This document shows, piece after piece, positions 1-64,000 of a stretch of 64,000 nucleotides of DNA. This stretch comes from Gammaproteobacteria bacterium (lineage in GTDB: Bacteria; Pseudomonadota; Gammaproteobacteria; JBCCGL01): NCBI GenBank assembly GCA_965277715.1, contig OZ255836.1, positions 2,784,001 to 2,848,000 of the forward strand, written 5' to 3'. Within the stretch, counting starts at the first letter, position 1. The number at the start of each line of letters is the position of its first letter. The notes beneath the pieces are model-generated. The model searched no databases. It had not been told where the DNA came from and saw only the letters and a program-made list of their open reading frames with translations. The position numbers were made by a program, and so were the translations under genes.

Positions 1-300
1 TTGATAGCTTTGCTTTTCCATGGCTTGCATCATCTTCATCCGTCTTGTCGACTTCAATGCGTTAAAATAGCTTGAATGACAAATTGTCTCGTCGTATATT
101 TCATCCGTAACCTGTAGATAGTGACGACCACTATGTACAAGACTTATACAGCGAAGTAACCCATGGCGAGAAAAAGCTACGTCATCAATGGCATCACATG
201 ATCTTTTCCATAAAGGGAAGCGTTCAGCAGCAATTGCTTTTTCCATACTTATTTTACAGTGTTCGGTGATATATTCTTCAACGGTCATCATTTCGTTCAT
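1..300 (-). CDS. Putative DDE transposase, N-terminal part (runs off the left edge)
   Basis: Open frame from ATG at 300 (MNEMMTVEEYITEHC...SGRHYLQ...HSSYFNALKSTRR), not in the ORF track because it is truncated; family call from recalled N-terminal resemblance only. Confidence 0.4.
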   Translation of the reverse strand, partial: MNEMMTVEEYITEHCKISMEKAIAAERFPLWKRSCDAIDDVAFSRHGLLRCISLVHSGRHYLQVTDEIYDETICHSSYFNALKSTRRMKMMQAMEKQSYQ

Positions 301-310
301 ATTCAATTTG

Positions 311-335
311 CCCATTTAATCAGATATTAAATGGG
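311..335. promoter_or_regulatory. Perfect 10-bp inverted repeat just upstream of the 1-300 ORF start
   Basis: CCCATTTAAT-cagat-ATTAAATGGG; function unknown. Confidence 0.35.
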
Positions 336-763
336 TATTTTAAAAAAAATTTTGCTGGTAAATGCAAGTGTTTTTTTGGATAATTTTATTTATTTTATGA
401 ATTATAAAGTTTGCTATCGGTTTGTAAAAAAACAGTACAAATATTATAAAAAATACTATTTGTAGCTCATGGCGGCTCTTGTCAGGTGTTATTCATTGCG
501 TTATTAGCTTCCTGGCAGGATTCTAGTGGTACACCCATGCCTCCGATAGTGGTTACAACCTTGATTGGGAACATTGACTCGTTCTATATTTTTCAACTAT
601 ATCTATTCCTATGCATAGCAATTGGTGTCAGGTAAATTTTCCCTGATATTGGATGTTATCCGGTAAATCAGGCAGATTTTCCTTGATAAGTGACAATTTA
701 CCGGGGTATCAGGCAAGCTGAAACTATAGAACTTACCCATACATATAGGAGGCTCAGAAAAGT

Positions 764-935
764 ATGTCAACTCCAACAAAGGAAAAAAAACTGCTTACAG
801 AAGTGCGTAGCCTCATAAGACGCCTTCATTATTCTATTTATACCGAGCGCGCTTACTGTGGCTGCGACCACGCAAAACCAGGCATTTAACGCCTTAGTTT
901 TTTATATACCCGTGTATTAAATGCCCATTGGGTAA
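764..935 (+). pseudogene. intI: Integron integrase N-terminal remnant, internally deleted and truncated
   Basis: RBS AGGAGG, then MSTPTKEKKLLTEVRSLIRRLHYSIYTERAYC; after a frame change VAATTQNQAFNALVF(L)YTRVLN; both are hallmark IntI SAM-domain segments; stops just before an AAAGGGGTCA motif. Confidence 0.75.
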
Positions 936-961
936 GTGAAAGAATGAAAGGGGTCAGGCCA

Positions 962-2527
962 GAATGGCACTTCCTTAAGCTGTAAGTATTTGAAGTAATT
1001 ACAAAAAAAGCTGGTTCTATGGTAGGTTATTTGTTGCCAACACAAATACCCTTTATCCCACAGGAACCAGCTATCATGCAGAGTAATGTAAAAGTCAACA
1101 TTCTTCAACGTCGCATCAAAAGCCGAGCTCAATCCTCGGATGCATTGAGTTTTTATCACTTGCTGACATCCTCTCAGTTACTTACGAAACTGGAAGAATT
1201 ACAACCGGATTTTCGAGCGCGTCGCTATCCTCCTCTAGACACCTTATCGCTGTTTTTATACCAAACAATGAGTGCAGATCAGTCCTGCCAACAAGCTGTC
1301 AACACACTCGCTGTACAGCGATTAAGTGAAGGTTTATCAGTGAGTAATACGTATACAGGGAGTTATTGTAAAGCGCGACAAAGGCTGCCAACCCCCCTCG
1401 TCTCAGGGCTTGCCCGTTGTACAGGCGAGTGTGTGGCGAATGAAGCGGCCAGTCACTGGCACTGGCAAGGGCGTTCAGTTAAATTGGTTGACGGCACCAC
1501 TGTGACAATGCCCGATACGCCTGAAAATCAGGTAGTTTATCCGCAACAGTCAGGCCAGCAAGTGGGGATCGGTTTTCCTCTTTGTCGCTGGGTAGGAATT
1601 ATTTGTTTAGCCAGTGGTGGTGTTCTCGATGCGGCAATGGGTCCTTTTAAAGGTAAGGGAGCGGATGAGCAAACGTTATTGAGAAAAATACAAAATGCGC
1701 TTAAACCGGGTGATATTGTGGTGGGTGATGCTTATTTTGCGGGTTATTTTTTTCTAGCAAACCTTATAGAGCAAGGAGTAGACGGTGTATTTGAGCCGCA
1801 TGGTGCGCGGCGTAAATCCACAGATTTTCGAGAAGGCAAAAGGCTTGGATCGAAGGATCACCTGATTTGTTATACAAAGCCCAAGAAGAGACCAGAGTGG
1901 ATGAGCGAAGAAGCCTATGAAGCGGCTGCTGATGAAGTGGTTATACGTGAACTGAAAGTGGGTAAAAAACTGTTGGTGACAACGTTGTTATCAGTTAAAT
2001 CGGCGTCTAAAGAGGCGCTTAAACAGCTCTACAAAGAACGCTGGCATGTCGAACTTGATTTACGCCATATAAAAACGACAATGAAGATGCACACTTTCCG
2101 TTGTAAGACGCCAGAAATGGTTGAGAAGGAAATGTGGGTACACATATTAGCTTACAACCTTATTCGCTTATTAATGGCGCAATCTGCCTTACTAGTGGAC
2201 ATACTGCCTCGACAGATAAGTTTTAAGCATACGTTACAAATTTGGGTAGCGTATCGTTATCAGAAAGGCGGTAGCCCTCTGGGTAGTGATAAGGTGTTGG
2301 CGCTATGTGCGTTGATTGCAGAAAACTGTGTGGGTAATCGACCGGGGCGTATTGAACCAAGAGTGGTTAAACGAAGACCCAAACCGTATCCTTTATTGAT
2401 GCAGCCAAGGGACGTGGCCAGAGGTGTTGTTAAAAAATATGGCCATCCCAAAAAACAGAAATAGATCATTTACAATGAAAGTACCTCCATATTTTTCATG
2501 TACTTAGAGCTTAAGGAAGTGCCATTC
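962..2527 (+). mobile_element. IS4-family insertion sequence, complete
   Basis: Perfect TIR GAATGGCACTTCCTTAAGC (962-980) / GCTTAAGGAAGTGCCATTC (2509-2527) around a DDE transposase. Confidence 0.9.
1076..2464 (+). CDS. IS4-family DDE transposase
   Basis: VDGTT, GDAYF and YKERWHVELDLRHIK (YREK) motifs; ATG 1076 preferred over 1019. Confidence 0.9.
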   Translation: MQSNVKVNILQRRIKSRAQSSDALSFYHLLTSSQLLTKLEELQPDFRARRYPPLDTLSLFLYQTMSADQSCQQAVNTLAVQRLSEGLSVSNTYTGSYCKARQRLPTPLVSGLARCTGECVANEAASHWHWQGRSVKLVDGTTVTMPDTPENQVVYPQQSGQQVGIGFPLCRWVGIICLASGGVLDAAMGPFKGKGADEQTLLRKIQNALKPGDIVVGDAYFAGYFFLANLIEQGVDGVFEPHGARRKSTDFREGKRLGSKDHLICYTKPKKRPEWMSEEAYEAAADEVVIRELKVGKKLLVTTLLSVKSASKEALKQLYKERWHVELDLRHIKTTMKMHTFRCKTPEMVEKEMWVHILAYNLIRLLMAQSALLVDILPRQISFKHTLQIWVAYRYQKGGSPLGSDKVLALCALIAENCVGNRPGRIEPRVVKRRPKPYPLLMQPRDVARGVVKKYGHPKKQK

Positions 2528-2633
2528 TGCATTGACCCCTTTTATGTTAATAACTATAAGCTATTGATTCTATTTCACTTTATTCCTTAGCCTGACGGCT
2601 ATGCCGCACACCCCTTATACTTTTGATTCCGAG

Positions 2634-2876
2634 CTATTTTTTCGTCTTCGTCGATAATGACCATAAAAAGTAGATTGATAAAAGGATGCCAACCAATTTA
2701 AAAGCGAATACGATAAAAAACCAAATTGGTCGATCATCAAACCATAATTTATTATTCGTCCTTAGATCATGTATCTCCCCAACTGACATACCTAACCAGA
2801 GATCATAGCCGAGCCAAGGAATTAGAAACAAGCAAATGCCTACATATAATATTTGAGATGATTTGATTTTCATCAT
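2634..2876 (-). CDS. Small two-TM protein, probable immunity protein of the upstream Rhs C-terminal toxin
   Basis: Starts 11 bp after the Rhs stop, low GC, two hydrophobic helices. Confidence 0.55.
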   Translation of the reverse strand: MMKIKSSQILYVGICLFLIPWLGYDLWLGMSVGEIHDLRTNNKLWFDDRPIWFFIVFAFKLVGILLSIYFLWSLSTKTKK

Positions 2877-2887
2877 AATTGATATTA

Positions 2888-4674
2888 TCAGTTAGAAGTA
2901 GAGTTTCTCTCTCCCGCTAACGATATAAAAGAGTCAACGCCAGAACCTCCTGTCAAGGTTAAAATAGCATCAGATATACTGGGTCTATATGACCCGGCTT
3001 CTGCGATTTTTTTAGCTCTCGTTCTCCTGGCTGTTATACTATTTGCTCTCCATTTTTTTGCTCTGTTGACCCCTTTATAAACCGCCAACCCAGCACGGCC
3101 TGCATTAGCCAAACCAAATATTGTGCCTACAGTATTACCATAGCCATAGGCATCAGAGTTGGTATTGACACTACAAATACCTCTAGATTCTCTATAATGC
3201 TTAGTCAAATTGAAAGAGAGAGAATCACCAAACCCTGCGACACTATCCACAGTCCCTTGAGATGGACTCCAGCCACCAGTTGCACTATAAACCCCTCCCC
3301 AAACATCATCCATGCCAAACAAGCCATACGGGTCATAGAACCCAACCGGATTCCCCCCAACATAGGAATAGACATTTAATCCCCCATTCAACCCAATCGG
3401 GTCACTCTGGGTATACAGTCCCGTGGTCGGATCATAAGTTCTGAAGTAGTTATAGTGTAAATTGGTTTCACTATCAAAATACTGCCCAGCAAACCGCAAA
3501 TTCACAACAACATCTTTACCGTTGCCATCTGGATCACTTTTACTCAGCGTATCACCAAATGCTTCACCCTCCCAACGCCATACAATATTCCCACCTGAAT
3601 CCGTCGCAAAACGGGGCGTCATCAGGTGATCGGTGTGAAGATAGTAGATTGTATCGCTATCTGCAATAGCATCATATTCAATTTGTGCTATAGGCGCATA
3701 ATCCAGCCAGATATAATCCTTTATAGGTTCTCCTCGCTCATTCGTTTCACTTATCAGCATTCCCTGAAAATCATAATGGTAGACGGTGGTGCTAATAGTA
3801 TTATCCGTATTAACCAACACTTTACGCGTGCGCTGCCCCATCGCGTTATGGATGTAGGTCGCCTTTAGTGCGCCTTCGATAAATAACTGATCCCAACGAT
3901 TCGCGTCGTTATAGGTTCTCGTTTGACTAGGCTGTACAGGCACAACCGCGTTGTTACCCCGGAAACGTTTTTCGACAAAATTAAGCCGGTTACTGTCAGG
4001 CGAGTAGTCGTAACGGGTCATTTCCAAGGCATTTCTAACACGGCTCGTTCGGTTACCATTTAAGTCGTATCCATATGAGTCTGAAGTGCCACCTTTGATT
4101 GTGTCATCTATTAGCCTATCTAAGGCGTCATACTGATAACCACTGTCTTGAGGTGTTGTAGTGCGACTGAGGATATTGCCATTGGCATCGTAACTATAGT
4201 TGCGTGAGTCGATAGCACCTGTGTTCTGGCTTACCAAACGCCCCTGTAGATCGTAACTACGGCTCTCTTGTAAACCATTACCTATAGTACAACTCAATAA
4301 ACGATTATCACCCCGGTAGGTAATACCGTTAGCTACTGTGTGATCCGAACCATTTATCTCCGCACCTATCGACTCTACTCTGCGCACTCCATCCCTATTA
4401 ATTGTTATCGCTCGACCACTGGGGTAAGTCATGCCAATTAAGTTATCACCGTTATCGTAACGGTAGCGCGTAACATATTCCTGACTTAATTCTACCTTAG
4501 TCATACTGACAACATTGCCATGCGCATCGTAAGCGTAACTGTAGGTGCCACTTTCATCTTCAACACCGCAAAGCCTTCCCGTGCCATAAGGACAATTGTC
4601 ATAAGTGTATGTCACATTCTCAGAACTATCCGGGAACGTTTTCGACACCAATCGCTCAAACTCATCATAGATAT
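2888..4674 (-). pseudogene. Rhs/YD-repeat protein, 5'-truncated, with Rhs core and C-terminal toxin domain
   Basis: YD repeats, LRFAGQYFDSET..YNYFRTYDP, NPVGFYDPYG cleavage motif; 5' end replaced by an IS4 fragment. Confidence 0.9.
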
Positions 4675-4866
4675 AATCGACCGGGGCGTATTGAACCAAG
4701 AGTGGTTAAACGAAGACCCAAACCGTATCCTTTATTGATGCGGCCAAGGGACGTGGCCAGAGGTGTTGTTAAAAAATATGGCCATCCCAAAAAACAGAAA
4801 TAGGTCATTTACAATGAAAGTACTTCCATATTTTTCATGTACTTAGAGCTTAAGGAAGTGCCATTC
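4675..4866 (+). mobile_element. IS4 3' fragment (near-identical to 2336-2527) with right TIR
   Basis: Encodes NRPGRIEPRVVKRRPKPYPLLM...KKQK* and ends GCTTAAGGAAGTGCCATTC. Confidence 0.9.
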
Positions 4867-4892
4867 GGGTCAGGCAAGTTATTTACTTTATG

Positions 4893-5925
4893 AAAGGGGT
4901 CAGGCAAGTTATTTACTATTTAACTGATTTTCAATTTGATGCATCACCTCTTTAAGTTCCCCCTTGTCCAGCTCTTTCTTGACGTGAGCTATTGCACTCG
5001 ACACACCACCAGGGTGACTTAACCCAAAATGTTGAGTAATCGCCTTTAACGACATATCACCAAACCGCTGGCAGTAGTACATGGCCAATTTGCGGGGAAT
5101 GTTCGCGCTACCTCCCTTACCTTGACTATCCGAAATACTGCCTTCACTCACTCGGCAACAATTTGCCACCGTTTTTACTATCACACTGCTGGCTACCTTT
5201 TCCCGCAATTGGGGCCGCACATCAACGCCACTCTGGCTTTCTTTGTACTCGACCAACTGTGAGCGGAACACCTTGTCACCTAACACCGTCGATAGGTTAT
5301 TTTTGCCGTAAAAGCGCTGTATATCCTCATCAACCCCTTGGTCTACATAGTCTGTGTAACGTTGACAGTCGTTTTTCACCGGTAAACAGGCATAAACACG
5401 ATCACGACACAACCAAGCAGGGCTCAATGCTTTTCCTATGTAAGCCGGGTAACTAGACCAGGGATAGTTCTTTAGCGATTGAACCAGAGGTCGTTTAGTC
5501 TCAATGGGGTTTCTATGTATATAGCGAGACAGGGGTAATAGATACGCATCTTCATCGACATTGATGGCTTTAAATCGCCCTCTAAACTGAGGACCATCCG
5601 TTTTTTTAAGGCGGTTATAACGCTGTGTATAGACACCATCGATATGCTGCATAATGCGACTGAGGTTGGCATCAGGTGTTTCCAGCAGTAGGTGATAGTG
5701 GTTGCCCATTAGGCAATAAGCGTGAATCACGGCGTGAAAACGCTCTGCGGCTTCGGTCAATGTGGCGAGAAACGCTTGGTAGTAAGCTTCGCTATGAAAA
5801 ACTGTCTTACGCTCCCGACCACGGTTCATTATATGGTAGAAGGCGTTTTCATATTCTATGCGGTGAGGTCTTGGCATGGGGTGATATTGACATAATCTAT
5901 GATAAATAACTAGCCTGACCCCTTT
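4893..5925 (-). mobile_element. RAYT-like HUH transposase element, type A, with 22-bp TIRs
   Basis: AAAGGGGTCAGGCAAGTTATTT (4893-4914) / AAATAACTAGCCTGACCCCTTT (5904-5925), 21/22 complementary; both ends tandemly duplicated. Confidence 0.8.
4909..5877 (-). CDS. Y1 (HUH) REP-associated-type tyrosine transposase with C-terminal DnaA_C-like HTH
   Basis: YHIMNRG, YCLMGNHYHLL (HUH), RYIHRNP (catalytic Tyr), YPWSS; C-terminus PRKLAMYYCQRFGDMSLKAITQHFG. Confidence 0.9.
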   Translation of the reverse strand: MPRPHRIEYENAFYHIMNRGRERKTVFHSEAYYQAFLATLTEAAERFHAVIHAYCLMGNHYHLLLETPDANLSRIMQHIDGVYTQRYNRLKKTDGPQFRGRFKAINVDEDAYLLPLSRYIHRNPIETKRPLVQSLKNYPWSSYPAYIGKALSPAWLCRDRVYACLPVKNDCQRYTDYVDQGVDEDIQRFYGKNNLSTVLGDKVFRSQLVEYKESQSGVDVRPQLREKVASSVIVKTVANCCRVSEGSISDSQGKGGSANIPRKLAMYYCQRFGDMSLKAITQHFGLSHPGGVSSAIAHVKKELDKGELKEVMHQIENQLNSK

Positions 5926-6103
5926 TGCTCTTTGATAAATAACTAGCCTGACCCCTTTTGCTCTTTTGTCTCCTTTTGTTTCGAATGCTCCACAATAAGG
6001 CCTGTGACATCATGGAGGAGTTGGATCACTTCTTGCCGTTGTGGGAGGTGCAACAGACGACAATAGGGAAAGCAGCTAAGGAAAATTAACAGCAAAAAAC
6101 AAC

Positions 6104-6153
6104 ATCCATACAACAAAGCCCCGGTTACTTAGCCGGGGCTTTGTTGTATGGAT
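6104..6153. terminator. Perfect 21-bp stem hairpin downstream of the toxin-immunity pair
   Basis: ATCCATACAACAAAGCCCCGG-ttacttag-CCGGGGCTTTGTTGTATGGAT; T-rich tail on the minus strand. Confidence 0.65.
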
Positions 6154-6162
6154 TGGGTTAGT

Positions 6163-6672
6163 TCAAGGATTACTTAATGAAACTGTATACACATCATATT
6201 TATTATTTATAAGTACATCTAGTAACTGACGCTCTTTTTTACCATTCACTAACCGAAACATCTCAAGCTTCAATGTTGCACGCCAAAAAGATTGGCTTTC
6301 CCTCATATTAACGTCTAAACCGATAATGCCCCAGGCTATAGCTGAGCCTATATGGTAACTATGCTGTTCTGGATGAAGATCCCAATTCGACAAAGTTACG
6401 TACAGGTTCTTTATTGGACACCAATCTTCTAATGCTGCACTTGTAATATCCTTTACCTCAGCAGTCCATGAGCAGTCATCAAACTGGTCGGGTAATTCAA
6501 CTAGCCGTAGTTTACCTGGAAATGCCCTTGGATCATTCCTTTCCAATAGAAGAGAGAAATTGTTTAGAACAAAATTTAGCCCTCTATCATTTACCAGACT
6601 AACACTGGAACCCCCGCCATAGGCCACAGGCTGGAATAACAAAAACAACAGAATGATAAGGCGAATTTTCAT
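6163..6672 (-). CDS. Exported protein, probable periplasmic immunity protein
   Basis: Sec signal MKIRLIILLFLLFQPVAYG; start overlaps the toxin stop (TAATG). Confidence 0.7.
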   Translation of the reverse strand: MKIRLIILLFLLFQPVAYGGGSSVSLVNDRGLNFVLNNFSLLLERNDPRAFPGKLRLVELPDQFDDCSWTAEVKDITSAALEDWCPIKNLYVTLSNWDLHPEQHSYHIGSAIAWGIIGLDVNMRESQSFWRATLKLEMFRLVNGKKERQLLDVLINNKYDVYTVSLSNP

Positions 6673-7685
6673 TAGAATTGAGCCGATATATGGAGATGAT
6701 TCCTGTGCAAGTTAACAATAGTTGCACTGTTAGCTCGATTGATAACATTGCCTGGACCCAATGTTTTTAGGTTAAAAGCAGGGCCATAATTTTCCCGTAT
6801 ATTAGCATGCGCCTGAAAGGCATTCTGGAGCGTCGTCACGTTAGATAAGTTCGACGCATTATCTACGCGCAATGAGTTAACTCGATTGATGTCTACAGCG
6901 TTTGCAAAACAATGAGCGCTATTGCTGCATGGCCCTCGAACGGTGCTATTTATATTGATTTTTAGCCCTGTGCTTCTAACGTTATCTTCAACCATAACTG
7001 CCAGCTCATCCCTTACAGCCAAATCAGTTGAAGCTCCATTCGGATCATCGTTAATGAAGGTTATGTCTGCGACACCATCACCATCAATATCTGAAGCTAT
7101 TCGACGATACCCGCCACCCGAGCTATTGCTGCCAGTTACAGGAGCACCTCCTTTTTCTGATGCTCCAGCTTGACTAAATAAATAACTAAAGGCCGCAGTA
7201 ACCGCCCCATTTGCAAACTTCCCCCCACCAAGCTTAGATGCTGTCCCCCCAATCACCGCAGCAGTAACCTTCCGATGAATTTTATAATTAGCGGACTTCC
7301 CCCAAATATCAAAATTCAACGGCTTTGCCCCTGCAGCAAAGGCCGACGAAACAAATCCGTAACCAAACTTTCCGCCTTGCGCAACCGCCAAAGTACCACC
7401 AACCACACCATTAGCAGCCACATTCAAGGCATGCTGACCTGTACCAGCATTAATGTCAAAGGTTGAACCAACCCAACTACTGGCTCGTTGGCCAAGATAA
7501 TACGTTATCCCCGCTACAGCGGCACCTCTAGCGGCTTCCGAGGGCGAAGCCCCATACGCTCTGGCTATGTCGTATTGCGCCGCCGCATAACACAGCGCCG
7601 CATAGGGGCCACAAAATGCTGAGCCAATTGTCGCCGCGAGATTGGCAATTTTTGGACCTACAGCCCGAATAACGGCTCTTGTACT
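6672..7685 (-). pseudogene. Orphan Rhs/YD toxin C-terminal fragment with LAS/M15-type Zn peptidase domain
   Basis: Gly/Ala-rich pre-toxin region (GGTASKLGGGKFANGAVTAAF), then SAHCFANAVD (H-x6-D) and HRNHLH (HxH); 5' end replaced by an IS110 fragment. Confidence 0.7.
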
Positions 7686-8190
7686 CGTCAATATAGTTCG
7701 GGGGGCAAAACGCAACTCAAAGGTATCAGTAAACGCGGGGACGAACACGTGCGCACTTTGTTGATACAGGGGGCGCAAGCGGCATTAAGTCGAATGCCTA
7801 AACACGATGATGGGCTAAGTCGTTGGGCCTGTCGTGTCAAAGCACGTCGGGGCCATTGTGTGGCGGCGGTGGCATTGGCCAATAAGCTCGCCAGAATTAG
7901 CTGGGCGGTAGCGGCTAATAATACAACTTACGTGCATAAAACAGCTTAATAACGTCGTTGAAGATTTCTTACCACGAGGTAGCGAAAGAGCAGTAAAGGG
8001 TATAACAGGTTAAACCGGCTCAGACAGAACCTGGAGGGGTCATGGTCTTCACAGACCGATTGCTTGATGAGGTGTCTGAGCACGGTTCCCATTATGGCTC
8101 TGGGCGGATAAACAAATACAATCCGTCCTATTGAGAAGCCGGATATATGACTGCTAACCTTATTTACTGTGGCTGCTCTGAACGCTAAAA
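7686..8190 (+). mobile_element. IS110/IS1111-type remnant: transposase C-terminus (to 7949) plus long downstream non-coding end
   Basis: RQYSSGGKTQLKGISKRGDEHVRTLLIQGA...AVALANKLARISWAV; downstream region contains GCCGGATATATGACTGC typical of IS1111 right ends; right boundary approximate. Confidence 0.8.
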
Positions 8191-8194
8191 AATG

Positions 8195-8446
8195 AAGGTA
8201 TTTTGCAAACACTCCGACAAAGCACTTCATCACTTGGTAGTGGGCAGAGTCCAGCACAAAAAAGACGGCAATATCTTGATTATTTATATGCAGCGATTGC
8301 GGATGATCGTGTGCTTCATCGACCTTTTAGATTTGAACCAAGAGTGGCAAAAAGGCGACCTAAACCACGGGCATTAATGACTCGACCACGGAACGTTTTA
8401 AAAACTGAATATTGGCAAGCTAAAGCGGCTTAACTTATTGCCATTG
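8195..8446 (+). mobile_element. IS4-family 3' remnant (a different element) with right TIR
   Basis: RPFRFEPRVAKRRPKP; ends GCTTAACTTATTGCCATTG. Confidence 0.75.
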
Positions 8447-8464
8447 TAATTAACCCCTTTTCCT

Positions 8465-8848
8465 TTACCAGAGTACCTTAATGCCATAATCCTGAAAAAC
8501 AGAGTCCAGGGTAATCACCGTCAGTTTTTCCAGTTGAGATTGCGCCATCAGCATTCTGTCAAAAGGGTCGCGGTGTGGCCCCGGCAAACTACCTGCCCGT
8601 TGTGCATGTCTGACGTTGACTGTTAATTCGGAAAAGCGTGCTTTAGCGATATAACCGATGACGTCATTCGCTAGAATTTCTGCTTCCGGCAGTTTTCCCA
8701 GGCGATATTTGGTGGATATTTCCCAGGCAGTTGCCGCAGAAACATAAATGGCGTTGTCGGCATCACTAATGACTTTCCTGGCTTTTTTCGATAGTTTTGG
8801 GCTGTCGGCCAGATACCAGATAAAGGTGTGAGTATCCAGTAAGTACAC
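8465..8848 (-). CDS. vapC: PIN-domain toxin (VapC family)
   Basis: YLLDTH, SAATAWEI, HRDPFDRML, TLD. Confidence 0.92.
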   Translation of the reverse strand: MYLLDTHTFIWYLADSPKLSKKARKVISDADNAIYVSAATAWEISTKYRLGKLPEAEILANDVIGYIAKARFSELTVNVRHAQRAGSLPGPHRDPFDRMLMAQSQLEKLTVITLDSVFQDYGIKVLW

Positions 8849-8854
8849 AGGCGG

Positions 8855-9079
8855 CTATTCCCAGCGCGCCAATTCACTTTCCGCCAAAGGATCAAAAAAT
8901 GCATCCGTCAATGCTATTTTGTTTTTCAGCAAACCAGGCGTTCTGGGTTCTTGAGAGACGATAGGCACTAGTCTGGCTACGGGCTTTCCCGCTTTGGCTA
9001 TAACACATTCTTCTCCATTAGCGACTTGCTCAAGCAAGCGGGAGAGATGGGTTTTTGCTTGATGGATATTTACTTGCAT
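8855..9079 (-). CDS. Phd/YefM-family antitoxin
   Basis: VNIHQAKTHLSRLLEQVANGEECVIAKAGKPVARLVP directly upstream of the PIN toxin. Confidence 0.92.
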   Translation of the reverse strand: MQVNIHQAKTHLSRLLEQVANGEECVIAKAGKPVARLVPIVSQEPRTPGLLKNKIALTDAFFDPLAESELARWE

Positions 9080-9301
9080 AACGTAAAAAGTTCCAGCTCA
9101 ATTGATAAATTAGTTCAATGTATGACTAAGTCTACTAAAGAAGTTCAAAGAGTCAAATTTCAACTCCCTAAATTAACCGGCCATTGATTGTGTTATCCCG
9201 CGACATCAGCAACCGCAGAGTAGCGCCTCGAAACCGTGGCCTCGCGTATTCGCCCTGCCATCCAGGTGGTTGCTTGACGCCCTACGGTAATAACCTAGCC
9301 A

Positions 9302-10804
9302 TTAAGCGCGTAAATAGTTATCAATAAACGCCTGCAAAGCCAGCTCAGCCCCCTTAGGTACATGCAAGCCTTTTTTACTGCGCCGCCACAGAATGTCATC
9401 CGCGCTGGATGCCCATTCGTGCTCGATCAGGTATTCCACTTCGCGTTGGTAGAGTGGCCCACCAAAATGCTGGCCCAGTTCCGCCATTGTGTTGGCATCG
9501 CCAATCAGTGTGTGTATTTGTGTGCCGTAGTTCCGCGCATAGTCGTGTAGCAGGGGCGGCGCGAGCCAGGGGTAGCGCTGGGCTGTGGTTCCGATAAAGC
9601 GGTCGAGGTCGGCGTTGGGGATGTCGCCCCCCGGTAGCGCTTGCGTCGCAGACCACTGGGGTGCATTGCGTTGCAGGGATGGCTGGATCATGTCGATCAC
9701 TTCTTCGGCAAGCTTGCGGAAGGTGGTGATTTTGCCGCCGAAGATAGAGAGGATCGGCGCGCCCTGGTCGGTATCGAGGTGCAGTTTGTAGTCGCGGGTG
9801 ACTTTTGAGGCGCTGCTGCTGGTGTCGTCGTACAGGGGGCGCACGCCGGTGTAATGCCAGATAACGTCATCCGCCGTGACCGGGGTGGCGAAGTAGTCGC
9901 TGACAGCGGCGCAGATGTAATCGATCTCTGTCTGTTCGATCTGTGCCGCGTCAGGGCTGCCGACGATTTCTATGTCGGTGGTGCCGAGCAGGGTGTAGTC
10001 GCTTTCATACGGAATGGCAAACAGTATGCGGTTGTCGCTGTTCTGGAAGATGTAGGTGTAGGGGTGCGCAAACAATTTGGGCACCACGATGTGGCTGCCC
10101 TTGACCAGGCGGACTTCATGCGCCGACCGGTTGTGGGCGTTGAGGTCGAGGGTGTGTTCCACCCACGGCCCGGAGGCGTTGATGATGGCGCGTGCGGTTT
10201 TTGTTAGCGTTGCACCGCTGCGCCTGTCGTGCATTTCCACGTCCCAGTGTGTGGCGTGGCGCACCAGGTTGGTGCACTGGGTGTGGGTGCGTATGTCGGC
10301 GCCGCGCTGCCTTGCGTCCATTGCGTTGAGCACTACAAGGCGGGCATCCTGCACCCAGCAGTCTGAGTATTCAAAGCCGTTGGTGTACTGGGGTTTCAGT
10401 GCGCTCCCCGCGATGTGTTTTTTCAGGTTGACGCGGTGCGAGGCGGGTAGTTGTTTTCTGCCACCGATATGATCGTATAGGAAAAGCCCCAGGCGGATAA
10501 GCCAGCGCGGGCGCAGTGCCGGGTGGTGCGGCAGGATAAACCGCAGGGGCCAGATGATGTGAGGCGCCGCGTTTAACAGCACTTCGCGCTCTTTAAGTGC
10601 ATGGCGCACCAGTTTAAAGTCGTAGTGTTCCAGGTAGCGCAGGCCGCCGTGGATTAGTTTGGTGCTTGCCGATGAGGTGTGCTGCGCCAGGTCGTCTTTT
10701 TCACACAACAGCACAGATAAGCCCCGGCCCGCCGCATCACGCGCCACGCCAGCGCCGTTGATGCCACCACCGATAACGATCAGGTCGACATCGGTTACAC
10801 CCAT
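9302..10804 (-). CDS. glpD: FAD-dependent glycerol-3-phosphate dehydrogenase
   Basis: IGGGINGAG, TSSASTKLIHGGLRYLE, GGKITTFR, DILWRRSK; start at ATG 10804. Confidence 0.95.
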   Translation of the reverse strand: MGVTDVDLIVIGGGINGAGVARDAAGRGLSVLLCEKDDLAQHTSSASTKLIHGGLRYLEHYDFKLVRHALKEREVLLNAAPHIIWPLRFILPHHPALRPRWLIRLGLFLYDHIGGRKQLPASHRVNLKKHIAGSALKPQYTNGFEYSDCWVQDARLVVLNAMDARQRGADIRTHTQCTNLVRHATHWDVEMHDRRSGATLTKTARAIINASGPWVEHTLDLNAHNRSAHEVRLVKGSHIVVPKLFAHPYTYIFQNSDNRILFAIPYESDYTLLGTTDIEIVGSPDAAQIEQTEIDYICAAVSDYFATPVTADDVIWHYTGVRPLYDDTSSSASKVTRDYKLHLDTDQGAPILSIFGGKITTFRKLAEEVIDMIQPSLQRNAPQWSATQALPGGDIPNADLDRFIGTTAQRYPWLAPPLLHDYARNYGTQIHTLIGDANTMAELGQHFGGPLYQREVEYLIEHEWASSADDILWRRSKKGLHVPKGAELALQAFIDNYLRA

Positions 10805-11076
10805 CGAAATACCGCGACAGCGTAGATAATGGAAATAATGACAGCCCCCCACAAGGGTGTGCCCACCAGCCCCAGCCAGGCCAGGTGGATGAAGGCGCTA
10901 CCGAGCAATGAGATAAACAGGCGATCCCCCCGGGTGGTATCGAGCATGAGTATGCCGGTTCTGGGGCCGCCGCCCGGATCGAGGCGCTCCCATATACTCA
11001 TGCCGATCAACGCGGCGAGAATAAACAGAAAGAAGGCGGCTGTTGGCCAGGTCCAGGCCATCCAGGTAAGTGACAT
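10795..11076 (-). CDS. glpU: DUF2160 small membrane protein of the glycerol ABC operon
   Basis: WMAWTWPTAAFF...TTRGDRLFISLLGSAFIHLAW. Confidence 0.85.
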   Translation of the reverse strand: MSLTWMAWTWPTAAFFLFILAALIGMSIWERLDPGGGPRTGILMLDTTRGDRLFISLLGSAFIHLAWLGLVGTPLWGAVIISIIYAVAVFRWV

Positions 11077-11097
11077 GTGTATTTCCCGAACGGTTAT

Positions 11098-11898
11098 TCA
11101 GACGCGCCCAAGGGCGAAGCCCCGGGCGATGTGGTTGCGCACGAACCAGATAACGATCGCGCCGGGGATGATGGTCAATGCACCGGCGGCGGCCAATAGG
11201 CCAAGCTCGTACCCAGAGGAGCTGGCGGTCTTGGTCATGGTCGCGGCGATGGGCTTTGCCGCCACCGAGGTCAGGGTTTTTGCCAGTAACAGCTCCACCC
11301 AGGAGAACATAAAACAGAAGAATGCCGCCACGCCAATGCCCGAGCGGATGGTCGGCAGGAATATCCGCAGGAAGAAGCGTGGAAATGAATAGCCGTCGAT
11401 ATACGCGGTTTCATCCAGCTCTTTGGGCACGCCGGACATAAACCCTTCGAGTATCCACACCGCCAGCGGGATGTTGAACAGGCAGTGCGCCAGCGCAACC
11501 GCCCACGGCGTATCGAACAGGCCAACCGCCGAATATAGCTGAAAAAAGGGCAGGGCAAACACGGCGGGTGGCGCCATGCGGTTGGTCAGCAACCAGAAGA
11601 ATAAATGCTTATCACCCAAAAAGCGGTAGCGCGAGAAGGCGTAGGCGGCGGGCAGGGCCACCGCTACCGCCAGTACGGTGTTGATGAGGACATAGGTAAT
11701 CGAGTTGATGTAGCCGTTGTACCAGCTTGGGTCTGAGAAGATGGTGTAGTAGTTTTCCAGTGTGAATTGCTGGGGCCACAGGGTGAATGTGCCGAGTATT
11801 TCATTGGTGGTTTTGAACGACATGTTCAGCAGCCAGTAGATTGGCAGCAGCAGAAACACGATGTAGGTGCTGGGTAATAGCCATTTATAGCGGTGCAT
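11098..11898 (-). CDS. glpQ: Glycerol ABC transporter permease
   Basis: CUT1 permease with ELDETAYIDG loop; operon context. Confidence 0.85.
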   Translation of the reverse strand: MHRYKWLLPSTYIVFLLLPIYWLLNMSFKTTNEILGTFTLWPQQFTLENYYTIFSDPSWYNGYINSITYVLINTVLAVAVALPAAYAFSRYRFLGDKHLFFWLLTNRMAPPAVFALPFFQLYSAVGLFDTPWAVALAHCLFNIPLAVWILEGFMSGVPKELDETAYIDGYSFPRFFLRIFLPTIRSGIGVAAFFCFMFSWVELLLAKTLTSVAAKPIAATMTKTASSSGYELGLLAAAGALTIIPGAIVIWFVRNHIARGFALGRV

Positions 11899-11901
11899 TG
11901 C

Positions 11902-12765
11902 CTATTCCTCGCCGCGCATGGTCACGGTGTAAAAAACCCACGATACCAGCAGGATAATCAGGAAGTAAATTAACGACATCGCCGCCGCCGGGCCAAGATC
12001 AAACTGGCCCAGCGCCACTTTTACCAGGTCGATGGACAGGAAGGTGGTGCTGTTGCCAGGGCCGCCGCCGGTGAGGACGAAGGGTTCTGTGTAGATCATA
12101 AAGCTGTCCATAAAGCGCAGCAGTATGGCGATGGTCAGTACGCGCTTCATCTTGGGTAGCTGGATATAGCGAAATACCGCCCAGGCGCTGGCGCCATCGA
12201 TGCGCGCCGCCTGGAAATACGCCTCGGGAATCGACGAGAGTCCCGCGTAGGCGAGCAGCACGACCAGCGAGGTCCAGTGCCAGACATCCATCAACACCAC
12301 GGTAAACCAGGCCGCGAACGGCTGGCGTGTGTAGTTGTAGTCGATACCGAGTGCGTTGATCGATTTGCCGAGCAGCCCGATATCCGGCAGCGCGAAGATA
12401 TTCCACATGGCACCGACGACATTCCACGGGATCAGCAGGGGCAGCGACATCAACACCAGGCAGATCGAAACGCCAATGCCGCGCCTGGGCATGGCCAGCG
12501 CGATGGCGATACCCAGGGGGATTTCAATCACCAGGATGATACCGGTAAACAGAAACTGACGCCCCAGCGAGGCGTGGAAGCGCTCCGAGTGCAGCACGTC
12601 GGCAAACCAGCGCACACCCTCGAAGAAGAACACGTTATTGCCAAAGGTCTCCTGCACGGAGTAGTTAACCACCGTCATCAGCGGGATGATGGCGTTGAAG
12701 GCGACCAGAATGACCACCGGAATCACCAGAAACCAGGCTTTTTGATGGGTGGTTTTACTGCTCAT
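11902..12765 (-). CDS. glpP: Glycerol ABC transporter permease
   Basis: QAARIDGAS EAA loop; operon context. Confidence 0.85.
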   Translation of the reverse strand: MSSKTTHQKAWFLVIPVVILVAFNAIIPLMTVVNYSVQETFGNNVFFFEGVRWFADVLHSERFHASLGRQFLFTGIILVIEIPLGIAIALAMPRRGIGVSICLVLMSLPLLIPWNVVGAMWNIFALPDIGLLGKSINALGIDYNYTRQPFAAWFTVVLMDVWHWTSLVVLLAYAGLSSIPEAYFQAARIDGASAWAVFRYIQLPKMKRVLTIAILLRFMDSFMIYTEPFVLTGGGPGNSTTFLSIDLVKVALGQFDLGPAAAMSLIYFLIILLVSWVFYTVTMRGEE

Positions 12766-13844
12766 TGGCTCGCCTCTGCGCCGTATAGCCAGCCATCGGC
12801 GTACACCAGTGTTTTGTCCGGGTCAAAGCGTATACAGGCGCTGCCGGGGGGGATGGCGGTGTCTTCCGGCAGTAGCATACGGATGGTGTGGCCCCGGTGT
12901 TCGGTGGTGACAATTTTGTGCCGACCAATGTCATCGACGCGGCTGATCGAGACGGGTATGCCGCTGTCGGCAAAGTGGACAAACTCCGGGCGCACGCCGA
13001 TTTGCAGGTTGCCTTTATCGACGATGTGTGGGCTGTCGTTGTTGGCGTTTAGCGGGTTGCCGGCAAACCGCAGTTGTGCGTGTTGATGGGTCGCCGGTAG
13101 CAGGTTCATGCCAGGGGAGCCGATAAAATGCCCGACGAAGGTGTGCCGGGGTCTTTCAAAGAGTGCCACCGGCGTGCCGGATTGCACCACTCTGCCGTCG
13201 TGCATCACGATCACCTGGTCGGCGAAGGTCAGCGCCTCGGTCTGGTCGTGGGTGACATAGATCATGGTGGCGCGGGATTTTTGGTGGAGCTCCTTGAGTT
13301 TTGAGCGCAGTTGCCATTTTAGGTGTGGGTCGATCACGGTCAGTGGCTCGTCGAACAAAATGGCGTTGACGTCTGAGCGCACCAGGCCACGGCCCAGGCT
13401 GATCTTCTGCTTGCCGTCGGCGCTCAACCCGGCGGCGCGCCGGGTGAGTGAGTCGCTCAGATCCAGCAGCGCGGCAATTTCCCGCACGCGCTGGTCGACC
13501 GCCGCGCTGCCCACGTGGCGATTGCGCAGCGGAAAGGCCAAGTTGTCGTATACCGTCATGGTGTCGTAGACGACCGGAAACTGGAATACCTGGGCGATAT
13601 TGCGCGCTTCGGTGGCGGCGTGGGTGACGTCTTCGCCATCGAATAAGATGCGCCCCTCGCTCGGCTGTAACAGCCCTGAGATAAGGTTCAGCAGGGTCGA
13701 TTTACCGCAGCCGGAGGAGCCGAGCAGGGCGTAGGCGCCGCCGTCCTGCCAGGTGAGGTCGATGTGTTTCAGCGCCCAGTCCCGCTCCGCTTCAGGGGTC
13801 GGCAGGTAGCTGTGGCGCAGATTGGACAGGGTGATTTTTGCCAT
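12762..13844 (-). CDS. glpT: Glycerol ABC transporter ATP-binding subunit
   Basis: GSSGCGKST, LFDEP, YVTHDQ. Confidence 0.85.
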   Translation of the reverse strand: MAKITLSNLRHSYLPTPEAERDWALKHIDLTWQDGGAYALLGSSGCGKSTLLNLISGLLQPSEGRILFDGEDVTHAATEARNIAQVFQFPVVYDTMTVYDNLAFPLRNRHVGSAAVDQRVREIAALLDLSDSLTRRAAGLSADGKQKISLGRGLVRSDVNAILFDEPLTVIDPHLKWQLRSKLKELHQKSRATMIYVTHDQTEALTFADQVIVMHDGRVVQSGTPVALFERPRHTFVGHFIGSPGMNLLPATHQHAQLRFAGNPLNANNDSPHIVDKGNLQIGVRPEFVHFADSGIPVSISRVDDIGRHKIVTTEHRGHTIRMLLPEDTAIPPGSACIRFDPDKTLVYADGWLYGAEASQ

Positions 13845-13895
13845 CAGTTAACGGGTCTGTGCGTGGGTATGGACATAGACATGGGTTTGGCCAGA

Positions 13896-14963
13896 CTAGG
13901 GGACGAGCCGCTGTTCGTCGGCATCGAACAGCAGGCAGTGATCCGGGTTGAGGTGCAACTGCACCGGGCTGCCCGGCTGCAGTGAATGAACCCCCTGAGA
14001 TTGTGAAATCCAGGGGGTGCCGTCAATCGTTGCGTGCACGGTGCTGTCAGAGCCGGTCAGCTCGGTTAACAACACTTCACCGGTAACCGCCACCGACCGC
14101 GCACTGGTGGGGGCAAGGGTCACGTGGTGCGGGCGAATGCCGAGGGTGTACTCGCCATCGGGCAGCGCAGCGGCGGCACCTGTTGTCGGCCATGCCGAGG
14201 TGCTGTTCAGGTGGATGTGCCCCGCACGTTTGCTGATCGTGACGATATTCATCGGCGGGTCTGAGTAAACCCGGGCGGTGCGCGTGGTATCTGGTCGTCG
14301 GTAGACTTCATCGCTGGGGCCAAACTGGGTAACCCGGCCCTCGTGCAGGGTGGCGGTATGCCCACCGAGGAGCAGCGCCTCGGTGGGCTCGGTGGTCGCG
14401 TAGACCAGCGTGGCGCCGGTATTGCGGAACAGTTTTGGCAGCTCCTCGCGCAGCTCCTCGCGCAGTTTGTAATCGAGGTTGGCCAGCGGTTCGTCCAGCA
14501 GTACCAGCCGCGCCTGCTTGACCAGGGCGCGGGCCAGCGCGGTGCGTTGTTGCTGGCCGCCGGACAGTTCACCGGGCATACGCTGGAGCATGGGGGTCAG
14601 TTGCAACAGATCCGCAACCCGCTCGACCGCGTCGCGAATCTCGCCCTGGCTCAGTCTGCGCAGGTGCAGCGGCGAGGCGATATTTTCGTACACAGTAAAA
14701 TTGGGGTAATTGATAAACTGCTGGTAGACCATGGCGATATCGCGCTTTTGCACGGCGACGCCAGTGACATTCTGGCCGTTGAACCACACCTCCCCGCTAC
14801 TGGGTTTTTCCAGCCCGGCCATCAGGCGCATCAGCGAGGTTTTGCCCGCCAACGTGGTGCCCAATAGCACGGTGATACCACCCTCTGGCAGTGTCAGGTC
14901 GGTGGGGTGGATATGCGTTTGCCCGGCGACGTTAAGTGAAATGTTTTTGAGTGTTAATGACAT
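13896..14963 (-). CDS. glpS: Glycerol ABC transporter ATP-binding subunit
   Basis: GTTLAGKTS, LSGGQQQR, LLDEP. Confidence 0.85.
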   Translation of the reverse strand: MSLTLKNISLNVAGQTHIHPTDLTLPEGGITVLLGTTLAGKTSLMRLMAGLEKPSSGEVWFNGQNVTGVAVQKRDIAMVYQQFINYPNFTVYENIASPLHLRRLSQGEIRDAVERVADLLQLTPMLQRMPGELSGGQQQRTALARALVKQARLVLLDEPLANLDYKLREELREELPKLFRNTGATLVYATTEPTEALLLGGHTATLHEGRVTQFGPSDEVYRRPDTTRTARVYSDPPMNIVTISKRAGHIHLNSTSAWPTTGAAAALPDGEYTLGIRPHHVTLAPTSARSVAVTGEVLLTELTGSDSTVHATIDGTPWISQSQGVHSLQPGSPVQLHLNPDHCLLFDADEQRLVP

Positions 14964-14969
14964 GCTGAT

Positions 14970-15827
14970 TCAGGTGTTGCCACCGGTGTTCGGGTTAACA
15001 TTCTGGCTAATATGCCGGTCGACGCCATGGGTCATCAATACCTCAACGCGGTGGCGCTGGCAGTGCGCAAGAAACGCATCGGGGGGGCGTTTGTCGGTAA
15101 CGATATAGTCAATCGCCGAGACGTTGGCGATGCGCATTGGGGCGCTGCGCTTAAATTTTTCTGAGTCTGCGACCAGTATTGTTTTGCGGGCGTTGGCAAT
15201 AATCGCCCTGGCGACCCGCACCTCCTGGCTGTCGAAATCGAGCAGTGTGCCGTCTTCCTCAATCGCCGATACCCCAATGATCGCGTAGTCGAGCTTGAAT
15301 CTGGCGATAAATTCGGCGGTGGAATCCCCCACAATCCCGCCATCGTCATTGCGCACTGTGCCGCCTGCCAGCATAAATTTGAACGTGAGGTTGTGCCGCA
15401 GCACCTGGATAACATTGATGTTGTTGGTAACGATCAACAGGCCGTGGTGTTTGCTCAATTGCCGCGCCGCCGACTCGGTGGTGGTACCAATGTTGATGAA
15501 CAGCGACGAATCATCGGGTATCAAGGTCACCGCCGTGGCGCCGATGGCGGTTTTTTCTGCGGCCATAAAACTGCGCCGCGCCGCGTAACTGATATTGGCG
15601 ACACCATCTTGCACAACGGCACCGCCGTGGGTGCGTTGCAGCAGGCGCCTGTCACACAGGTAATTGAGGTCGCGCCGGATAGTTTGCGGGGTGACCCCCA
15701 GCTTGCCTGATAGCGGCTCCACCTGCACTTCGCCCTGTGCGTATGCCGCGTCAACAATCATTTGCTGGCGGATGCTGAGCTGGGTAATTTGCCGGGTAAT
15801 GTGCTGGTCTACCTGCTTGTCGGTCAT
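14970..15827 (-). CDS. glpR: DeoR-family glycerol regulon repressor
   Basis: VTPQTIRRDL HTH, NIGTTTE sensor domain. Confidence 0.9.
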   Translation of the reverse strand: MTDKQVDQHITRQITQLSIRQQMIVDAAYAQGEVQVEPLSGKLGVTPQTIRRDLNYLCDRRLLQRTHGGAVVQDGVANISYAARRSFMAAEKTAIGATAVTLIPDDSSLFINIGTTTESAARQLSKHHGLLIVTNNINVIQVLRHNLTFKFMLAGGTVRNDDGGIVGDSTAEFIARFKLDYAIIGVSAIEEDGTLLDFDSQEVRVARAIIANARKTILVADSEKFKRSAPMRIANVSAIDYIVTDKRPPDAFLAHCQRHRVEVLMTHGVDRHISQNVNPNTGGNT

Positions 15828-15996
15828 GGTGTTGATAAAAGCCTAAACGTATCCGTTGAGTTGGCTACGAACATCTAATGGATTGAATATAAAACATGTT
15901 TACACGGTTTAACCGATTGTCAGGTGAAAGAAAACAGTTGAATCAAGTGGACGCCCTGGGACAGGGTTGCGGCGGGATTGTCCCAGGGCGGTTGGC

Positions 15997-17748
15997 TTAG
16001 TTAGCTTCCCACTGTTTGATCAGCTCCTCGTAGGCGATTGTTTCGCCTTGTGGCTTTTCATTGGCCAGCTTGGCTTTTGGTGAGCCGGGCTTATTCAGCC
16101 ACACAGACGGATCCTGTGGTTCATTCAGGCGAGGGCCACAACCGCCGTAGACGTTGGCTTTCTCGTCTGCCGCCTGCATCCGCGCCATGGTGATATCCAT
16201 CTCGCCCGCGAGCCGGTCCATCGCCTGCTGAGGCGTGAACGCACCGGAGTTGACGTCACCAATTTGCTGCCACCAAATCTGCGCGAGCTTGGGGTAGTCC
16301 GGCACGTTGACACCCGTTGGCGTCCAGCGCACCCGGTCGGGTGAACGGTAAAACTCGACCAGGCCCCCCAGCTTGGGCGCACGCTCGGTAAAGGAGGCGT
16401 GGCGAATATCGCTGTCGCGGATCGGTGTCAGGCCCACGTGTGTCTTCTTCAGAGAAACTGTCTTGGAGACGACAAACTGCGCGTACAACCAGGCGGCCTT
16501 GCGGCGATCAACCGGGGTCGATTTAAACAATGTCCAGGAGCCAGCGTCCTGATAGCCGAGCTTCTGGCCTTTCTGCCAATAGGGGCCGTGGGGTGACGGC
16601 GCCATGCGCCACAGCGGGTTGCCCTCATCATCGACGGTGTTATTGCCCTCACTTTTGGGTTTCACCATATCGGCGGTAAACGCCGTGTACCAGAAAATCT
16701 GCTGGGCCACATTGCCCTGAGACAGCGCGGGCAGTGATTGGTAAAAGTCATAATCGGCAGCCCCAGGCGGGGCGTATTGGCGCAGCCACTCGTCCCACTT
16801 ACGGATCGCGTACACCGCTGCCGGGCTGTTGGCACCACCGCCACGGCTGACCGAGGCACCCACCGGGTTACACGAACCGGCCTCCATACGGATGCCCCAC
16901 TCATCAACCGGACGGCCATTGGGTAACCCCTTGCTGCCCATACCGGCCATCGACAGCCAGGCATCGGTCATGCGCCAGCCGAGGTCGGGTGCGCGTTTAC
17001 CGTAGTCCATATGACCGTAGATGCGCACCCCATCGATCTCTTTGACATCGTTACTGAAAAACTCGGCAATGTCCTCGTAGGCAGACCAGTTGACCGGCAC
17101 CCCAAGCTCATAACCGTACTTATCCTTGAAACGCTGCTTCAGGTCGGCGCGGTTAAACCAATCGTGGCGAAACCAATACAAATTGGCAAACTGTTGATCC
17201 GGGAGCTGGTACAACTTACCGTCTGGCCCGGTGGTGAATGATTTGCCCATAAAGTCATCCACATCCAGCCCTGGGTTGGTGACATCGGCGCCTTCGCCCG
17301 CCATCCAGTCACTCAGGTTGACCGCCAGTTGCAGGCGCGAGTGGGTGCCGATCAGGTCAGAGTCGTTGACATACGCATCGTACAGATTGCGCCCGGTTTG
17401 CATTTGGGTTTGCACCGCCTGCACCACCTCACCCTCGCCCAGAATCTGGTGATTCACCTCAATCCCGGTAATCTCTTCAAACGCCTTGGTCAACACCTCA
17501 GACTCATAGCTGTGTGTCGGTATACCCTCGGATAACACGTTGATTTCCATGCCGCTAAACGGTTTTGCGGCATCGATAAACCACGCCATCTCCGCCGCCT
17601 GCTCCGCCTTTGAAAGCGTGGAGGGCTGGAATTCATTATTGATCCACTTATCCGCCTCGGTTGTGCCTGCCTCGGTTGTGCCTACCAGAGCACCTGTCGC
17701 CGACAAGGTGCAGGCCACCGCAAAGGCCGCTGCTGTTAATGGTTTCAT
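15997..17748 (-). CDS. glpV: Glycerol ABC transporter substrate-binding protein
   Basis: Signal peptide from MKPLTAAAFAV; EFQPSTLS, LPDQQFANLYWFR; operon context. Confidence 0.88.
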   Translation of the reverse strand: MKPLTAAAFAVACTLSATGALVGTTEAGTTEADKWINNEFQPSTLSKAEQAAEMAWFIDAAKPFSGMEINVLSEGIPTHSYESEVLTKAFEEITGIEVNHQILGEGEVVQAVQTQMQTGRNLYDAYVNDSDLIGTHSRLQLAVNLSDWMAGEGADVTNPGLDVDDFMGKSFTTGPDGKLYQLPDQQFANLYWFRHDWFNRADLKQRFKDKYGYELGVPVNWSAYEDIAEFFSNDVKEIDGVRIYGHMDYGKRAPDLGWRMTDAWLSMAGMGSKGLPNGRPVDEWGIRMEAGSCNPVGASVSRGGGANSPAAVYAIRKWDEWLRQYAPPGAADYDFYQSLPALSQGNVAQQIFWYTAFTADMVKPKSEGNNTVDDEGNPLWRMAPSPHGPYWQKGQKLGYQDAGSWTLFKSTPVDRRKAAWLYAQFVVSKTVSLKKTHVGLTPIRDSDIRHASFTERAPKLGGLVEFYRSPDRVRWTPTGVNVPDYPKLAQIWWQQIGDVNSGAFTPQQAMDRLAGEMDITMARMQAADEKANVYGGCGPRLNEPQDPSVWLNKPGSPKAKLANEKPQGETIAYEELIKQWEAN

Positions 17749-17908
17749 ATCGCTATAATCCCCTTCGGTTTTTAACATTTAATGGGTTTGCATGTATGGT
17801 TTTGGCTTGTATTCAGAGAAATCTGAACAGACGAGGCTAGCAATAAAAATTTTCACATGCAATCGTTTTATTTTCGTTTGAACATAAGTTATTAATATAT
17901 CGAATATT

Positions 17909-20137
17909 ATGAAAAAAACTGACCCGCCAGCCACTCAACTACACGATATCGCCGCGCTGGCCGCCAACTACGTCAACACCACCGGGCGGCACATCTTCCT
18001 CACCGGCAAAGCGGGCACGGGTAAAACCACATTCCTCAAATACATCAGCGAGCACACCTACAAAAACACCGCCGTGGCCGCCCCCACCGGCATCGCCGCC
18101 ATCAACGCGGGCGGGGTTACCCTGCACTCACTGCTGCAACTGCCCTTTGGTGCATTCATCCCGGACAACATAGCGCCAGGCGCGGCGGATTCACGCATCA
18201 ACACCCCGCAAACGCTGTTTAAAGACCTGCGCTTCAACGCCACCAAACGCGCCCTGATTCAGGCACTGGAACTGCTCATCATCGACGAAGTGAGCATGTT
18301 GCGTGCAGACCTGCTGGACTGCATCGACCACGTATTGCGCTTTTTGCGCCGCCGGGTGGAACCCTTTGGGGGCTTACAAATACTGTTTATCGGTGATCTA
18401 TTACAACTGCCGCCAGTTATCAATGACGCAGAAATGGCCCTGCTGCTGCCCTACTACGACAGCCCCTACTTCTTCGAGGCACACTCTCTGCGTGAAAACC
18501 CACCGATTTTGATCGAGCTGCAAAAAATCTTCCGGCAGCGCGATCAACACTTTATCGACTTGCTCAACCGCCTGCGGCACAACCAGCAGACCCATCAGGA
18601 TATACAAAAGCTAAACAGCTACCATCAGCCCAGTTTTGACCGGGCGGCAGACAGCGGGTACATCCACATCACCACCCATAACCAACGGGCAGACCGCATC
18701 AACCACAGCCGCCTGCAAAGCCTGCCTGCCCCTGCCTACCACTACCCGGCACAGATCCAGGGCAACTTTCCGGAAAACCTGTTTCCGGTCAGCGAAACGC
18801 TCGAACTGAAAGCGGGCGCCCAGGTGATGTTTATCAAAAATGACCCCAGCGGTGAAGGGCAGTTTTTTAACGGCAAAATTGGCATCGTCGAACACCTTGA
18901 TAATGAGGGCATCCGCGTGGCCTGCGGGGAGGATGACGTTATCCAGGTGGATACCCACCTATGGGAAAACAAACAATACGTACTCAACAAAACCAACAAC
19001 GATGTCGAGGAAAAAAACCTGGGCAGCTTTGAACAGTACCCGCTAAAACTGGCCTGGGCCATCACCGTACACAAAAGCCAGGGCCTGACATTTGAAAAAG
19101 CCATTTTGGATCTTTCCGGCACATTTGCGGCGGGGCAATTGTATGTTGCCCTATCCCGCCTGACCTCGCTGGCGGGTCTGGTATTGTCATCCCCGCTACC
19201 GGAAAACCCACCGCGCATCGACCCCTCACTGCAAACCTTTGCCGATGGCTTTCAGGATACAGCCGTATTGCAACAAAACCTGGACCATGAACGGCGTGAT
19301 GCCCTGCGCCAGCTTGCCCGCCGCGCCTTCCAGTTTGATGGCCTGTTAACCGCATTAAACGCGCACCAGCAAAGCTTTAACAAAGACGAAAACCGCTCGC
19401 TTAAACAACAGCATTTACCCTGGACACAAGCATTGATCGATGACGTGTTACCGTTGAAAACGATAGGCGAAAAATTTATCCGACAAGTAGACAAAATACT
19501 CGAACAGGAACACTACCTGGCGTTACTCGCCGAACGGCTGGCGCGTGCACAGGATTACTTCGACAAGGCCTTCGTTGATTTCTTAGCGCGCTTGCGCACG
19601 CACATACAAACCGTGAAACGTGAGAGCAAAGTAAAAACCTACCTAAAAGAACTCGATGCCCTGCGAGGTTTATTTTTTGATCAGAATAAATTTATACTAA
19701 AAATCGCCGTCTTAGCCCGCTGTACTGTGGAAAATAAAATACCGGAAAAAAAGGATTTTCAGGATTCAGCGCTATACCAATCGGCTGAAAAAAAACGCAC
19801 TAAAAAAACAGATAAAAAAGACAAAACACCGACAAAGACCATTTCTTACGACCTGTTTCGCGAGGGAAAAAGCGTTGCAGAAATTGCCCAAATACGCGGG
19901 CTGGTCGCCAGCACCATCGAGGGGCACCTGGCAGCTTATGTCGCAACCGGCGAGCTGGATGTATTGACACTGCTGAGCGAGGATAAGCTGGCGAAAATAG
20001 CCGCAGAATATCAAGGTAAAGAGAAAAGCTTCGGGCAGATTAAAGCGATATTAGGGGATGAAATCAGCTATGGTGAAATCCGATTAGCCGTGGTGCACTT
20101 GCAGCGGGAGAACCCAGGCGAGGCTTTGGTGGATTAG
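17909..20137 (+). CDS. PIF1/RecD-like SF1B helicase with C-terminal HTH
   Basis: TGKAGTGKT, IIDEVSM, GDLLQLPPV, AITVHKSQGLT, YVALSR; C-terminal HTH (IAQIRGLVASTIEGHL). Confidence 0.88.
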   Translation: MKKTDPPATQLHDIAALAANYVNTTGRHIFLTGKAGTGKTTFLKYISEHTYKNTAVAAPTGIAAINAGGVTLHSLLQLPFGAFIPDNIAPGAADSRINTPQTLFKDLRFNATKRALIQALELLIIDEVSMLRADLLDCIDHVLRFLRRRVEPFGGLQILFIGDLLQLPPVINDAEMALLLPYYDSPYFFEAHSLRENPPILIELQKIFRQRDQHFIDLLNRLRHNQQTHQDIQKLNSYHQPSFDRAADSGYIHITTHNQRADRINHSRLQSLPAPAYHYPAQIQGNFPENLFPVSETLELKAGAQVMFIKNDPSGEGQFFNGKIGIVEHLDNEGIRVACGEDDVIQVDTHLWENKQYVLNKTNNDVEEKNLGSFEQYPLKLAWAITVHKSQGLTFEKAILDLSGTFAAGQLYVALSRLTSLAGLVLSSPLPENPPRIDPSLQTFADGFQDTAVLQQNLDHERRDALRQLARRAFQFDGLLTALNAHQQSFNKDENRSLKQQHLPWTQALIDDVLPLKTIGEKFIRQVDKILEQEHYLALLAERLARAQDYFDKAFVDFLARLRTHIQTVKRESKVKTYLKELDALRGLFFDQNKFILKIAVLARCTVENKIPEKKDFQDSALYQSAEKKRTKKTDKKDKTPTKTISYDLFREGKSVAEIAQIRGLVASTIEGHLAAYVATGELDVLTLLSEDKLAKIAAEYQGKEKSFGQIKAILGDEISYGEIRLAVVHLQRENPGEALVD

Positions 20138-20151
20138 TGTGAGTATCCATC

Positions 20152-20476
20152 TCTACGCAACTATGTAACCCTCTAAATGCCTTTAGAAAATTAACGATGG
20201 CCTCTGGATCCATTTTCGATTGAGGGAATTTATGCTTAAGAATTAAAAAAAAATTAATTAAAATTGGTTGCCCCTGAAATTTTCTGCTACTCTAACTATA
20301 GTTAGAAAACAATAATACTAAATATCAAAGGCCTCTGTATTGTTTTTAGTATCAAAATGAGAAAAGTATAGCGATATGAATCAGCCACTTACAAAAATAT
20401 CTCAATACTTGGGAAGAATTAAGAGGCCACCTCATAATAATGTTACAGAGGTCTTTGGCCTTTGTAACATACTGTT
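20152..20476 (+). repeat. attI-like platform, copy 1 of 4
   Basis: Near-identical to 28400-28722, 30509-30746 and 40239-40430; ends TGTTACAGAGG-tctttgg-CCTTTGTAACA-TACT-GTT; IHF-consensus match AATCAGCCACTTA at 20379-20391. Confidence 0.8.
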
Positions 20477-20501
20477 AGCTTCTCCGGAGAAATAGAGAAT
20501 T

Positions 20502-21257
20502 ATGTGGGGGTTTTCTGGATCAGTTGAATACGTATGCGATGGCTGTGGAGCTAGTGGTGAGGTTCCCATAGTAGATTTCTCTGTAGAGTGTGTGGGTGGC
20601 GGTGATCGCCAAATGGGGCCAGAAAACTTATATGATGTAATTTATGAGTTCGAGTGTGCCGACTGTGGTGTAGATATCTCGCTTAACTTTCAAGTATCTG
20701 AGTATCCAACAGAAGTACTAAATTTCATACTAAACAACTCAACTGGGGCACAAACTGAGGGTGAACCGGGATTTGAGTATGTTAGAGAAATTTACAGTGC
20801 GAGAGATTTATTTTATCTACATGAATCAATTTCAGAACTGATCACGGCTTTGAAAGAAGATGATCAGCTTCTTAGTGCAATAACATCTCGTCAGTTCGAG
20901 GAAATTGTTGCTGAAGTCTTTAAGTCTAAAGGTTATGAAGTAGAATTAACTAAAAAGACAAGAGATGGCGGCAAGGATATTATTGCTATCCACACTGACT
21001 CATTAGACATAAGAAATAAGTACTTTATTGAGTGCAAATATTACGCGGAAAGTAACAAAATTAGTGTTGATGTAGTGCGCGCACTATATGGGGTTAAGAA
21101 TACGATGGATGGCCCTAATAAAGCAATCGTAGTGACGACTTCGACTTTCACTAGTGATGCGAGAAAGTTTGTAGAAAATGAGGCATCTAGCAGTTGGGAT
21201 TTATCTCTGGTAGATAGAGAGCAGCTACTTCAGTGGTTAAATGAGTACAAAAGCTAA
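20502..21257 (+). CDS. Gene cassette: Zn-ribbon plus Mrr-type (type IV) restriction endonuclease
   Basis: CDGC...CADC; RQFEEIVAEVF, TRDGGKDI, FIECK, VVTTSTFT; followed by attC. Confidence 0.85.
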   Translation: MWGFSGSVEYVCDGCGASGEVPIVDFSVECVGGGDRQMGPENLYDVIYEFECADCGVDISLNFQVSEYPTEVLNFILNNSTGAQTEGEPGFEYVREIYSARDLFYLHESISELITALKEDDQLLSAITSRQFEEIVAEVFKSKGYEVELTKKTRDGGKDIIAIHTDSLDIRNKYFIECKYYAESNKISVDVVRALYGVKNTMDGPNKAIVVTTSTFTSDARKFVENEASSSWDLSLVDREQLLQWLNEYKS

Positions 21258-21323
21258 CAAAGCGCTGCTGTCGGACAAATTCTCCGCTGCACTCCAAATT
21301 TGCCGTAGAGCGCGGCGTTATGC
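21252..21323 (+). other. Integron attC site
   Basis: R'' AGCTAAC ... imperfect palindrome ... R' GTTATGC, 72 bp; R'' complements GTTAGCT at the cassette start (20474). Confidence 0.92.
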
Positions 21324-21374
21324 AAGACGACTGACCTTCATCAGATGTAACAATGTAGCTACGCTGGAAACTAA

Positions 21375-23993
21375 ATGGCCCTTCTGAACGACATACTGAA
21401 TTGGACTGAATCTCTTACAACATGGCAAAGGGATGCATGTCGTCGCCTGTTCCAGAAAGAAGCTGAACTAGACGAAGCCGATTACTCTGAACTCTACAGT
21501 ATCCTCAAGACTGAGAACGGGATACAGATTGATGATGCCCCTGTTTCAGTCCCACTGACCGGTGATCATCTTCCTGCCGAGGTAGTCTCCGGTGACACTC
21601 TTACTCTTGTCGCTTTACGGGACTTGAAAAACGTTAATCAGATCCCGAGTGATCGCGCCCTAAATTTCTCAGAAGCAGGGATGACGGTTATCTATGGGGG
21701 GAATGGATCTGGCAAGTCAGGCTATGCACGCGTTATGAAGAGAGCCTGCCGGGCTAGAGATCAATCGGAGCCGATCCATCCCAATGCACACGATCCCACT
21801 GCAGCCGCGAAAGAACCGACGGCGAAGTTTGAAATACTAATTTCTGGCACCTCAGAAGAGGTTGCATGGTCACGCAACTCAACTCCGCCGGAACGCCTCT
21901 CCTCAATTTCCGTCTTCGATTCAAAGTGCGCTCGCTCATATGTCACAGCGGAGCAGGATGTCGCCTATCTCCCCTACGGTCTTGATATTGTTGAAAACCT
22001 CGCAAATCAAGTTCTCCCGAAACTTTCGGAGATGCTTGAATCAGAGGTCGGGGGAATAGATGTCAGCAAACTTCCTTTCGAGCACCTCCTTGGCGAAACT
22101 GAAGTAGGCAAAGTAGCTGAAGATCTTTCCGTCAAATCAGACACTGACGCAATTACTTTGCTCGGAACTTTCAGTGCAGAGGACGCACAGCGGCTAGCGG
22201 AGCTCGAAGCAGCTCTCAAGGAAGGTAATCCTCTGGCTAAAGCTGAAGAGGCTCGACTTTCAGGCATGCGTTTGAAGGCTTACTCAGAGAAACTAACTAA
22301 ACCTCTAAACTGGGTCAGTCCAGAAGCAGCTGAAAAACTTCAGAAACTCGACGAAGAAAAGACTATCGCAGAGGAAGCCGAGAAGAAAGCAGCAGATGCC
22401 TTACGCGCTGGGGAGGAGTTGCTACCTGGAACTGGAGACCAAGAATGGAAGCTGCTCTTTGAAGCAGCCAGACGCTACTCAACCGAAGCTGCGTATCCGG
22501 GAGAGGAGTTTCCATCTCCTGCCGAGGGAAAGGACTGCCCATTATGCCAAGAAGAGTTGCCTGAAAGTGGGTCTAAACGCCTCAAAAGATTTAACGAGTA
22601 TATCCAGAATGATGTCGCGACAACTGCCGACGCGGCACGTAAAAAGGTCGAAACAGCAAGGAGCAAGATTGAAACGGCAGAGCTTCAAATCACTCCAGAT
22701 AAAGCTCTAGGCGATGAACTCAAATCGTTAGATGACTCAGTTCTTCAATCAATCAGTGATTTCCAAACTTCCATCGATTTACGGCGGGATTCGATGCTTG
22801 AGTGCCTCGGAACATCTAAATGGGTTGAGATCCCTGTTTTGATTGACTCCCCAAGGAGCCTAGTTAGGCAGCTTGCCGCGCAGCAACTGCAGGTATTTCG
22901 CACACTGGTCAAAGCGGCGGACGAAGATAAGCGGATAAAGCTCGAGAAAGAACACCGCGAACTTTTGGCGAGGCAAAATCTATCCAAGTGCTTAAAGGCC
23001 GTCCTTGAATTGCTTGATCGCATGAAGACAAAGGCGGCACTTGAAAAGTGCAGGCCCTGTCTCAAAACTCGTCCGATTTCTGACAAGTCGAAGGAGTTTT
23101 CCACTGTCGCTGTAACTGATGAGCTCAGGAAAGCCCTCGACAAAGAGTTCAATGTGCTAGGCATCGGTCACATCAAGACGAAGCTGAAGGAAAAAAGCGT
23201 CCGAGGCAAGATGCTTCACCAACTATTGCTCGACCTGCCAATTGCAAACAAGATCGAAGAAATTTTGAGCGAAGGTGAGCAGCGTGCTATTGCACTGGGT
23301 TCATTTTTTGCCGAATTAGCCCTCGCTAATCACTCGTGCGGAATTGTCTTCGATGATCCTGTATCGTCTTTAGATCATTGGCGTCGCCTTAATGTGGCAC
23401 GCAGGTTGGTGGAGGAAGCGAAGAGTCGGCAAGTCATCGTGTTCACTCATGACACTTCGTTTCTTGGCCAATTATGCGACGAAATCGAAGCTGAGGGCAT
23501 TCCGAGTTCAAAATCGTTTTTGGAATGGCGTGGCGGCTTACCAGGTAGCGTAAACGATGGTCTTCCTTGGGATCACCAAAGCTACAAAGCACGAATCAAC
23601 TCTCTCGAACAAGCGCAGAACAAGTTAGCTAAGGCTTGGCCAGCGTATCCGGGTGAGGCCGAGATTAGCGCAATAAGACATGAGTACGACCGTTTACGAG
23701 CTACGCTCGAACGGGTCATTCAGGATGTTGTTTTTAATGGTGTTGTAAAGCGGTATCGAGACTGGATACGAGTTGACTCTCTTGAAGATGTTGTAGGCTT
23801 TGATCGGCCTGAGTATGAAGCGATCGAGAAGCTACACAAGCGAAGCTGTGATGTAGTAACTGCACACGATCCTGCGTCAGCGAAGGCCGCAGCTGTTCCA
23901 ACGGCGACAGATCTCGGAAATGATATATCTGCTTTGAAGACTATTGTTAAAACTATTAAAAACCGTAGAAAGGCCGCAAAGGCAGCGTCTTAG
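21375..23993 (+). CDS. Gene cassette: RloC-like SMC/ABC ATPase with coiled coil and zinc hook
   Basis: GGNGSGKSG, CPLCQ hook, LSEGEQR, FDDPVSSLD, VFTHD. Confidence 0.8.
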   Translation: MALLNDILNWTESLTTWQRDACRRLFQKEAELDEADYSELYSILKTENGIQIDDAPVSVPLTGDHLPAEVVSGDTLTLVALRDLKNVNQIPSDRALNFSEAGMTVIYGGNGSGKSGYARVMKRACRARDQSEPIHPNAHDPTAAAKEPTAKFEILISGTSEEVAWSRNSTPPERLSSISVFDSKCARSYVTAEQDVAYLPYGLDIVENLANQVLPKLSEMLESEVGGIDVSKLPFEHLLGETEVGKVAEDLSVKSDTDAITLLGTFSAEDAQRLAELEAALKEGNPLAKAEEARLSGMRLKAYSEKLTKPLNWVSPEAAEKLQKLDEEKTIAEEAEKKAADALRAGEELLPGTGDQEWKLLFEAARRYSTEAAYPGEEFPSPAEGKDCPLCQEELPESGSKRLKRFNEYIQNDVATTADAARKKVETARSKIETAELQITPDKALGDELKSLDDSVLQSISDFQTSIDLRRDSMLECLGTSKWVEIPVLIDSPRSLVRQLAAQQLQVFRTLVKAADEDKRIKLEKEHRELLARQNLSKCLKAVLELLDRMKTKAALEKCRPCLKTRPISDKSKEFSTVAVTDELRKALDKEFNVLGIGHIKTKLKEKSVRGKMLHQLLLDLPIANKIEEILSEGEQRAIALGSFFAELALANHSCGIVFDDPVSSLDHWRRLNVARRLVEEAKSRQVIVFTHDTSFLGQLCDEIEAEGIPSSKSFLEWRGGLPGSVNDGLPWDHQSYKARINSLEQAQNKLAKAWPAYPGEAEISAIRHEYDRLRATLERVIQDVVFNGVVKRYRDWIRVDSLEDVVGFDRPEYEAIEKLHKRSCDVVTAHDPASAKAAAVPTATDLGNDISALKTIVKTIKNRRKAAKAAS

Positions 23994-24002
23994 CAAAGCA
24001 AT

Positions 24003-24074
24003 GCATAACAAGGCGCTGCTGTCGGACAAATTTTCCGCTGCGCTCCAAATTTGCCGCAGAGCGCGGCGTTAGAT
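24003..24074 (+). other. Integron attC site
   Basis: R'' GCATAAC ... R' GTTAGAT; near-identical to 21252-21323; R'' complements GTTATGC at 21317. Confidence 0.92.
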
Positions 24075-24181
24075 GCCAAATGGAGTTCTGATTTGAGACC
24101 TGTATATTTTCTTTTTTTACTATCTATTTCTGGTGTTTTGTGGGCACAACAAATGAAAAGGGGTCAATCCTATTTAAAATG

Positions 24182-25196
24182 AAAAGGGGTCAATCCTATT
24201 TAATATTTTCAAAATAGTATAAATTTAAACGATGCCTAAACCTACTCGAATACAATACGAAAATGCCTACTACCACGTTATGAATCGTGGCAAAGCCAGA
24301 CAGACCATCTTTCATGGCGAAATTTACTACCAGGCATTTCTACAAACGCTCGATGAAGCACATAAACGCTTTGATGCCTACATCCACGCTTACTGTTTGA
24401 TGGGTAATCATTATCATCTATTGATCGAAACCCCTCGTGCTAATCTGGATCGCATCATGCGGCATATCAATGGTATCTACACACAACGCTACAACCGGCT
24501 TAGACGCACGGATGGGCCTCTTTTTCGCGGTCGTTATAAAGCGATTATTGTGGATGCAGACGACTACTTATTACCCTTAAGCCGTTACATTCATCGTAAC
24601 CCAATAGAAGTAAAGGGTGTAACAGCAGATAAGCTCGATAGCTATTCCTGGTCGAGTTACCACGCTTACATCAACCAAGCCAAAGCACCGGAATGGTTGT
24701 ATCGAGAGGCAACCTATAGTGCACTCGGCGCTAAACAACGTTACGTTGCTTATAAGACATATGTTGGTCAAGGTATTGATGAGGGCATTAGCCGTTTTTA
24801 TAACAAAGGCAATGTGACGACGATACTGGGTGACAAATCCTTCAAGACGTATATTGCCGAAAACCGGGAGTCGATGCACATATCGGGGGACTTGTCCCGT
24901 ATTGTGACGGACAAGCCAAACGGTGCAGCTATAGTCGATGCAGTGGCAGCGGTGTTTGGCGTTAACGCGAGTGATGTACTTACGCGACAGCGGGGGAGAC
25001 AACGGGCGAATCTGCCTCGTAAAGTAGCGATATATTGTTGTCAGCAATTGGGAGATATGCCGTTAAAAACGCTGGTTGAGTAGCCTTTCTCCTGCAATTG
25101 ATTATGTAAAGAGTGGGCTGTCAACGGCGGCGTGAAGGGCGTGTTTGAGCAGGTTTGCAACCGTTTGAAAAATATTAAATACGATTGACCCCTTTT
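24182..25196 (+). mobile_element. RAYT-like element type B, copy 1 (small 3' deletion gives a premature stop; CDS 24232-25083)
   Basis: TIR AAAAGGGGTCAATC / GATTGACCCCTTTT; left end duplicated (26 bp, 24151-24202); HUH and YIHRNP motifs. Confidence 0.85.
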
Positions 25197-25390
25197 TTTT
25201 CGCTCACTCAAATGGGCGAGTTTTTAATCCCAGTGGAAGTTGATCAAAGTTTCAAAAGTTAACAGGACAGCAGTGAATTACAAAATAAAAAATTCAGAAA
25301 ATAAAATATCTGGCCAATCTTTGGCGGTGTATTTTTATAATACTTTTTAAGAACTTTTTGTGTTTAACTTTTTACCTTGGAGGATAAAAA

Positions 25391-26851
25391 TTGATTAATA
25401 TAGATAATGATACAAAAGAGCCTCATTTTGGGCGTCTTCTGCTGCCAAGCAATATTGCAGACAAAGAGTTAGATCTCTCTGTATATGTTCATCGACAAGA
25501 GTGCCATGAAAAGATAGTTCAGCAAATAATCAGCTCTTACAAACAAAGAACCACAGGTGCGATTGCAATATGTGGCTCTCCAGGATCCGGAAAGTCAACG
25601 ATAGTAAGGTTTTTATATGATTATCTATCTAGCCAAAAAGAATTCACCCCGACCATTACCAGCATAGACTTTGAAGACGATGTTGGCTTCCCTCAAGGTT
25701 TGCACCCCAAACCCTTGCTTGCTGATCACTTTGCAAGTTTCTTTTCTAGGTTAGAAAGAGAGTTAGTTGCGGCAGGATCAACTCTTAACCCATTGAGAGA
25801 AAAAATTAGACCTCTGCAAAAAAGATATAAAAAATTTTTCGAGAATATAAAAGAAGAATATCCTAATAACAATCAACTAGAAATAGCTTTTGATGCTGTT
25901 CGAGATGCAATTTTCCCTAGAATAGCCACTATCGACAAAGAGTTGGTAATTTTCTGTGATAATTTAGATTTTCTTACAGCCTCTGATCAAATATTTTTTA
26001 TTGGTATGCTAGGAATGATGACAGAGACAAATAATAAAATAAAGTGCGTTTTTACTTCCAGGCCACTAACAACAGCTAGAATTAGAAAGACGTTCCACGA
26101 TTATTTAAATAAAAAGCTACTAAGCGACAATTGTTTGGAAGATATAAGCGTAGGTGATTTTTTGGGAAAAAGATTTTCCGTGTCTGACTATATATTGAAG
26201 GATGTATTTAGCATAGAGAATTTGGAAATTATCAGAAAACTATCTGCCGGAAATAACCAAGATATATTGAACAATGTAGGATCACTTTTTAATTACTATA
26301 AAAAAAACCCGGATTTATTTCCTCTAAATAATCAAGATATGATGAGGTATCTTATTTTGGTGGAAAATGCTGTATCTAACCCAATACAGCATATAAATCA
26401 AGATGATGAAGTTCCATTAAAGTGGGTGATCATGTCCTTTCTGGTAGGAAAAATACCTATTGATTTATCTTTTTATGAACGCTTGAAACTTTTTATCGAT
26501 TCAATGACTGGAAAAATCGCAAGGAGAGTAGATAGGCAGAGGGTTGAATCAATTATATTTGAAATGATAAAAGGAGATTACTTTATTCGCCGGATTGACT
26601 TTATTAATCAAGAAATAGATGGGAGAAATCTAGCCAACCACCCGGAGCGTGTTGATGGCTCGATATGTTGCCTTACCGAGCGTGGTTTACTTATGTTTCA
26701 GAGCACAAAATTAATAACAGAAGTTTACCCTAACTTCTCATCCTATAGAAACTCGGTTAGAAAGTTTATTGGGAAATACGATACCAGCTCACATAAATTT
26801 TTCAGTGAAAATAACATGCTTGGCGAAAGCTGGATGGTTTATAAAAAATGA
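25391..26851 (+). CDS. P-loop NTPase, putative defence protein
   Basis: Walker A GSPGSGKST, Walker B IFCDNLD; very low GC; TTG start uncertain. Confidence 0.7.
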   Translation: MINIDNDTKEPHFGRLLLPSNIADKELDLSVYVHRQECHEKIVQQIISSYKQRTTGAIAICGSPGSGKSTIVRFLYDYLSSQKEFTPTITSIDFEDDVGFPQGLHPKPLLADHFASFFSRLERELVAAGSTLNPLREKIRPLQKRYKKFFENIKEEYPNNNQLEIAFDAVRDAIFPRIATIDKELVIFCDNLDFLTASDQIFFIGMLGMMTETNNKIKCVFTSRPLTTARIRKTFHDYLNKKLLSDNCLEDISVGDFLGKRFSVSDYILKDVFSIENLEIIRKLSAGNNQDILNNVGSLFNYYKKNPDLFPLNNQDMMRYLILVENAVSNPIQHINQDDEVPLKWVIMSFLVGKIPIDLSFYERLKLFIDSMTGKIARRVDRQRVESIIFEMIKGDYFIRRIDFINQEIDGRNLANHPERVDGSICCLTERGLLMFQSTKLITEVYPNFSSYRNSVRKFIGKYDTSSHKFFSENNMLGESWMVYKK

Positions 26852-27324
26852 ATTGGCATAATATCAATTATATTTCGGGGTCAAAATTTTTTATTTTTGC
26901 CAGCGTCGCTCATACTTTATTTGTTTTCGCTCTTAATATTGGAATATCCGAAGACATTTTAAACATAAGCACAAAACTAGCCGTAGTTGTAAATATGATC
27001 GTATTTATATATGTTCAATCTTCTTATGTAATATGCCCGGGGCCCCTAAAAGGAATTAAAAGTCTAAAACAGTTTTACGATGCTCATGTTTTTGAATTAG
27101 AAACAGAGTTAATGAAGATTGAATATATAAACCATCATTCAATTAAAGATGTTACAGAAGCCAGTGAAAAAGAAGATATATTGTTTTTTCATTTTAAAAA
27201 AGCTGATGACTCTCTTTCTCGTGTTAGATATTTTCTTACAACTATTTTAATTACAGCTCTAATATTCTATATTGCGATATCATTTATAGGCTTTTTTACC
27301 GTCATTAATGGAATATATTCGTGA
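26848..27324 (+). CDS. Membrane protein (about 3 TM) translationally coupled to the NTPase
   Basis: ATGA overlap; hydrophobic segments at both ends. Confidence 0.65.
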   Translation: MNWHNINYISGSKFFIFASVAHTLFVFALNIGISEDILNISTKLAVVVNMIVFIYVQSSYVICPGPLKGIKSLKQFYDAHVFELETELMKIEYINHHSIKDVTEASEKEDILFFHFKKADDSLSRVRYFLTTILITALIFYIAISFIGFFTVINGIYS

Positions 27325-27357
27325 CTGTCACCTAATTTTGTAATTATTTCATGAGTC

Positions 27358-28396
27358 AAAAGGGGTCAATCTTATTTAATATTTTCAAAATAGTATAAAT
27401 TTAAACGATGCCTAGACCTACTCGAATACAATACGAAAATGCCTACTACCACGTTATGAATCGTGGCAAAGCCAGACAAACCATCTTTCATGGCGAAATT
27501 TACTACCAGGCATTTCTACAAACGCTCGATGAAGCACATAAACGCTTTGATGCCTGCATCCACGCTTACTGTTTGATGAGTAATCATTATCATCTATTGA
27601 TCGAAACCCCTCGTGCTAATCTGGATCGCATCATGCGGCATATCAATGGTATCTACACACAACGCTACAACCGGCTTAGACGCACGGATGGGCCTCTTTT
27701 TCGCGGTCGTTATAAAGCGATTATTGTGGATGCAGACGACTACTTATTACCCTTAAGCCGTTACATTCATCGTAACCCAATAGAAGTAAAAGGTGTAACA
27801 GTGGATAAGCTCGATAGCTATTCCTGGTCGAATTACCACGCTTACATCAACCAAGCCAAAGCACCAGAATGGTTGCATCGAGAGGCAACCTATAGTGCAC
27901 TCGGCGCTAAACAACGTTACGTTGCTTATAAGACATATGTTGGTCGAGGTATTGATGAGGACATTAGCCGTTTTTATAACAAAGGCAATGTGGCGACGAT
28001 ACTGGGTGACAAATCCTTCAAGACGTATATTGCCGAAAACCGGGAGTCGATGCACATATCGGGGGACTTATCCCGTATTGTGACGGACAAGCCAAACGGT
28101 GCAGCTATAGTCGATGCAGTGGCAGCGGTGTTTGGCGTTAACGCGAGTGATGTACTTACGCGACAGCGGGGTAAACAACGGGCGAATCTGCCTCGTAAAG
28201 TAGCGATATATTGTTGTCAGCAATTGGGGGATATGCTGTTAAAAACGCTGGTTGATATGTTTGAATATAGTCGTGTTAGTAGCCTTTCTCCTGCAATTGA
28301 TTATGTAAGGAGTGGGCTATCAGACGGCAGCTTGAAGGGCGTGTTTGAGCAGGTTTGCAACCGTTTGAAAAATATTAAATACGATTGACCCCTTTT
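27358..28396 (+). mobile_element. RAYT-like element type B, copy 2 (intact)
   Basis: Perfect 14-bp TIR; the stop codon lies inside the right TIR. Confidence 0.88.
27408..28388 (+). CDS. Y1 HUH transposase with DnaA_C-like HTH, full length
   Basis: YHVMNRG, NHYHLL, RYIHRNP, YSWS; C-terminus PRKVAIYCCQQLGD. Confidence 0.9.
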   Translation: MPRPTRIQYENAYYHVMNRGKARQTIFHGEIYYQAFLQTLDEAHKRFDACIHAYCLMSNHYHLLIETPRANLDRIMRHINGIYTQRYNRLRRTDGPLFRGRYKAIIVDADDYLLPLSRYIHRNPIEVKGVTVDKLDSYSWSNYHAYINQAKAPEWLHREATYSALGAKQRYVAYKTYVGRGIDEDISRFYNKGNVATILGDKSFKTYIAENRESMHISGDLSRIVTDKPNGAAIVDAVAAVFGVNASDVLTRQRGKQRANLPRKVAIYCCQQLGDMLLKTLVDMFEYSRVSSLSPAIDYVRSGLSDGSLKGVFEQVCNRLKNIKYD

Positions 28397-28399
28397 TTT

Positions 28400-28722
28400 T
28401 CTACGCAACTATGTAACCCTCTAAATGCCTTTAGAAAGTTAACGATGGCTTCTGGATCCATTTTCGGTTGAGGGAATCTATGCTTAAGAATTAAAAAAAT
28501 TAATTAAAATTGGCTGCCCCTAAAATTTTCTGCTACTCTAACTGTAGCTAGAAAACAATAATACTAAATATCAAAGGCCTCTGTATTGTTTTTAGTATCA
28601 AAATGAGAAAAATATAGCGATATGAATCAGCCACTTACAAAAATTTCTCAATACTTGGGAAGAATTAAGAGGCCACCTCATAATAATGTTACAGAGGTCT
28701 TTGGCCTTTGTAACATACTGTT
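28400..28722 (+). repeat. attI-like platform, copy 2
   Basis: Begins directly after the RAYT right-end T tract; identity with copy 1 ends a few bases after GTT (28720). Confidence 0.8.
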
Positions 28723-28744
28723 AGATTCATCATAGAAGTTTTGA

Positions 28745-29659
28745 GTGAAAAATAACAATCTCTATATAATCGGTAATGGATTCGATATCTATCATGGGAT
28801 TCCCTCACGTTATTCGGATTTCAAGGAGTATTTGAAATCAAGTAATCAAACCCTGCATGATCACGTCATCGAGTATCTTCCTGTAGAAGAAAACTGGTGT
28901 GATCTTGAGGTCGCTTTTGCGCACCTAGATGTTGATAATGTAATTGATGAAGCAATGCAGTATCTTCAAACATATTCTGCTGAGAATTGGAGTGATTCGT
29001 TTCATCATGACTATCAATTTGAGCTTGATAAGATAGTTTCGGATCTTTCTAGCGGCCTAAAGTCATATTTTTGTGAATGGATAACTCACCTTGAATTACC
29101 GTCACCCAATAGCCTTCCATGTGAGCCACTTCGAATAAATAGGAAAGGATGTTTTTTAACCTTTAATTACACAAGAACACTTCAATGTGTCTACGGTGTG
29201 GGCAATGATAATGTCATACATATACATGGTGAGTCCGAACAAGGTGAGTCTGAAATAGTATTAGGGCACTCCTGGAATCCAGAAGAAATCTCTGATCTAA
29301 ATGATGTTCCAAATCCAGAGGATATGGACACAAGGGTTATGGAAGGGAATGAAATAGTAAATGACTATCTTGGAAAAACCTTTAAGCCATCAAAGAAAAT
29401 AATCGAAGATAATGCGTTTTTCTTTTCTAATCTCTCCAGCGTTAATAAAGTATATGTTCTAGGTCACTCCATGTCAGAGGTTGACCTCCCTTACTTTGAA
29501 GAGATAAGAGGGAATGTTAACGAAAACGCTGAATGGATCGTGACTTACTACGGAGAAGAAGAGCTTGATCGTCACAAAGAAACGATCCGAAGCCTAGGAA
29601 TAGAGAATGTCAGATTTTGTGACTTTTCAGATATTACAAAAGGGGGCAATCCTATTTAA
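28745..29659 (+). CDS. abiH: AbiH-family abortive infection protein (last codons supplied by the RAYT end)
   Basis: LYIIGNGFDIYHG..SRYSDF, LTFNYT, HIHG, VLGHSMSEVD. Confidence 0.85.
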   Translation: MKNNNLYIIGNGFDIYHGIPSRYSDFKEYLKSSNQTLHDHVIEYLPVEENWCDLEVAFAHLDVDNVIDEAMQYLQTYSAENWSDSFHHDYQFELDKIVSDLSSGLKSYFCEWITHLELPSPNSLPCEPLRINRKGCFLTFNYTRTLQCVYGVGNDNVIHIHGESEQGESEIVLGHSWNPEEISDLNDVPNPEDMDTRVMEGNEIVNDYLGKTFKPSKKIIEDNAFFFSNLSSVNKVYVLGHSMSEVDLPYFEEIRGNVNENAEWIVTYYGEEELDRHKETIRSLGIENVRFCDFSDITKGGNPI

Positions 29660-30340
29660 TATTTTCAAAATAGTATAAATTTAAACGATGCCTAGACCTA
29701 CTCGAATACAATACGAAAATGCCTACTACCACGTTATGAATCGTGGCAAAGCCAGACAGACCATCTTTCATGGCGAAATTTACTACCAGGCATTTCTACA
29801 AACGCTCGATGAAGCACATAAACGCTTTGATGCCTGCATCCACGCTTACTGTTTGATGGGTAATCATTATCATCTATTGATCGAAACCCCTCGTGCTAAT
29901 CTGGATCGCATCATGCGGCATATCAATGGTATCTACACACAACGCTACAACCGGCTTAGACGCACAGATGGGCCTCTTTTTCGCGGTCGTTATAAAGCGA
30001 TTATTGTGGATACAGACGACTACTTATTACCCTTAAGCCGTTACATTCATCGTAACCCAATAGTGGCAGCGGTGTTTGGCGTTAACGCGAGTGATGTACT
30101 TACGCGACAGCGGGGGAGGCAACGGGCGAATCTGCCTCGTAAAGTAGCGATATATTGTTGTCAGCAATTGGGAGATATGCCGTTAAAAACGCTGGTTGAT
30201 ATGTTTGTATATAGTCGTGTTAGTAGCCTTTCTCCTGCAATTGATTATGTAAAGAGTGGGCTGTCAGACGGCAGCTTGAAGGGCGTGTTTGAGCAGGTTT
30301 GCAACCGTTTGAAAAATATTAAATACGATTGACCCCTTTT
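29638..30340 (+). mobile_element. RAYT-like element type B, copy 3, with in-frame 336-bp internal deletion (CDS 29688-30332)
   Basis: Both TIRs present (left has one substitution); YIHRNPI joined to VAAVFG. Confidence 0.85.
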
Positions 30341-30349
30341 TGTTCTTTT

Positions 30350-30505
30350 TGTTTTCATCGTCTTCTTTCAGCAAACGCAAGGTCTTTATGTCCTCGATAT
30401 TCTGATCATGGTTTGCCAACGCCTGCCGAAATCGTGCCACGGATAACCCCGTGTAACGCTACAGCATAGTCACCAGCAATAGCGTAGTCGATACCATCGC
30501 TTTCA
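30350..30505 (-). pseudogene. Internally deleted nucleotidyltransferase-like remnant
   Basis: LESDGIDYAIAGDYAVALHGVIRGT then ...NIEDIKTLRLLKE, resembling both ends of small NTase-fold proteins. Confidence 0.4.
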
Positions 30506-30508
30506 AGG

Positions 30509-30746
30509 TTAAGAATTAAAAAAATTAATTAAAATTGGCTGCCCCTGAAATTTTCTGCTACTCTAACTGTAGCTAAAAAACAATAATACTAAATATCAAA
30601 GGCTTCTGTATTGTTTTTAGTATCAAAATGAGAAAAATATAGCGATATGAATCAGCCACTTACAAAAATTTCTCAATACTGGGAAGAATTAAGAGGTCAC
30701 CTCATAATAATGTTACAGAGGTCTTTGGCCTTTGTAACATACTGTT
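30509..30746 (+). repeat. attI-like platform, copy 3 (5'-shortened)
   Basis: Same sequence, ending TGTAACATACT-GTT at 30744. Confidence 0.8.
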
Positions 30747-30800
30747 ATATGGCATCTGAAACGACTGTACAATCTCCCAAAAATAACGATTGAGGCGAAT

Positions 30801-33071
30801 ATGGAATTCTGGTTATTAATAGGAGGCGCAGTAATTTTTTACTACGTCATCAAAGCAATGAAAACGCCTTCAAAGCAGCAAGTTCAGAAGAATAATAGAG
30901 CAATTTCCGAAAACGAAATCCGTGTAACCATGATTACGAGCAATCGGGTTGTAGCAAACAGTAATCATGATGATGATTTGGCTACCTTCGATATTTTATA
31001 TGGCTATGAGGAGGAAAAAAGCAAAAATAAAACGCCAGGGAAATGGATAAAATCCGGTGAAGCCATCACCATAAAGGGACAAAAATTTACTGGCGGTAAT
31101 TTTTATTTTGGTGGCAAGCTCAGTTCATTAGACGGATATGGAACTGAAGCGTCACTGGTTGACGATTCATTAAAGATTGAAAACAAACCGTCTAGTTTTG
31201 AAGATGATAGTTTAGGCTATTGGCCTAAATTTATCTCACTCTCACCTAAAGGGCGTGGTGCTTTCCTTAGCTGGCTATCTGGTAACAGAAGTGACTCAGA
31301 AACACCTTTGGGTTATGTGTTTATTTATTTCTATGGTATCGAAAGACGTATTACCGTTGATTCGATACATCAGACAGTAGATGACGCGGAATTTAAATCT
31401 TTGTTTGACGAAATACTACGATTAAAAGACATTTACGGCAGCAGTCGTTCTTTTTCAAATTATTCCACACGACTACTAGAATTTATGTGCTTGCTACGCC
31501 CTCAAGTAGTATCACATCCGGAGTTGGAAAAATTTCCTCAACGGGATTCTCTGTTATTTAAACATCGACTTGCCACTACAATCAGCGAGGAAAAGCCAGT
31601 TCCTGCTGAACTGGCATTGGCATGGATTCGATTTTATCCAGATTATAATCTGAAGAAACCAGCACGGCGTTGTAGCTATGAATTCAGCCAGATGTTTACA
31701 CGCCTCTATAGCAAAAAATATGGGGAAGGCATTGCTGTCAAGCCTAATAAAACACGGTTAAAGATAGAGTATCATCCTGCCAGCTCTTCTTTGCGCGGTA
31801 TATCGTTTCCTCAAAAGGATCTTCCTGATCCTAGTAATTTGAAAGGCCCTACAAATAAATTGATTGCCATCGCCGATGAATGTACAGCTGAGTTAGATGC
31901 TTATAGTCGATATCTTGCTAAATCCGATACGTCCCGCACGGATATTGAAGCCGTATTGCTATTACCAGATGAACTCAGTGACTTAGGATCTACGTTAGGG
32001 CTAGGGAAATTTAAGAAATGGGCAGATGATGCTATTTCAACAAAAAACGGTCTGGTCAATATCGAAGAATTCTGGACATATACCAAATCGCCTTTGCCTG
32101 CCAAGATCAATAAAAAGGAAGCTGAATTAATTCAAAATCTTGCTCAAAAAGCTGGTTATGGCATAGCACCTGATACACGTTACCATCATGCGAAGACGAG
32201 CGCTGATGGAAAGCTAGTTCTATTTCCTGAAGGACATGGTAAATACTTTGAACCCTCCAAAGCATATAGTGAAATGGGAATGGCACTGCGTTTAGGGGCT
32301 ATGGTTGCCACAATTGATTCACATGTGGATCAGGTGGAATTACATTTATTAACTCAGCTCATTGACCACGATACCAATTTATCGCCTACCGAGAAACGAT
32401 CATTACATGCCTATCTGGTATGGAGACTTAATACGCCTTCAAATGTCACGGGCTTAAAAGCCAGAGTGGAATTACTGGGTAAAACAGAAAAAGCAGCTGT
32501 TAGTCGTATATTGGTCGGTGTTGCGATGGTCGATGGAAAAATTGATCCGGAAGAAATCAAACAGCTTGAAAAGCTCTATACCTTGCTTGGTCTTGATAAA
32601 GCCCTTGTTACTGGAGACATTCATGGAATGTCATCAAGTAAAGCAGGAGCACAACCCGCCAACCCTCAATCAGAGACTATTTCGCCAGCTTCCACTACAT
32701 TCCAGCTCGATGAAAGTATCCTCGCAATACATGAGTCGGAAACCAAAGATGTACAAAGCATGTTAGGCGCTATATTCGTGGAGAACGAACCCGAAGGTGA
32801 ATCCGATGGCTCAGCTACGGATAACTCTGTAGTAGAGGAAGAAACCGGAATTGATAAACCGCATTATGCTTTGTTTGAAAGCTTGATACGAAAAGATAAA
32901 TGGACTCGTGAAGAAGTGGAAGCACTGTGCCGTGATTCTGCTCTGATGGTTAGCGGAGCATTGGAAACTATTAATGACTGGTCATTTGAAAAAGTGGATG
33001 CAGCTGTACTTGAAGAGGATGGTGATGCTATTTATGTCGACCAGGAAATCGTAGAAGAGATAGAAGGTTAA
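30801..33071 (+). CDS. TerB_N/TerB/TerB_C domain protein
   Basis: N-terminal TM, LGYWP, GYVFIYFYGIERR, TerB-like VAMVDGKIDPEE, LETINDWSFE. Confidence 0.85.
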   Translation: MEFWLLIGGAVIFYYVIKAMKTPSKQQVQKNNRAISENEIRVTMITSNRVVANSNHDDDLATFDILYGYEEEKSKNKTPGKWIKSGEAITIKGQKFTGGNFYFGGKLSSLDGYGTEASLVDDSLKIENKPSSFEDDSLGYWPKFISLSPKGRGAFLSWLSGNRSDSETPLGYVFIYFYGIERRITVDSIHQTVDDAEFKSLFDEILRLKDIYGSSRSFSNYSTRLLEFMCLLRPQVVSHPELEKFPQRDSLLFKHRLATTISEEKPVPAELALAWIRFYPDYNLKKPARRCSYEFSQMFTRLYSKKYGEGIAVKPNKTRLKIEYHPASSSLRGISFPQKDLPDPSNLKGPTNKLIAIADECTAELDAYSRYLAKSDTSRTDIEAVLLLPDELSDLGSTLGLGKFKKWADDAISTKNGLVNIEEFWTYTKSPLPAKINKKEAELIQNLAQKAGYGIAPDTRYHHAKTSADGKLVLFPEGHGKYFEPSKAYSEMGMALRLGAMVATIDSHVDQVELHLLTQLIDHDTNLSPTEKRSLHAYLVWRLNTPSNVTGLKARVELLGKTEKAAVSRILVGVAMVDGKIDPEEIKQLEKLYTLLGLDKALVTGDIHGMSSSKAGAQPANPQSETISPASTTFQLDESILAIHESETKDVQSMLGAIFVENEPEGESDGSATDNSVVEEETGIDKPHYALFESLIRKDKWTREEVEALCRDSALMVSGALETINDWSFEKVDAAVLEEDGDAIYVDQEIVEEIEG

Positions 33072-33075
33072 ACTG

Positions 33076-34401
33076 ATGAAAAAACGTATCCGATTAAAAG
33101 AACGTGACGCAATCATTCAATCACTGAAGTCAGGCGTGACCCCCAAAATTGGGATTCAGCATATTCAGGTAGGACGAAGCAATGAAGTCAAAGCGTTGTA
33201 TAAAGACATCGAACGAATCTCGGAAGGTGGCGCAGCATTCAGGCTTATTATTGGCGATTACGGATCAGGGAAAACGTTTTTCTTAAGCGTGGTGCGTTCC
33301 ATTGCTCTTGAAAAGAAGCTGGTTACAGTCAATGCAGACCTCTCACCAGATCGACGCGTACATGCTTCTTCAGGTCAGGCACGGAATCTATATTCTGAAC
33401 TAATGAGGAATCTGGCAACCCGTAATAAGCCGGATGGAAATGCGTTAGCCAGTGTTGTAGAGCGTTTTGTAACTCAGGCTCGTAAAGAAGCAGATGAAAA
33501 GAACACCGACGTTTCTACAGTAATTCATCAAAAATTAGCGTCCTTGTCAGAATTGGTTGGTGGATACGATTTTGCAAAAGTCATTGATGCCTACTGGAAT
33601 GGTCATGAGCAGGATAACGAAGAGTTAAAATCAAATGCTATTCGTTGGTTACGTGCTGAATACACTACCAAGACAGATGCAAGAAGGGATCTTGATGTCA
33701 GAACAATTATTTCGGACAACTCGTTTTACGATGCGTTAAAACTTATGAGCCTATTTGTGCGTCAGGCGGGTTATGAAGGCTTACTTGTTAATCTGGATGA
33801 GATGGTCAATCTTTATAAATTAAGCAGCACACAAGCACGTACATCTAACTATGAGCAGATTCTTCGGATACTCAACGATTGCCTGCAGGGTTCGGCTGAA
33901 TATCTTGGGTTTTTATTGGGTGGAACGCCGGAGTTTTTATTAGACCCCCGCAGAGGATTATATAGTTATGAAGCACTGCAATCCCGTTTAGCTGAAAATA
34001 GCTTTGCGCAACGTGCGGGTGTTATTGATTATTCATCACCTGCACTACATCTAGCGAGCTTAACACCAGAGGAGCTTTATATTCTCCTGAAGAATCTTCA
34101 TCATGTCTTTGCCGAAGGTGATACATCTAAATATCTAGTGCCTAATGATGCACTGAAATCCTTTTTACACCATTGTAGCCAGACTATCGGTGATGCCTAT
34201 TTTCGCACACCGAGAAATACCATCAAAGCATTTTTAGATATGCTGGCAGTTTTGGAACAAAACCCTTCTATGCAATGGTCACAGTTAGTTCAATCTATAG
34301 CGATTGAGGATGATCGACCAAGTGATACAGATGAGATTATGGTGGATGAAAAAACAGGCGAAATTTTGAATTCTGATGGACTAGCTGATTTCAAATTATG
34401 A
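33076..34401 (+). CDS. DUF2791/BrxD-like P-loop ATPase
   Basis: SLKSGVTP, GDYGSGKTF, LDEMVN, YSYEALQSRL. Confidence 0.88.
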   Translation: MKKRIRLKERDAIIQSLKSGVTPKIGIQHIQVGRSNEVKALYKDIERISEGGAAFRLIIGDYGSGKTFFLSVVRSIALEKKLVTVNADLSPDRRVHASSGQARNLYSELMRNLATRNKPDGNALASVVERFVTQARKEADEKNTDVSTVIHQKLASLSELVGGYDFAKVIDAYWNGHEQDNEELKSNAIRWLRAEYTTKTDARRDLDVRTIISDNSFYDALKLMSLFVRQAGYEGLLVNLDEMVNLYKLSSTQARTSNYEQILRILNDCLQGSAEYLGFLLGGTPEFLLDPRRGLYSYEALQSRLAENSFAQRAGVIDYSSPALHLASLTPEELYILLKNLHHVFAEGDTSKYLVPNDALKSFLHHCSQTIGDAYFRTPRNTIKAFLDMLAVLEQNPSMQWSQLVQSIAIEDDRPSDTDEIMVDEKTGEILNSDGLADFKL

Positions 34402-36602
34402 TAGAGGAATATCAGCGCCTTGATAAGCGTGTACAAAAATGGTTATTTAATCAGGGATGGCCTGATTTAAGAGAAATACAAAAACGGTCAATTGCACCAA
34501 TTCTGTCAGGTGATAGAGATGTACTGATTAGTGCGTCAACAGCGGCAGGTAAAACAGAAGCTTTTTTTCTGCCCGCATGTAGCTCTATTGCTGAAGAGGA
34601 AAACGGCTTTGGTATTTTGTATATCAGTCCTTTAAAAGCATTGATTAACGATCAGTACCGCAGGCTCGAATCGTTAAGTGAAATGTTGGATATGCAGGTT
34701 ACGCCGTGGCACGGTGATAGCCTTCACTCCAAAAAGAAGAAAGCTAGAAGCAACCCTTCAGGTATTCTGCTTATTACCCCTGAATCCCTGGAATCCCTCT
34801 TAGTTAGAGAGCCGGGATGGGTCAAGCAATCCTTCACCTCACTCAAATATATCGTCATTGATGAATTTCATGCGTTTATCGGAACAGAACGAGGACAGCA
34901 ATTACTTTCTCTGCTTACCCGCCTCGAACACTTAACTGGTCGAATCTCTAATCCCATTCCACGGGTTGCACTAAGTGCGACACTCGGAGAGCTTGAAAAA
35001 GTACCGTTATCTCTCAGGCCGAATAAAAGTCTGCCTTGTGAAACCATTACCAGTAGCCAGCACCAAAGCACTATTAAAGTTCAGGTTAAAGGATATTTAG
35101 AACCTGTAGATATTTTGGCTGATGATACACACACATCTGCAGAACAGCAGATTTGTCAGGAAATATTTAGGCTCTGTAGAGGCGACTCACATCTGGTATT
35201 TGCAAATAGCCGTAGCCGAACAGAAAGCATTGCTGCACAGTTAAGTGATTTATGCGAACAACAAGTTGTACCGAATGAGTTTTTCCCTCATCACGGCTCA
35301 TTAGCCAAAGAACTCAGAGAAGATCTAGAAGCCAGATTACAGAAGGAAACCCTACCTACTACAGCTATTTGTACCATGACCCTAGAGCTAGGTATCGACA
35401 TTGGAAAAGTGAGTTCCATCATTCAGGTTACTGCTCCACACTCAGTATCAAGTTTACGTCAACGATTAGGTCGATCTGGTAGAAGGAATTCCCCTTCCAT
35501 ATTGCGTATGCTTATTTCTGAAGATGAACTAAGTGATAAATCTAATATAGTAGATGATCTTAGATTAGAGCTGGTTCAATCACTAGCAATGATACGTTTG
35601 CTGATTGTAGATAACTGGTTTGAACCGGCAGATACAGAGCAAATGCATCTCTCTACCTTTTTACATCAGATTCTAGCTGTCATTGCGCAATGGGGTAGCG
35701 TCAGAGCAGACCAGCTTTATTCTTTATTATGTGAGCAAGGGTCGTTCAAAGAAATATCAATTCAGCACTTCAAGCAACTATTGTCCCATATGGGGACAGT
35801 CCAACTAATACAGCAACTCAATAGCGGTGAGTTGGTTTTAGGAATTGAAGGTGAACGTCTTACCAATTCCTATACCTTCTATGCTGTCTTTAAAACACCA
35901 GAAGAATTCCGTATTGTTACCGGAGGCAAAACACTCGGTACGCTACCTGTTGATTCATTACTCCTTAAAGATCAGCACATTATATTTGGTGGCCGTAGAT
36001 GGAAGGTCACGGATATTGACGATGAAAAGAAAGTCATCTATGTGACTTCTACAAAGGGCGGTAAACCTCCCAAATTTAACGGTAACGGCATGTCGATTCA
36101 TGACAGGGTTCGACAAGAGATGCTAAGTATCTATTGCACAGGTGACTATCGTATTGAGGTTGGTAACCAGAAAATAGATTTTGTAGATGATCTCGGAAAG
36201 CAGTTATTTCAAGATGGAGCATATTTTTTTAAAGAAGCCAACCTTGAAAACCAACCTATCTATCAAAGCGGTAAGTATAGTTATATTTTTTCATGGATGG
36301 GCGATAAAGTAGTTAACACCCTTACCGTTTTGCTCATTAGAAGTGGGTTTGTATGCAGTAATTTTGCTGGCGTTATTGAAGTTCAGAATTCGAGTGTCGA
36401 TGACATAAAAAATTGCTTAATAGATATAGCAAAAGATGATCTACTGGATGAAACCGAACTGGCTGGAATACTTTCATTAAATCAAAAGCTTATAGAAAAA
36501 TATGATGAGTATCTACCTGATGATTTACTAACCGAATGCTATGGACTAAAAGCATTTAATTCTAGGATTACTAAACAGTGGATATTAAGCAACCTTGTCT
36601 GA
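34398..36602 (+). CDS. Lhr-like DEAD/DEAH-box helicase
   Basis: TAAGKTEA, DEFH, LSAT, HHGSL, LELGIDIG, QRLGRSGRR. Confidence 0.9.
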   Translation: MIEEYQRLDKRVQKWLFNQGWPDLREIQKRSIAPILSGDRDVLISASTAAGKTEAFFLPACSSIAEEENGFGILYISPLKALINDQYRRLESLSEMLDMQVTPWHGDSLHSKKKKARSNPSGILLITPESLESLLVREPGWVKQSFTSLKYIVIDEFHAFIGTERGQQLLSLLTRLEHLTGRISNPIPRVALSATLGELEKVPLSLRPNKSLPCETITSSQHQSTIKVQVKGYLEPVDILADDTHTSAEQQICQEIFRLCRGDSHLVFANSRSRTESIAAQLSDLCEQQVVPNEFFPHHGSLAKELREDLEARLQKETLPTTAICTMTLELGIDIGKVSSIIQVTAPHSVSSLRQRLGRSGRRNSPSILRMLISEDELSDKSNIVDDLRLELVQSLAMIRLLIVDNWFEPADTEQMHLSTFLHQILAVIAQWGSVRADQLYSLLCEQGSFKEISIQHFKQLLSHMGTVQLIQQLNSGELVLGIEGERLTNSYTFYAVFKTPEEFRIVTGGKTLGTLPVDSLLLKDQHIIFGGRRWKVTDIDDEKKVIYVTSTKGGKPPKFNGNGMSIHDRVRQEMLSIYCTGDYRIEVGNQKIDFVDDLGKQLFQDGAYFFKEANLENQPIYQSGKYSYIFSWMGDKVVNTLTVLLIRSGFVCSNFAGVIEVQNSSVDDIKNCLIDIAKDDLLDETELAGILSLNQKLIEKYDEYLPDDLLTECYGLKAFNSRITKQWILSNLV

Positions 36603-36714
36603 GTGGCCAATCTGCAAATAAAAGGGTTATATGTGGACCCGCAGTTAAATTCAACAATTTTTTAATCGTTTATTCATTTTTTAGCGTTCAGTTCAGTCAC
36701 AGTAAATAAGACAG

Positions 36715-37557
36715 AAAGGGGGCAGGTTAGTTATTTAACATAGATTATGTCAATATCACCCCATGCCAAGGCCTCACCGCATAGAATATGAAAACGCCTT
36801 CTACCATATAATGAACCGTGGTCGGGAGCGTAAGACGGTTTTTCATAGCGAAGCTTACTACCAAGCGTTTCTCGCCACATTGACCGAAGCCGCAGAGCGT
36901 TTTCACGCCGTGATTCACGCTTATTGCCTAATGGGCAACCACTACCACCTACTGCTGGAAACACCTGATGCTAACCTCAGTCGCATTATGCAGCATATCG
37001 ATGGTGTCTATACACGGCGTTATAACCGCCTTAAAAAAACGGATGGTCCTCAGTTTAGAGGGCGATTTAAAGCCATCAATGTCGATGAACATGCGTATCT
37101 ATTACCCCTGTCTCGCTATCTACATAGAAACCCCATTGAGACTAAAAAAATAACCTATCGACGGTGTTAGGTGACAAGGTGTTCCGCTCACAGTTGGCCG
37201 AGTACAAAGAAAGCCAGAGTGGCGTTGATGTGTGGTCCCAATTGCGGGAAAAGGTAGCCAGCAGTGTGATAGTAAAAACGCTGGCAAATTGTTGCCGAGT
37301 GAGTGAAGGCAGTGTTTCGGATAGTCAAGGTAAGGGAGGTAGCGCGAACACTCAACGCAAATTGGCCATGTACTATTACCAGCGATTTGGTAGTATGTCG
37401 TTAAAGGCGATTACTCAACATTTTGGGTTAAGTCACCCTGGTGGTGTGTCGAGTGCAATAGCTCACGTCAAGAAGGCGCTAGACAAGGGGGAACTTAAAG
37501 AGGTGGTGCATCAAATTGAAAACCAGCTAAATAGTAAATAACTTGCCTGATCCCTTT
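36715..37557 (+). mobile_element. RAYT-like element type A, copy 2, frameshifted by a ~190-bp deletion
   Basis: Near-identical to 4893-5925; split ORFs 36763-37170 and 37164-37541; degenerate TIRs. Confidence 0.85.
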
Positions 37558-37670
37558 GATCGTATTAACACCAACTTTATGGCCACTGTGGTAACTAATG
37601 TTTTATATTGGTGCCAAGTGATGAATAAATGTTACCATTTTGTGCCAATGATATCCCCACATAATCCCTA

Positions 37671-38723
37671 ATGACCCTGCTGATTCTTTATCTGGCGCTC
37701 GCAATCGGAGTTTCTTTTCTCTGCTCCATTCTGGAGGCCGTATTGCTCTCGATGACTCCAGCGTATATGGAGCAAATCAAATCGAAGAAACCACGGCTCG
37801 GGGCCAGACTGGCGCGGATCAAGGAGCGGCTGGACGAATCGCTTGCCAGCATTCTGATACTCAATACTTTTGCCCATACTATGGGAGCCGCTGGTGTCGG
37901 CTCACAGGCGCTGCAGGTGTTCGGTCAGAAATGGGAAACGCTGATCGCGATATTATTGACTCTGGCAATTCTCTATTTTTCTGAGATTATACCCAAGACT
38001 CTGGGGGCTACTTTTTGGCGGCAACTGGCGCTGCCTTCCGCCATTTTGATCTCTTGGCTGGTCAAACTGGTGTTTCCACTGGTGTGGATATCGACCCGTT
38101 TGACGAAGTTAATCAGCGGCAATAAGGAGAATGAAATTACCCGAGAGGAGATTATTGCCCTGGCCTCCCTCGGTCACAAGGACGGTAATCTGTTTTCCCA
38201 GGAAAACGAGTATCTGCTGAATCTGTTAAACCTGCGCAAGGTGAGAACCGAGGGGATATTCACCCCCCGGTCGGTAGTACACATGTTGCACCAAAATGTG
38301 ACCGTCAAAGAAGCTCTGGATGACCCGGAGAGTCAACAATTTACCCGGATTCCTGTCTACGGCGACAGCGTTGATGATATTAAGGGCAAAGTGATTCGAC
38401 CGGATTTATTCGAGGCGGAACGCAACGGTCAGGGCGGGGCCTGCGTAGGCGATTACATCAAGCCACTTTCCCGCGTGTCAGAAAAACTGCCGGTCCAGCA
38501 TCTGCTGGATTTATTTATCCGGCAAAAAGCGCATATGTGTCTGGTAGAGGATGAATTCGGTCAAACCGCCGGGATCGTTACCCTGGAAGACGCGATCGAA
38601 ACCCTGTTAGGTAAAGAAATTGTCGATGAGCGGGACACGGTGGAAGACATGCAGGAACTGGCGCGGGATAAATACCGCGCGCGTTTGCGCAAAGAGAAAT
38701 CCCGGCGAAAATCGGACGGTTAA
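37671..38723 (+). CDS. CNNM/DUF21-CBS (hemolysin/CorC-like) membrane protein
   Basis: SFLCSILEAVLLS, SEIIPKTLG, TPRSV, FTRIPVY, DEFGQTAGIVTLED. Confidence 0.92.
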   Translation: MTLLILYLALAIGVSFLCSILEAVLLSMTPAYMEQIKSKKPRLGARLARIKERLDESLASILILNTFAHTMGAAGVGSQALQVFGQKWETLIAILLTLAILYFSEIIPKTLGATFWRQLALPSAILISWLVKLVFPLVWISTRLTKLISGNKENEITREEIIALASLGHKDGNLFSQENEYLLNLLNLRKVRTEGIFTPRSVVHMLHQNVTVKEALDDPESQQFTRIPVYGDSVDDIKGKVIRPDLFEAERNGQGGACVGDYIKPLSRVSEKLPVQHLLDLFIRQKAHMCLVEDEFGQTAGIVTLEDAIETLLGKEIVDERDTVEDMQELARDKYRARLRKEKSRRKSDG

Positions 38724-38789
38724 ATGAAAAGCAAACACAGGTGCGAAACCTGATGCGTAAAGTGTCGCAACAGAATCAAAAGACAAAAG

Positions 38790-39492
38790 AAAAGGGGTCA
38801 ATTCTATTTAATATTTTCAAAATAGTATAAATTTAAACGATGCCCAGACCTACTCGAATACAATACGAAAATGCCTACTACCACGTTATGAATCGTGGCA
38901 AAGCCAGACAGACCATCTTTCATGGCGAAGTTTACTACCAGGCATTTCTACAAACGCTCGATGAAGCACATAAACGCTTTGATGCCTACATCCACGCTTA
39001 CTGTTTGATGGGTAATCATTATCATCTATTGATCGAAACCCCTCGTGCTAATCTGGATCGCATCATGCGGCATATCAATGGTATCTACACACAACGCTAC
39101 AACCGGCTTAGACGCACGGATGGGCCTCTTTTTCGCGGTCGTTATAAAGCGATTATTGTGGATACAGACAACTACTTATTACCCTTAAGCCGTTACATTC
39201 ATCGTAACCCAATAGTGGCAGCGGTGTTTGGCGTTAACGCGAGTGATGTACTTACGCGACAGCGGGGGAGACAACGGGCGTATCTACCTCGTAAAGTAGC
39301 GATATATTGTTGTCAGCAATTGGGAGATATGCCGTTAAAAACACTGGTTGATATGTTTGGATATAGTCGTGTTAGTAGCCTTTCTCCTGCAATTGGTTAT
39401 GTAAAGAGTGGGCTGTCAGACGGCAGCTTGAAGGGCGTGTTTGAGCAGGTTTGCAACCGTTTGAAAAATATTAAATACGATTGACCCCTTTT
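38790..39492 (+). mobile_element. RAYT-like element type B, copy 4, same in-frame deletion as copy 3 (CDS 38840-39484)
   Basis: TIRs AAAAGGGGTCAAT / ATTGACCCCTTTT; identical deletion junction CCCAATAG|TGGCAGCG. Confidence 0.85.
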
Positions 39493-39660
39493 TTTAGTTG
39501 CTGAAGTTTTGGACGATTTGCTCTAACATTTCTTGGTACATATGTTGATAGATTCGGGGATTTTGACAACCTCGTAGAATGTGCAACTTGGTTCGCAGGC
39601 GACGGCGGTCAGACTGTGAACGGCGACGCTTCAACATCCACACAAAGTAATGAGGTTAAT

Positions 39661-39855
39661 ATGAATATAGATACAATTGCTTATTCCAACGAATTTTGCA
39701 AGAACTGCGGTACGAATTCACCCCGTGAAACCACAAAATCTGGTAACGATGATACAGGTGTAGTTACGACTGTATATTGCAAGGGCTGTAAAAAATTTAA
39801 CCGCATAGAGACCGATTCATCTGGTTCAATTGTCGCCGAACAATATGACCTGTAA
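39661..39855 (+). CDS. Small zinc-ribbon protein
   Basis: RBS GAGG, CKNC...CKGC. Confidence 0.55.
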   Translation: MNIDTIAYSNEFCKNCGTNSPRETTKSGNDDTGVVTTVYCKGCKKFNRIETDSSGSIVAEQYDL

Positions 39856-39890
39856 TCGTGCCATCACTAACAAAGGAGGCAGCATCGAGC

Positions 39891-40091
39891 GCCACTTCCT
39901 TAAGCGGTAAGCATTTGGTATATATCCGATAAAATTTAGATATAAGTGGCTCATTTTTGTTTTTTGGGATGCCCATATCTTTTAACAGCTTCCCTTGCTA
40001 CAGGCCTTGGCTGCATGAGTAAAAGGCAAGGTTTTGGGCTTCGCTTAACAGCCCTTGGCTCTACTCGACTGGGACGATTACCCACACAGTT
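39891..40091 (-). mobile_element. IS4 3' remnant related to 962-2527
   Basis: Minus strand NCVGNRPSRVEPRAVKRSPKPCLLLMQPR...GHPKKQK*; partial TIR CACTTCCTTAAGC. Confidence 0.8.
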
Positions 40092-40238
40092 ATTTTATGG
40101 GCAGTTATTTTATGGGTGTCTACTTTTTGTGAGCACTTATAGTGCGCTTGCTGTATCGACGCACCTGCATAAATTCAGATATAGACGTGAGAAATGGTGA
40201 TTTACTCATAGCGAAGTCCTTTTCGAAAACCATAAATA

Positions 40239-40430
40239 TGCTATTCTAACTGTGGCTGGAAAACAACAATACTAAATATCAAAGGTCTCTGTATTATTTT
40301 TAGTATCAAAATGAGATAAAATATAGCGATATGAATCAGCCACTTACAAAAATGTCTCAATACTGGTAAGAATTAAGAGATCACCTCATAATAACGTTAC
40401 AGAGGTCTTTGGCCTTTGTAACATACTGTT
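40239..40430 (+). repeat. attI-like platform, copy 4 (shortest and most diverged)
   Basis: Ends TGTAACATACT-GTT at 40428. Confidence 0.8.
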
Positions 40431-40458
40431 ATAAGTCATTCGGAGTTACTTTAATATA

Positions 40459-40740
40459 ATGATAGGGAAGAATATTTTGGTTGGCCTCACTTACGTTGAT
40501 AAAAATAATGAAGTAACAGATAAATTACAGCTTCATGGGAAAATAGTATCAACAAGTGAGAGTACGTTGACTTTTGAACGTTCAGATAATGGCCATGAAT
40601 TCTCTATTCCCTTTGATGGTGATCTCGAGGAAACTGATCCAGAATTTATATACACACTTAAATCTACGGGTGAGGACGTTACTGGGGTAAATTATATTTC
40701 GTCATTAAATATACATCAGGGTGAGGAAAATGACTTATAA
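40459..40740 (+). CDS. Gene cassette: hypothetical acidic protein
   Basis: Lies between the platform GTT and an attC; stop codon inside R''. Confidence 0.75.
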   Translation: MIGKNILVGLTYVDKNNEVTDKLQLHGKIVSTSESTLTFERSDNGHEFSIPFDGDLEETDPEFIYTLKSTGEDVTGVNYISSLNIHQGEENDL

Positions 40741-40796
40741 CAAGTCAGAGCAAGTGGACGCGCAAAAAGTGCGTGCCATTGCTTGAAACGTTAGAG
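40735..40796 (+). other. Integron attC site
   Basis: R'' TTATAAC ... R' GTTAGAG, 62 bp; AATGACTTATAAC is the exact 13-nt reverse complement of the cassette start GTTATAAGTCATT. Confidence 0.88.
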
Positions 40797-40811
40797 CTCA
40801 AGGGGAGGTTT

Positions 40812-41327
40812 ATGCCAAGCAATAGCCTATCGCTACTTTCGTTAGAAATTCATGTCGAGATTTGGCAAGTAGTTATAGGATATACATGCGTTGTGATCTT
40901 TATTGCAACTGCAATTTTGACCTTACTTGCAATCTCAGGCGTACATGCGTTAGCAGATAAGAAATATCGAGACTATTTGTTTAAAGTGCTTGTACTAGAG
41001 ATTGTCGCAATCGCAATGCTCGTATTTTCCGATATAGCGCGTATAACCCCTCCAAGTTCAATATCTATTTATCCTGTCGAAAGCGCAGCTTTGGGATGCG
41101 ATACAGGAAGACCAGAAGCATTTTGTAATATCGGTGATATTGCTGTCTCAGGCGGGGGGCAGTGTGGGTTTTGCGGAGGTGTAGGGCGTTTCGAAGCTAC
41201 TTTTCCAATAGCTAAAGATATTGGCGGCATAAATAGAAGTGGCTGGAGTATACAGTGTGATGAAAATGGCGATAACCGATATGATGGCGGCAAGGCTATT
41301 GTTTACTGTCAAAAAATCGGGCCCTAA
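40812..41327 (+). CDS. Gene cassette: two-TM protein with Cys/Gly-rich C-terminal domain
   Basis: RBS GGGAGG before ATG 40812; FCNIGDIAVSGGGQC...GWSIQC...VYC. Confidence 0.7.
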   Translation: MPSNSLSLLSLEIHVEIWQVVIGYTCVVIFIATAILTLLAISGVHALADKKYRDYLFKVLVLEIVAIAMLVFSDIARITPPSSISIYPVESAALGCDTGRPEAFCNIGDIAVSGGGQCGFCGGVGRFEATFPIAKDIGGINRSGWSIQCDENGDNRYDGGKAIVYCQKIGP

Positions 41328-41409
41328 CAAAGCAATTGCACGCAGACGTCAAAAAGCGTCGCTCGTTCCTCGCTATGCTTTTTGTCTCCGATGAATTGCG
41401 GCGTTATGT
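41322..41409 (+). other. Integron attC site
   Basis: R'' CCCTAAC ... GCAATT/AATTGC and AAAAAGC/GCTTTTT arms ... R' GTTATGT, 88 bp. Confidence 0.88.
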
Positions 41410-41671
41410 CCATTTCAAATTTCAAGAAATTTCAAGAGGAATTTTAAGAACAGACACTATATGAAGAACTACAAAATTCACCTAAAAATAAAAAATAGTA
41501 TTTAGAGTAATCAACCCTGGCTTTTTTTATCTATATTGCGAATTATTCAGCGTGATGGCCCAGTTATTGGGCTTTTTTTTATTAATAAATTTTTTCAGAC
41601 AAGGTAAAAACAGCCCACTGTGAATGGGGTGAGAAAATCCAAGAAATTAGAAGAGTAAAGCGGTTGAATGA

Positions 41672-41908
41672 CTATCCGGTATCAGCAGCAATTACCCTGT
41701 GAGATAACGCCTTCCAATAACGTGATTCAAAATGCTGGGTGTTGTTTAGCCAGTTCTCTCTGTCAATGTTGAGTCGTTGCAATATTGGCGGCAGGTCTTG
41801 AGCAATATAGCCCCGCTTGTCTTGCCGAATAGCTCTACCTGTCCAGTCAACTAAAGTCAGATAGTCAGTAAAACTTAGCGGAATGCCGGTAGACGTGTCG
41901 TTAAATGG
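41672..41908 (-). pseudogene. C-terminal remnant of a different Y1/RAYT-related transposase
   Basis: DYLTLVDWTGRAIRQDKRGYIAQDLPPILQRLNIDRENW. Confidence 0.7.
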
Positions 41909-42025
41909 TCTCGGAGAAATGCAGAAGTGGTTTTAATGGGGCATTGAACTGCTGTAGTTCTTCAAAGAGTTTGTTTATGCCTGTCCCAGGAATTCAGCAA
42001 TTTGCACAGGCAGCTTAGAAAGGGT

Positions 42026-43030
42026 CTATAACAACACGCTAATGCACGTATCAAGAAATGTATGAAACCCCGGCTGATTCCCCGGATTAGCCACACAATG
42101 CCCCCAGGGCGTATCAAAAACACGCAGTTCTGCATTGGGCATATGCTGCACTTCAATGGCGTTATCCTCTGGCGGAAAATACAAATCAGAACTGCTCGGC
42201 AATAAAATTGCCTTGGCTTTAATCGCATTTAACGCTGCAACAAAGTCCCCCTGATACAACACATTCGCGCTGATATCCCCCTGCTGCCAGGTGTCTAGTT
42301 TGGCCAGTAGATTATTCGCATCCCAGTTGTTGGCGTGGTCCTCGGCCCAGTCGTCGAGCAACTCATCAAATGTCTCGAACCCCAACCTCTGGTAAAGACC
42401 TTCACGGTAAAACGTTTGCGAAAATGCCCAGCCCGCATACACCCGGCCAAACGCCTGCAAACCCGCCAGCGGTGGCGCGGTGTAATCACCACCGCGCCAG
42501 TTACTGTCTGCCTGCAAGGCGGCTTTGACGCCCTCTAAAAAGACGATATTGTGCGGAGAGGTTTTCGCCGAGGCACAAAAGGGCAGAATAGCCTGCACCA
42601 TATCGGGGTATTGTGCCGCCCACTGGTAGGCCTGGCAGCCCGCCATCGACCACCCTGCCACCAGCGCAATGCGTTTCACACCGAGCACCTCGGTCAGCAG
42701 TGTGTGCTGGCAACCGACGTTGTCCCATAGGGTAACACGCGGAAAGCGCGGGCCATCACAGGGGGCCGGAGTGTTGCTCGGCGACGACGATAAACCGTTG
42801 CCAAACAGATTGACCGAGACGATGAAATGCCGTGCTGGGTCGATTGCCCGGCCCGTGCCGAAGAAACCTTCATTGCGAATGTGTGAGCCGGTATAAAACG
42901 TCGGCAGTAACACGACGTTATCACCCGCCGCGTTTAATTCACCGTAGGTTTTATACGCCAGAAAGGCACCGGGCAATACTTCGCCGGATTGCAATTCAAT
43001 GTCACCCAGTGAGTAGGTTTGGTGGTCCAC
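42026..43030 (-). CDS. Alpha/beta hydrolase of the homoserine O-acetyltransferase family
   Basis: LAYKTYGELN, GWSMAG nucleophile elbow, DLYFPP, WGH. Confidence 0.85.
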   Translation of the reverse strand: MDHQTYSLGDIELQSGEVLPGAFLAYKTYGELNAAGDNVVLLPTFYTGSHIRNEGFFGTGRAIDPARHFIVSVNLFGNGLSSSPSNTPAPCDGPRFPRVTLWDNVGCQHTLLTEVLGVKRIALVAGWSMAGCQAYQWAAQYPDMVQAILPFCASAKTSPHNIVFLEGVKAALQADSNWRGGDYTAPPLAGLQAFGRVYAGWAFSQTFYREGLYQRLGFETFDELLDDWAEDHANNWDANNLLAKLDTWQQGDISANVLYQGDFVAALNAIKAKAILLPSSSDLYFPPEDNAIEVQHMPNAELRVFDTPWGHCVANPGNQPGFHTFLDTCISVLL

Positions 43031-43042
43031 GATGCATGTTAC

Positions 43043-44461
43043 TCAGTAGAGGCGCAGGTATTCGGCCACTTCCCAGTCGGTTACTGTCTGGTGATAGCGC
43101 TCCCACTCGTCAACTTTATAGGCGAGGTAGGATTTCAGCATGGTTGGCCCCATTACCCGCTCAATCAATCTATCGTCTTTGAGGTGTTCGAGCGCCAGCA
43201 TTAAATTGCGCGGTAGACGGCGAATACCCCGGGCCGCCATTTCCTCATCGCTAAGGGCGTACAGGTCAAAATCACTCGGCTCACCCGGCTCGGTTTTATT
43301 GCTGATGCCCTCCATTACTGCCGCCAGGGTAATGCTCAGTGACAGGTAGACGTTCATACACATATCGGCGGCCCGGTTTTCGATACAGAACCGGTTCTGT
43401 GGCAGCCGGAACTGGGCCGAACGGTTGTTGTGGCCGTAGGTAATATTGGTCGGCGCCCAGGTGACTGTGCCCCCTTCAAAGCCACCTACACGCGGCACTA
43501 GGCCATTATAGGAGTTGACTGTGGGGCAGGTGATGGCGGTTAGCGCATCCGAGTGTGCCAACAGACCGCCCACGGCGTAGCGCGATGTTTCAGACCAGCC
43601 GTTATTGCCGTCTTCAAAGACATTTTCACCGGGGTTATCCACCCTTTGCAGGGAGAAGTTGATGTGCGCGCCAGAGCGCCAGTCACCTGTAGTCGGTTTG
43701 GGCATAAAGGTGATAAACATGCCGTGATCTTTGGCAACTTCTTTCAGCAATACCCGCAGGAACACCAGGCGGTCGGCCATTTCGAGTAAGTGGGTATAGT
43801 GAAAATCCAGCTCAAATTGTGAATAAGCCCCCTCTGCCACTACATCGTGCAGGTTCCAGCCCAGCTCTTCGAGAATATCGATCAGGTCTTTCAAAAACGG
43901 CATCGAGTCGATAGAGTATTCGACATCGTAGCCAAATGCCTGGCGGCGCAATTTCGTGCCATTGGGCAGGGTGTCATCGTCCAGCGCCTTGACTGGTCTG
44001 CCATCGTCGTCCATGCGCATGGCGATAAATTCCGGCTCGATGCCTGCGTAACCCATATAGCCCGCATCTGCCGCTTCTTTAATCGTGCGTTTTAGCGTCT
44101 GCCGTGGGCATAGATTGTAGGGTTTACCCTCCCACCATAAATCCGCCATTACCCAGGCACAGGTTTGGTCCCAGGGGCAAATTACCAGGCTATCGAGGTC
44201 TGGCAGTGGCACTTGGTCTGAGTCTGCCGGGCTGAGCTCCGGCACAAATGAAATGGAATGCACCGCAAACTGTGGCCCCTTGCCCATGCACAGCGCTTCA
44301 AAGTCGCTGATCGGTACCGGCTTGGTTTTTGGAATACCAAATAAATCGATCCAGGCGGACAGGATGTACTTAACCCCCGCCGCCTCCAGCGCCGACTTCG
44401 CCTCCTGGACACGCTCTATCGATGGCAGCGCATCGGTGAAATTCTCTACATACTCAGACAT
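43043..44461 (-). CDS. Glutamine synthetase-like gamma-glutamyl ligase
   Basis: GIEPEF, SQFELD, TFMPKP, SGAHINFS, NNRSA, IENR; ATG 44461 with RBS GAGGA. Confidence 0.85.
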   Translation of the reverse strand: MSEYVENFTDALPSIERVQEAKSALEAAGVKYILSAWIDLFGIPKTKPVPISDFEALCMGKGPQFAVHSISFVPELSPADSDQVPLPDLDSLVICPWDQTCAWVMADLWWEGKPYNLCPRQTLKRTIKEAADAGYMGYAGIEPEFIAMRMDDDGRPVKALDDDTLPNGTKLRRQAFGYDVEYSIDSMPFLKDLIDILEELGWNLHDVVAEGAYSQFELDFHYTHLLEMADRLVFLRVLLKEVAKDHGMFITFMPKPTTGDWRSGAHINFSLQRVDNPGENVFEDGNNGWSETSRYAVGGLLAHSDALTAITCPTVNSYNGLVPRVGGFEGGTVTWAPTNITYGHNNRSAQFRLPQNRFCIENRAADMCMNVYLSLSITLAAVMEGISNKTEPGEPSDFDLYALSDEEMAARGIRRLPRNLMLALEHLKDDRLIERVMGPTMLKSYLAYKVDEWERYHQTVTDWEVAEYLRLY

Positions 44462-44540
44462 GGTTTTTGGTTCCTCTTGGTTTTGGTAGGTATTATCAGG
44501 ATTCGTCACTCCGGGCTTAGAGGGGGCTTAAGCACCTTAG

Positions 44541-44574
44541 ACACGCTCGTTACGATTCAACTGAGTAATTTAGG
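44541..44574. repeat. Half copy of the MITE-like palindromic element at 56165-56330
   Basis: AGCACCTTAGACACGCTCGTTACGATTCAACTGA closely matches 56297-56330; coordinates approximate. Confidence 0.55.
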
Positions 44575-44916
44575 ATTATAGATTGGCAAAAAAAGCAATT
44601 TCCATAATACCAACTGCCTGGGGCTTGTCAAAATCAAAGGTTTTCCTTGACACATTGCCGTATCATACAGGCAATGCTCTGAATCTACTGTAGCGCTTGG
44701 GGGAAACGCAGTTGCTGAATGCCTGCGCAAGCCTTTGCATGACATTCAGCCGTGGAACAGTCCTGAATCCGACAGGCTACTAATATTGACGTTTTATTTT
44801 CAAGCGGGTATTTCTATTTTGGTAACACATTCTTACGAACGGATAAATTTTTTTTGCTGCGCAGTGAATTTACGCATAGGTGGTTTTCTGGCAGGTGAGC
44901 ATGAGGCATTACAACA

Positions 44917-46644
44917 ATGCATCTAAAGACAGAAAATATTACTTTATGCTTGGCAGTTCTGTTGTTGTTGGCTGCCGCTGTCAGTTATTGGTTTGGCCCC
45001 GACAGGCAATCCAATTACCAATCGAACATTGATGCCATTCGCAGCCTTCAGCAGTTGGATAGCCAGTGGAGTATCGCCACCTTGCGTGCGCAGTCCGCTA
45101 TTGCGTCGGGTGTTGACGAAACGGCAGGCATTCTTTCCCAGGTGCGTGGATACAAAAAAGCGTTGATTGAGAGTGAGCTGGGTAGCACATTGGTCCCCAG
45201 TGCACTGAACAATCAATTGTTTGCTTTTCTTTCATTGCTGGACGCAAAGGAGGAGGCGGTTGAAGCGTTTAAATCCAATCTGGCCGTTATGCGTAGCGCC
45301 ATTAAGCATTTGCCAATTGCCTCGCAGGTATTGGTCGACAGCGCACAGAAGAATGGTTACTTCGTGTTATCCCAGCAGGCTGAGTCGATATCGGTTGCCT
45401 TGCAGCGCTATCTCCAGTCACCCAGTCAGGAGGGCCAGAGTGATATAAGGCAGCGCCTGCTTTCACTGCGGGAACACAGTGTCAGCTACCCACCCGAACA
45501 GGCGAACCCGGTGGCTAATATGCTTTCTCATATTGAGGTGTTACTGGATAGAAAAATACCTACAGATCAATTGCTTGAGCGCGCCACGAGCAATGCTGCG
45601 ACAAAAGAGGCCGCCCAGCTTATTGAAATGTATCGTGGTTTTGAGCAACACCGCAGGAGTGAGAGAGAAATCTTTGCATGGGTGCCATACGGTATTATTT
45701 TTGTATTGTTTATCTTGTTGCTGGTTTCGAGGGCCTGCTCGGTTTTAGCTAAATCCCGGTGGAAAGAAAGCGAACACAACAAGCAAAATGCCCCACTGGA
45801 CAATATGACCCCCCTGGTGCAGGTGCAAGATCAGAATGCGTTACCCGATTATCTTTTACAGGATTATTCATTACCCGTGGAGGACTCTCCTCTGCCAGAT
45901 GAATCAGATAAACCAGATAAACCAGGTGAACCGTATGAATTAGATGAACCCTATGAACCAGGTGAGCCGTATGAACTAGATGAACCCTATGAGCCAGGTG
46001 AATCAGGTCAACCGGACGAGCCAAGTGAACCAGATGATTTGGATGGGCTAAATGAATCAGGTGAGTTGGGCGAATTAGATGAATTAGACGCGCTCGATAT
46101 ATCGGTTGATCTCGATGGTGATGAAGCAGAGCCAGGGCTGGAATCAGAACCAGAGGCAGATAAACACGCCGTTGGCAAGTACTTTAATGTAAACGACAAT
46201 ATCGAGCAGGCATTGCAGATACTGGATTCCACTATTCAGCCCTATGCGTTAATTCGCAAGGTAATTGAGCCATTAGAGGATCTGCAAGGCTCGCCGGATG
46301 ACATGCTTGAAATCTGGATCAACCTGTTGAGTAATGCGGTGGAAGCAATACAGCGCGCCGATAGGGGCACGAAGGGCATGATTGCCATTGATACGTGTGA
46401 AAAGGACGGTTATATCGACGTGCTGATTCGCGATAATGGTATTGGTATGGCAGAAGACCTGGGCGATGAAATATTTCAACCGTCCTACACAACCAAGCAG
46501 GAGGAAGGGGCGGGCATGGGCCTCACCTGGGTTCAGCAGGTTGTCGACAATTACAACGGAAAAATAGTTTACAAATCGATTGCCGGCAAAGGTTCGGCAT
46601 TTAAGGTGTCACTGCCACTGGATGAAGTATCGGCCAGTGGCTAG
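44917..46644 (+). CDS. Membrane sensor (DAHL-like periplasmic domain) with HATPase_c but no recognisable HisKA domain
   Basis: Two TMs; N box NLLSNAVEA, DNGIG, YTTK, GAGMGL, GKGSAF; acidic repeat linker in place of the H box. Confidence 0.8.
   Translation: MHLKTENITLCLAVLLLLAAAVSYWFGPDRQSNYQSNIDAIRSLQQLDSQWSIATLRAQSAIASGVDETAGILSQVRGYKKALIESELGSTLVPSALNNQLFAFLSLLDAKEEAVEAFKSNLAVMRSAIKHLPIASQVLVDSAQKNGYFVLSQQAESISVALQRYLQSPSQEGQSDIRQRLLSLREHSVSYPPEQANPVANMLSHIEVLLDRKIPTDQLLERATSNAATKEAAQLIEMYRGFEQHRRSEREIFAWVPYGIIFVLFILLLVSRACSVLAKSRWKESEHNKQNAPLDNMTPLVQVQDQNALPDYLLQDYSLPVEDSPLPDESDKPDKPGEPYELDEPYEPGEPYELDEPYEPGESGQPDEPSEPDDLDGLNESGELGELDELDALDISVDLDGDEAEPGLESEPEADKHAVGKYFNVNDNIEQALQILDSTIQPYALIRKVIEPLEDLQGSPDDMLEIWINLLSNAVEAIQRADRGTKGMIAIDTCEKDGYIDVLIRDNGIGMAEDLGDEIFQPSYTTKQEEGAGMGLTWVQQVVDNYNGKIVYKSIAGKGSAFKVSLPLDEVSASG
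45898..46090 (+). repeat. 9-bp-periodic coding repeat (xEP/xEL), including a 36-bp tandem pair at 45922-45993
   Basis: PGEPYELDEPYE x2 within DESDKPDKP...GELGELDELD. Confidence 0.8.
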
Positions 46645-46698
46645 GGTGTGCTTTTATAGGCATCCGATAGGTTGCCAAAGGTCTATTGCGCCAGCCGA

Positions 46699-47280
46699 TC
46701 AATCAGTCTTGCGCCACTGCCAGCCGATCAGCAACACCAATATAGCGTAAACCAGCCCGGCAACCGCCCCATACAGGTGGGCGTCGACGATAACATTGCC
46801 ACCAGCGGCTTCCGCTGACCCCGGTAGCGGCCCCGCCCACTGTTCCCATACCAGTTTACCGGTAACGCAGAGCAACAGCACCGCGCCAAAACCACGCGCA
46901 TAGGTGGCGGTTGCCGCCACCGCACCGGCGATGATTAAACCGTGGAGCGCGCCTGAAAAACCCACATACCAATCCAGCCCGGGGTTTAGCAGTAGCAACC
47001 CCAGGCTAACCCCCAAGGCGCTGATTAGGATGATAAGCAGCCATTGCCACGCCGGGTATAAATGCCCAAACAATTGGTAGATCAGCCCCAGCCCCAGCAT
47101 ATTAAGCATCCAGTGCGATCCGTTCAGGTGGATAAAGTGTGCACTGAGCAATCGCCAAAACTCGCCATCCGACAACAGCGTGCGCTGGTAGCGCAACCAT
47201 TCAATATTGCCCACGGTTTGCAGACACAGGCAGGTCAATACCACCAACAGTGGCGGCCACCAGGCGGTTAAGCCAATCAT
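46699..47280 (-). CDS. Rhombosortase (GlyGly-CTERM rhomboid protease)
   Basis: [33 protein letters not shown]; start uncertain (47280 or 47328). Confidence 0.85.
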
Positions 47281-47357
47281 TAAAGGTTTTTTTGGCCTGG
47301 CCGATGAACCCGCATTATGTATTCGCATATAAAAAATTGTACGGAGAGTCACCGAAA

Positions 47358-49685
47358 ATGTCGATGAAACAAAAACTGATGTTAACTCTGGTGCTGCTGG
47401 CATCGGTTCCGATGCTGGTCTCGGTGGTGGCAGGAACCTGGTTTGCCCGCGATATTGCCGGTAGTTTATTGATTGAGCAGGCTGAGGATAAGCTGACTTC
47501 GGTACGCGAATTCAAAAAGCGTGCCGTAGAGGATTTCTTTGCCAATATACGCGGGCAAATAGCCACATTTTCTGAAAACAGTACCGTCGTTGAGGCGGCA
47601 GTAAGGTTCGGTGAAGCCTATGGCGGCTTTAATTTTGAGGCGGGTGCGCTTGATCTCGCCAAGCTGCGCACCGGGCTGGAGCGTTTTTACCGTGACGAGT
47701 TTGGCAGAAAATATCAACGTGTAAACCCTGGCAGCACGATGCAGGCGAGTGCGTTGATGGCAAATCTAAGCGACAATACTATTGCCCTGCAAGCACACTA
47801 TATCAGTGAGAATACCTACCCACTGGGAGAGAAAGACAAATTATTGCGCGCAAAGGATTTATCGCTGTACAGCACGTTGCACGCAATTTACCACCCGCAG
47901 TTACAGCATTTTTTGGAAACGTTTGGTTACTACGATATTTTTATCGTTCACCCAGAGACCGGTAACGTGGTGTACTCGGTATTTAAAGAGCTGGATTTTG
48001 CCACCTCGCTGATCGATGGCCCCTATGCCAACACGGGCATAGGCGAGGCATTTCGGGCAGCCAATGCCGCGACAGATAAAAACTTTGTCTACCTGAGCGA
48101 CTTTGGTTACTACACCCCCTCCTACGAAGACCCCGCCTCGTTTATTGCCTCGCCGATTTTTGATCACTCCGGGAAAGTGGGCATATTGATCTTCCAGATT
48201 CCATCAGTGACATTGAACGCCATTATGACTAACGATAATGAATGGCAACGGGTCGGGCTTGGCGAATCGGGCGAGACGTACTTGGTCGGTGCAGATAAAA
48301 CCATGCGCTCCACCAGCCGGTTCCTGGTGGAAACCCCGCAGGCTTATTTACAGTCGATGCGTGAAGCGGGTTTAGATGAACGAAAACGGGCAACTATAGA
48401 GGCTAAAAACATATCCAGCCTGTTGCAACCGGCCAATACGGTTGGTGTGCAAAAAGCACTCAACGGTGAGACAGGGTTTGAAATTTTTCCCGATTACCGG
48501 GGAATCCCAGTGTTGTCGGCGTACACCAAGCTGGATATCCCCGATCTGGACTGGGTGATTCTCAGTGAGATGGACGAGCGCGAGGCATTTGCACCGGCAC
48601 AATACCTGTCGCAAACACTGCTTATTTCGTCGGTTAGCGTCGCCGGCCTGATGTTGGGTGTGGCGGTGTTGCTCGGCTGGTGGTTTACCGTGCGCCTGAC
48701 CAGCCCCATTCAGCGGCTCGAACATGAAATTGGTGAGATTGAAGCACACTCCGATCTGTCCCGGCGCCTGCACAGTAATAAGGGGGATGTCACCAATGGT
48801 ATTGTCGCGTCGTTGAACAATATGCTGGGAAAACTCAACGGGATTGTCAGTATGGTGGCACAGAGTAGTGTATCGATGGCCGATGCCTCATCGCATATGT
48901 CTGATATCAGCACGGTGACCAGCAAGGATGTACTCAAACAAAAACAGGAAACCGACCGGGTCGCCGAGGCCATGCAAAAAATGACCGGCACAGTGGCCGA
49001 TGTCGCCGCCAATGCCGACGATGCCAATAGCGCGGCCAAAGAGGCCAATACCCAGGCCAACCAAGGTAATAACGTTGTTATTTCGGCGACCCAATCGATC
49101 ACCGAGCTGGCGGGCGAAGTGCAGCGCGCCTCAGACGTGATCGCCAGGCTCGCCAACGAAACCGACAATATTGGCGGTGTGCTGGATGTGATTCGGGGCA
49201 TTGCCGAGCAAACCAATTTACTGGCGCTAAATGCCGCGATTGAGGCGGCCCGTGCCGGTGAACAGGGGCGGGGGTTTGCCGTCGTCGCCGATGAAGTGCG
49301 CACCCTGGCCAGCCGCACGCAGGAGTCCACCGAAGAAATTCAAAAGATGATCGAAGGCCTGCAAACGGGCGCACGCGATGCGGTGTCGGTCATGGAGCAC
49401 GGGCAGCAACAGGTGCAGGTCAGCGTGGCGCAGGCCAATGAAGCCTCGGAGGCATTGCAAAAAATTACCCGAGCAATGGCTGAGATTACGCGTATGAATG
49501 AGCAGATCGCGGCGGCTTCTGGTGAGCAGCGCGTGGTGACTGACGATGTCACCCGTAGTATCGACAGTATTTCCACCATCTCCGACAGTACGACCAGCAA
49601 CGCACAGCAAACCGAGCAGGCCAGTGTCGAGCTAAACCGTTTGTCCAGTGATTTGAAATTGGCGGTGGAACAGTTCAGGTTGTAG
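47358..49685 (+). CDS. Methyl-accepting chemotaxis protein (Cache-HAMP-MCP)
   Basis: [37 protein letters not shown]; start ATG 47358 with RBS GGAGAG. Confidence 0.95.
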
Positions 49686-49867
49686 TGGAAATCGTTGGGC
49701 GCTAAAACTGTATGATTGGTAACTATTGGCGATACAGGGCACTGCACTGTTCGTGATATTCTGGTAAATTGCTGAGATTAAATACACTTTGCACGATCTT
49801 CTGACGTTCTCTTGGTGAGCGCGTGTGAAGCAACGGAACATAAAGATAGCATTGAATTGGAACCAAC

Positions 49868-50311
49868 ATGACCAGAAAAACACCTGAAAAATGCCCCCGT
49901 CGGCAACACGGCTTTACCCTGATTGAAATCATGGTTGTGGTAACCATTCTAGCGATACTGGGTGCCACTGTGGTGCCGTTGATTCTCGACCGCCCGGATC
50001 AGGCGCGAGTGGCTAAAGCCACTCAGGACATCCGCGCTATCGAAGCGGCGCTGGATCTGTATAAGCTCGATAACTTCAACTACCCCACCTCCGATCAGGG
50101 CTTGCAGGCGCTGGTCGAACCGCCCAGCGATGGCGCCCCCAACTGGAAAGACGGTGGCTACCTAAAAAAAATACCCAAAGACCCGTGGGGGCGTGACTAT
50201 CTGTTTCTCAGTCCGGGTGAAAATGGGCCGATAGACATCTACTCACTGGGCAGGGACGGTGCATCCGGTGGCGAGGGGTTCGATGCAGATATTGGCAACT
50301 TCACCCTGTAA
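49868..50311 (+). CDS. gspG: T2SS major pseudopilin
   Basis: GFTLIEIMVV, LDLYKLDN, PKDPWG. Confidence 0.95.
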   Translation: MTRKTPEKCPRRQHGFTLIEIMVVVTILAILGATVVPLILDRPDQARVAKATQDIRAIEAALDLYKLDNFNYPTSDQGLQALVEPPSDGAPNWKDGGYLKKIPKDPWGRDYLFLSPGENGPIDIYSLGRDGASGGEGFDADIGNFTL

Positions 50312-50360
50312 CGATTGAATATCCACGACAAGGCACGCGTATTGCTGTGTAGGGCACGTT

Positions 50361-50957
50361 ATGCGGGTATCGGTTCAACGCGGCTTTACCTTAATTGAGC
50401 TACTGGTGGTGGTGACGGCCATCTCGATTTTGTCGGGTATGGCGGTGGTGAGTTTGAATATTGGTGGATACGATGACCAATTGCGCGATGAGGCGCGCCG
50501 GTTGTTTGCCCTCACCCGTATCGCTGCCGACGATGCGATTTTTAAATCCGCCCAGCTCGGTGTGCGTTTCACCCACAGCGAGTACACCTTCTACACATTG
50601 CAGGACACACCACCCGATGCCCCCGATACCAACTTTGGTGCTCAGGACGATAACGACGCGGTGGTACGTCGCTGGGTCGCGACCGAAGATCACGCGCAAT
50701 TGCACACCCGCGAGTGGCCCGAGGACATCAAACTGGAAGTGTTTGTCGAGGGCTTGCCCATCGTGCTCGACGAGCAACGCGATGCAAAAGCCGAGGCAGA
50801 TAAAACCGATTTTCGCCCCCACCTGATCTTTTTATCCAACGGCGAGGTATTGCCCGATGTCGAAGTGCGCCTGGGCAGCACAGAATCGGAAAAAACCTGG
50901 CGTGTCGGTATCGGTGAAGACGGGGTGCTGGCCTACGGGTTGGTGGACGAATCGTGA
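50361..50957 (+). CDS. gspH: T2SS minor pseudopilin H
   Basis: GFTLIELLVV; operon order. Confidence 0.88.
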   Translation: MRVSVQRGFTLIELLVVVTAISILSGMAVVSLNIGGYDDQLRDEARRLFALTRIAADDAIFKSAQLGVRFTHSEYTFYTLQDTPPDAPDTNFGAQDDNDAVVRRWVATEDHAQLHTREWPEDIKLEVFVEGLPIVLDEQRDAKAEADKTDFRPHLIFLSNGEVLPDVEVRLGSTESEKTWRVGIGEDGVLAYGLVDES

Positions 50958-51370
50958 CACAACATTGGCGACAAACCGGTTTCACGTTGATTGAAGTGTT
51001 GGTGGCCCTGGCGATTCTGGCGATAGCGATGGCGGCATTGACCTATGCGGCGGGGGGCAACACCGCCAACGCCAGCCACCTGCGTGACCGCACCATTGGC
51101 ATGTGGGTGGCGGAAAACCGGCTGGCCGAGCTGCGCATCAGTAAAGACTGGGTGGACATCGGCGCCCAGACCGGCGAGATGGAAATGGCCGGGCACAACT
51201 GGCACTGGCGCACCGTTACCGAAAAAATCGCCAACGAAGAGACACAGGAATTTATGCGGGCTGTCACCGTCGAGGTGCGTGTCAACCCCAAGCAAAAGAC
51301 CCCCAGCGCGACCCTGCATGGTTTTGTCGGCAACCCGCGCTTTAGTAGCACCGGGACGTTGACTAATTAA
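50954..51370 (+). CDS. gspI: T2SS minor pseudopilin I
   Basis: GFTLIEVLVALAILA, WVAENRLAE. Confidence 0.9.
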   Translation: MTQHWRQTGFTLIEVLVALAILAIAMAALTYAAGGNTANASHLRDRTIGMWVAENRLAELRISKDWVDIGAQTGEMEMAGHNWHWRTVTEKIANEETQEFMRAVTVEVRVNPKQKTPSATLHGFVGNPRFSSTGTLTN

Positions 51371-51371
51371 C

Positions 51372-52004
51372 ATGCCTTTCAATAACCGCCAAGCGCCGGT
51401 TTATCGCCATAGGCAAACCGGCTTCACGTTGTTAGAGCTGTTGGTGGCCTCGGCTATTTTTGCGGTGGTCAGCGCGATCAGTTACACCGGCTGGTCTGAT
51501 ATACAGCGAATCACCAGCGGCACCCAGGCACAGGCGCAGCGCCTGGATGAATTGCAACGCGCCTGGTACTGGATCGCGGAGGACTTTGAACAGGCCGTCG
51601 ACCGCCCGGTGCGTGAACAACTCGGCAGTGCACTGGATGCTTTTGTTTTCAGTGAGGTGGGTGATTTTCAGCTTGAATTCAGCCGGGGTGGCTGGAGTAA
51701 CCCCGCCGCCGATATTCTGCCCGGTCGCAGCAGCCTGCAACGGGTTGCCTACAGCGTCGAGGAAAAGAAACTCTACCGGCACCATTGGTATCACCTGGAC
51801 CGCTTCGATACCGAGTCAAAAAAACGCCGCTTATTACTCTCCGGGGTAGAGTCGTTTTCGCTGCGGTTTATGGACGATGACAATGCCTGGCGCGACAGTT
51901 GGCCCGTGCAGGCTGAAGACTCCGCACCCCTGCCCAAAGCGGTGGAATTCAAAATTGAACTGGCGGGAATGGGTGAAATCATACGCCTGTTTGTTGTGCC
52001 GTGA
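51372..52004 (+). CDS. gspJ: T2SS minor pseudopilin J
   Basis: GFTLLELLVA, RGGWSNP, LQRVAY, LPKAVE. Confidence 0.9.
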   Translation: MPFNNRQAPVYRHRQTGFTLLELLVASAIFAVVSAISYTGWSDIQRITSGTQAQAQRLDELQRAWYWIAEDFEQAVDRPVREQLGSALDAFVFSEVGDFQLEFSRGGWSNPAADILPGRSSLQRVAYSVEEKKLYRHHWYHLDRFDTESKKRRLLLSGVESFSLRFMDDDNAWRDSWPVQAEDSAPLPKAVEFKIELAGMGEIIRLFVVP

Positions 52005-53116
52005 CGCCTGTGTTTAGCCACCGCGCCGCCTCTGCCGCCGCTCAGCGTGGTGTCGCTATTATCACCACCATGTTAATGGTCACCCTGGCCACCATTGCCG
52101 TCACGGCGATGGTAACCCAGCAGCGGCTGGATATTTACCGCACGGGCAACCGCCTGGCCAATGTGCAGCTAAAAACCCTGGCGCTGGCGGGCGAGCGTTT
52201 CGCGGTGCAACAACTGCACCTCGACCACCGTAACGCCGAGCGCGGTGACAGCGACTCATTTGAAGACGACTGGGCGACACCCACGCCACCGTACCCGATT
52301 GAAGGGGCGACGATCAGTGGCTGCGTTGTCGATATGCAGGGGCGTTTCAACCTGAATAACCTGGTCGGTGGCGATGGGCAGCTTAATACCGAGCAACGCG
52401 ATGTGTTTGCACGGTTATTGCAAGCCCTGGATATCGACCCGGTCAAGGCGGCGGCCGTCGTGGACTGGCTCGATGCCGATGCCAATATTATCAATGCAGA
52501 CGGCGGTGAGGACGATTACTACACACAACTGGCGCCACCCTACCTGACGGCCAACCGGCACTTTGCCAGCCTGAGCGAACTGAAACTGGTCAAAGGTTTC
52601 AATCTACCCGATGACAGCGAGGACTATGAAACGTTACTGCCGCATATCAGCGTATTGCCGGTGCCGACCCGGATCAATGTCAACACCGCCACCCCAGCGG
52701 TACTGCAATCACTGGCTGGCTTTGTCGATGCGGCAAAAGCGGACGAATTATCCCACTGGGCAGATGAAAGCTGGTCGGGTTACCCCAAGTGTGCACCGTT
52801 TGACTCGGGCGCAGATGAAACCCTGGGTGTGGCCCAGAATACAAGCGAAAATACAGCGAACGATGATGGTTTTTACGAAACACTCGATGCATTTATCGCC
52901 GAAATCAATAGCGAACGCACCAACCCCGACGATGTGAAGTTTGAAAATGAAGACCTGATTGCCGTGCAAAGCGACTACTTTGAAGTGAATGTGGCCGTGG
53001 AGCTTGACGATATCGACCTCTCACAACGGAGCTTATTGCAACGCGATGAAAACGGTATTGTCACTGTATTGCTGCGTGTACGCGGCGATAACCTGCTACA
53101 GATCAGCGGCAAATGA
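52001..53116 (+). CDS. gspK: T2SS minor pseudopilin K
   Basis: QRGVAII, DMQGRFNLNNL, DWLDAD, INVNTA. Confidence 0.92.
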   Translation: MTPVFSHRAASAAAQRGVAIITTMLMVTLATIAVTAMVTQQRLDIYRTGNRLANVQLKTLALAGERFAVQQLHLDHRNAERGDSDSFEDDWATPTPPYPIEGATISGCVVDMQGRFNLNNLVGGDGQLNTEQRDVFARLLQALDIDPVKAAAVVDWLDADANIINADGGEDDYYTQLAPPYLTANRHFASLSELKLVKGFNLPDDSEDYETLLPHISVLPVPTRINVNTATPAVLQSLAGFVDAAKADELSHWADESWSGYPKCAPFDSGADETLGVAQNTSENTANDDGFYETLDAFIAEINSERTNPDDVKFENEDLIAVQSDYFEVNVAVELDDIDLSQRSLLQRDENGIVTVLLRVRGDNLLQISGK

Positions 53117-53277
53117 AGCATTGGGAATCAAGCACTGGAGAGGCATTTTATCTATAATTCTGACAACTTCAGTGGGTGTAAGCCCCTGCCTGAACCTAAA
53201 AGCTGCCACCGTGGCTTTTAGATTAAACCCCTTATGCCGATCCGCTTGGCCGCATAGCGACGACAACGAGAACAACT

Positions 53278-54480
53278 TTGGCTGAATCACTGCTAATTCA
53301 CATCCCCCACACCGGTTTCGACTGGGCCGAATGGGCTGTGCTGGATGAACGCGGCAATATCCTGGGTGACATTATGCGCACCAACCTGAGCGAGGCGGCC
53401 ACGCGGGCGGGCGGGCGCCGGGTGACGGTGATCGCATCGGCGGATGATGTCCTGCTGGCGGAGGTGGATACGCCAGCGGCTAATGCGGCGCAGGCAAAAA
53501 AGGCGATTCCCTTTGCGTTTGAAGACAGCCTGGCAGAAGACGTCGACGACCTTCATTTTGCCTTTGGCAAACCGACCCAGGACAAACAGTACCCGACCGC
53601 CATCATCAGCCGCCAGCAAATGGACACCCTGAAAGGCCAATGTGATGCCGCTGGCCTGCACCTGTGGTCGATTGTGCCGGAACAGCTCAGTATCCCGATA
53701 CACAATGTCGAACAACCGCGCTGGTGCGGTGTACTTGCCAGCGGGCGCGCTGTACTGCGCCAGCGTGAAGCAGTCGGCTTTGTGGTCGATGCAGACAATT
53801 TTTCGCAACTGCTGGCAAGCGCATTGCGTGAGGCCGGAGACACCGCCCCCACACAACTCACCCTGTATAAGGTGACCAACACCCCAGAGCCGACACTGGA
53901 TATCGATGTTACCTATATTGATTGCAGTAGCCCGCTGGCGGTATTTGCACATGGCTTTAACACCGCCCCCATCAATTTGCTGCAAGGTGACTACAGCCAC
54001 CGCCAGCAGCTCGGTAAGTTGCTGAGGCCGTGGAAAATGAGTGCGGTGTTACTGGTCCTGCTGCTGTGTATCTGGGGGGGGGTATCCTGGGCCACCTACT
54101 GGCGGCTCGGCCAACAGGAAATCGCGCTCAACCAGCAGATCGAATCGGTGCTCAAGCAAGCCTTTCCGCAAATGAAAAATACCGCAGACCCGGCCAAGCG
54201 TATGCGTTTAAAGCTCAAGGAACTCGGCAGCGGCGGCGACGGTTTTATCATCCTGCTGGGTGAGGTGTCCAGGGCGATTGCGGCGGATAACGACATGGCA
54301 TTGCGCAGTATCGGCTACCGTGACGCACGCATCGACATCGACCTGGAAGCGGCGCGGCTGGAGTCGCTCGATGCGATGAAAAAACGCATTGAGGCCAGTG
54401 GCCGCCTGAGCGCTGCCATCCAGTCGGCTAACAAAGAAAACAACCGGGTGCGTGGTCGCCTGCGCATCCAGAGTCGGTAA
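53278..54480 (+). CDS. gspL: T2SS protein L
   Basis: AIPFAFEDSLAEDVDDLHFA, INLLQG, single TM. Confidence 0.9.
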   Translation: MAESLLIHIPHTGFDWAEWAVLDERGNILGDIMRTNLSEAATRAGGRRVTVIASADDVLLAEVDTPAANAAQAKKAIPFAFEDSLAEDVDDLHFAFGKPTQDKQYPTAIISRQQMDTLKGQCDAAGLHLWSIVPEQLSIPIHNVEQPRWCGVLASGRAVLRQREAVGFVVDADNFSQLLASALREAGDTAPTQLTLYKVTNTPEPTLDIDVTYIDCSSPLAVFAHGFNTAPINLLQGDYSHRQQLGKLLRPWKMSAVLLVLLLCIWGGVSWATYWRLGQQEIALNQQIESVLKQAFPQMKNTADPAKRMRLKLKELGSGGDGFIILLGEVSRAIAADNDMALRSIGYRDARIDIDLEAARLESLDAMKKRIEASGRLSAAIQSANKENNRVRGRLRIQSR

Positions 54481-54486
54481 CGCACA

Positions 54487-54993
54487 ATGAAACAGTGGTA
54501 TCTACAACAAACCCCGCGAGATCAACGCATCGTCATCGCCCTGGCGGTGTTGGTGCTGCTGGCAATGATCTACGTACTGCTCATCCACCCGTTAAAAACC
54601 GGGCTGGAGAGCCGCCGTGTCAGCGTTGCCGCAAAACAGGAAACCCTGGTATGGATGCAGCAGAGTGCCGCTCAGGTACAGCGATTGCGCGGCAGTGTTG
54701 GCGGCACTGGCAAGCCCAGCAACAAAGCGGCCTACGTGCTGCTTGATGAAGCCATTCGCAACGCCGGGCTAGCCCAGGCCGCCGAGCGCGTAGAGCCTGC
54801 GGGTAAAGACAAAAAAGGGGCGCGTGCGCAGTTCTCGCAAGTCGACTTTGACAAACTGGTGCGCACCCTCAGTACCTTGCAGGCACAGCATGGGCTGAGC
54901 GTTGTCAGCGTTAACATCGGGGGTTCAGGGGGTAATGGCCAGGGGGGTAATGGCTTAGTCAGCGCACGGGTAACACTGGAATACGAACAATGA
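54487..54993 (+). CDS. gspM: T2SS protein M
   Basis: W..QTPRDQR then TM; operon order. Confidence 0.88.
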   Translation: MKQWYLQQTPRDQRIVIALAVLVLLAMIYVLLIHPLKTGLESRRVSVAAKQETLVWMQQSAAQVQRLRGSVGGTGKPSNKAAYVLLDEAIRNAGLAQAAERVEPAGKDKKGARAQFSQVDFDKLVRTLSTLQAQHGLSVVSVNIGGSGGNGQGGNGLVSARVTLEYEQ

Positions 54994-55742
54994 AAGTGCG
55001 CTCGGTTATCGCGCTGATAGTGTCGGCGTATTTGTTGACGCTTGTTATCCGTTTTCCCGCCGACTGGGGGTTCGCCCGTGTGGATACCGCGCCAGTGGTG
55101 GTAGACAACCCCAGTGGCACCGTATGGCATGGCAATGCGGCGCGCATCAGGCTCGGGGTCAATCAACTGGAGGCGGTCAACTGGATATTTAATCCGCTGG
55201 CGTTGACCCAGGCCAGAGTGGGGGCCGATATCACCTTTGGTGCGCTGGGTGGCCACGGCCTGGCGACACTGGCGGTGGCCGTCGGCGGGGATATATACAT
55301 CACCCAGGGTGACTGGCAGATTGAAGCTCAGACACTGGCAAAGCAACTGCCCGGTGAGCTGGTTCAGCTCGGTGGGCGTATCCAGTTATTGGTTGAAGAG
55401 GCGCATTTTGCCGGGCAGCAACCGCAGTCGCTGCTGGGCGAACTGATTTGGCACAACGCCGCGTTAAAATCGCCGGTTCAAGCCGAGCTTGGCGTTGTCA
55501 CCGTGACAATAAGCCCCGATGGCGGCGGGCACGCTGTACAACTGAACAATACCGGTGGGGTGGTGCGTATCTCCGGCAAAATTAATATCGATACGCTCGG
55601 TGGCTACCGGGCCGATATAAAGCTGAAACCGCTGGCTAACGCCCCGGCGGATCTGGATGGCACGCTGGGGTTGCTGGGCCGCAAGGGCAGTGATGGCAGT
55701 TATAGCCTGCGGCAGAATGGCCGGTTACGGGATTTGTTTTAA
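54990..55742 (+). CDS. gspN: T2SS protein N
   Basis: FPA, SGTVWHG; operon order. Confidence 0.88.
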   Translation: MKVRSVIALIVSAYLLTLVIRFPADWGFARVDTAPVVVDNPSGTVWHGNAARIRLGVNQLEAVNWIFNPLALTQARVGADITFGALGGHGLATLAVAVGGDIYITQGDWQIEAQTLAKQLPGELVQLGGRIQLLVEEAHFAGQQPQSLLGELIWHNAALKSPVQAELGVVTVTISPDGGGHAVQLNNTGGVVRISGKINIDTLGGYRADIKLKPLANAPADLDGTLGLLGRKGSDGSYSLRQNGRLRDLF

Positions 55743-56164
55743 TATAACTATTGGTTGTATTTTGTAACTTTTCAGTTAACTTCCTCTGCTGTAAAAACCT
55801 GCTGTTATACCTCAAATAAAAAATCAGTTATAAAAGTACGTCAGATTTGACGTATATATTTCCGCCTGTTTTGAGTGCTGGGCAGCGCTTGGCGCCAATG
55901 ATGATGGGTTGGCCATTCCCTTGCGTATTTATTCGGTGGGGATTGATTTGCTGATCAAGCAGGATGCCCGTGTATTGCTCGATTTGCTTGAGTCTGAGCG
56001 GGTTATTCTTAAGCAGGTGTTGGGGTTGTCTACTTAAATAAGTTAATGTCGATAGCCCTTGGTTATCTTGTGTAGGAATTAGTTTAAGGTTAGGGGTGTT
56101 ATGAGGTTTCTCTCGTGATGCCTGGGTGTTTTTCTTTGCTCTTCACAGGCGAAACGGACGCATT

Positions 56165-56330
56165 CCCAAATTCCTCAGTTGAATCTACTGCGAGCACCTA
56201 ATGCACAGAATCTAAAGCGCTTTTACCCGCATTTCAGCTTCACCTGTAGAATGACGACAGGATGGCTAAAATGCGGGTAAAAACACTTCATCTTCAGCAC
56301 CTTAGACGCCCTCGCTACGATTCAACTGAT
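56165..56330. repeat. About 165-bp imperfect palindrome, MITE/REPIN-like
   Basis: TCAGTTGAATC/GATTCAACTGA outer arms and TTTTACCCGCATTT/AAATGCGGGTAAAA inner arms. Confidence 0.65.
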
Positions 56331-56694
56331 GTACCCGCAACGATTACCTTGACGAAACAACATACTACGGAGTAGTTCTTCGTCAGATAATTTGCATTAT
56401 CGTCAAGTAAAAAATATGGTAAACATGACATAAACAACAACTGGCAATCGCAACAATATTAGATTTCTAAAACACCTTTTGCATTTTTTATATATGCACA
56501 GATAACCTTGACTGTACAAACGATTATAGAATTTTTGAGTGTCGGCGAAGTGAAATACTAAGCCAATACCCTTCATTAGATGCCAGTGATATAGATGAAA
56601 TGGTAGCCCTAATGTCCACTTCCCCTAAGCTGATACAGTGATAATTAGGGTTTTCTGAGATAATTTCTGAAAGCAGCCCCATAGCCTTGATAAC

Positions 56695-56712
56695 GATACT
56701 ATATTTAGTATC
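56695..56712. promoter_or_regulatory. Probable HicB operator palindrome
   Basis: GATACTA-tatt-TAGTATC ending 8 bp before hicA. Confidence 0.55.
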
Positions 56713-56720
56713 ATCAAAGC

Positions 56721-56954
56721 ATGAGCAAAGCTGAGAAGCTGTTACAGCAAATGAAGTCTAATCCCAAAGCTGATTGGACGCCTGACAATATAAAGACTTT
56801 AAGCAAAGCCTACAGCCTCACTATGCGCCAACGTGGCACCAGCCATGCGGTACTAACCAACAGCAAAGGTGAACACCTGACGGTGCCCATGCATAAACCC
56901 ATCAAGCCCTTGTATATCAAACGATTGGTTGAACTCATTGAGGCAGTACAATGA
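56721..56954 (+). CDS. hicA: HicA-family mRNA interferase
   Basis: RGTSHAV, LTVPMHKPIKPLYIK. Confidence 0.88.
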   Translation: MSKAEKLLQQMKSNPKADWTPDNIKTLSKAYSLTMRQRGTSHAVLTNSKGEHLTVPMHKPIKPLYIKRLVELIEAVQ

Positions 56955-57286
56955 AATTTGAAGATTATTCCATCAACGTATCCCCTATTCCGGCTGATGA
57001 GGGCGGCGGCTATATGGTCTCTTTTCCCGACTTGCCAGGTTGCATTGCCGATGGCAATACCGTCGATGAAGCGCTCGTTGAGGCGCACGATGCCTTCAAT
57101 GCCTGGGTTATGGCGGAGCAAGCAGATAAAGGCAAACTTCCTGCACCCAAGACTTATAGTGGGCAGTTTATACAGCGCATTCCGAAAACCCTGCATCGAC
57201 AATTGGCTAAACGTGCTGAAAGCGAAGGTGTGAGTTTGAATCAGTTGACAACGACACTTCTGGCTCAGGGTGTCGTCAGGCATTGA
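56951..57286 (+). CDS. hicB: HicB-family antitoxin with RHH
   Basis: FPDLPGCIADGNT, YSGQFIQRIPKTLH, EGVSLNQ. Confidence 0.92.
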   Translation: MKFEDYSINVSPIPADEGGGYMVSFPDLPGCIADGNTVDEALVEAHDAFNAWVMAEQADKGKLPAPKTYSGQFIQRIPKTLHRQLAKRAESEGVSLNQLTTTLLAQGVVRH

Positions 57287-57418
57287 TACGTTACGGCGTA
57301 GATACTGTGGCGCTTCAAGAGCGGTTGATTTTTAGTCTTCAATAAGCTCAGTTACACAGTTTGCGTTGCAGTTTCTTCTTATGCGAATTCTACTATATGT
57401 TTACATCTTTCTAAATAA

Positions 57419-58736
57419 GGTTCTTCCCCGATTATTGTGAAGCCACCGGTTCCCTATCAAGCTTTCCGCAGTAAAACAAAATACTCCGCCGGTAACTTTC
57501 AAACGAACGAAATCCTCTTGCATTCGATTTGACTGTCTGAATTTTTGAATTCAAACCCTCTGACACGGCATTACTTATTGTGTGCTTAAACCATGTCAAT
57601 ATGTTCGGCATGTGCGTTTTTATCATCTTGGCCACTTTTTTTATGCTGTCCAATCGGCACCGAATTGCCCATGAATACCACTCGTCAAAGAAACGCTTTG
57701 CCCAACCCGCTGTCTTATACGTCCAAAAATCACGAAACAGTTCTTTTATCGCCCAGGCTCGGGCTGTCAATAACTGATCATGCTTGAGTGACTCAAAGTG
57801 CTCGGCTGCTTTGTCAGACAAATTTTCTTCGTTTTTTAACCAGTGATAACGACTCTTTTTCAACCGGGTATCGCCCTGTGACAAAAGGTCTCTATGTTTA
57901 TCACGACGGACCTGATCCACCGCCTTATTCAGGTGTTGGCTAATATGAAAACGGTCGTGAACAATCGCACTGTCTGACAGTTTTACCTCAACGGCATTAA
58001 TGAACGCAGGCCACCTATCAATAGCGACAGCTTTCACCTGTTCTCGCTGGTTATCCGTCAGCGCAACCTCCAACGCCTCCTCACAAGCTGCCTGGGTGTG
58101 ATCTTTCACTCCATCCAATACTCGCCCTCCATCGATATCATTGATGAGCGTCACATAGTCATGCCCTTTACGGTGGGACTTCTCATCAATACCCAGGTAC
58201 TCAATTGTCACCAATTCCCGACGCGAAAGTCCCCGCTCGACAGCGCGGGCTTTGATGGCTTCCACTGCGTTCCAGCTAAGTCCCAGTAACTTACGCGCCT
58301 CTTCGACGCTACGTGAGGCTTGCAACACCCTGATGGAAAATAATTCAAACAACAACGTAAAACGACTGCGCTTGCTTGCCCAGGGTAACACCATACTTTT
58401 AACACCATGCTCCAGACAATTTACTCGGGGAATGCGACTGTGTAGACGCGTTTCAAACTGCATAGTATCCAGGTGTCTCCAGGATCGCTCTTGTGAACGG
58501 TGATCATAGAACGGACTCACTTCGCCACAGTGCGAACAAGGGCCGTGGTTGCCGCTAAATGCCAACGAAATGGATACTTTTAACCCTGAAGGGTCTAAAT
58601 CAACTGATGTCACTGACCAATCATCTGTCAGACCCAGGAGCTGGCTGTAGTGTTCTTCAAGGCTCGATAGCACCGGAGTCTCTCAATAGCAAAGGAGGAT
58701 GAAATACTATAACCTCACACAAACTGGGGAAGAACC
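57419..58736 (-). mobile_element. ISL3-family insertion sequence
   Basis: TIR GGTTCTTCCCC / GGGGAAGAACC; no matching flanking direct repeat. Confidence 0.9.
57432..58673 (-). CDS. ISL3 transposase
   Basis: CSHC...C..HGV zinc finger, GIDE, DRFH, SEGLNSKIQ. Confidence 0.93.
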   Translation of the reverse strand: MLSSLEEHYSQLLGLTDDWSVTSVDLDPSGLKVSISLAFSGNHGPCSHCGEVSPFYDHRSQERSWRHLDTMQFETRLHSRIPRVNCLEHGVKSMVLPWASKRSRFTLLFELFSIRVLQASRSVEEARKLLGLSWNAVEAIKARAVERGLSRRELVTIEYLGIDEKSHRKGHDYVTLINDIDGGRVLDGVKDHTQAACEEALEVALTDNQREQVKAVAIDRWPAFINAVEVKLSDSAIVHDRFHISQHLNKAVDQVRRDKHRDLLSQGDTRLKKSRYHWLKNEENLSDKAAEHFESLKHDQLLTARAWAIKELFRDFWTYKTAGWAKRFFDEWYSWAIRCRLDSIKKVAKMIKTHMPNILTWFKHTISNAVSEGLNSKIQTVKSNARGFRSFESYRRSILFYCGKLDREPVASQ

Positions 58737-59322
58737 GAAAAAGAAGAATATTCCGTTTTCTATCCGTATTCCTAACAATACTCAGGTCAGGACAAAAAAA
58801 GGCAAAAAAGTGAAGGCATCAGCGCTATTTTTGCTGGGTGTAGCACAAACCTGTGCATTGACAGACGCTCGATCTGTTTGGGGAGAGAGCGTCTATTTAC
58901 CGTGTTTTCGTTCTCGTCAGGAACATGTGATTATTGCGAGCGATAGGTGCGCCCATAATGCATTAGTTGAGTATCAGCAGCGCTGGCAAATAGAGCGTTT
59001 ATTCCAGGCATTAAAAGGTCGAGGGTTCGATATGGAAAAGACACATTTAACGAAACCTGATAGGGTTGAAAAACTACTGGTATTGGTGAGTTTAACATTT
59101 TGTTGGTGTTATCAGATTGGTTATGAACAGCAAAAAACCACACCCATCAAAAAGAAAAATCATGGCCGCCCCAGTAAAAGTGTTTTTCGGTTAGGATTGG
59201 AAACGGTTTCCCGGGTTGTGTTGAACATAGGGGAACAACAGTTGCAGTGGCAAATGCTGCTTCAAGCTTTTAGACAATTAAAAACCGACCTCTTATTGTT
59301 ATAATAATTGTCCTGTACAGAG
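58737..59322 (+). mobile_element. IS4-family (IS10-like) 3' half with right TIR
   Basis: YQQRWQIERLFQALKGRGFDMEKTH, KKNHGRPSKSVFRLGL; ends TTGTCCTGTACAGAG. Confidence 0.8.
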
Positions 59323-59464
59323 GTCTGTAAGTTACTAACTGAAGAGCGGGGTTCGCTTCAAAAAAGTTGTTGCATAATTGGTGTCATCAGTGGTTAAATC
59401 ACTCACAGTTTCACGAGGCTTTTAAGTAAGCGCGTGACACCTGAGCTTAATCAAGGATACAAAA

Positions 59465-59914
59465 ATGGTTATTAAAAAGGTGGTAACACTTGTTTTTGGT
59501 CTAGCAGTCGCTGGGCTTATATGGGTTGTGGGTATGACCGTTATCCCGTCCGATAGTACGGAAATTGCATCGGTTACAGACGCCTATGTAAATGACGTAG
59601 AAAACCCCCCTCCTACCACTGCAATAATGCCTAGTGGTGCTGACGAACCAATCGATCACGAACAATCCCCGTCAGCAAAAAAACTACAAGCACTCCTCAA
59701 TACACAAACATCACTCCCCACCGAAATTGAGCAAACAGAGGCAACAATTGCTCAGCTTGATCAAACACTGCGTAAATTTGATCAACAGTTACAAAGCCAG
59801 GGTATTAATCCATCGGATCAAAATATAACTGAACCAACAGAGGAAACTCCATCGTCAACGGTGCAGCGCCTGCAAGCTATCCGCGACCATATCAATAAAA
59901 CCCCTGTGGAATAA
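59465..59914 (+). CDS. Membrane-anchored coiled-coil hypothetical protein co-transcribed with the YD-repeat gene
   Basis: RBS AAGGA, N-terminal TM, 12 bp from the next ATG. Confidence 0.7.
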   Translation: MVIKKVVTLVFGLAVAGLIWVVGMTVIPSDSTEIASVTDAYVNDVENPPPTTAIMPSGADEPIDHEQSPSAKKLQALLNTQTSLPTEIEQTEATIAQLDQTLRKFDQQLQSQGINPSDQNITEPTEETPSSTVQRLQAIRDHINKTPVE

Positions 59915-59926
59915 GGAGAGAACCTA

Positions 59927-62900
59927 ATGACCTCATTACTTACCCGTATCACCTGCGTATCTACCGTAGTATGCGCCCTAATAGTACAGGCGCTGCCTGC
60001 AACGGCGGTTGAAGTTGGCGCTACCGCAGGTGAATTCAATGTATCAAATGGTAATGCCAGCTATACCCTTCCAATTAAAGTCGCCCCTGGCCGTGGGAGT
60101 ATGCAGCCAGACGTTGCGCTTTCTTATAACAGTGCGGCAGGCAACGGTATTATGGGGGTGGGATGGAACCTTAGCGCGGTATCGGCGATCAGCCGCTGCC
60201 CGGCCAATCTGGCGCAGGACGGTTTTATCAGCGACATAACCTTTGGCGATAAAAGCCGTTATTGTCTGGATGGTGAACGTTTGATTCCCGTCAGTGGGGC
60301 AAACGGTGCTGTTGGCACTGAGTATCGTACGGAAATTGATGGTTATTCACGCATTCGTTCGGTGGGGGGTAGTGCTAACAATCCGGCTTATTTTGTGGTG
60401 GATACCAAGGCCGGTCATACCATGACATTTGGTTTGGGCAGTAACGCTGCATTAGCATTTGCGCAGGGACGGTTAGTTTGGTCTGTCAGTGAGGTTAATG
60501 ACACTACGGGTAATAATCCCATTAAGTTTAGATACTTTATTGACGGCAACCAACAGCACTTAAAAAGTGTTAATTATAGTAATGGAGAAATTTTAATAGG
60601 CTATGAATCTAGAGAGGATATTCTTTCACATGAACAATCTGGTCGGACAATAAAAACGGAACGTCGGGTCAGAAATCTAACAGTATACAGCTATGGGAAA
60701 CAGGTAAGGGTATATACAGTTTATTACAAGCAATTGGGTTTAAGTAAGCTCTCTGTTATCGATAAAATACTAGAGTGCGGATCCCAGAACCAATGTTTTA
60801 ACAGTATTGAATTGGAATGGACAGAAGGCGCTAACACTTGGCAATTCACGCCTGAATATACCCCACCTTTTCATATTGCCGCTGATGGCATTGGGGATTT
60901 GGGCGCGCGTTTTGTCGATGTTAACGGCGATGGTTTAGTGGATATGGTCTACCATCGATGGGTAAATAGTTCAACTCAACAAAAAGGGGCGTATATCAAT
61001 ACGGGTAGTGGCTGGAGAGCAGCACCTGAATATACCCCACCTTTTCATATTGTCGCTGATGGCCTTGGGGATTTGGGCGCGCGTTTTGTCGATGTCAACG
61101 GCGATGGTTTAGTGGATATGGTTTACCATCGATGGATAAATGGTTCAATTCAGCAAAAAGGGGCGTATATCAATACGGGTAGTGGCTGGAGAGCAGCACC
61201 TGAATATACCCCACCTTTTCATATTGTCGCTGATGGCCTTGGGGATTTGGGCGCGCGTTTTGTTGATGTCAATGGCGATGGTTTAGTGGATATGGTTTAC
61301 CATCGATGGGCAAGTAGTTCAACTCAACAAAAAGGGGCGTATATCAATACGGGCAGTGGCTGGAGAGCAGCACCTGAATATACCCCACCTTTTCATATTG
61401 TCGCTGATGGCCTTGGGGATTTGGGTGCGCGTTTTGTCGATGTCAACGGCGATGGTTTAGTGGATATGGTTTACCATCGATGGGCAAGTAATTCAATTCA
61501 GCAAAAAGGGGCGTATATCAATACGGGCAGTGGCTGGAGAGCAGCACCTGAATATACCCCACCTTTTCATATTGTCGCTGATGGCATTGGGGATTTGGGC
61601 GCGCGTTTTGTCGATGTCAACGGCGATGGTTTAGTGGATATGGTTTACCATCGATGGGCAAGTAATTCAATTCAGCAAAAAGGGGCGTATATCAATACGG
61701 GCAGTGGCTGGAGAGCAGCACCTGAATATACCCCACCTTTTCATATTGTCGCTGATGGCATTGGGGATTTGGGCGCGCGTTTTGTCGATGTTAACGGCGA
61801 TGGTTTAGTGGATATGGTCTACCATCGATGGGCAAGTAATTCAATTCAGCAAAAAGGGGCGTATATCAATACGGGTAGTGGCTGGAGAGCAGCACCTGAA
61901 TATACCCCACCTTTTCATATTGCCGCTGATGGCATTGGGGATTTGGGCGCGCGTTTTGTCGATGTTAACGGCGATGGTTTAGTGGATATGGTCCACCATC
62001 GATGGAAAAATAGTTCAACTCAACAAAAAGGGGCGTATATCAATACGGGCAGAAAGGTATTGTTGGCTTCGATTACAGGCTCCTTTAACGATAAAACCCA
62101 ATTAAGCTACACACTGCTTACCGATAAAACCGTTTATACCAAAGGCACTGGCGCCGCTTATCCGGTAATTGACCTACAGTACCCCCAATACGTGGTTAGC
62201 AGTGTTACCGCCGATGATGGCATCGGTGGCAGTATTTCTACAAATTACCACTACGAAGGATTAAAAGCCCATGTAAAAGGCCGGGGTTCCTACGGTTTTG
62301 CCAAAATTACCGAAACGTACCCTGACACAGGTAAAACACAGGAAACCTGGTTCGACCAGAGTGGCTTCCCCTTTACCGGCCATGTGCTCCGCCACACTGA
62401 ATCGTACAACGGGCAACTCCTGAATGAATCTACCACTGAATATAGCCAAGATAGTTACTATGCTGGGGTAGAGTCCGTCCACGCGCACCGCACCGTGCAG
62501 CGCAGTTATGAACTCGACGGTTCATTAATTAGCACCGTTACTTCACTGAGTGAAAACATAGATGCCTATGGCAATGTGGGAACTGTCACTGTTATCACTG
62601 AGGGTGGTGGTGAAACATTCACCCAAACCACCGTTAGCCAATACGACAACAATACAGATAACTGGCACCTTGGCCGCCTAATGGAAGCGCGTACTACCCA
62701 CACCACCCCCCAGGGCGATGCCACGCCCAAGCTCAGCCGCTTTACCTACGACGCCCATACCGGTTTGCTCGATTCGGAAAGTATTATCAGCACCCAAACC
62801 GGTGAAACCTTCCAAACAACGGTTTACCAATACGATAATTTTGGTCAGAAAATTGCTGTTACGCTCAGAGTGCCTAACCATGCTGATCGCACCAGCACCA

Positions 62901-64000
62901 CCGAACGGGATGTGCTGGGTCGCCCTACCAGAAGCTGCAACCCCCTTGGCTTGTGTGAAACCTTTGAATACAACGAACAGGGACTATTAGCCACGCAAAC
63001 AGGCCCCAATGGCATCACCACCCGTTGGTCATACGATAGCTTTCAGCGCAAACGCCTGGAAACGCGGGCCGACGGCAACCAGACCCGTATCGATTATTAC
63101 TTCGCCAATAGCAACCAATGCGGTGAACGAGCAACGTTTGCACACTACTGTAGTGTCACCGAGAGTAGCGGCAGCCCGGCGGTGACCGTACAGTTCGACA
63201 ACCTGGGCCGCGAAGTGCGCAAAATTACCACTGCACTCAACGGTTTAAAGGTTTACCACGAAACCGAGTACAACCATTTGGGCGAGGTATACCGTGTTAG
63301 CCGCCCTTACTTTTTGGGTGACAATATCTATTGGGCCAGTACCCAATACGACGCTATTGGGCGTGTGGTTGAAATCACCGAACCCGGCCCGCATGGCAGC
63401 ACGAATACAATCAACAACCGCTACAACGGGTTGACCACGACGACCTACAACGGCCCCAAGCAATTGGCGAAAACAACCCGCACCAATGCATTGGGACAAA
63501 CAGTGCGTGTTGAGGAGGAGGAAGGCAGTAGCGTTGAGTATCGCTACACAGTTGACGGTCAATTGCTGACCACCACGGTAGCAGGCGATGCCGCCACGAC
63601 CATTACCCTCGCATACGACGAGCGTGGCCGCAAAATCAGCATGGACGACCCCGATATGGGGTATTGGACTTATGCATACGATGCCTATGGTCAATTGATT
63701 CAGCAAACCGACGCCAAAGGCCAGGTTGTCACGATGGATTACGACCAACTGGGGCGCCTGGTGCGCCGCCAGGAAACCGAGGGCATCACCACATGGCAAT
63801 ACGGCGATACCAGTGCACCGTTGGGTAGCATTGGCAAACTCCTCGTCGAAAGTAACGGTGCTGTCAGTAAAACCTACGAATACGACCACTTTGGCCGTAC
63901 CGTTGCCACCACCCATATTATTGAAGGCACGGCCTACACCACGCGTGTTCACTACGATGCGCTGGGGCGCGTAATTAAAACTGACTACCCCGGTGGGCAG
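59927..64000 (+). CDS. Large secreted SpvB/TcdB-like + FG-GAP propeller + YD/Rhs-repeat protein, partial (runs off the right edge)
   Basis: RBS AAGGAG; signal peptide MTSLLTRITCVSTVVCALIVQALPATA; GNASYTLPIKVAPG, LSYNS..GNGIMGVGW, YCLDGERL; YD repeats and MDDPDMGYW; absent from the ORF track because it has no stop. Confidence 0.9.
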   Translation, partial: MTSLLTRITCVSTVVCALIVQALPATAVEVGATAGEFNVSNGNASYTLPIKVAPGRGSMQPDVALSYNSAAGNGIMGVGWNLSAVSAISRCPANLAQDGFISDITFGDKSRYCLDGERLIPVSGANGAVGTEYRTEIDGYSRIRSVGGSANNPAYFVVDTKAGHTMTFGLGSNAALAFAQGRLVWSVSEVNDTTGNNPIKFRYFIDGNQQHLKSVNYSNGEILIGYESREDILSHEQSGRTIKTERRVRNLTVYSYGKQVRVYTVYYKQLGLSKLSVIDKILECGSQNQCFNSIELEWTEGANTWQFTPEYTPPFHIAADGIGDLGARFVDVNGDGLVDMVYHRWVNSSTQQKGAYINTGSGWRAAPEYTPPFHIVADGLGDLGARFVDVNGDGLVDMVYHRWINGSIQQKGAYINTGSGWRAAPEYTPPFHIVADGLGDLGARFVDVNGDGLVDMVYHRWASSSTQQKGAYINTGSGWRAAPEYTPPFHIVADGLGDLGARFVDVNGDGLVDMVYHRWASNSIQQKGAYINTGSGWRAAPEYTPPFHIVADGIGDLGARFVDVNGDGLVDMVYHRWASNSIQQKGAYINTGSGWRAAPEYTPPFHIVADGIGDLGARFVDVNGDGLVDMVYHRWASNSIQQKGAYINTGSGWRAAPEYTPPFHIAADGIGDLGARFVDVNGDGLVDMVHHRWKNSSTQQKGAYINTGRKVLLASITGSFNDKTQLSYTLLTDKTVYTKGTGAAYPVIDLQYPQYVVSSVTADDGIGGSISTNYHYEGLKAHVKGRGSYGFAKITETYPDTGKTQETWFDQSGFPFTGHVLRHTESYNGQLLNESTTEYSQDSYYAGVESVHAHRTVQRSYELDGSLISTVTSLSENIDAYGNVGTVTVITEGGGETFTQTTVSQYDNNTDNWHLGRLMEARTTHTTPQGDATPKLSRFTYDAHTGLLDSESIISTQTGETFQTTVYQYDNFGQKIAVTLRVPNHADRTSTTERDVLGRPTRSCNPLGLCETFEYNEQGLLATQTGPNGITTRWSYDSFQRKRLETRADGNQTRIDYYFANSNQCGERATFAHYCSVTESSGSPAVTVQFDNLGREVRKITTALNGLKVYHETEYNHLGEVYRVSRPYFLGDNIYWASTQYDAIGRVVEITEPGPHGSTNTINNRYNGLTTTTYNGPKQLAKTTRTNALGQTVRVEEEEGSSVEYRYTVDGQLLTTTVAGDAATTITLAYDERGRKISMDDPDMGYWTYAYDAYGQLIQQTDAKGQVVTMDYDQLGRLVRRQETEGITTWQYGDTSAPLGSIGKLLVESNGAVSKTYEYDHFGRTVATTHIIEGTAYTTRVHYDALGRVIKTDYPGGQ
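60851..62052 (+). repeat. Seven tandem 174-bp (58-aa) coding repeats, FG-GAP-like blades
   Basis: Units start 60851, 61025, 61199, 61373, 61547, 61721 and 61895; PEYTPPFHIVADGLGDLGARFVDVNGDGLVDMVYHRW...QQKGAYINTGSGWRAA. Confidence 0.95.

Follow-up and report, generated by a model that had tools for sequence, protein, structure and literature searches.

Closest described systems

Integrase loss has been proposed as one origin of CALINs, and an intI pseudogene lies near 15 of 279 CALINs, according to the available text of PMC4889954 (2016). The window analysed here (the whole stretch of DNA, 64 kb) fits the CALIN definition given in that text, with two small attC clusters (2 + 2) and no intI nearby. 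It differs from the CALINs described there in that attI was identified and is multiple, and its N-terminal intI stub would escape the C-terminal pseudogene search of that study.

In the portion of PMC7056807 consulted, Salmonella genomic island 1 has a complex class 1 integron that likewise contains more than one attI (two), each with its own cassette. That integron is unlike the window in being a mobile class 1 element with resistance cassettes, in carrying two attI sites against four, and in having no TIRYTs and no defence cargo. It originated by partial duplication of conserved segments.

Storage of anti-phage genes in integron arrays, as in the window, is described for defence cassettes in sedentary chromosomal integrons in the accessible text of bioRxiv 10.1101/2024.07.02.601686, where such cassettes are expressed from the first position at attI. 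The arrays described there, unlike the window, have a single attI and attC-bounded cassettes; "Shango" and "AbiH" are absent from the main text, and the supplements may list them.

The TIRYT family is described in PMC6006769 (2018). As far as that description goes, its members, like those in the window, have a HUH domain of type Y1 and, at the C terminus, a Bac_DnaA_C-type HTH, and the flanking inverted repeats in the window contain GGGGTCAA, similar to the published motif GGGG[AT][CG]A[CG]. Set against the same description, the TIRYTs of the window are a component separate from the repeated block and occur in several copies, one form being a non-autonomous deletion derivative, between the cargo modules of a putative integron remnant.

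We consider it probable (about 0.78) that the repeated block of this window comprises the attI and the intI-attI spacer of a decayed chromosomal integron, and that this attI was amplified within a phage-defence island. The features are listed in Table 1.

Table 1. Features of the integron-related locus, by position in the window
Feature	Position	Strand	Evidence or remark
Sixth TIRYT gene, 322 aa, second family	4909-5877	-	outside array; second family's end motif flanking
PIF1/RecD-like helicase, C-terminal HTH_40, 742 aa	17909-20137	+	Pfam PIF1 2e-25, HTH_40 1e-22
Block copy 1, putative attI + upstream spacer	20152-20474	+	crossover G 20474
Cassette 1	20475-21317	+	attC 21252-21323
Mrr-type restriction-endonuclease-like gene, cassette 1	20502-21257	+	Pfam Mrr_cat 3e-27; PADLOC PDC-S02
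Cassette 2	21318-24068	+	attC 24003-24074
AAA_13/SMC-type ATPase, 872 aa, cassette 2	21375-23993	+	PADLOC candidate system PDC-S06, 2.8e-189
TIRYT A	24156-25196	+	gene 24232-25083; Y1_Tnp + Bac_DnaA_C; inverted-end motif matches
STAND/NPHP3-type NTPase (486 aa) + 158-aa ORF	25391-27324	+	no preceding block, no attC after (scans), no PADLOC match
TIRYT B, only intact copy	27358-28396	+	gene 27408-28388, 326 aa
Block copy 2	28400-28720	+	left end as copy 1; crossover G 28720
AbiH abortive-infection gene, after copy 2	28745-29659	+	Pfam AbiH 1.6e-70
TIRYT C, deletion derivative, 214 aa	29638-30340	+	internal 336-bp deletion
Block copy 3, 5'-truncated at TTAAGAATT	30509-30744	+	crossover G 30744
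Shango defence system, after copy 3	30801-36602	+	Pfam; PADLOC SngA (TerB domains) 2.7e-95, SngB (BrxD-like ATPase) 5.9e-187, SngC (DEAD helicase) 1.1e-269
TIRYT D, second family, frameshifted	36713-37555	+	ORFs of 135 aa + 125 aa
CNNM/CBS-domain membrane protein, 350 aa	37671-38723	+	no block ahead, no attC after, no PADLOC match
TIRYT E	38790-39492	+	deletion derivative as TIRYT C
Zinc-ribbon ORF, 79 aa, ahead of half attC	39616-39855		
Half attC, R''/L''-like start (TCACTAACAAAGG...)	39865-39910	+	no R' partner
intI stub, first 25 codons of integron integrase (MSKSPFLTSISEFMQVRRYSKRTIS)	40135-40209	-	tblastn, shuffles
Block copy 4, putative intI-attI spacer + attI	40226-40428	+	crossover G 40428; most divergent copy
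Cassette after copy 4	40429-40790	+	93-aa ORF 40459-40740; attC 40735-40796
Second cassette after copy 4	40791-41403	+	184-aa ORF (40773-41327 as listed); attC 41322-41409

The repeated block

A first-pass annotation of this DNA had described a recurrent block with ragged 5' ends and a fixed 3' end. Alignment and a core search confirmed both, with four copies in direct orientation (20152-20476, 325 bp; 28400-28722; 30509-30746; ~40226/40239-40430). All four end at the identical 3' base, ...GTAACATACTG|TTA, with crossovers at 20474|5, 28720|1, 30744|5 and 40428|9. The 21-nt core GGCCTTTGTAACATACTGTTA was found exactly four times in the window, always on the + strand and with 0 mismatches; 100 shuffled sequences gave no match, the chance expectation being 0. 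Over the final 195 nt, copies 1-3 were mutually 96-98% identical and copy 4 was 90-92% identical to these, and the last 25 nt were invariant in all copies despite this overall divergence of 8-10% in copy 4. Past the crossover G, 35 of 40 columns varied among the copies. From this G to the gene start there were 27, 24, 56 and 30 nt (copies 1-4), so that the unrelated genes placed at first pass 20-60 bp beyond the block measured 24-56 nt away. Cargo and attI copies share one strand throughout.

The hairpin and IHF consensus noted earlier were also recovered. The palindrome TGTTACAGAGG / CCTTTGTAACA, paired at 10 of 11 positions, stands 5 nt ahead of the 3' boundary, and the word WATCARNNNNTTR, which we take to be IHF-like under a relaxed consensus, occupies an identical position in the four copies.

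At the left, CTACGCAACT... is common to copies 1 and 2 in differing contexts (helicase versus TIRYT B), and this shared end was counted against the decayed-integron reading. Directly 5' of copy 3 there are ~165 bp of unique DNA, in which a minus-strand ORF matched no Pfam family. The similarity of copy 4 fades 14-25 nt short of the intI start codon.

Integrase remnant and probable attI identity

The block had been called integrase-less, with no intI adjacent. The second statement has to be withdrawn: a stub of intI adjoins copy 4, in divergent orientation, with its start codon 221 nt from the crossover. Its 25 codons are followed by four unrelated codons and then a stop. In tblastn it matched the IntI of two relatives, named here by their record titles, Exilibacterium tricleocarpae (L083; 59% over 32 aa, E 1.5e-6) and a Candidatus Endobugula MAG (L081; 63% over 27 aa, E 2e-4), and none of 2000 shuffles reached its score. 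No stub was found at copies 1-3. On the minus strand, the 5' 62 nt of copy 1 contain an open start of 21 codons (M at 20213-20211), whose origin is uncertain; its resemblance to IntI is weak, with an equal score in 34 of 2000 shuffles. Intact intI was absent from the window, searched with Pfam in the submitted ORFs of at least 120 aa and with seven IntI proteins in tblastn. "Integrase-less" is only nearly right, because copy 4 retains the stub.

The term attI-like was borne out, both by this stub and by the 3' end of the block, since attI sites beside intact intI in relatives have the same design of palindrome, 5 nt and ACTG|TTA. The distance from intI start to crossover in five relatives with intact intI was 186, 229, 269, 273 and 320 nt, and CTGTTA at the crossover was common to 5/5 aligned attI sites of relatives, in an alignment that left out L084 and L087. 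ATAATRAT ahead of the palindrome also occurred in L081 and L083, and ATACTGTTAG also in L081. There, the bases past G, read as reverse complement, equal the R'' of the first cassette's attC (8/8), which confirms the crossover position in L081. The palindrome was kept through change, with double changes at 7 of 14 predicted pairs (six sequences from five sources). Among 15 aligned attCs of the window and relatives, 14 share TAACAA, pointing to one attC family.

The sedentary chromosomal integrons of L081 and L083 are therefore like the window in the divergent intI start 186-320 nt away, in the design of attI, in a first cassette beginning TTA and in the attC family starting TAACAA. The window is unlike them in that intI is reduced to 25 codons, attI is present four times, other sequence replaces intI at three copies, and the cargo attached to two copies lacks attC. 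As judged from sequence comparison, these data support an attI-type and not an attC-type block.

The first-pass annotation had itself named a competing possibility, in which the block would form the 3' part of a normal cassette; the palindrome would then be a short attC and the copies a repeated ORF-less cassette, of a kind common in large arrays. The palindrome does fold, the terminal boxes (xxxxAAC, 5 nt, GTTAxxx) resemble the right-hand half of an attC, and copy 3 begins G|TTAAGAA like a cassette start. We regard this possibility as extremely unlikely, since no R'' ahead of the palindrome is able to pair with the bases past G, copies 1 and 2 extend 100 bp further left without a G|TT junction, the TAACAA start of the attC family is lacking, and the same design stands beside intact intI in relatives and beside the stub here.

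The core pattern gave 0 matches each in genome contigs, metagenome contigs and plasmids. Among 277 genomes of one related family there was only one core-like match (80% across 40 nt), which adjoins a tRNA gene on a contig of 773 nt; the intact integron of that genome carries a different attI. In all these collections, the block was never found beside intact intI.

Cassettes, cargo and promoters

Our own signature scans (not IntegronFinder's model) revealed four full attC sites and one half site in 17900-42100. The cassette junctions claimed for copies 1 and 4 held. Cassette 1 starts with GTTAGCTT, which R'' AAGCTAAC matches in reverse complement (8/8), and the same holds after copy 4 for GTTATAAGTCATT and R'' AATGACTTATAAC (13/13). 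Because an integrase inserting a cassette circle leaves such bases, the sequence shows genuine cassettes, inserted at G|TT, behind copies 1 and 4. The attC sites of cassettes 1 and 2 are 94% identical, and the attC at 41322-41409 is the last of the array. In the same scans no attC followed AbiH (copy 2) or Shango (copy 3), so loading by IntI is not demonstrated at these two copies. The final seven codons of AbiH overlap the left inverted end of TIRYT C.

The first positions had also been described as promoter-proximal. A cargo-facing candidate, TTGGGA-18-CATAAT, passed the sequence scan in two of the four copies; no cargo-facing promoter-like site was conserved in all four, and the only site present in all four faces intI. 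Counts of promoter-like sites were no higher than in shuffled sequence.

TIRYT transposons

Six TIRYT genes were found in the window by Pfam Y1_Tnp (IS200-like Y1) and Bac_DnaA_C (DnaA-type HTH). Five of them interleave the array, and they were absent from the first-pass account. The gene of TIRYT A is damaged near its 3' end by 23-bp and 1-bp deletions, and its left inverted end is duplicated in tandem. TIRYT B has inverted ends of 26 bp, AAAAGGGGTCAATC(C/G)TATTTAATATT, the right one abutting block copy 2, and matches the REP-associated tyrosine transposase family at 8.9e-16, below the family cut-off. TIRYT D is 64% identical to TIRYT A. The identical 336-bp deletion is found in TIRYTs C and E, whose flanks differ on either side; the inverted ends are therefore the limits of the mobile unit.

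For three of the four blocks the distance downstream from a TIRYT is 0 to ~730 bp, and TIRYTs probably explain the block amplification. In a further reading, the TIRYT transposase, a single-strand HUH enzyme, would move some larger element whose outer end is the block, and cleavage a few bases past a hairpin, as in IS200/IS605 right ends, would account for the sharp 3' boundary. The hairpin 5 nt ahead of the boundary, the abutment of copy 2 on TIRYT B, and the location of copies 3 and 4 ~165 and ~730 bp downstream of TIRYTs would suit it. We hold it very improbable: TIRYT ends are the 26-bp inverted repeats, as the C and E flanks illustrate, no block follows TIRYT A and no TIRYT precedes copy 1. 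Block-like sequence was found at 0 of 80 TIRYT-homologue loci (blastn, best E 0.15), with a clear intI within 10 kb at only one of the 80, and the complementarity seen with cassettes at G|TT is the mark of an integrase.

Origin and possible activity

For the preferred reading, the decayed integron, we propose that a chromosomal integron lost its integrase gene, of which only the first 25 codons would persist beside copy 4. The attI module, now fourfold within a 23-kb phage-defence island rich in small transposons, may have multiplied when TIRYT copies recombined unequally, or through attI x attI exchange catalysed by the integrase. Separate recombination of each copy at G|TT would then have given four different cargos, each copy perhaps filled independently as a first position. 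The AbiH and Shango modules may be former cassettes that lost attC in a TIRYT-linked rearrangement, or may have been joined via attI x attI or secondary-site events. Of the multi-attI system proposed at first pass, the attI type and two true cassettes stand; the integrase-free design does not, as the integron appears decayed with a stub present.

A working multi-slot integron, which extends the first-pass proposal, is a less likely account that we regard as doubtful. IntI from elsewhere would serve the four attI copies as expression-proximal entry points, and units between two attI copies would move by attI x attI recombination; if true, this explains attC-less multigene systems (Shango) exactly at G|TT. 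Four different cargos at one exact crossover, the invariant last 25 nt and the uniform strand of the cargo speak for it, as does the gain of expression by a cassette at attI in the available text of bioRxiv 10.1101/2024.07.02.601686. IntI above the family cut-off was found in 5/5 related genomes searched, at nine places in total and with 2-3 copies in several genomes; a trans-acting IntI is plausible because every one of them encodes at least one. On the other side, the host genome has no known IntI, the intI of copy 4 is destroyed, the scan gave no conserved cargo-facing promoter, and the TIRYT insertions and gene fragments resemble decay. Recombination of attI x attI is, moreover, inefficient in the class 1 system. 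Present activity, and with it a working multi-slot system, would require an IntI encoded elsewhere in the genome.

Assembly support

The Logan contigs break at the repeats, so the long-range order of the modules is that of the assembly alone, and runs X1-X3 may be the sample behind the window's own assembly. As to the suspicion that the copies are assembly artefacts, contigs of runs X1, X3, X4 and X5 passed from the block end into the cargo at copies 1, 2 and 3, and a loose end in run X3 spells the copy-4 junction. A contig of run X5 spans the junction between block copy 1 and its left neighbour, the helicase, whose stop codon (20135-20137) is followed 15 nt later by the block. This helicase showed weak PADLOC candidate-system matches.

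Four copies of one non-coding block

When 18-43 kb was searched for repeats and the matches were aligned, four copies of one non-coding block emerged, each ending at a crossover G|TT and followed by different cargo. The 3' end falls on the identical base in all four copies, and the final 25 nt are identical throughout. A 21-nt core (GGCCTTTGTAACATACTGTTA) has exactly four occurrences in the window, always on the plus strand and with no mismatch, and was found in none of 100 shuffles. The alignment, repeat search and core count thus confirmed the first-pass observation of four copies with one exact end and different cargo. In the last 195 nt, copies 1-3 show an identity of 96-98% among themselves and of 90-92% with copy 4. 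Downstream of the crossover G, 35 of 40 columns are variable among the four copies, and an ORF starts 24-56 nt past it.

The 5' ends of the block are ragged. Copies 1 and 2 have their left end in common, copy 3 begins 85 nt further in, and on the 5' side of copy 4 the similarity to the other copies is lost gradually. The shared left end has different neighbours, a helicase gene at copy 1 and TIRYT B, one of the Y1-transposase elements lying between the cargo modules, at copy 2. The helicase is PIF1/RecD-like with an HTH_40 tail and occupies the place expected for the left neighbour of the platform; it showed weak matches to the candidate defence systems PDC-S68 and PDC-M16A, and its junction with the block was also detected in X5, a public sequencing run of a related strain.

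Logan contigs of four public runs span the passage from block end to cargo at copies 1-3, and the copy 4 junction can be read from a loose contig end. Since Logan contigs break at repeats and some may derive from the source sample, they back the junctions and not the long-range order. Run X5 contained the helicase/block junction, the block, and the junction of block, AbiH and TIRYT; the presence of these three junctions in a related strain indicates that the layout is not private to one assembly. The X5 contigs gave no cover over the copy 1 cassettes, the STAND module and Shango, and missing cover was taken as no evidence.

As RNA the block folds better than its shuffles (z -3.6), but given four near-identical copies a reading as non-coding RNA was dropped. 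Rfam revealed nothing at gathering level in the window, only chance-level matches on copy 2 (E 0.8-9.5).

Positions of the block copies, attC sites, TIRYT genes and neighbouring features in the window
Feature	Position	Strand	Basis or remark
Block copy 1	start 20152; crossover G 20474	+	repeat search, alignment
Block copy 2	start 28400; crossover G 28720	+	repeat search, alignment
Block copy 3	start 30509; crossover G 30744	+	repeat search, alignment
Block copy 4	start ~40230; crossover G 40428	+	repeat search, alignment
intI stub	40135-40209 (tblastn matches 40129-40224)	-	tblastn
Full attC	21252-21323		own signature scan
Full attC	24003-24074		own signature scan
Full attC	40735-40796		own signature scan
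Full attC	41322-41409		own signature scan
Half attC	39865-39910		R''/L''-like start, no R'
TIRYT A	24156-25196		Pfam, repeats; family 1
TIRYT B	27358-28396		Pfam, repeats; family 1
TIRYT C	29638-30340		Pfam, repeats; family 1
TIRYT D	36713-37555		Pfam, repeats; family 2
TIRYT E	38790-39492		Pfam, repeats; family 1
Sixth TIRYT gene	4909-5877	-	Pfam, repeats; outside the array
Helicase gene	17909-20137		left of copy 1
Shango (SngA, SngB, SngC)	30801-36602		after copy 3

Evidence for the block as an attI

The sequence evidence supports the block as an attI, on the grounds of an integrase gene stub, the site design of related genomes and the scars of inserted cassettes. Searching the window by tblastn with seven IntI proteins from five related genomes, we found good matches in the array region only immediately before copy 4, one of 59% across 32 aa (E 1.5e-6) and one of 63% across 27 aa. 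The stub keeps 25 codons, translated as MSKSPFLTSISEFMQVRRYSKRTIS, followed by four unrelated codons and a stop, and none of 2,000 shuffles reached the score of this peptide against IntI N-termini. The distance from the stub start codon to the copy 4 crossover is 221 nt, compared with 186-320 nt in five relatives with intact intI. An attI is placed divergently to intI, no more than a few hundred bases from its 5' end. Only copy 4 lies in the divergent position beside an intI 5' end. Copies 1-3 contain no recognisable part of intI; a minus-strand open start in the left part of copies 1 and 2 has a weak likeness to IntI, which 34 of 2,000 shuffles equalled in score. The attI reading of the first-pass annotation was supported and sharpened by stub, relatives and scars, but a platform that is integrase-less by design is unsupported as stated, given the 25-codon stub at copy 4.

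Five of the seven intI loci of the relatives were aligned with the block; L087, with no crossover word within 520 nt, and L084, which was ambiguous, were left out. All five aligned attI end in CTG|TTA, and CTGTTA is present in 7/7 rows of the alignment. A palindrome lies 5 nt ahead of the crossover word in three of the five (L081, L083 and L086), and L081 (Candidatus Endobugula MAG) and L083 (Exilibacterium tricleocarpae) have further words in common with the block. The palindrome persists despite letter changes in a comparison of six sequences drawn from five sources, with 7 of 14 predicted pairs altered on both sides. The crossover of L081 was confirmed by the attC of its first cassette, with 8/8 bases complementary.

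At attI, the crossover takes place at G|TT within the GTT core, and the first bases of the inserted cassette pair with the R'' of its own attC. The bases past the G are the reverse complement of the R'' of the next attC at copy 1 (8/8) and copy 4 (13/13), as had been noted from the sequence at first reading, and this complementarity indicates the scar of a cassette circle inserted at G|TT. The comparison covered copies 1 and 4, copies 2 and 3 having no downstream attC. An attC has the order R''-L''...L'-R', with R'' complementary to R', and closes a cassette whose own start is at G|TT. The alternative, that the block is itself a cassette-borne site folding as a canonical attC, was rejected: the palindrome is preceded by no R'' with which to pair, the TAACAA start of the family is absent, and the left ends of copies 1 and 2 lack a G|TT.

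Just past the intI break, a 15-nt word (CAGTTATTTTATGGG) is found twice in tandem (40088-40117). At 39953 and 39987 the contigs of X1 and X5 stop in loose ends, suggestive of a further repeat at that place. Far from the array, just upstream of a DDE transposase gene, 776-932(+) gave IntI tblastn matches of 54-56% over 27-28 aa (E 9e-6 with the IntI of L088, E 0.08 with that of L082) and may be another integrase fragment.

attC sites and the missing integrase

Four full attC sites and one half site at 39868 were located by our own signature scans of 17.9-42.1 kb, and an alignment of 15 attCs placed the full sites in the same family as the attCs of the relatives. Going by these scans and the definitions of IntegronFinder, the locus would count as two small CALINs, that is, attC clusters without an integrase nearby. 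A complete integron, with an intact intI adjoining attI and one attC or more, was ruled out, intI being represented by the 25-codon stub only. Intact intI was absent from the window by Pfam on the searched ORFs of 120 aa or more and by tblastn with the seven IntI, and inside the array no match apart from the stub had an E below 1e-3. Each of the five relatives whose genomes were searched encodes IntI, with nine places in total scoring above the cut-off of the family, which makes an enzyme acting in trans from elsewhere in this genome plausible.

No attC was detected by the same scans downstream of AbiH (copy 2) or Shango (copy 3). A TIRYT stands at the place expected for the attC after AbiH, Shango, the CNNM gene and the STAND module. 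No attC halves were found beside those TIRYTs, and so we only infer that attCs may have been lost through TIRYT-linked rearrangement. Shango is complete and begins 56 nt past the attI crossover, with no attC at its end. The half attC comes after a 79-aa zinc-ribbon ORF, close to the left side of the intI stub, and looks like what is left of a cassette, fused to the interrupted integrase gene.

TIRYT elements

The array region contained five element copies of about 1 kb (repeat families D1-D3), in two families. The product of their gene combines a Y1 domain like that of IS200 with a C-terminal helix-turn-helix of the DnaA type, and the element ends are 26-bp inverted repeats, AAAAGGGGTCAATC(C/G)TATTTAATATT. 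IS200/IS605 elements have subterminal hairpins, no inverted terminal repeats and a transposase of about 130-150 aa. Assignment to that group was excluded by the 26-bp inverted ends and a 326-aa protein, and NCBIfam IS200 gave 25 bits against a cut-off of 55. TIRYTs, originally described by Di Nocera et al. (via PMC6006769), are characterized by Y1 proteins with Bac_DnaA_C or HTH tails and by flanking inverted repeats whose core reads GGGG[AT][CG]A[CG], as outlined in Quentin et al. 2018 (PMC6006769). The elements here combine a Y1 HUH domain, a Bac_DnaA_C-type HTH (Pfam) and inverted repeats with a GGGG-containing core; family 1 differs from the core as published there in its last base, which is A instead of C or G.

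In family 1, B is the only intact copy (326 aa), A has small 3' deletions, and C and E are a deletion derivative. C and E contain an identical 336-bp internal deletion, and their flanks differ on both sides, which indicates that the mobile unit stops at the inverted repeats and that a non-autonomous derivative was mobilised. Homologues occur widely: a relative was encoded in 572 of 590 candidate stretches of the genome collection, the best being 63% identical. A clear intI lay within 10 kb of one of 80 TIRYT homologue loci, so there is no general link with integrons. The depth of TIRYT was several-fold above that of unique parts in X1, X3 and X5, where summed contig depth does not equal copy number.

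TIRYT-like end motifs (AAAGGGGTCA...) at 947-959(+) and 2530-2542(-) flank the DDE transposase gene (1019-2464). An RHS-repeat gene (2888-4699) is bracketed by two copies of a 193-bp repeat (98% identical; 2335-2527 and 4674-4866). These features may reflect an IS that entered a TIRYT-derived miniature element.

Cargo and promoters

The cargo is mostly anti-phage, including a Mrr-type nuclease gene, a PDC-S06 ATPase, a STAND NTPase, AbiH and the complete Shango SngABC. The unique stretch before copy 3 was rejected as a nucleotidyltransferase fragment; the minus-strand ORF there had no Pfam match.

No cargo-facing promoter conserved in all copies was found in the block. One site of this kind passed the scan, limited to copies 1 and 2, and the sole promoter-like site present in 4/4 copies faces intI. 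The number of promoter-like sites in the block was not in excess over shuffles. The promoter-proximal slots proposed earlier are unsupported as stated.

Search for the block in other genomes

Protein comparison gave no taxonomic placement of the window: its glutamine-synthetase-like protein matched five genomes at 29-34% only, and GlpD reached 67% at best, in 83 of 399 scored genomes of a class sample. The block was found nowhere beside an intact intI among genome contigs, metagenome contigs, TIRYT loci, 277 genomes of one related family and plasmids. The core pattern had 0 matches in genome contigs and 0 in metagenome contigs, plasmids gave no match to the block, and 80 TIRYT loci contained nothing block-like better than E 0.15. 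Among the 277 genomes, the only core match apart from AT-rich chance matches was L094, on a 773-nt contig of genome G557 (715-763, minus strand), with 80% identity over 40 aligned nt to the palindrome and crossover of the block; it adjoins a tRNA gene. The intact integron of G557 (L097) has another attI, and also a LexA-box-like palindrome at intI.

Probable history of the array and its meaning

Most likely, the integrase gene was lost from a chromosomal integron like those of the related marine Gammaproteobacteria, the intI stub at copy 4 marking the old platform. The attI module was then probably multiplied, perhaps by unequal recombination between TIRYT copies; these are direct repeats, all in one orientation, and three of the four blocks have one 0 to ~730 bp to their upstream side. 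As an alternative, the module may have been multiplied by integrase itself through attI x attI exchange. The four copies differ from the first base past the crossover, suggesting a separate recombination event at G|TT in each, with an ordinary attC cassette as the partner of copies 1 and 4.

A further possibility is that the array is a working multi-entry integron, with an IntI encoded elsewhere in the genome serving the four attI copies in trans, and that modules with an attI copy at each end are giant “cassettes” carrying attI instead of attC. We consider this unlikely. If true, integrase could shuffle or capture multigene defence systems that have no attC, such as Shango, and several expression-proximal slots would exist at once.

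Two natural attI sites with different cassettes are described for the complex class 1 integron of SGI1 (PMC7056807), and sedentary integrons are known to hold defence cassettes (bioRxiv 10.1101/2024.07.02.601686); among the papers found in open-access text on multiple attI, which apart from that on SGI1 appeared to be assay or epidemiology work, none was seen to describe more than one attI copy in a chromosomal array. According to the survey text of Cury et al. 2016 (PMC4889954), attI is unknown for most integrons and intI pseudogenes were sought there by the C-terminal domain, whereas an N-terminal stub with a multiplied attI, as here, would escape such a search. With the attI of chromosomal integrons mostly unknown and unsearched (PMC4889954), arrays of this kind are filed as small integrase-less attC clusters, and the history of the platform is lost. 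Here the attI is identifiable from the integrase stub and the relatives, and is amplified. Were the copies active, they would demonstrate several points of entry and expression in one integron, and attI-to-attI exchange able to carry large attC-less defence systems, which bears on how new cargo enters integrons. If they are inert, the array is a clear example of transposons dismantling an integron into an ordinary defence island.

Other repeats in the window

A 174-bp unit, repeated in tandem about seven times with 94-95% identity, was found at 60851-62194, within a very long ORF running off the window (59927-64000). A 9-bp periodic repeat at 45877-46083 encodes an acidic, proline-rich run in a DAHL-domain histidine kinase gene (44917-46644).

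What the first reader, a model, noticed from the sequence alone, without database searches (positions are those of the whole stretch)
24068..41908. Two-tier gene-capture architecture: RAYT ends appear to cut, carry and stack integron segments
Seen: the order is platform-cassettes | RAYT | NTPase+TM | RAYT | platform-AbiH | RAYT | platform-Ter triad | RAYT | CNNM | RAYT | platform-cassettes. Breakpoints coincide with element ends: the third cassette is cut ~80 bp after its GTT (24068-24150), platform copy 2 begins at the right-end T tract (28400), and AbiH loses its attC at a left end. The platform itself holds a related motif (AATTGGYTGCCCCT). Inference: the HUH element amplifies attI-plus-cassette units while IntI loads them, building a modular defence island. 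I do not know of this combination being described.
Basis: inference. Interest (0 to 1): 0.85.

Follow-up and report, generated by a model that had tools for sequence, protein, structure and literature searches.

The report
Integron-like defence array riddled with transposons
A 22-kb low-GC island holds integron-type gene cassettes carrying phage-defence genes, four copies of one cassette-insertion site with no integrase nearby, and five copies of a known type of small transposon that probably broke the array up rather than built it.

Summary
The repeat architecture is real. There are four copies of a ~195-nt non-coding core ("platform"), and all four end at the same ...CTG|TTA. Four canonical attC sites are present. 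There are five TIR-bounded elements in two families, plus defence cargo: Mrr-like, PDC-S06, a STAND-like NTPase, AbiH and Shango SngABC.

The first 6 nt after a platform or attC are the reverse complement of that cassette's own attC R''. This holds exactly in 3 cases and with 1 mismatch in a 4th. The platform end is therefore a recurrent integron-type crossover site, attI-like. No intI lies in the window.

The "RAYT" is a TIRYT/TIRtron, described in 2013 and 2018 (Y1 HUH, DnaA_C-like HTH, GGGGWSAS inverted repeats). It behaves as a discrete insertion sequence. Only one copy is intact, and two copies share an identical 336-nt deletion.

Of the three platforms that lie downstream of an element, only platform 2 abuts an element end. 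Its 5' edge is the same nucleotide as platform 1's, so an element-end event probably made one duplication.

Best reading: an integrase-less, multi-attI cassette array colonised and rearranged by insertion sequences. Active "carry and stack" is not supported. Complex class 1 integrons are a precedent. Interest is moderate.

The parts
20152..20477 (+). Platform copy 1 (long form). The conserved core is about 20285-20477. It ends CTG|TTA with the crossover G at 20474, and cassette 1 starts with TTAGCT at 20475.
   Evidence: junction rule
20475..21317 (+). Cassette 1: Mrr_cat / PDC-S02-like nuclease (ORF 20502-21257) plus attC 21252-21323. R'' is AGCTAAC, the reverse complement of GTTAGCT; R' is GTTATGC.
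21318..24068 (+). Cassette 2: 872-aa AAA_13 / PDC-S06 ATPase (ORF 21375-23993) plus attC 24003-24074. R'' is GCATAAC, the reverse complement of GTTATGC; R' is GTTAGAT.
24156..25200 (+). IS-A copy 1 (TIRtron). It carries a 26-nt tandem duplicate of the left end. The ORF is broken by a 23-nt and a 1-nt deletion (283 aa).
25391..27324 (+). STAND/AAA_16-like NTPase (25391-26851) and a 158-aa membrane protein (26848-27324). Possibly the body of cassette 3. No attC follows.
27358..28399 (+). IS-A copy 2, the only intact one. 326 aa with Y1_Tnp (HYH motif and RYIHRNP tyrosine) plus a DnaA_C-like HTH. The TIR is about 29 nt.
28400..28723 (+). Platform copy 2 (long form, 96% identical to copy 1). Homology begins at the element's right end. 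The crossover G is at 28720.
28745..29659 (+). AbiH, essentially full length. Its last codons run into IS-A copy 3.
29638..30343 (+). IS-A copy 3, with a 336-nt in-frame internal deletion (214 aa).
30347..30508 (-). Frameshifted fragment of a minus-strand gene. I judged it nucleotidyltransferase-like by eye only.
   Evidence: translations; no family search was run on it
30509..30747 (+). Platform copy 3. The crossover G is at 30744, and the next unit starts with TTATAT.
30801..36602 (+). Shango system: SngA (TerB_N/TerB/TerB_C), SngB (BrxC/D-like ATPase) and SngC (DEAD helicase). No attC was found after it.
36715..37560 (+). IS-B copy, the second TIRtron family. It is 95-98% identical to the copy at 4890-5925, has an internal deletion and a frameshift, and is inserted into a fragment of another repeat (36673-36710).
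37671..38723 (+). CNNM/CBS membrane protein.
38790..39495 (+). IS-A copy 5, with the same 336-nt deletion as copy 3.
39616..40091 (+). 79-aa ORF, followed by an attC-like 5' half (CACTAACAAAGG...) that is cut by a fragment 72% identical to the DDE IS end (39893-40091).
40239..40431 (+). Platform copy 4 (core only, 92-93% identical to the others). The crossover G is at 40428, and the next unit starts with TTATAA.
40429..41403 (+). Two cassettes. The first is a 93-aa ORF with attC 40735-40796 (R'' TTATAAC, R' GTTAGAG). The second is a 184-aa ORF with attC 41322-41409 (R'' CCCTAAC, 1 mismatch to the expected CTCTAAC; R' GTTATGT).

Best explanation
The island (20152 to about 41960; GC 0.42 against 0.51 for the rest of the window) is an integrase-less, integron-type cassette array that stores phage-defence genes. 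By the IntegronFinder definition it would be called as two CALINs. It is unusual in holding four copies of an attI-like 'platform'. The platform is a ~195-nt conserved non-coding core with candidate promoters and a 13-19-bp hairpin, and it ends at a GTT crossover. Each copy has a different first cassette.

The array has been colonised by a multi-copy insertion sequence of the known TIRYT/TIRtron kind, in two families, and by fragments of two further repeats.

Shown: the cassette boundaries, the attC folds, the common crossover point, the discrete TIR-to-TIR copies and the element's identity.

Inferred:
- The elements landed as ordinary insertions, with local or tolerated hopping into a dispensable AT-rich region.
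- Recombination or aberrant excision at co-oriented copies then deleted attC sites and whatever lay upstream of the platforms, possibly including intI.
- At least once, such an event duplicated a platform-bearing segment, the P1/P2 long form.
- An IntI encoded elsewhere, or now lost, loaded different cassettes at each platform copy.
For: Cassette rule:
- GTTAGCT after P1 pairs with AGCTAAC.
- GTTATGC pairs with GCATAAC.
- GTTATAA after P4 pairs with TTATAAC.
- GTTAGAG pairs with CCCTAAC, with 1 mismatch.

attC sites: the four sites fold as single hairpins with a paired R box, an internal loop and one-sided bulges.

Platform: the four copies share an invariant 36-nt end against 0 expected. Their 5' extents are nested and differ.

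Defence cargo: SngA, SngB and SngC match at 3e-95, 6e-187 and 1e-269. AbiH, PDC-S06 and PDC-S02 also match.

Element identity:
- Y1_Tnp at 1e-15 plus Bac_DnaA_C.
- TIR AAAAGGGGTCAAT....
- 56 of 79 metagenome relatives carry a GGGGTCA TIR pair, mostly 1017-1100 nt apart (range 1010-1377).
- The family is described as TIRYT/TIRtron, subclass 2.1.2 (PMC3733652 and PMC6006769, passages).

Discrete mobility: IS-A3 and IS-A5 share an identical 336-nt deletion but have unrelated flanks.

Enrichment: there are 13 distinct IS-A ORF products on one 4.29-Mb contig, and read depth is about 8.7x. Four copies lie in 21.8 kb. My own binomial estimate is P about 5e-7.

Nested junk: a DDE-IS fragment at 39893-40091 and another repeat fragment at 36673-36710.

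Junction support: contigs from other samples carry P2-AbiH-IS, IS-P3, P3-Shango and IS-B-CNNM-IS.

Literature: IS occur in 23% of integrons and 12% of CALINs and are proposed to create CALINs (PMC4889954, passages).
Against: - No intI was found, so 'attI' rests on the junction rule alone. It could be tested for P1 and P4 only, because P2 and P3 lack a downstream attC.
- Depth in run X9 fits exactly four platform copies. No fifth copy beside an intI is evident in that genome, so the cognate integrase is missing, diverged or lost.
- P1 has no element to its left, yet it shares P2's 5' edge. Simple insertion plus IS-IS recombination explains this only with an extra step, the loss of an element.
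- All five elements point the same way, and three of four IS-A right ends have a platform within 750 nt. This is more order than random insertion predicts (a post-hoc estimate of about 0.01).
- No attC halves flank any element, so insertion into attC sites cannot be shown.
- The whole genome was not available.
Confidence: 0.6

Rival explanations
1. One reading: the Y1 HUH element itself cuts at its ends and mobilises or amplifies flanking attI-plus-cassette units. This would work by one-ended or read-through transposition, or by transfer of the flank from the cleaved right end. IntI then reloads the units.
For: - The 5' edge of P2 is the nucleotide after the IS-A2 right end. P1 has the same edge without an element.
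- Three of four IS-A right ends lie 0, 165 and 743 nt upstream of a platform.
- The 79-aa cassette may begin (TTAGTT against the expected TTAGTG) at the IS-A5 right end (by eye).
- IS-A is enriched in the island.
- HUH elements of another type (ISCR1) are linked to complex class 1 integrons (PMC3575428, search listing only).
Against: - The copies are clean TIR-to-TIR units, including a deletion derivative present twice.
- P3 and P4 are separated from the elements by unrelated DNA, and their homology starts at different points.
- The supposed end-like motif in the platform is within chance.
- There is no cargo duplication between element pairs apart from P1/P2.
- Relatives show no attC excess: 33 hits in 421 kb (0.078 per kb), against a false-hit rate of about 0.09 per kb in the window. 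No adjacent pair obeys the cassette rule.
- No transposition chemistry is known for TIRYTs (PMC3733652 passages).
Confidence: 0.12
2. The platform is not an attI. It is a portable promoter and structured-leader module, or a preferred secondary 'attG'-type site downstream of a promoter, that cassettes happened to enter.
For: - No intI lies beside any copy.
- Three plus-strand promoter-like sites are present.
- A long-range helix shows 1 compensatory and 3 wobble changes, all compatible on the plus strand only.
- IntI can insert cassettes at GWT genome sites, and these are expressed if they lie near promoters (bioRxiv 2022.09.11.507474, passages).
Against: - Four copies all use exactly the same nucleotide, with four different cassettes. 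This argues for a specific, high-affinity site rather than a loose GWT.
- The covariation is not significant: 210 of 500 shuffles reach it.
- There is no Rfam match.
Confidence: 0.15
3. The repeats are an assembly artefact, meaning collapsed or mis-joined repeats.
For: - The 0.7-1.0-kb repeats could mislead short-read assemblers.
- The public contigs all break at the repeats, so the order of the blocks is not independently confirmed.
Against: - The window lies in a 4.29-Mb contig.
- Run X9 pieces are identical to the window.
- Contigs from three other runs span the individual junctions platform-AbiH-IS, IS-platform 3, platform 3-Shango and IS-B-CNNM-IS.
- The copies differ by diagnostic substitutions.
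Confidence: 0.03
4. Integrative islands accreted in tandem at one att site, each bringing its own platform.
For: P1 and P2 share a sharp 5' edge.
Against: - No direct repeat of the junction sequence (9-mers or longer) occurs at the right end or before IS-A2.
- There is no integrase gene in the island.
- P3 and P4 have other 5' edges.
Confidence: 0.03

Closest known systems
CALIN / degraded sedentary chromosomal integron (Cury et al. 2016, PMC4889954; passages seen)
   Same: Clusters of canonical attC sites with promoterless cassettes in one orientation, no intI nearby, and IS inside or beside the array.
   Different: It holds four copies of an attI-like insertion site inside one array. Large multi-gene units (Shango, 5.8 kb) follow a platform. 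Most units lack an attC.
Complex class 1 integrons (In104 of SGI1 with two attI sites, PMC7056807 passages; ISCR1-linked forms, PMC3575428 listing only)
   Same: More than one attI in one island, each with its own cassette. Partial duplication of the platform is associated with an HUH-type element.
   Different: The sequences are unrelated. The element here is a Y1 TIRtron, not the IS91-like ISCR1. There is no intI or 3'-CS. The setting is chromosomal and environmental (sponge-associated), and the cargo is defence genes.
TIRYT / TIRtron (Di Nocera 2013, PMC3733652; Quentin 2018 subclass 2.1.2, PMC6006769; passages seen)
   Same: A Y1 HUH protein of about 320 aa with a DnaA_C-like HTH, flanked by inverted repeats carrying GGGGWSAS. 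Extra TIR copies sit next to the ends.
   Different: Here it is clearly multi-copy and IS-like, at about 9-13 copies. A non-autonomous derivative has moved, and the copies are concentrated in a cassette array.
Elements that target attC (group IIC-attC introns, PMC3001079 abstract in listing; IS1111-attC group, recalled, with only mentions seen in the listing)
   Same: Mobile elements sitting at the 3' ends of cassettes.
   Different: No attC halves flank the elements here, so targeting of attC is not shown. The chemistry is also different.
Defence cassettes in chromosomal integrons (bioRxiv 2024.07.02.601686; abstract and two passages seen)
   Same: Anti-phage systems stored as integron cassettes.
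   Different: That text does not mention Shango, AbiH or insertion sequences. Its supplements were not seen.

Membership tests
Integron (complete) | intI gene adjacent to attI | tested here: not met
   No tyrosine-recombinase domain was found in the 30 window ORFs scanned with Pfam. The gaps in the island are too small to hold an intI. The whole genome was not available.
Integron (complete) | attC sites with R''/R' (RYYYAAC/GTTRRRY), an L box, extrahelical bases and a hairpin | tested here: met
   Four sites of 62-88 nt fold as single hairpins with a paired TAAC/GTTA, an internal loop and one-sided bulges. Some heptamers depart from the strict RYYYAAC consensus.
Integron (complete) | Cassette rule: the first 6 nt of a cassette are complementary to its own R'' | tested here: met
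   Three junctions match exactly and one has a single mismatch.
Integron (complete) | attI: one specific site where cassettes enter at G|TT, bound by IntI | tested here: inconclusive
   All four platforms end at the same G|TTA with different cassettes. The rule was verified for P1 and P4. IntI binding cannot be tested here.
CALIN | At least 2 attC sites with no intI nearby | tested here: met
   The pairs are at 21252/24003 and 40735/41322. The definition is from PMC4889954.
TIRYT / TIRtron | Y1 HUH transposase fold with an HUH motif and a catalytic Tyr | tested here: met
   PF01797 at 1.2e-15, 58 bits against a cut-off of 23. NHYHLL and RYIHRNP are visible in the ORF.
TIRYT / TIRtron | Flanking terminal inverted repeats with GGGGWSAS | tested here: met
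   IS-B has GGGGTCAG, an exact match. IS-A has GGGGTCAA, which matches 7 of 8 positions. The TIRs are 23-29 nt. 56 of 79 relatives carry such a pair.
TIRYT / TIRtron | C-terminal HTH (Bac_DnaA_C, HTH_23 or HTH_28) | tested here: met
   PF08299 at 1.7e-6. At 28.4 bits it is just under the cut-off of 31.5, but the domain is precomputed for nearly all relatives.
RAYT (REP-associated) | Flanked by REP/REPIN palindromes and passes the RAYT model | tested here: not met
   NF047646 scores 58.1 bits against a cut-off of 80. The flanks are long TIRs, not REPs.
IS200/IS605 | No TIRs, subterminal hairpins, and a short TnpA of about 130-150 aa | tested here: not met
   NF033573 scores 25 bits against a cut-off of 55. 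The elements have 29-nt TIRs and a 326-aa protein.
Shango defence system | SngA (TerB), SngB (ATPase) and SngC (helicase) in one operon | tested here: met
   PADLOC gives near full-length matches, and the Pfam domains agree.
ISCR / IS91 rolling-circle elements | Y2 HUH transposase with oriIS/terIS ends | not tested
   The protein matches Y1_Tnp only. No IS91-type model was searched specifically.

The most novel reading that the evidence does not exclude
The platform is a portable attI-plus-promoter module, possibly with a structured leader, that has been multiplied inside one array. Several defence systems then each sit in the first, expressed position, making a 'multi-headed' integron. The copy boundaries were made by cleavage or recombination at TIRtron right ends. 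A Y1 HUH element and an integron recombinase would thus together build the island.
Probability: 0.15. Interest if true: 0.75.

Novelty: new variant of a known kind. Interest (0 to 1): 0.45.

Why it matters
Integrons are thought to have one attI and one Pc, so only the first cassettes are well expressed. An array with several attI-like heads would express several stored defence systems at once. It would also show how insertion sequences can remodel cassette arrays instead of only destroying them.

It gives a concrete case of a TIRYT element that behaves as an active insertion sequence. The mobility of this family has not been shown experimentally.

If instead this is only IS-driven decay of an old integron, it is an ordinary but well-resolved example of how CALINs arise.

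Tried and rejected
- Whole-genome search for intI: no genome is held.
- Rfam on 19.5-42.5 kb at E<=1: nothing.
- Platform 21-mer in viral contigs and metagenome contigs: 0 hits.
- Platform by blastn against plasmids and phages: no match.
- Flanking helicase used to find the locus in relatives: the best hit is 57% identical, in Bacteroidota, so no syntenic relatives were obtained and no empty site.
- TIRYT protein in 401 genomes sampled from the class of G001: 0 hits at 1e-60, so uninformative.
- Long-hairpin (attC-like) fold of the whole platform: not found.
- Platform as a protein-coding region: the 1-nt indels between copies argue against it (by eye).
- intI remnant upstream of P1/P2: I saw no convincing reading frame (searches were in the wrong frame; otherwise judged by eye).
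- att-type direct repeats at the island ends: none.
- A covariance model for attC could not be built, because MAFFT misaligned the four sites. A folding heuristic was used instead, with about 0.09 false hits per kb.
- AT-rich flank bias in relatives: a mean of -4.8 GC points, with 9 of 14 negative. This is weak.
- Read laying: X1 and X3 leave the NTPase/TM part uncovered. X1 also leaves Shango uncovered, and X3 leaves AbiH uncovered. No contig joins across these parts, so absence is not claimed.
- Joints with short sides are not relied on. These are 25196->36617 (side 28, into a repeated fragment) and 24071->38778 (side 23).
- One literature search was wasted because 'atti' matched 'attitude'.

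Full report
**1. What is there**

Repeat finding and a self-BLAST show three repeat systems between 20.1 and 42 kb.

(a) Five co-oriented copies of an element of about 1.04 kb.
- Four belong to family IS-A: 24182-25200, 27358-28399, 29638-30343 and 38790-39495. They are 98-99% identical over the first 426 nt.
- One belongs to family IS-B: 36715-37560. It is about 64% identical to IS-A and 95-98% identical to a sixth copy at 4890-5925 on the other strand.

(b) Four copies of a non-coding 'platform'.
- P1 is at 20152-20477, P2 at 28400-28723, P3 at 30509-30747 and P4 at 40239-40431.
- The alignment shows a ~195-nt core that is almost invariant in all four.
- The 5' extents are nested and differ. 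P1 and P2 share 133 nt more than P4, and P3 shares 49 nt more.
- The 3' end is sharp and common to all: ...GGCCTTTGTAACATACTGTTA. After it the four sequences differ.
- The last 36 nt occur 4 times in the window against 0 expected.

(c) Two 66-nt repeats at 21255 and 24006, 94% identical, which are attC sites.

The island has GC 0.416 against 0.512 for the rest of the window. All of its genes are on the + strand.

**2. The integron part is real**

A constrained-fold scan finds four attC-like hairpins in the island: 21252-21323, 24003-24074, 40735-40796 and 41322-41409.
- Each has a paired TAAC/GTTA R box, an internal loop, a long imperfect stem with one-sided single-base bulges, and a loop.
- The same heuristic gives 6 other hits in the 64-kb window (5 outside the island, 1 inside sngC). 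I take those as false, about 0.09 per kb.

The decisive test is the cassette rule. After integration, the 6 nt that follow the crossover G belong to the cassette and must complement the R'' of that cassette's own attC.
- P1 ends G|TTAGCT, and the next attC begins AGCTAAC.
- That attC ends G|TTATGC, and the following attC begins GCATAAC.
- P4 ends G|TTATAA, and the next attC begins TTATAAC.
- That attC ends G|TTAGAG, and the following attC begins CCCTAAC, one mismatch to CTCTAAC.

So cassettes have entered at the terminal GTT of the platform, as they do at an attI.

The platform as a whole does not fold as an attC. It has a strong terminal hairpin, followed 5 nt later by the GTTA box.

An attC-like 5' half (CACTAACAAAGG...) follows the 79-aa ORF. 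It is cut by a fragment 72% identical to the end of a DDE insertion sequence at 944-2545.

No attC follows the NTPase/TM pair, AbiH, Shango or CNNM.

**3. No integrase**

Pfam scans of 30 ORFs across the window found no tyrosine recombinase, and the island has no unassigned space for one. The genome itself is not held.

In the best-matching public run (X9), single-copy contigs have depth 211-285.
- The P1-type and P2-type variants of the long form have depths 195 and 269.
- The variant shared by P3 and P4 has depth 580.

This fits four copies and no fifth one elsewhere. Depth of contigs is a rough measure.

**4. Cargo**

PADLOC and Pfam results:
- Mrr_cat/PDC-S02-like nuclease.
- An 872-aa AAA_13 protein matching PDC-S06 end to end (3e-189).
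- A STAND/AAA_16-like NTPase with a small membrane protein. Neither has a PADLOC match.
- AbiH (Pfam 2e-70).
- A complete Shango operon: SngA 3e-95, SngB 6e-187, SngC 1e-269.
- A CNNM/CBS protein.
- Small ORFs without matches.

Defence systems in integron cassettes are in print (bioRxiv 2024.07.02.601686; abstract and two passages seen). Its main text does not mention Shango, AbiH or insertion sequences, and its supplements were not seen.

**5. The 'RAYT' is a TIRtron**

The intact ORF (326 aa, 27408-28388) has Y1_Tnp (1e-15), the HYH motif, the RYIHRNP tyrosine and a DnaA_C-like HTH. It fails the NCBIfam thresholds for RAYT (58 against 80 bits) and for IS200 TnpA (25 against 55 bits).

The inverted repeats:
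- IS-A is bounded by ~29-nt repeats, AAAAGGGGTCAATC[C/G]TATTTAATATTT.
- IS-B is bounded by AAAGGGGTCAGGC[T/A]AGTTATTTA.

This matches the TIRYT/TIRtron class of Di Nocera et al. 2013 (TIR motif GGGGWSAS; passages). It also matches subclass 2.1.2 of Quentin et al. 2018 (Bac_DnaA_C C-terminus; passages).

The family is very large. 7109 proteins passed E<=0.001 among 8000 scored candidates. In 56 of 79 metagenome loci encoding relatives, a GGGGTCA-type TIR pair lies mostly 1017-1100 nt apart (range 1010-1377), often with a further partial TIR beside it. The window's own IS-A1 and the copy at 4890-5925 show the same end duplication.

**6. How the elements behave here**

- Only IS-A2 is intact.
- IS-A1 has 23-nt and 1-nt deletions.
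- IS-A3 and IS-A5 carry the same 336-nt in-frame deletion but have unrelated flanks. A non-autonomous derivative therefore moved, or was recombined, as a TIR-to-TIR unit.

On the 4.29-Mb contig that holds the window, the protein collection records 13 distinct IS-A ORF products and 6 IS-B products. Depth suggests about 8.7 and 8.5 copies. Four IS-A copies in 21.8 kb (0.5% of the chromosome) is a strong excess. My own binomial estimate is about 5e-7.

No target duplication or common target is visible.

All six TIRtron copies in the window point along the locally G-rich strand. This would fit replication-coupled single-strand transposition as known for IS200/IS605 (recalled), but it could equally reflect gene orientation.

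**7. Do the elements carry and stack units?**

For:
- P2's homology with P1 begins within 1-3 nt of the IS-A2 right end. P1 has that same edge 15 nt after an intact helicase gene, with no element present.
- An edge shared to the nucleotide is unlikely for an independent insertion. It indicates that one duplication or deletion endpoint was set at an element end.
- Three of four IS-A right ends have a platform within 750 nt.

Against:
- P3 and P4 are separated from the elements by a minus-strand pseudogene fragment (165 nt) and by a cassette plus an IS fragment (743 nt). Their homology starts at other points.
- No cargo is duplicated between element pairs.
- The end-like motif in the platform is within chance: 13 hits against 3.3 expected for the loose pattern, of which 10 are element ends and 3 are copies of one platform sequence.
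- Relatives of the transposase show no excess of attC-like hairpins: 33 hits in 421,261 nt over 87 loci (0.078 per kb). By inspection, none of the same-strand neighbour pairs (L089, L090, L100, L114, L131) obeys the cassette rule. The detector is crude, so this is weak negative evidence.

IntI recombination cannot duplicate an attI, because the crossover lies at its right edge. This follows from the established integron mechanism. Some other process must therefore have multiplied the platform.

Unequal recombination between co-oriented element copies, or aberrant excision from a right end, is the simplest candidate for P1/P2. Recombination between co-oriented copies also explains why the left and right flanks of each element are unrelated and why attC sites are missing. 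These steps are inference.

**8. Independent support for the assembly**

Logan contigs of four runs were laid on 23000-42500.
- X9 pieces are identical to the window but break at every repeat, so the order of blocks is not independently confirmed.
- Contigs from other studies span P2-end/AbiH/IS-A3 left end (X1, X8), IS-A3 right end/P3 (X3), P3/Shango (X3, 17 differences) and IS-B/CNNM/IS-A5 (X1, X3).
- X1 and X3 carry about 1187 extra nt at the 3' end of attC 41322-41409. Its identity (a cassette or an element) could not be read.
- One X3 contig joins an IS-B right end to 41384, inside that attC, in the opposite orientation (side 40). I take this as a hint only.
- The holders are sponge metagenomes and two coded organisms.

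**9. Comparison with what is known**

- By definition the island is CALIN-like. Cury et al. report IS in 23% of integrons and 12% of CALINs, and propose that IS create CALINs (passages).
- Two attI sites with different cassettes occur in the complex class 1 integron of SGI1 (passages).
- ISCR1-linked complex integrons join an HUH element to integron duplication (search listing only).
- Cassette entry at non-att 'attG' sites near promoters is described (passages).
- A whole-word search for papers holding 'integron' plus at least one of the phrases 'two attI sites', 'multiple attI sites', 'second attI site' or 'attI x attI' returned 7 papers. Judged from titles and abstract starts, and from passages of PMC7056807 only, none describes a chromosomal array with several attI copies.
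- A full-text search for RAYT, DnaA, HUH and transposase listed papers whose titles and abstract starts do not link TIRYT or RAYT elements to integrons. The word 'integron' does not occur in the main text of PMC6006769.
- These searches cover open-access texts only.

**10. Verdict**

The most likely reading (about 0.6) is an integrase-less, multi-attI defence cassette array that has been colonised and rearranged by TIRtron insertion sequences.

The four-fold attI-like platform is the unusual feature and deserves follow-up. The two-tier capture mechanism is possible but unproven (about 0.12-0.15).

Noticed in passing
window 20330-20430 and the equivalent positions in the other three platforms (columns 51-57 and 144-150 of alignment A3): A 7-bp long-range helix in the platform core carries all four of its substitutions in pair-preserving form: one C-G to T-A double change and three G-T wobbles. 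They are compatible on the + strand only. The result is not significant with four sequences (210 of 500 shuffles).
   Followed up: partly
window 944-2545, 4674-4866, 39893-40091: A DDE (IS4-like, PF01609) insertion sequence with about 50-nt inverted ends. A 193-nt copy of its end (98% identical) abuts the right end of the TIRtron at 4890-5925. A 72% identical fragment lies upstream of platform 4. A solo TIRtron right end (ATTGACCCCTTTT) abuts the IS at 2531.
   Followed up: partly
window 36673-36710 and 8159-8196: A 38-nt piece of a further multi-copy repeat. The IS-B copy is inserted into it. In other genomic copies it continues GTTAGCAGTCATATATCC... (loose ends in runs X9 and X1).
   Followed up: partly
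window 41680-41934: Public contigs break here, and depth rises about 2.7-fold in X9 and much more in X3. This suggests another repeat at the distal end of the array. It has no second copy in the window.
   Followed up: no
window 41402-41413: Two sponge-metagenome runs carry about 1187 nt of extra DNA at the 3' end of attC 41322-41409. It may be a cassette or an element insertion, and it is a strain polymorphism at a recombination site.
   Followed up: partly
window 60851-62052: A tandem array of 174-nt units (94-97% identical) inside a very large ORF that runs off the window (59927-64000).
   Followed up: no
window 17909-20137: The PIF1-like helicase with a C-terminal HTH_40 that borders the island has its best relatives (57% or less) in Bacteroidota MAGs, so it may itself be acquired.
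   Followed up: partly
window 1-9000 and 9000-62000: Cumulative GC skew falls to about 8 kb and then rises. All six TIRtron copies point along the locally G-rich strand.
   Followed up: no
protein P0125 (elsewhere on the same 4.29-Mb contig): One member of the IS-A protein cluster is 492 aa long. It may be a fusion of the transposase with a neighbouring ORF.
   Followed up: no
window 2888-4699, 8465-8848, 57432-58673: An RHS-repeat protein, a PIN-domain protein and an ISL3 transposase. The window as a whole is rich in mobile and conflict genes.
   Followed up: no
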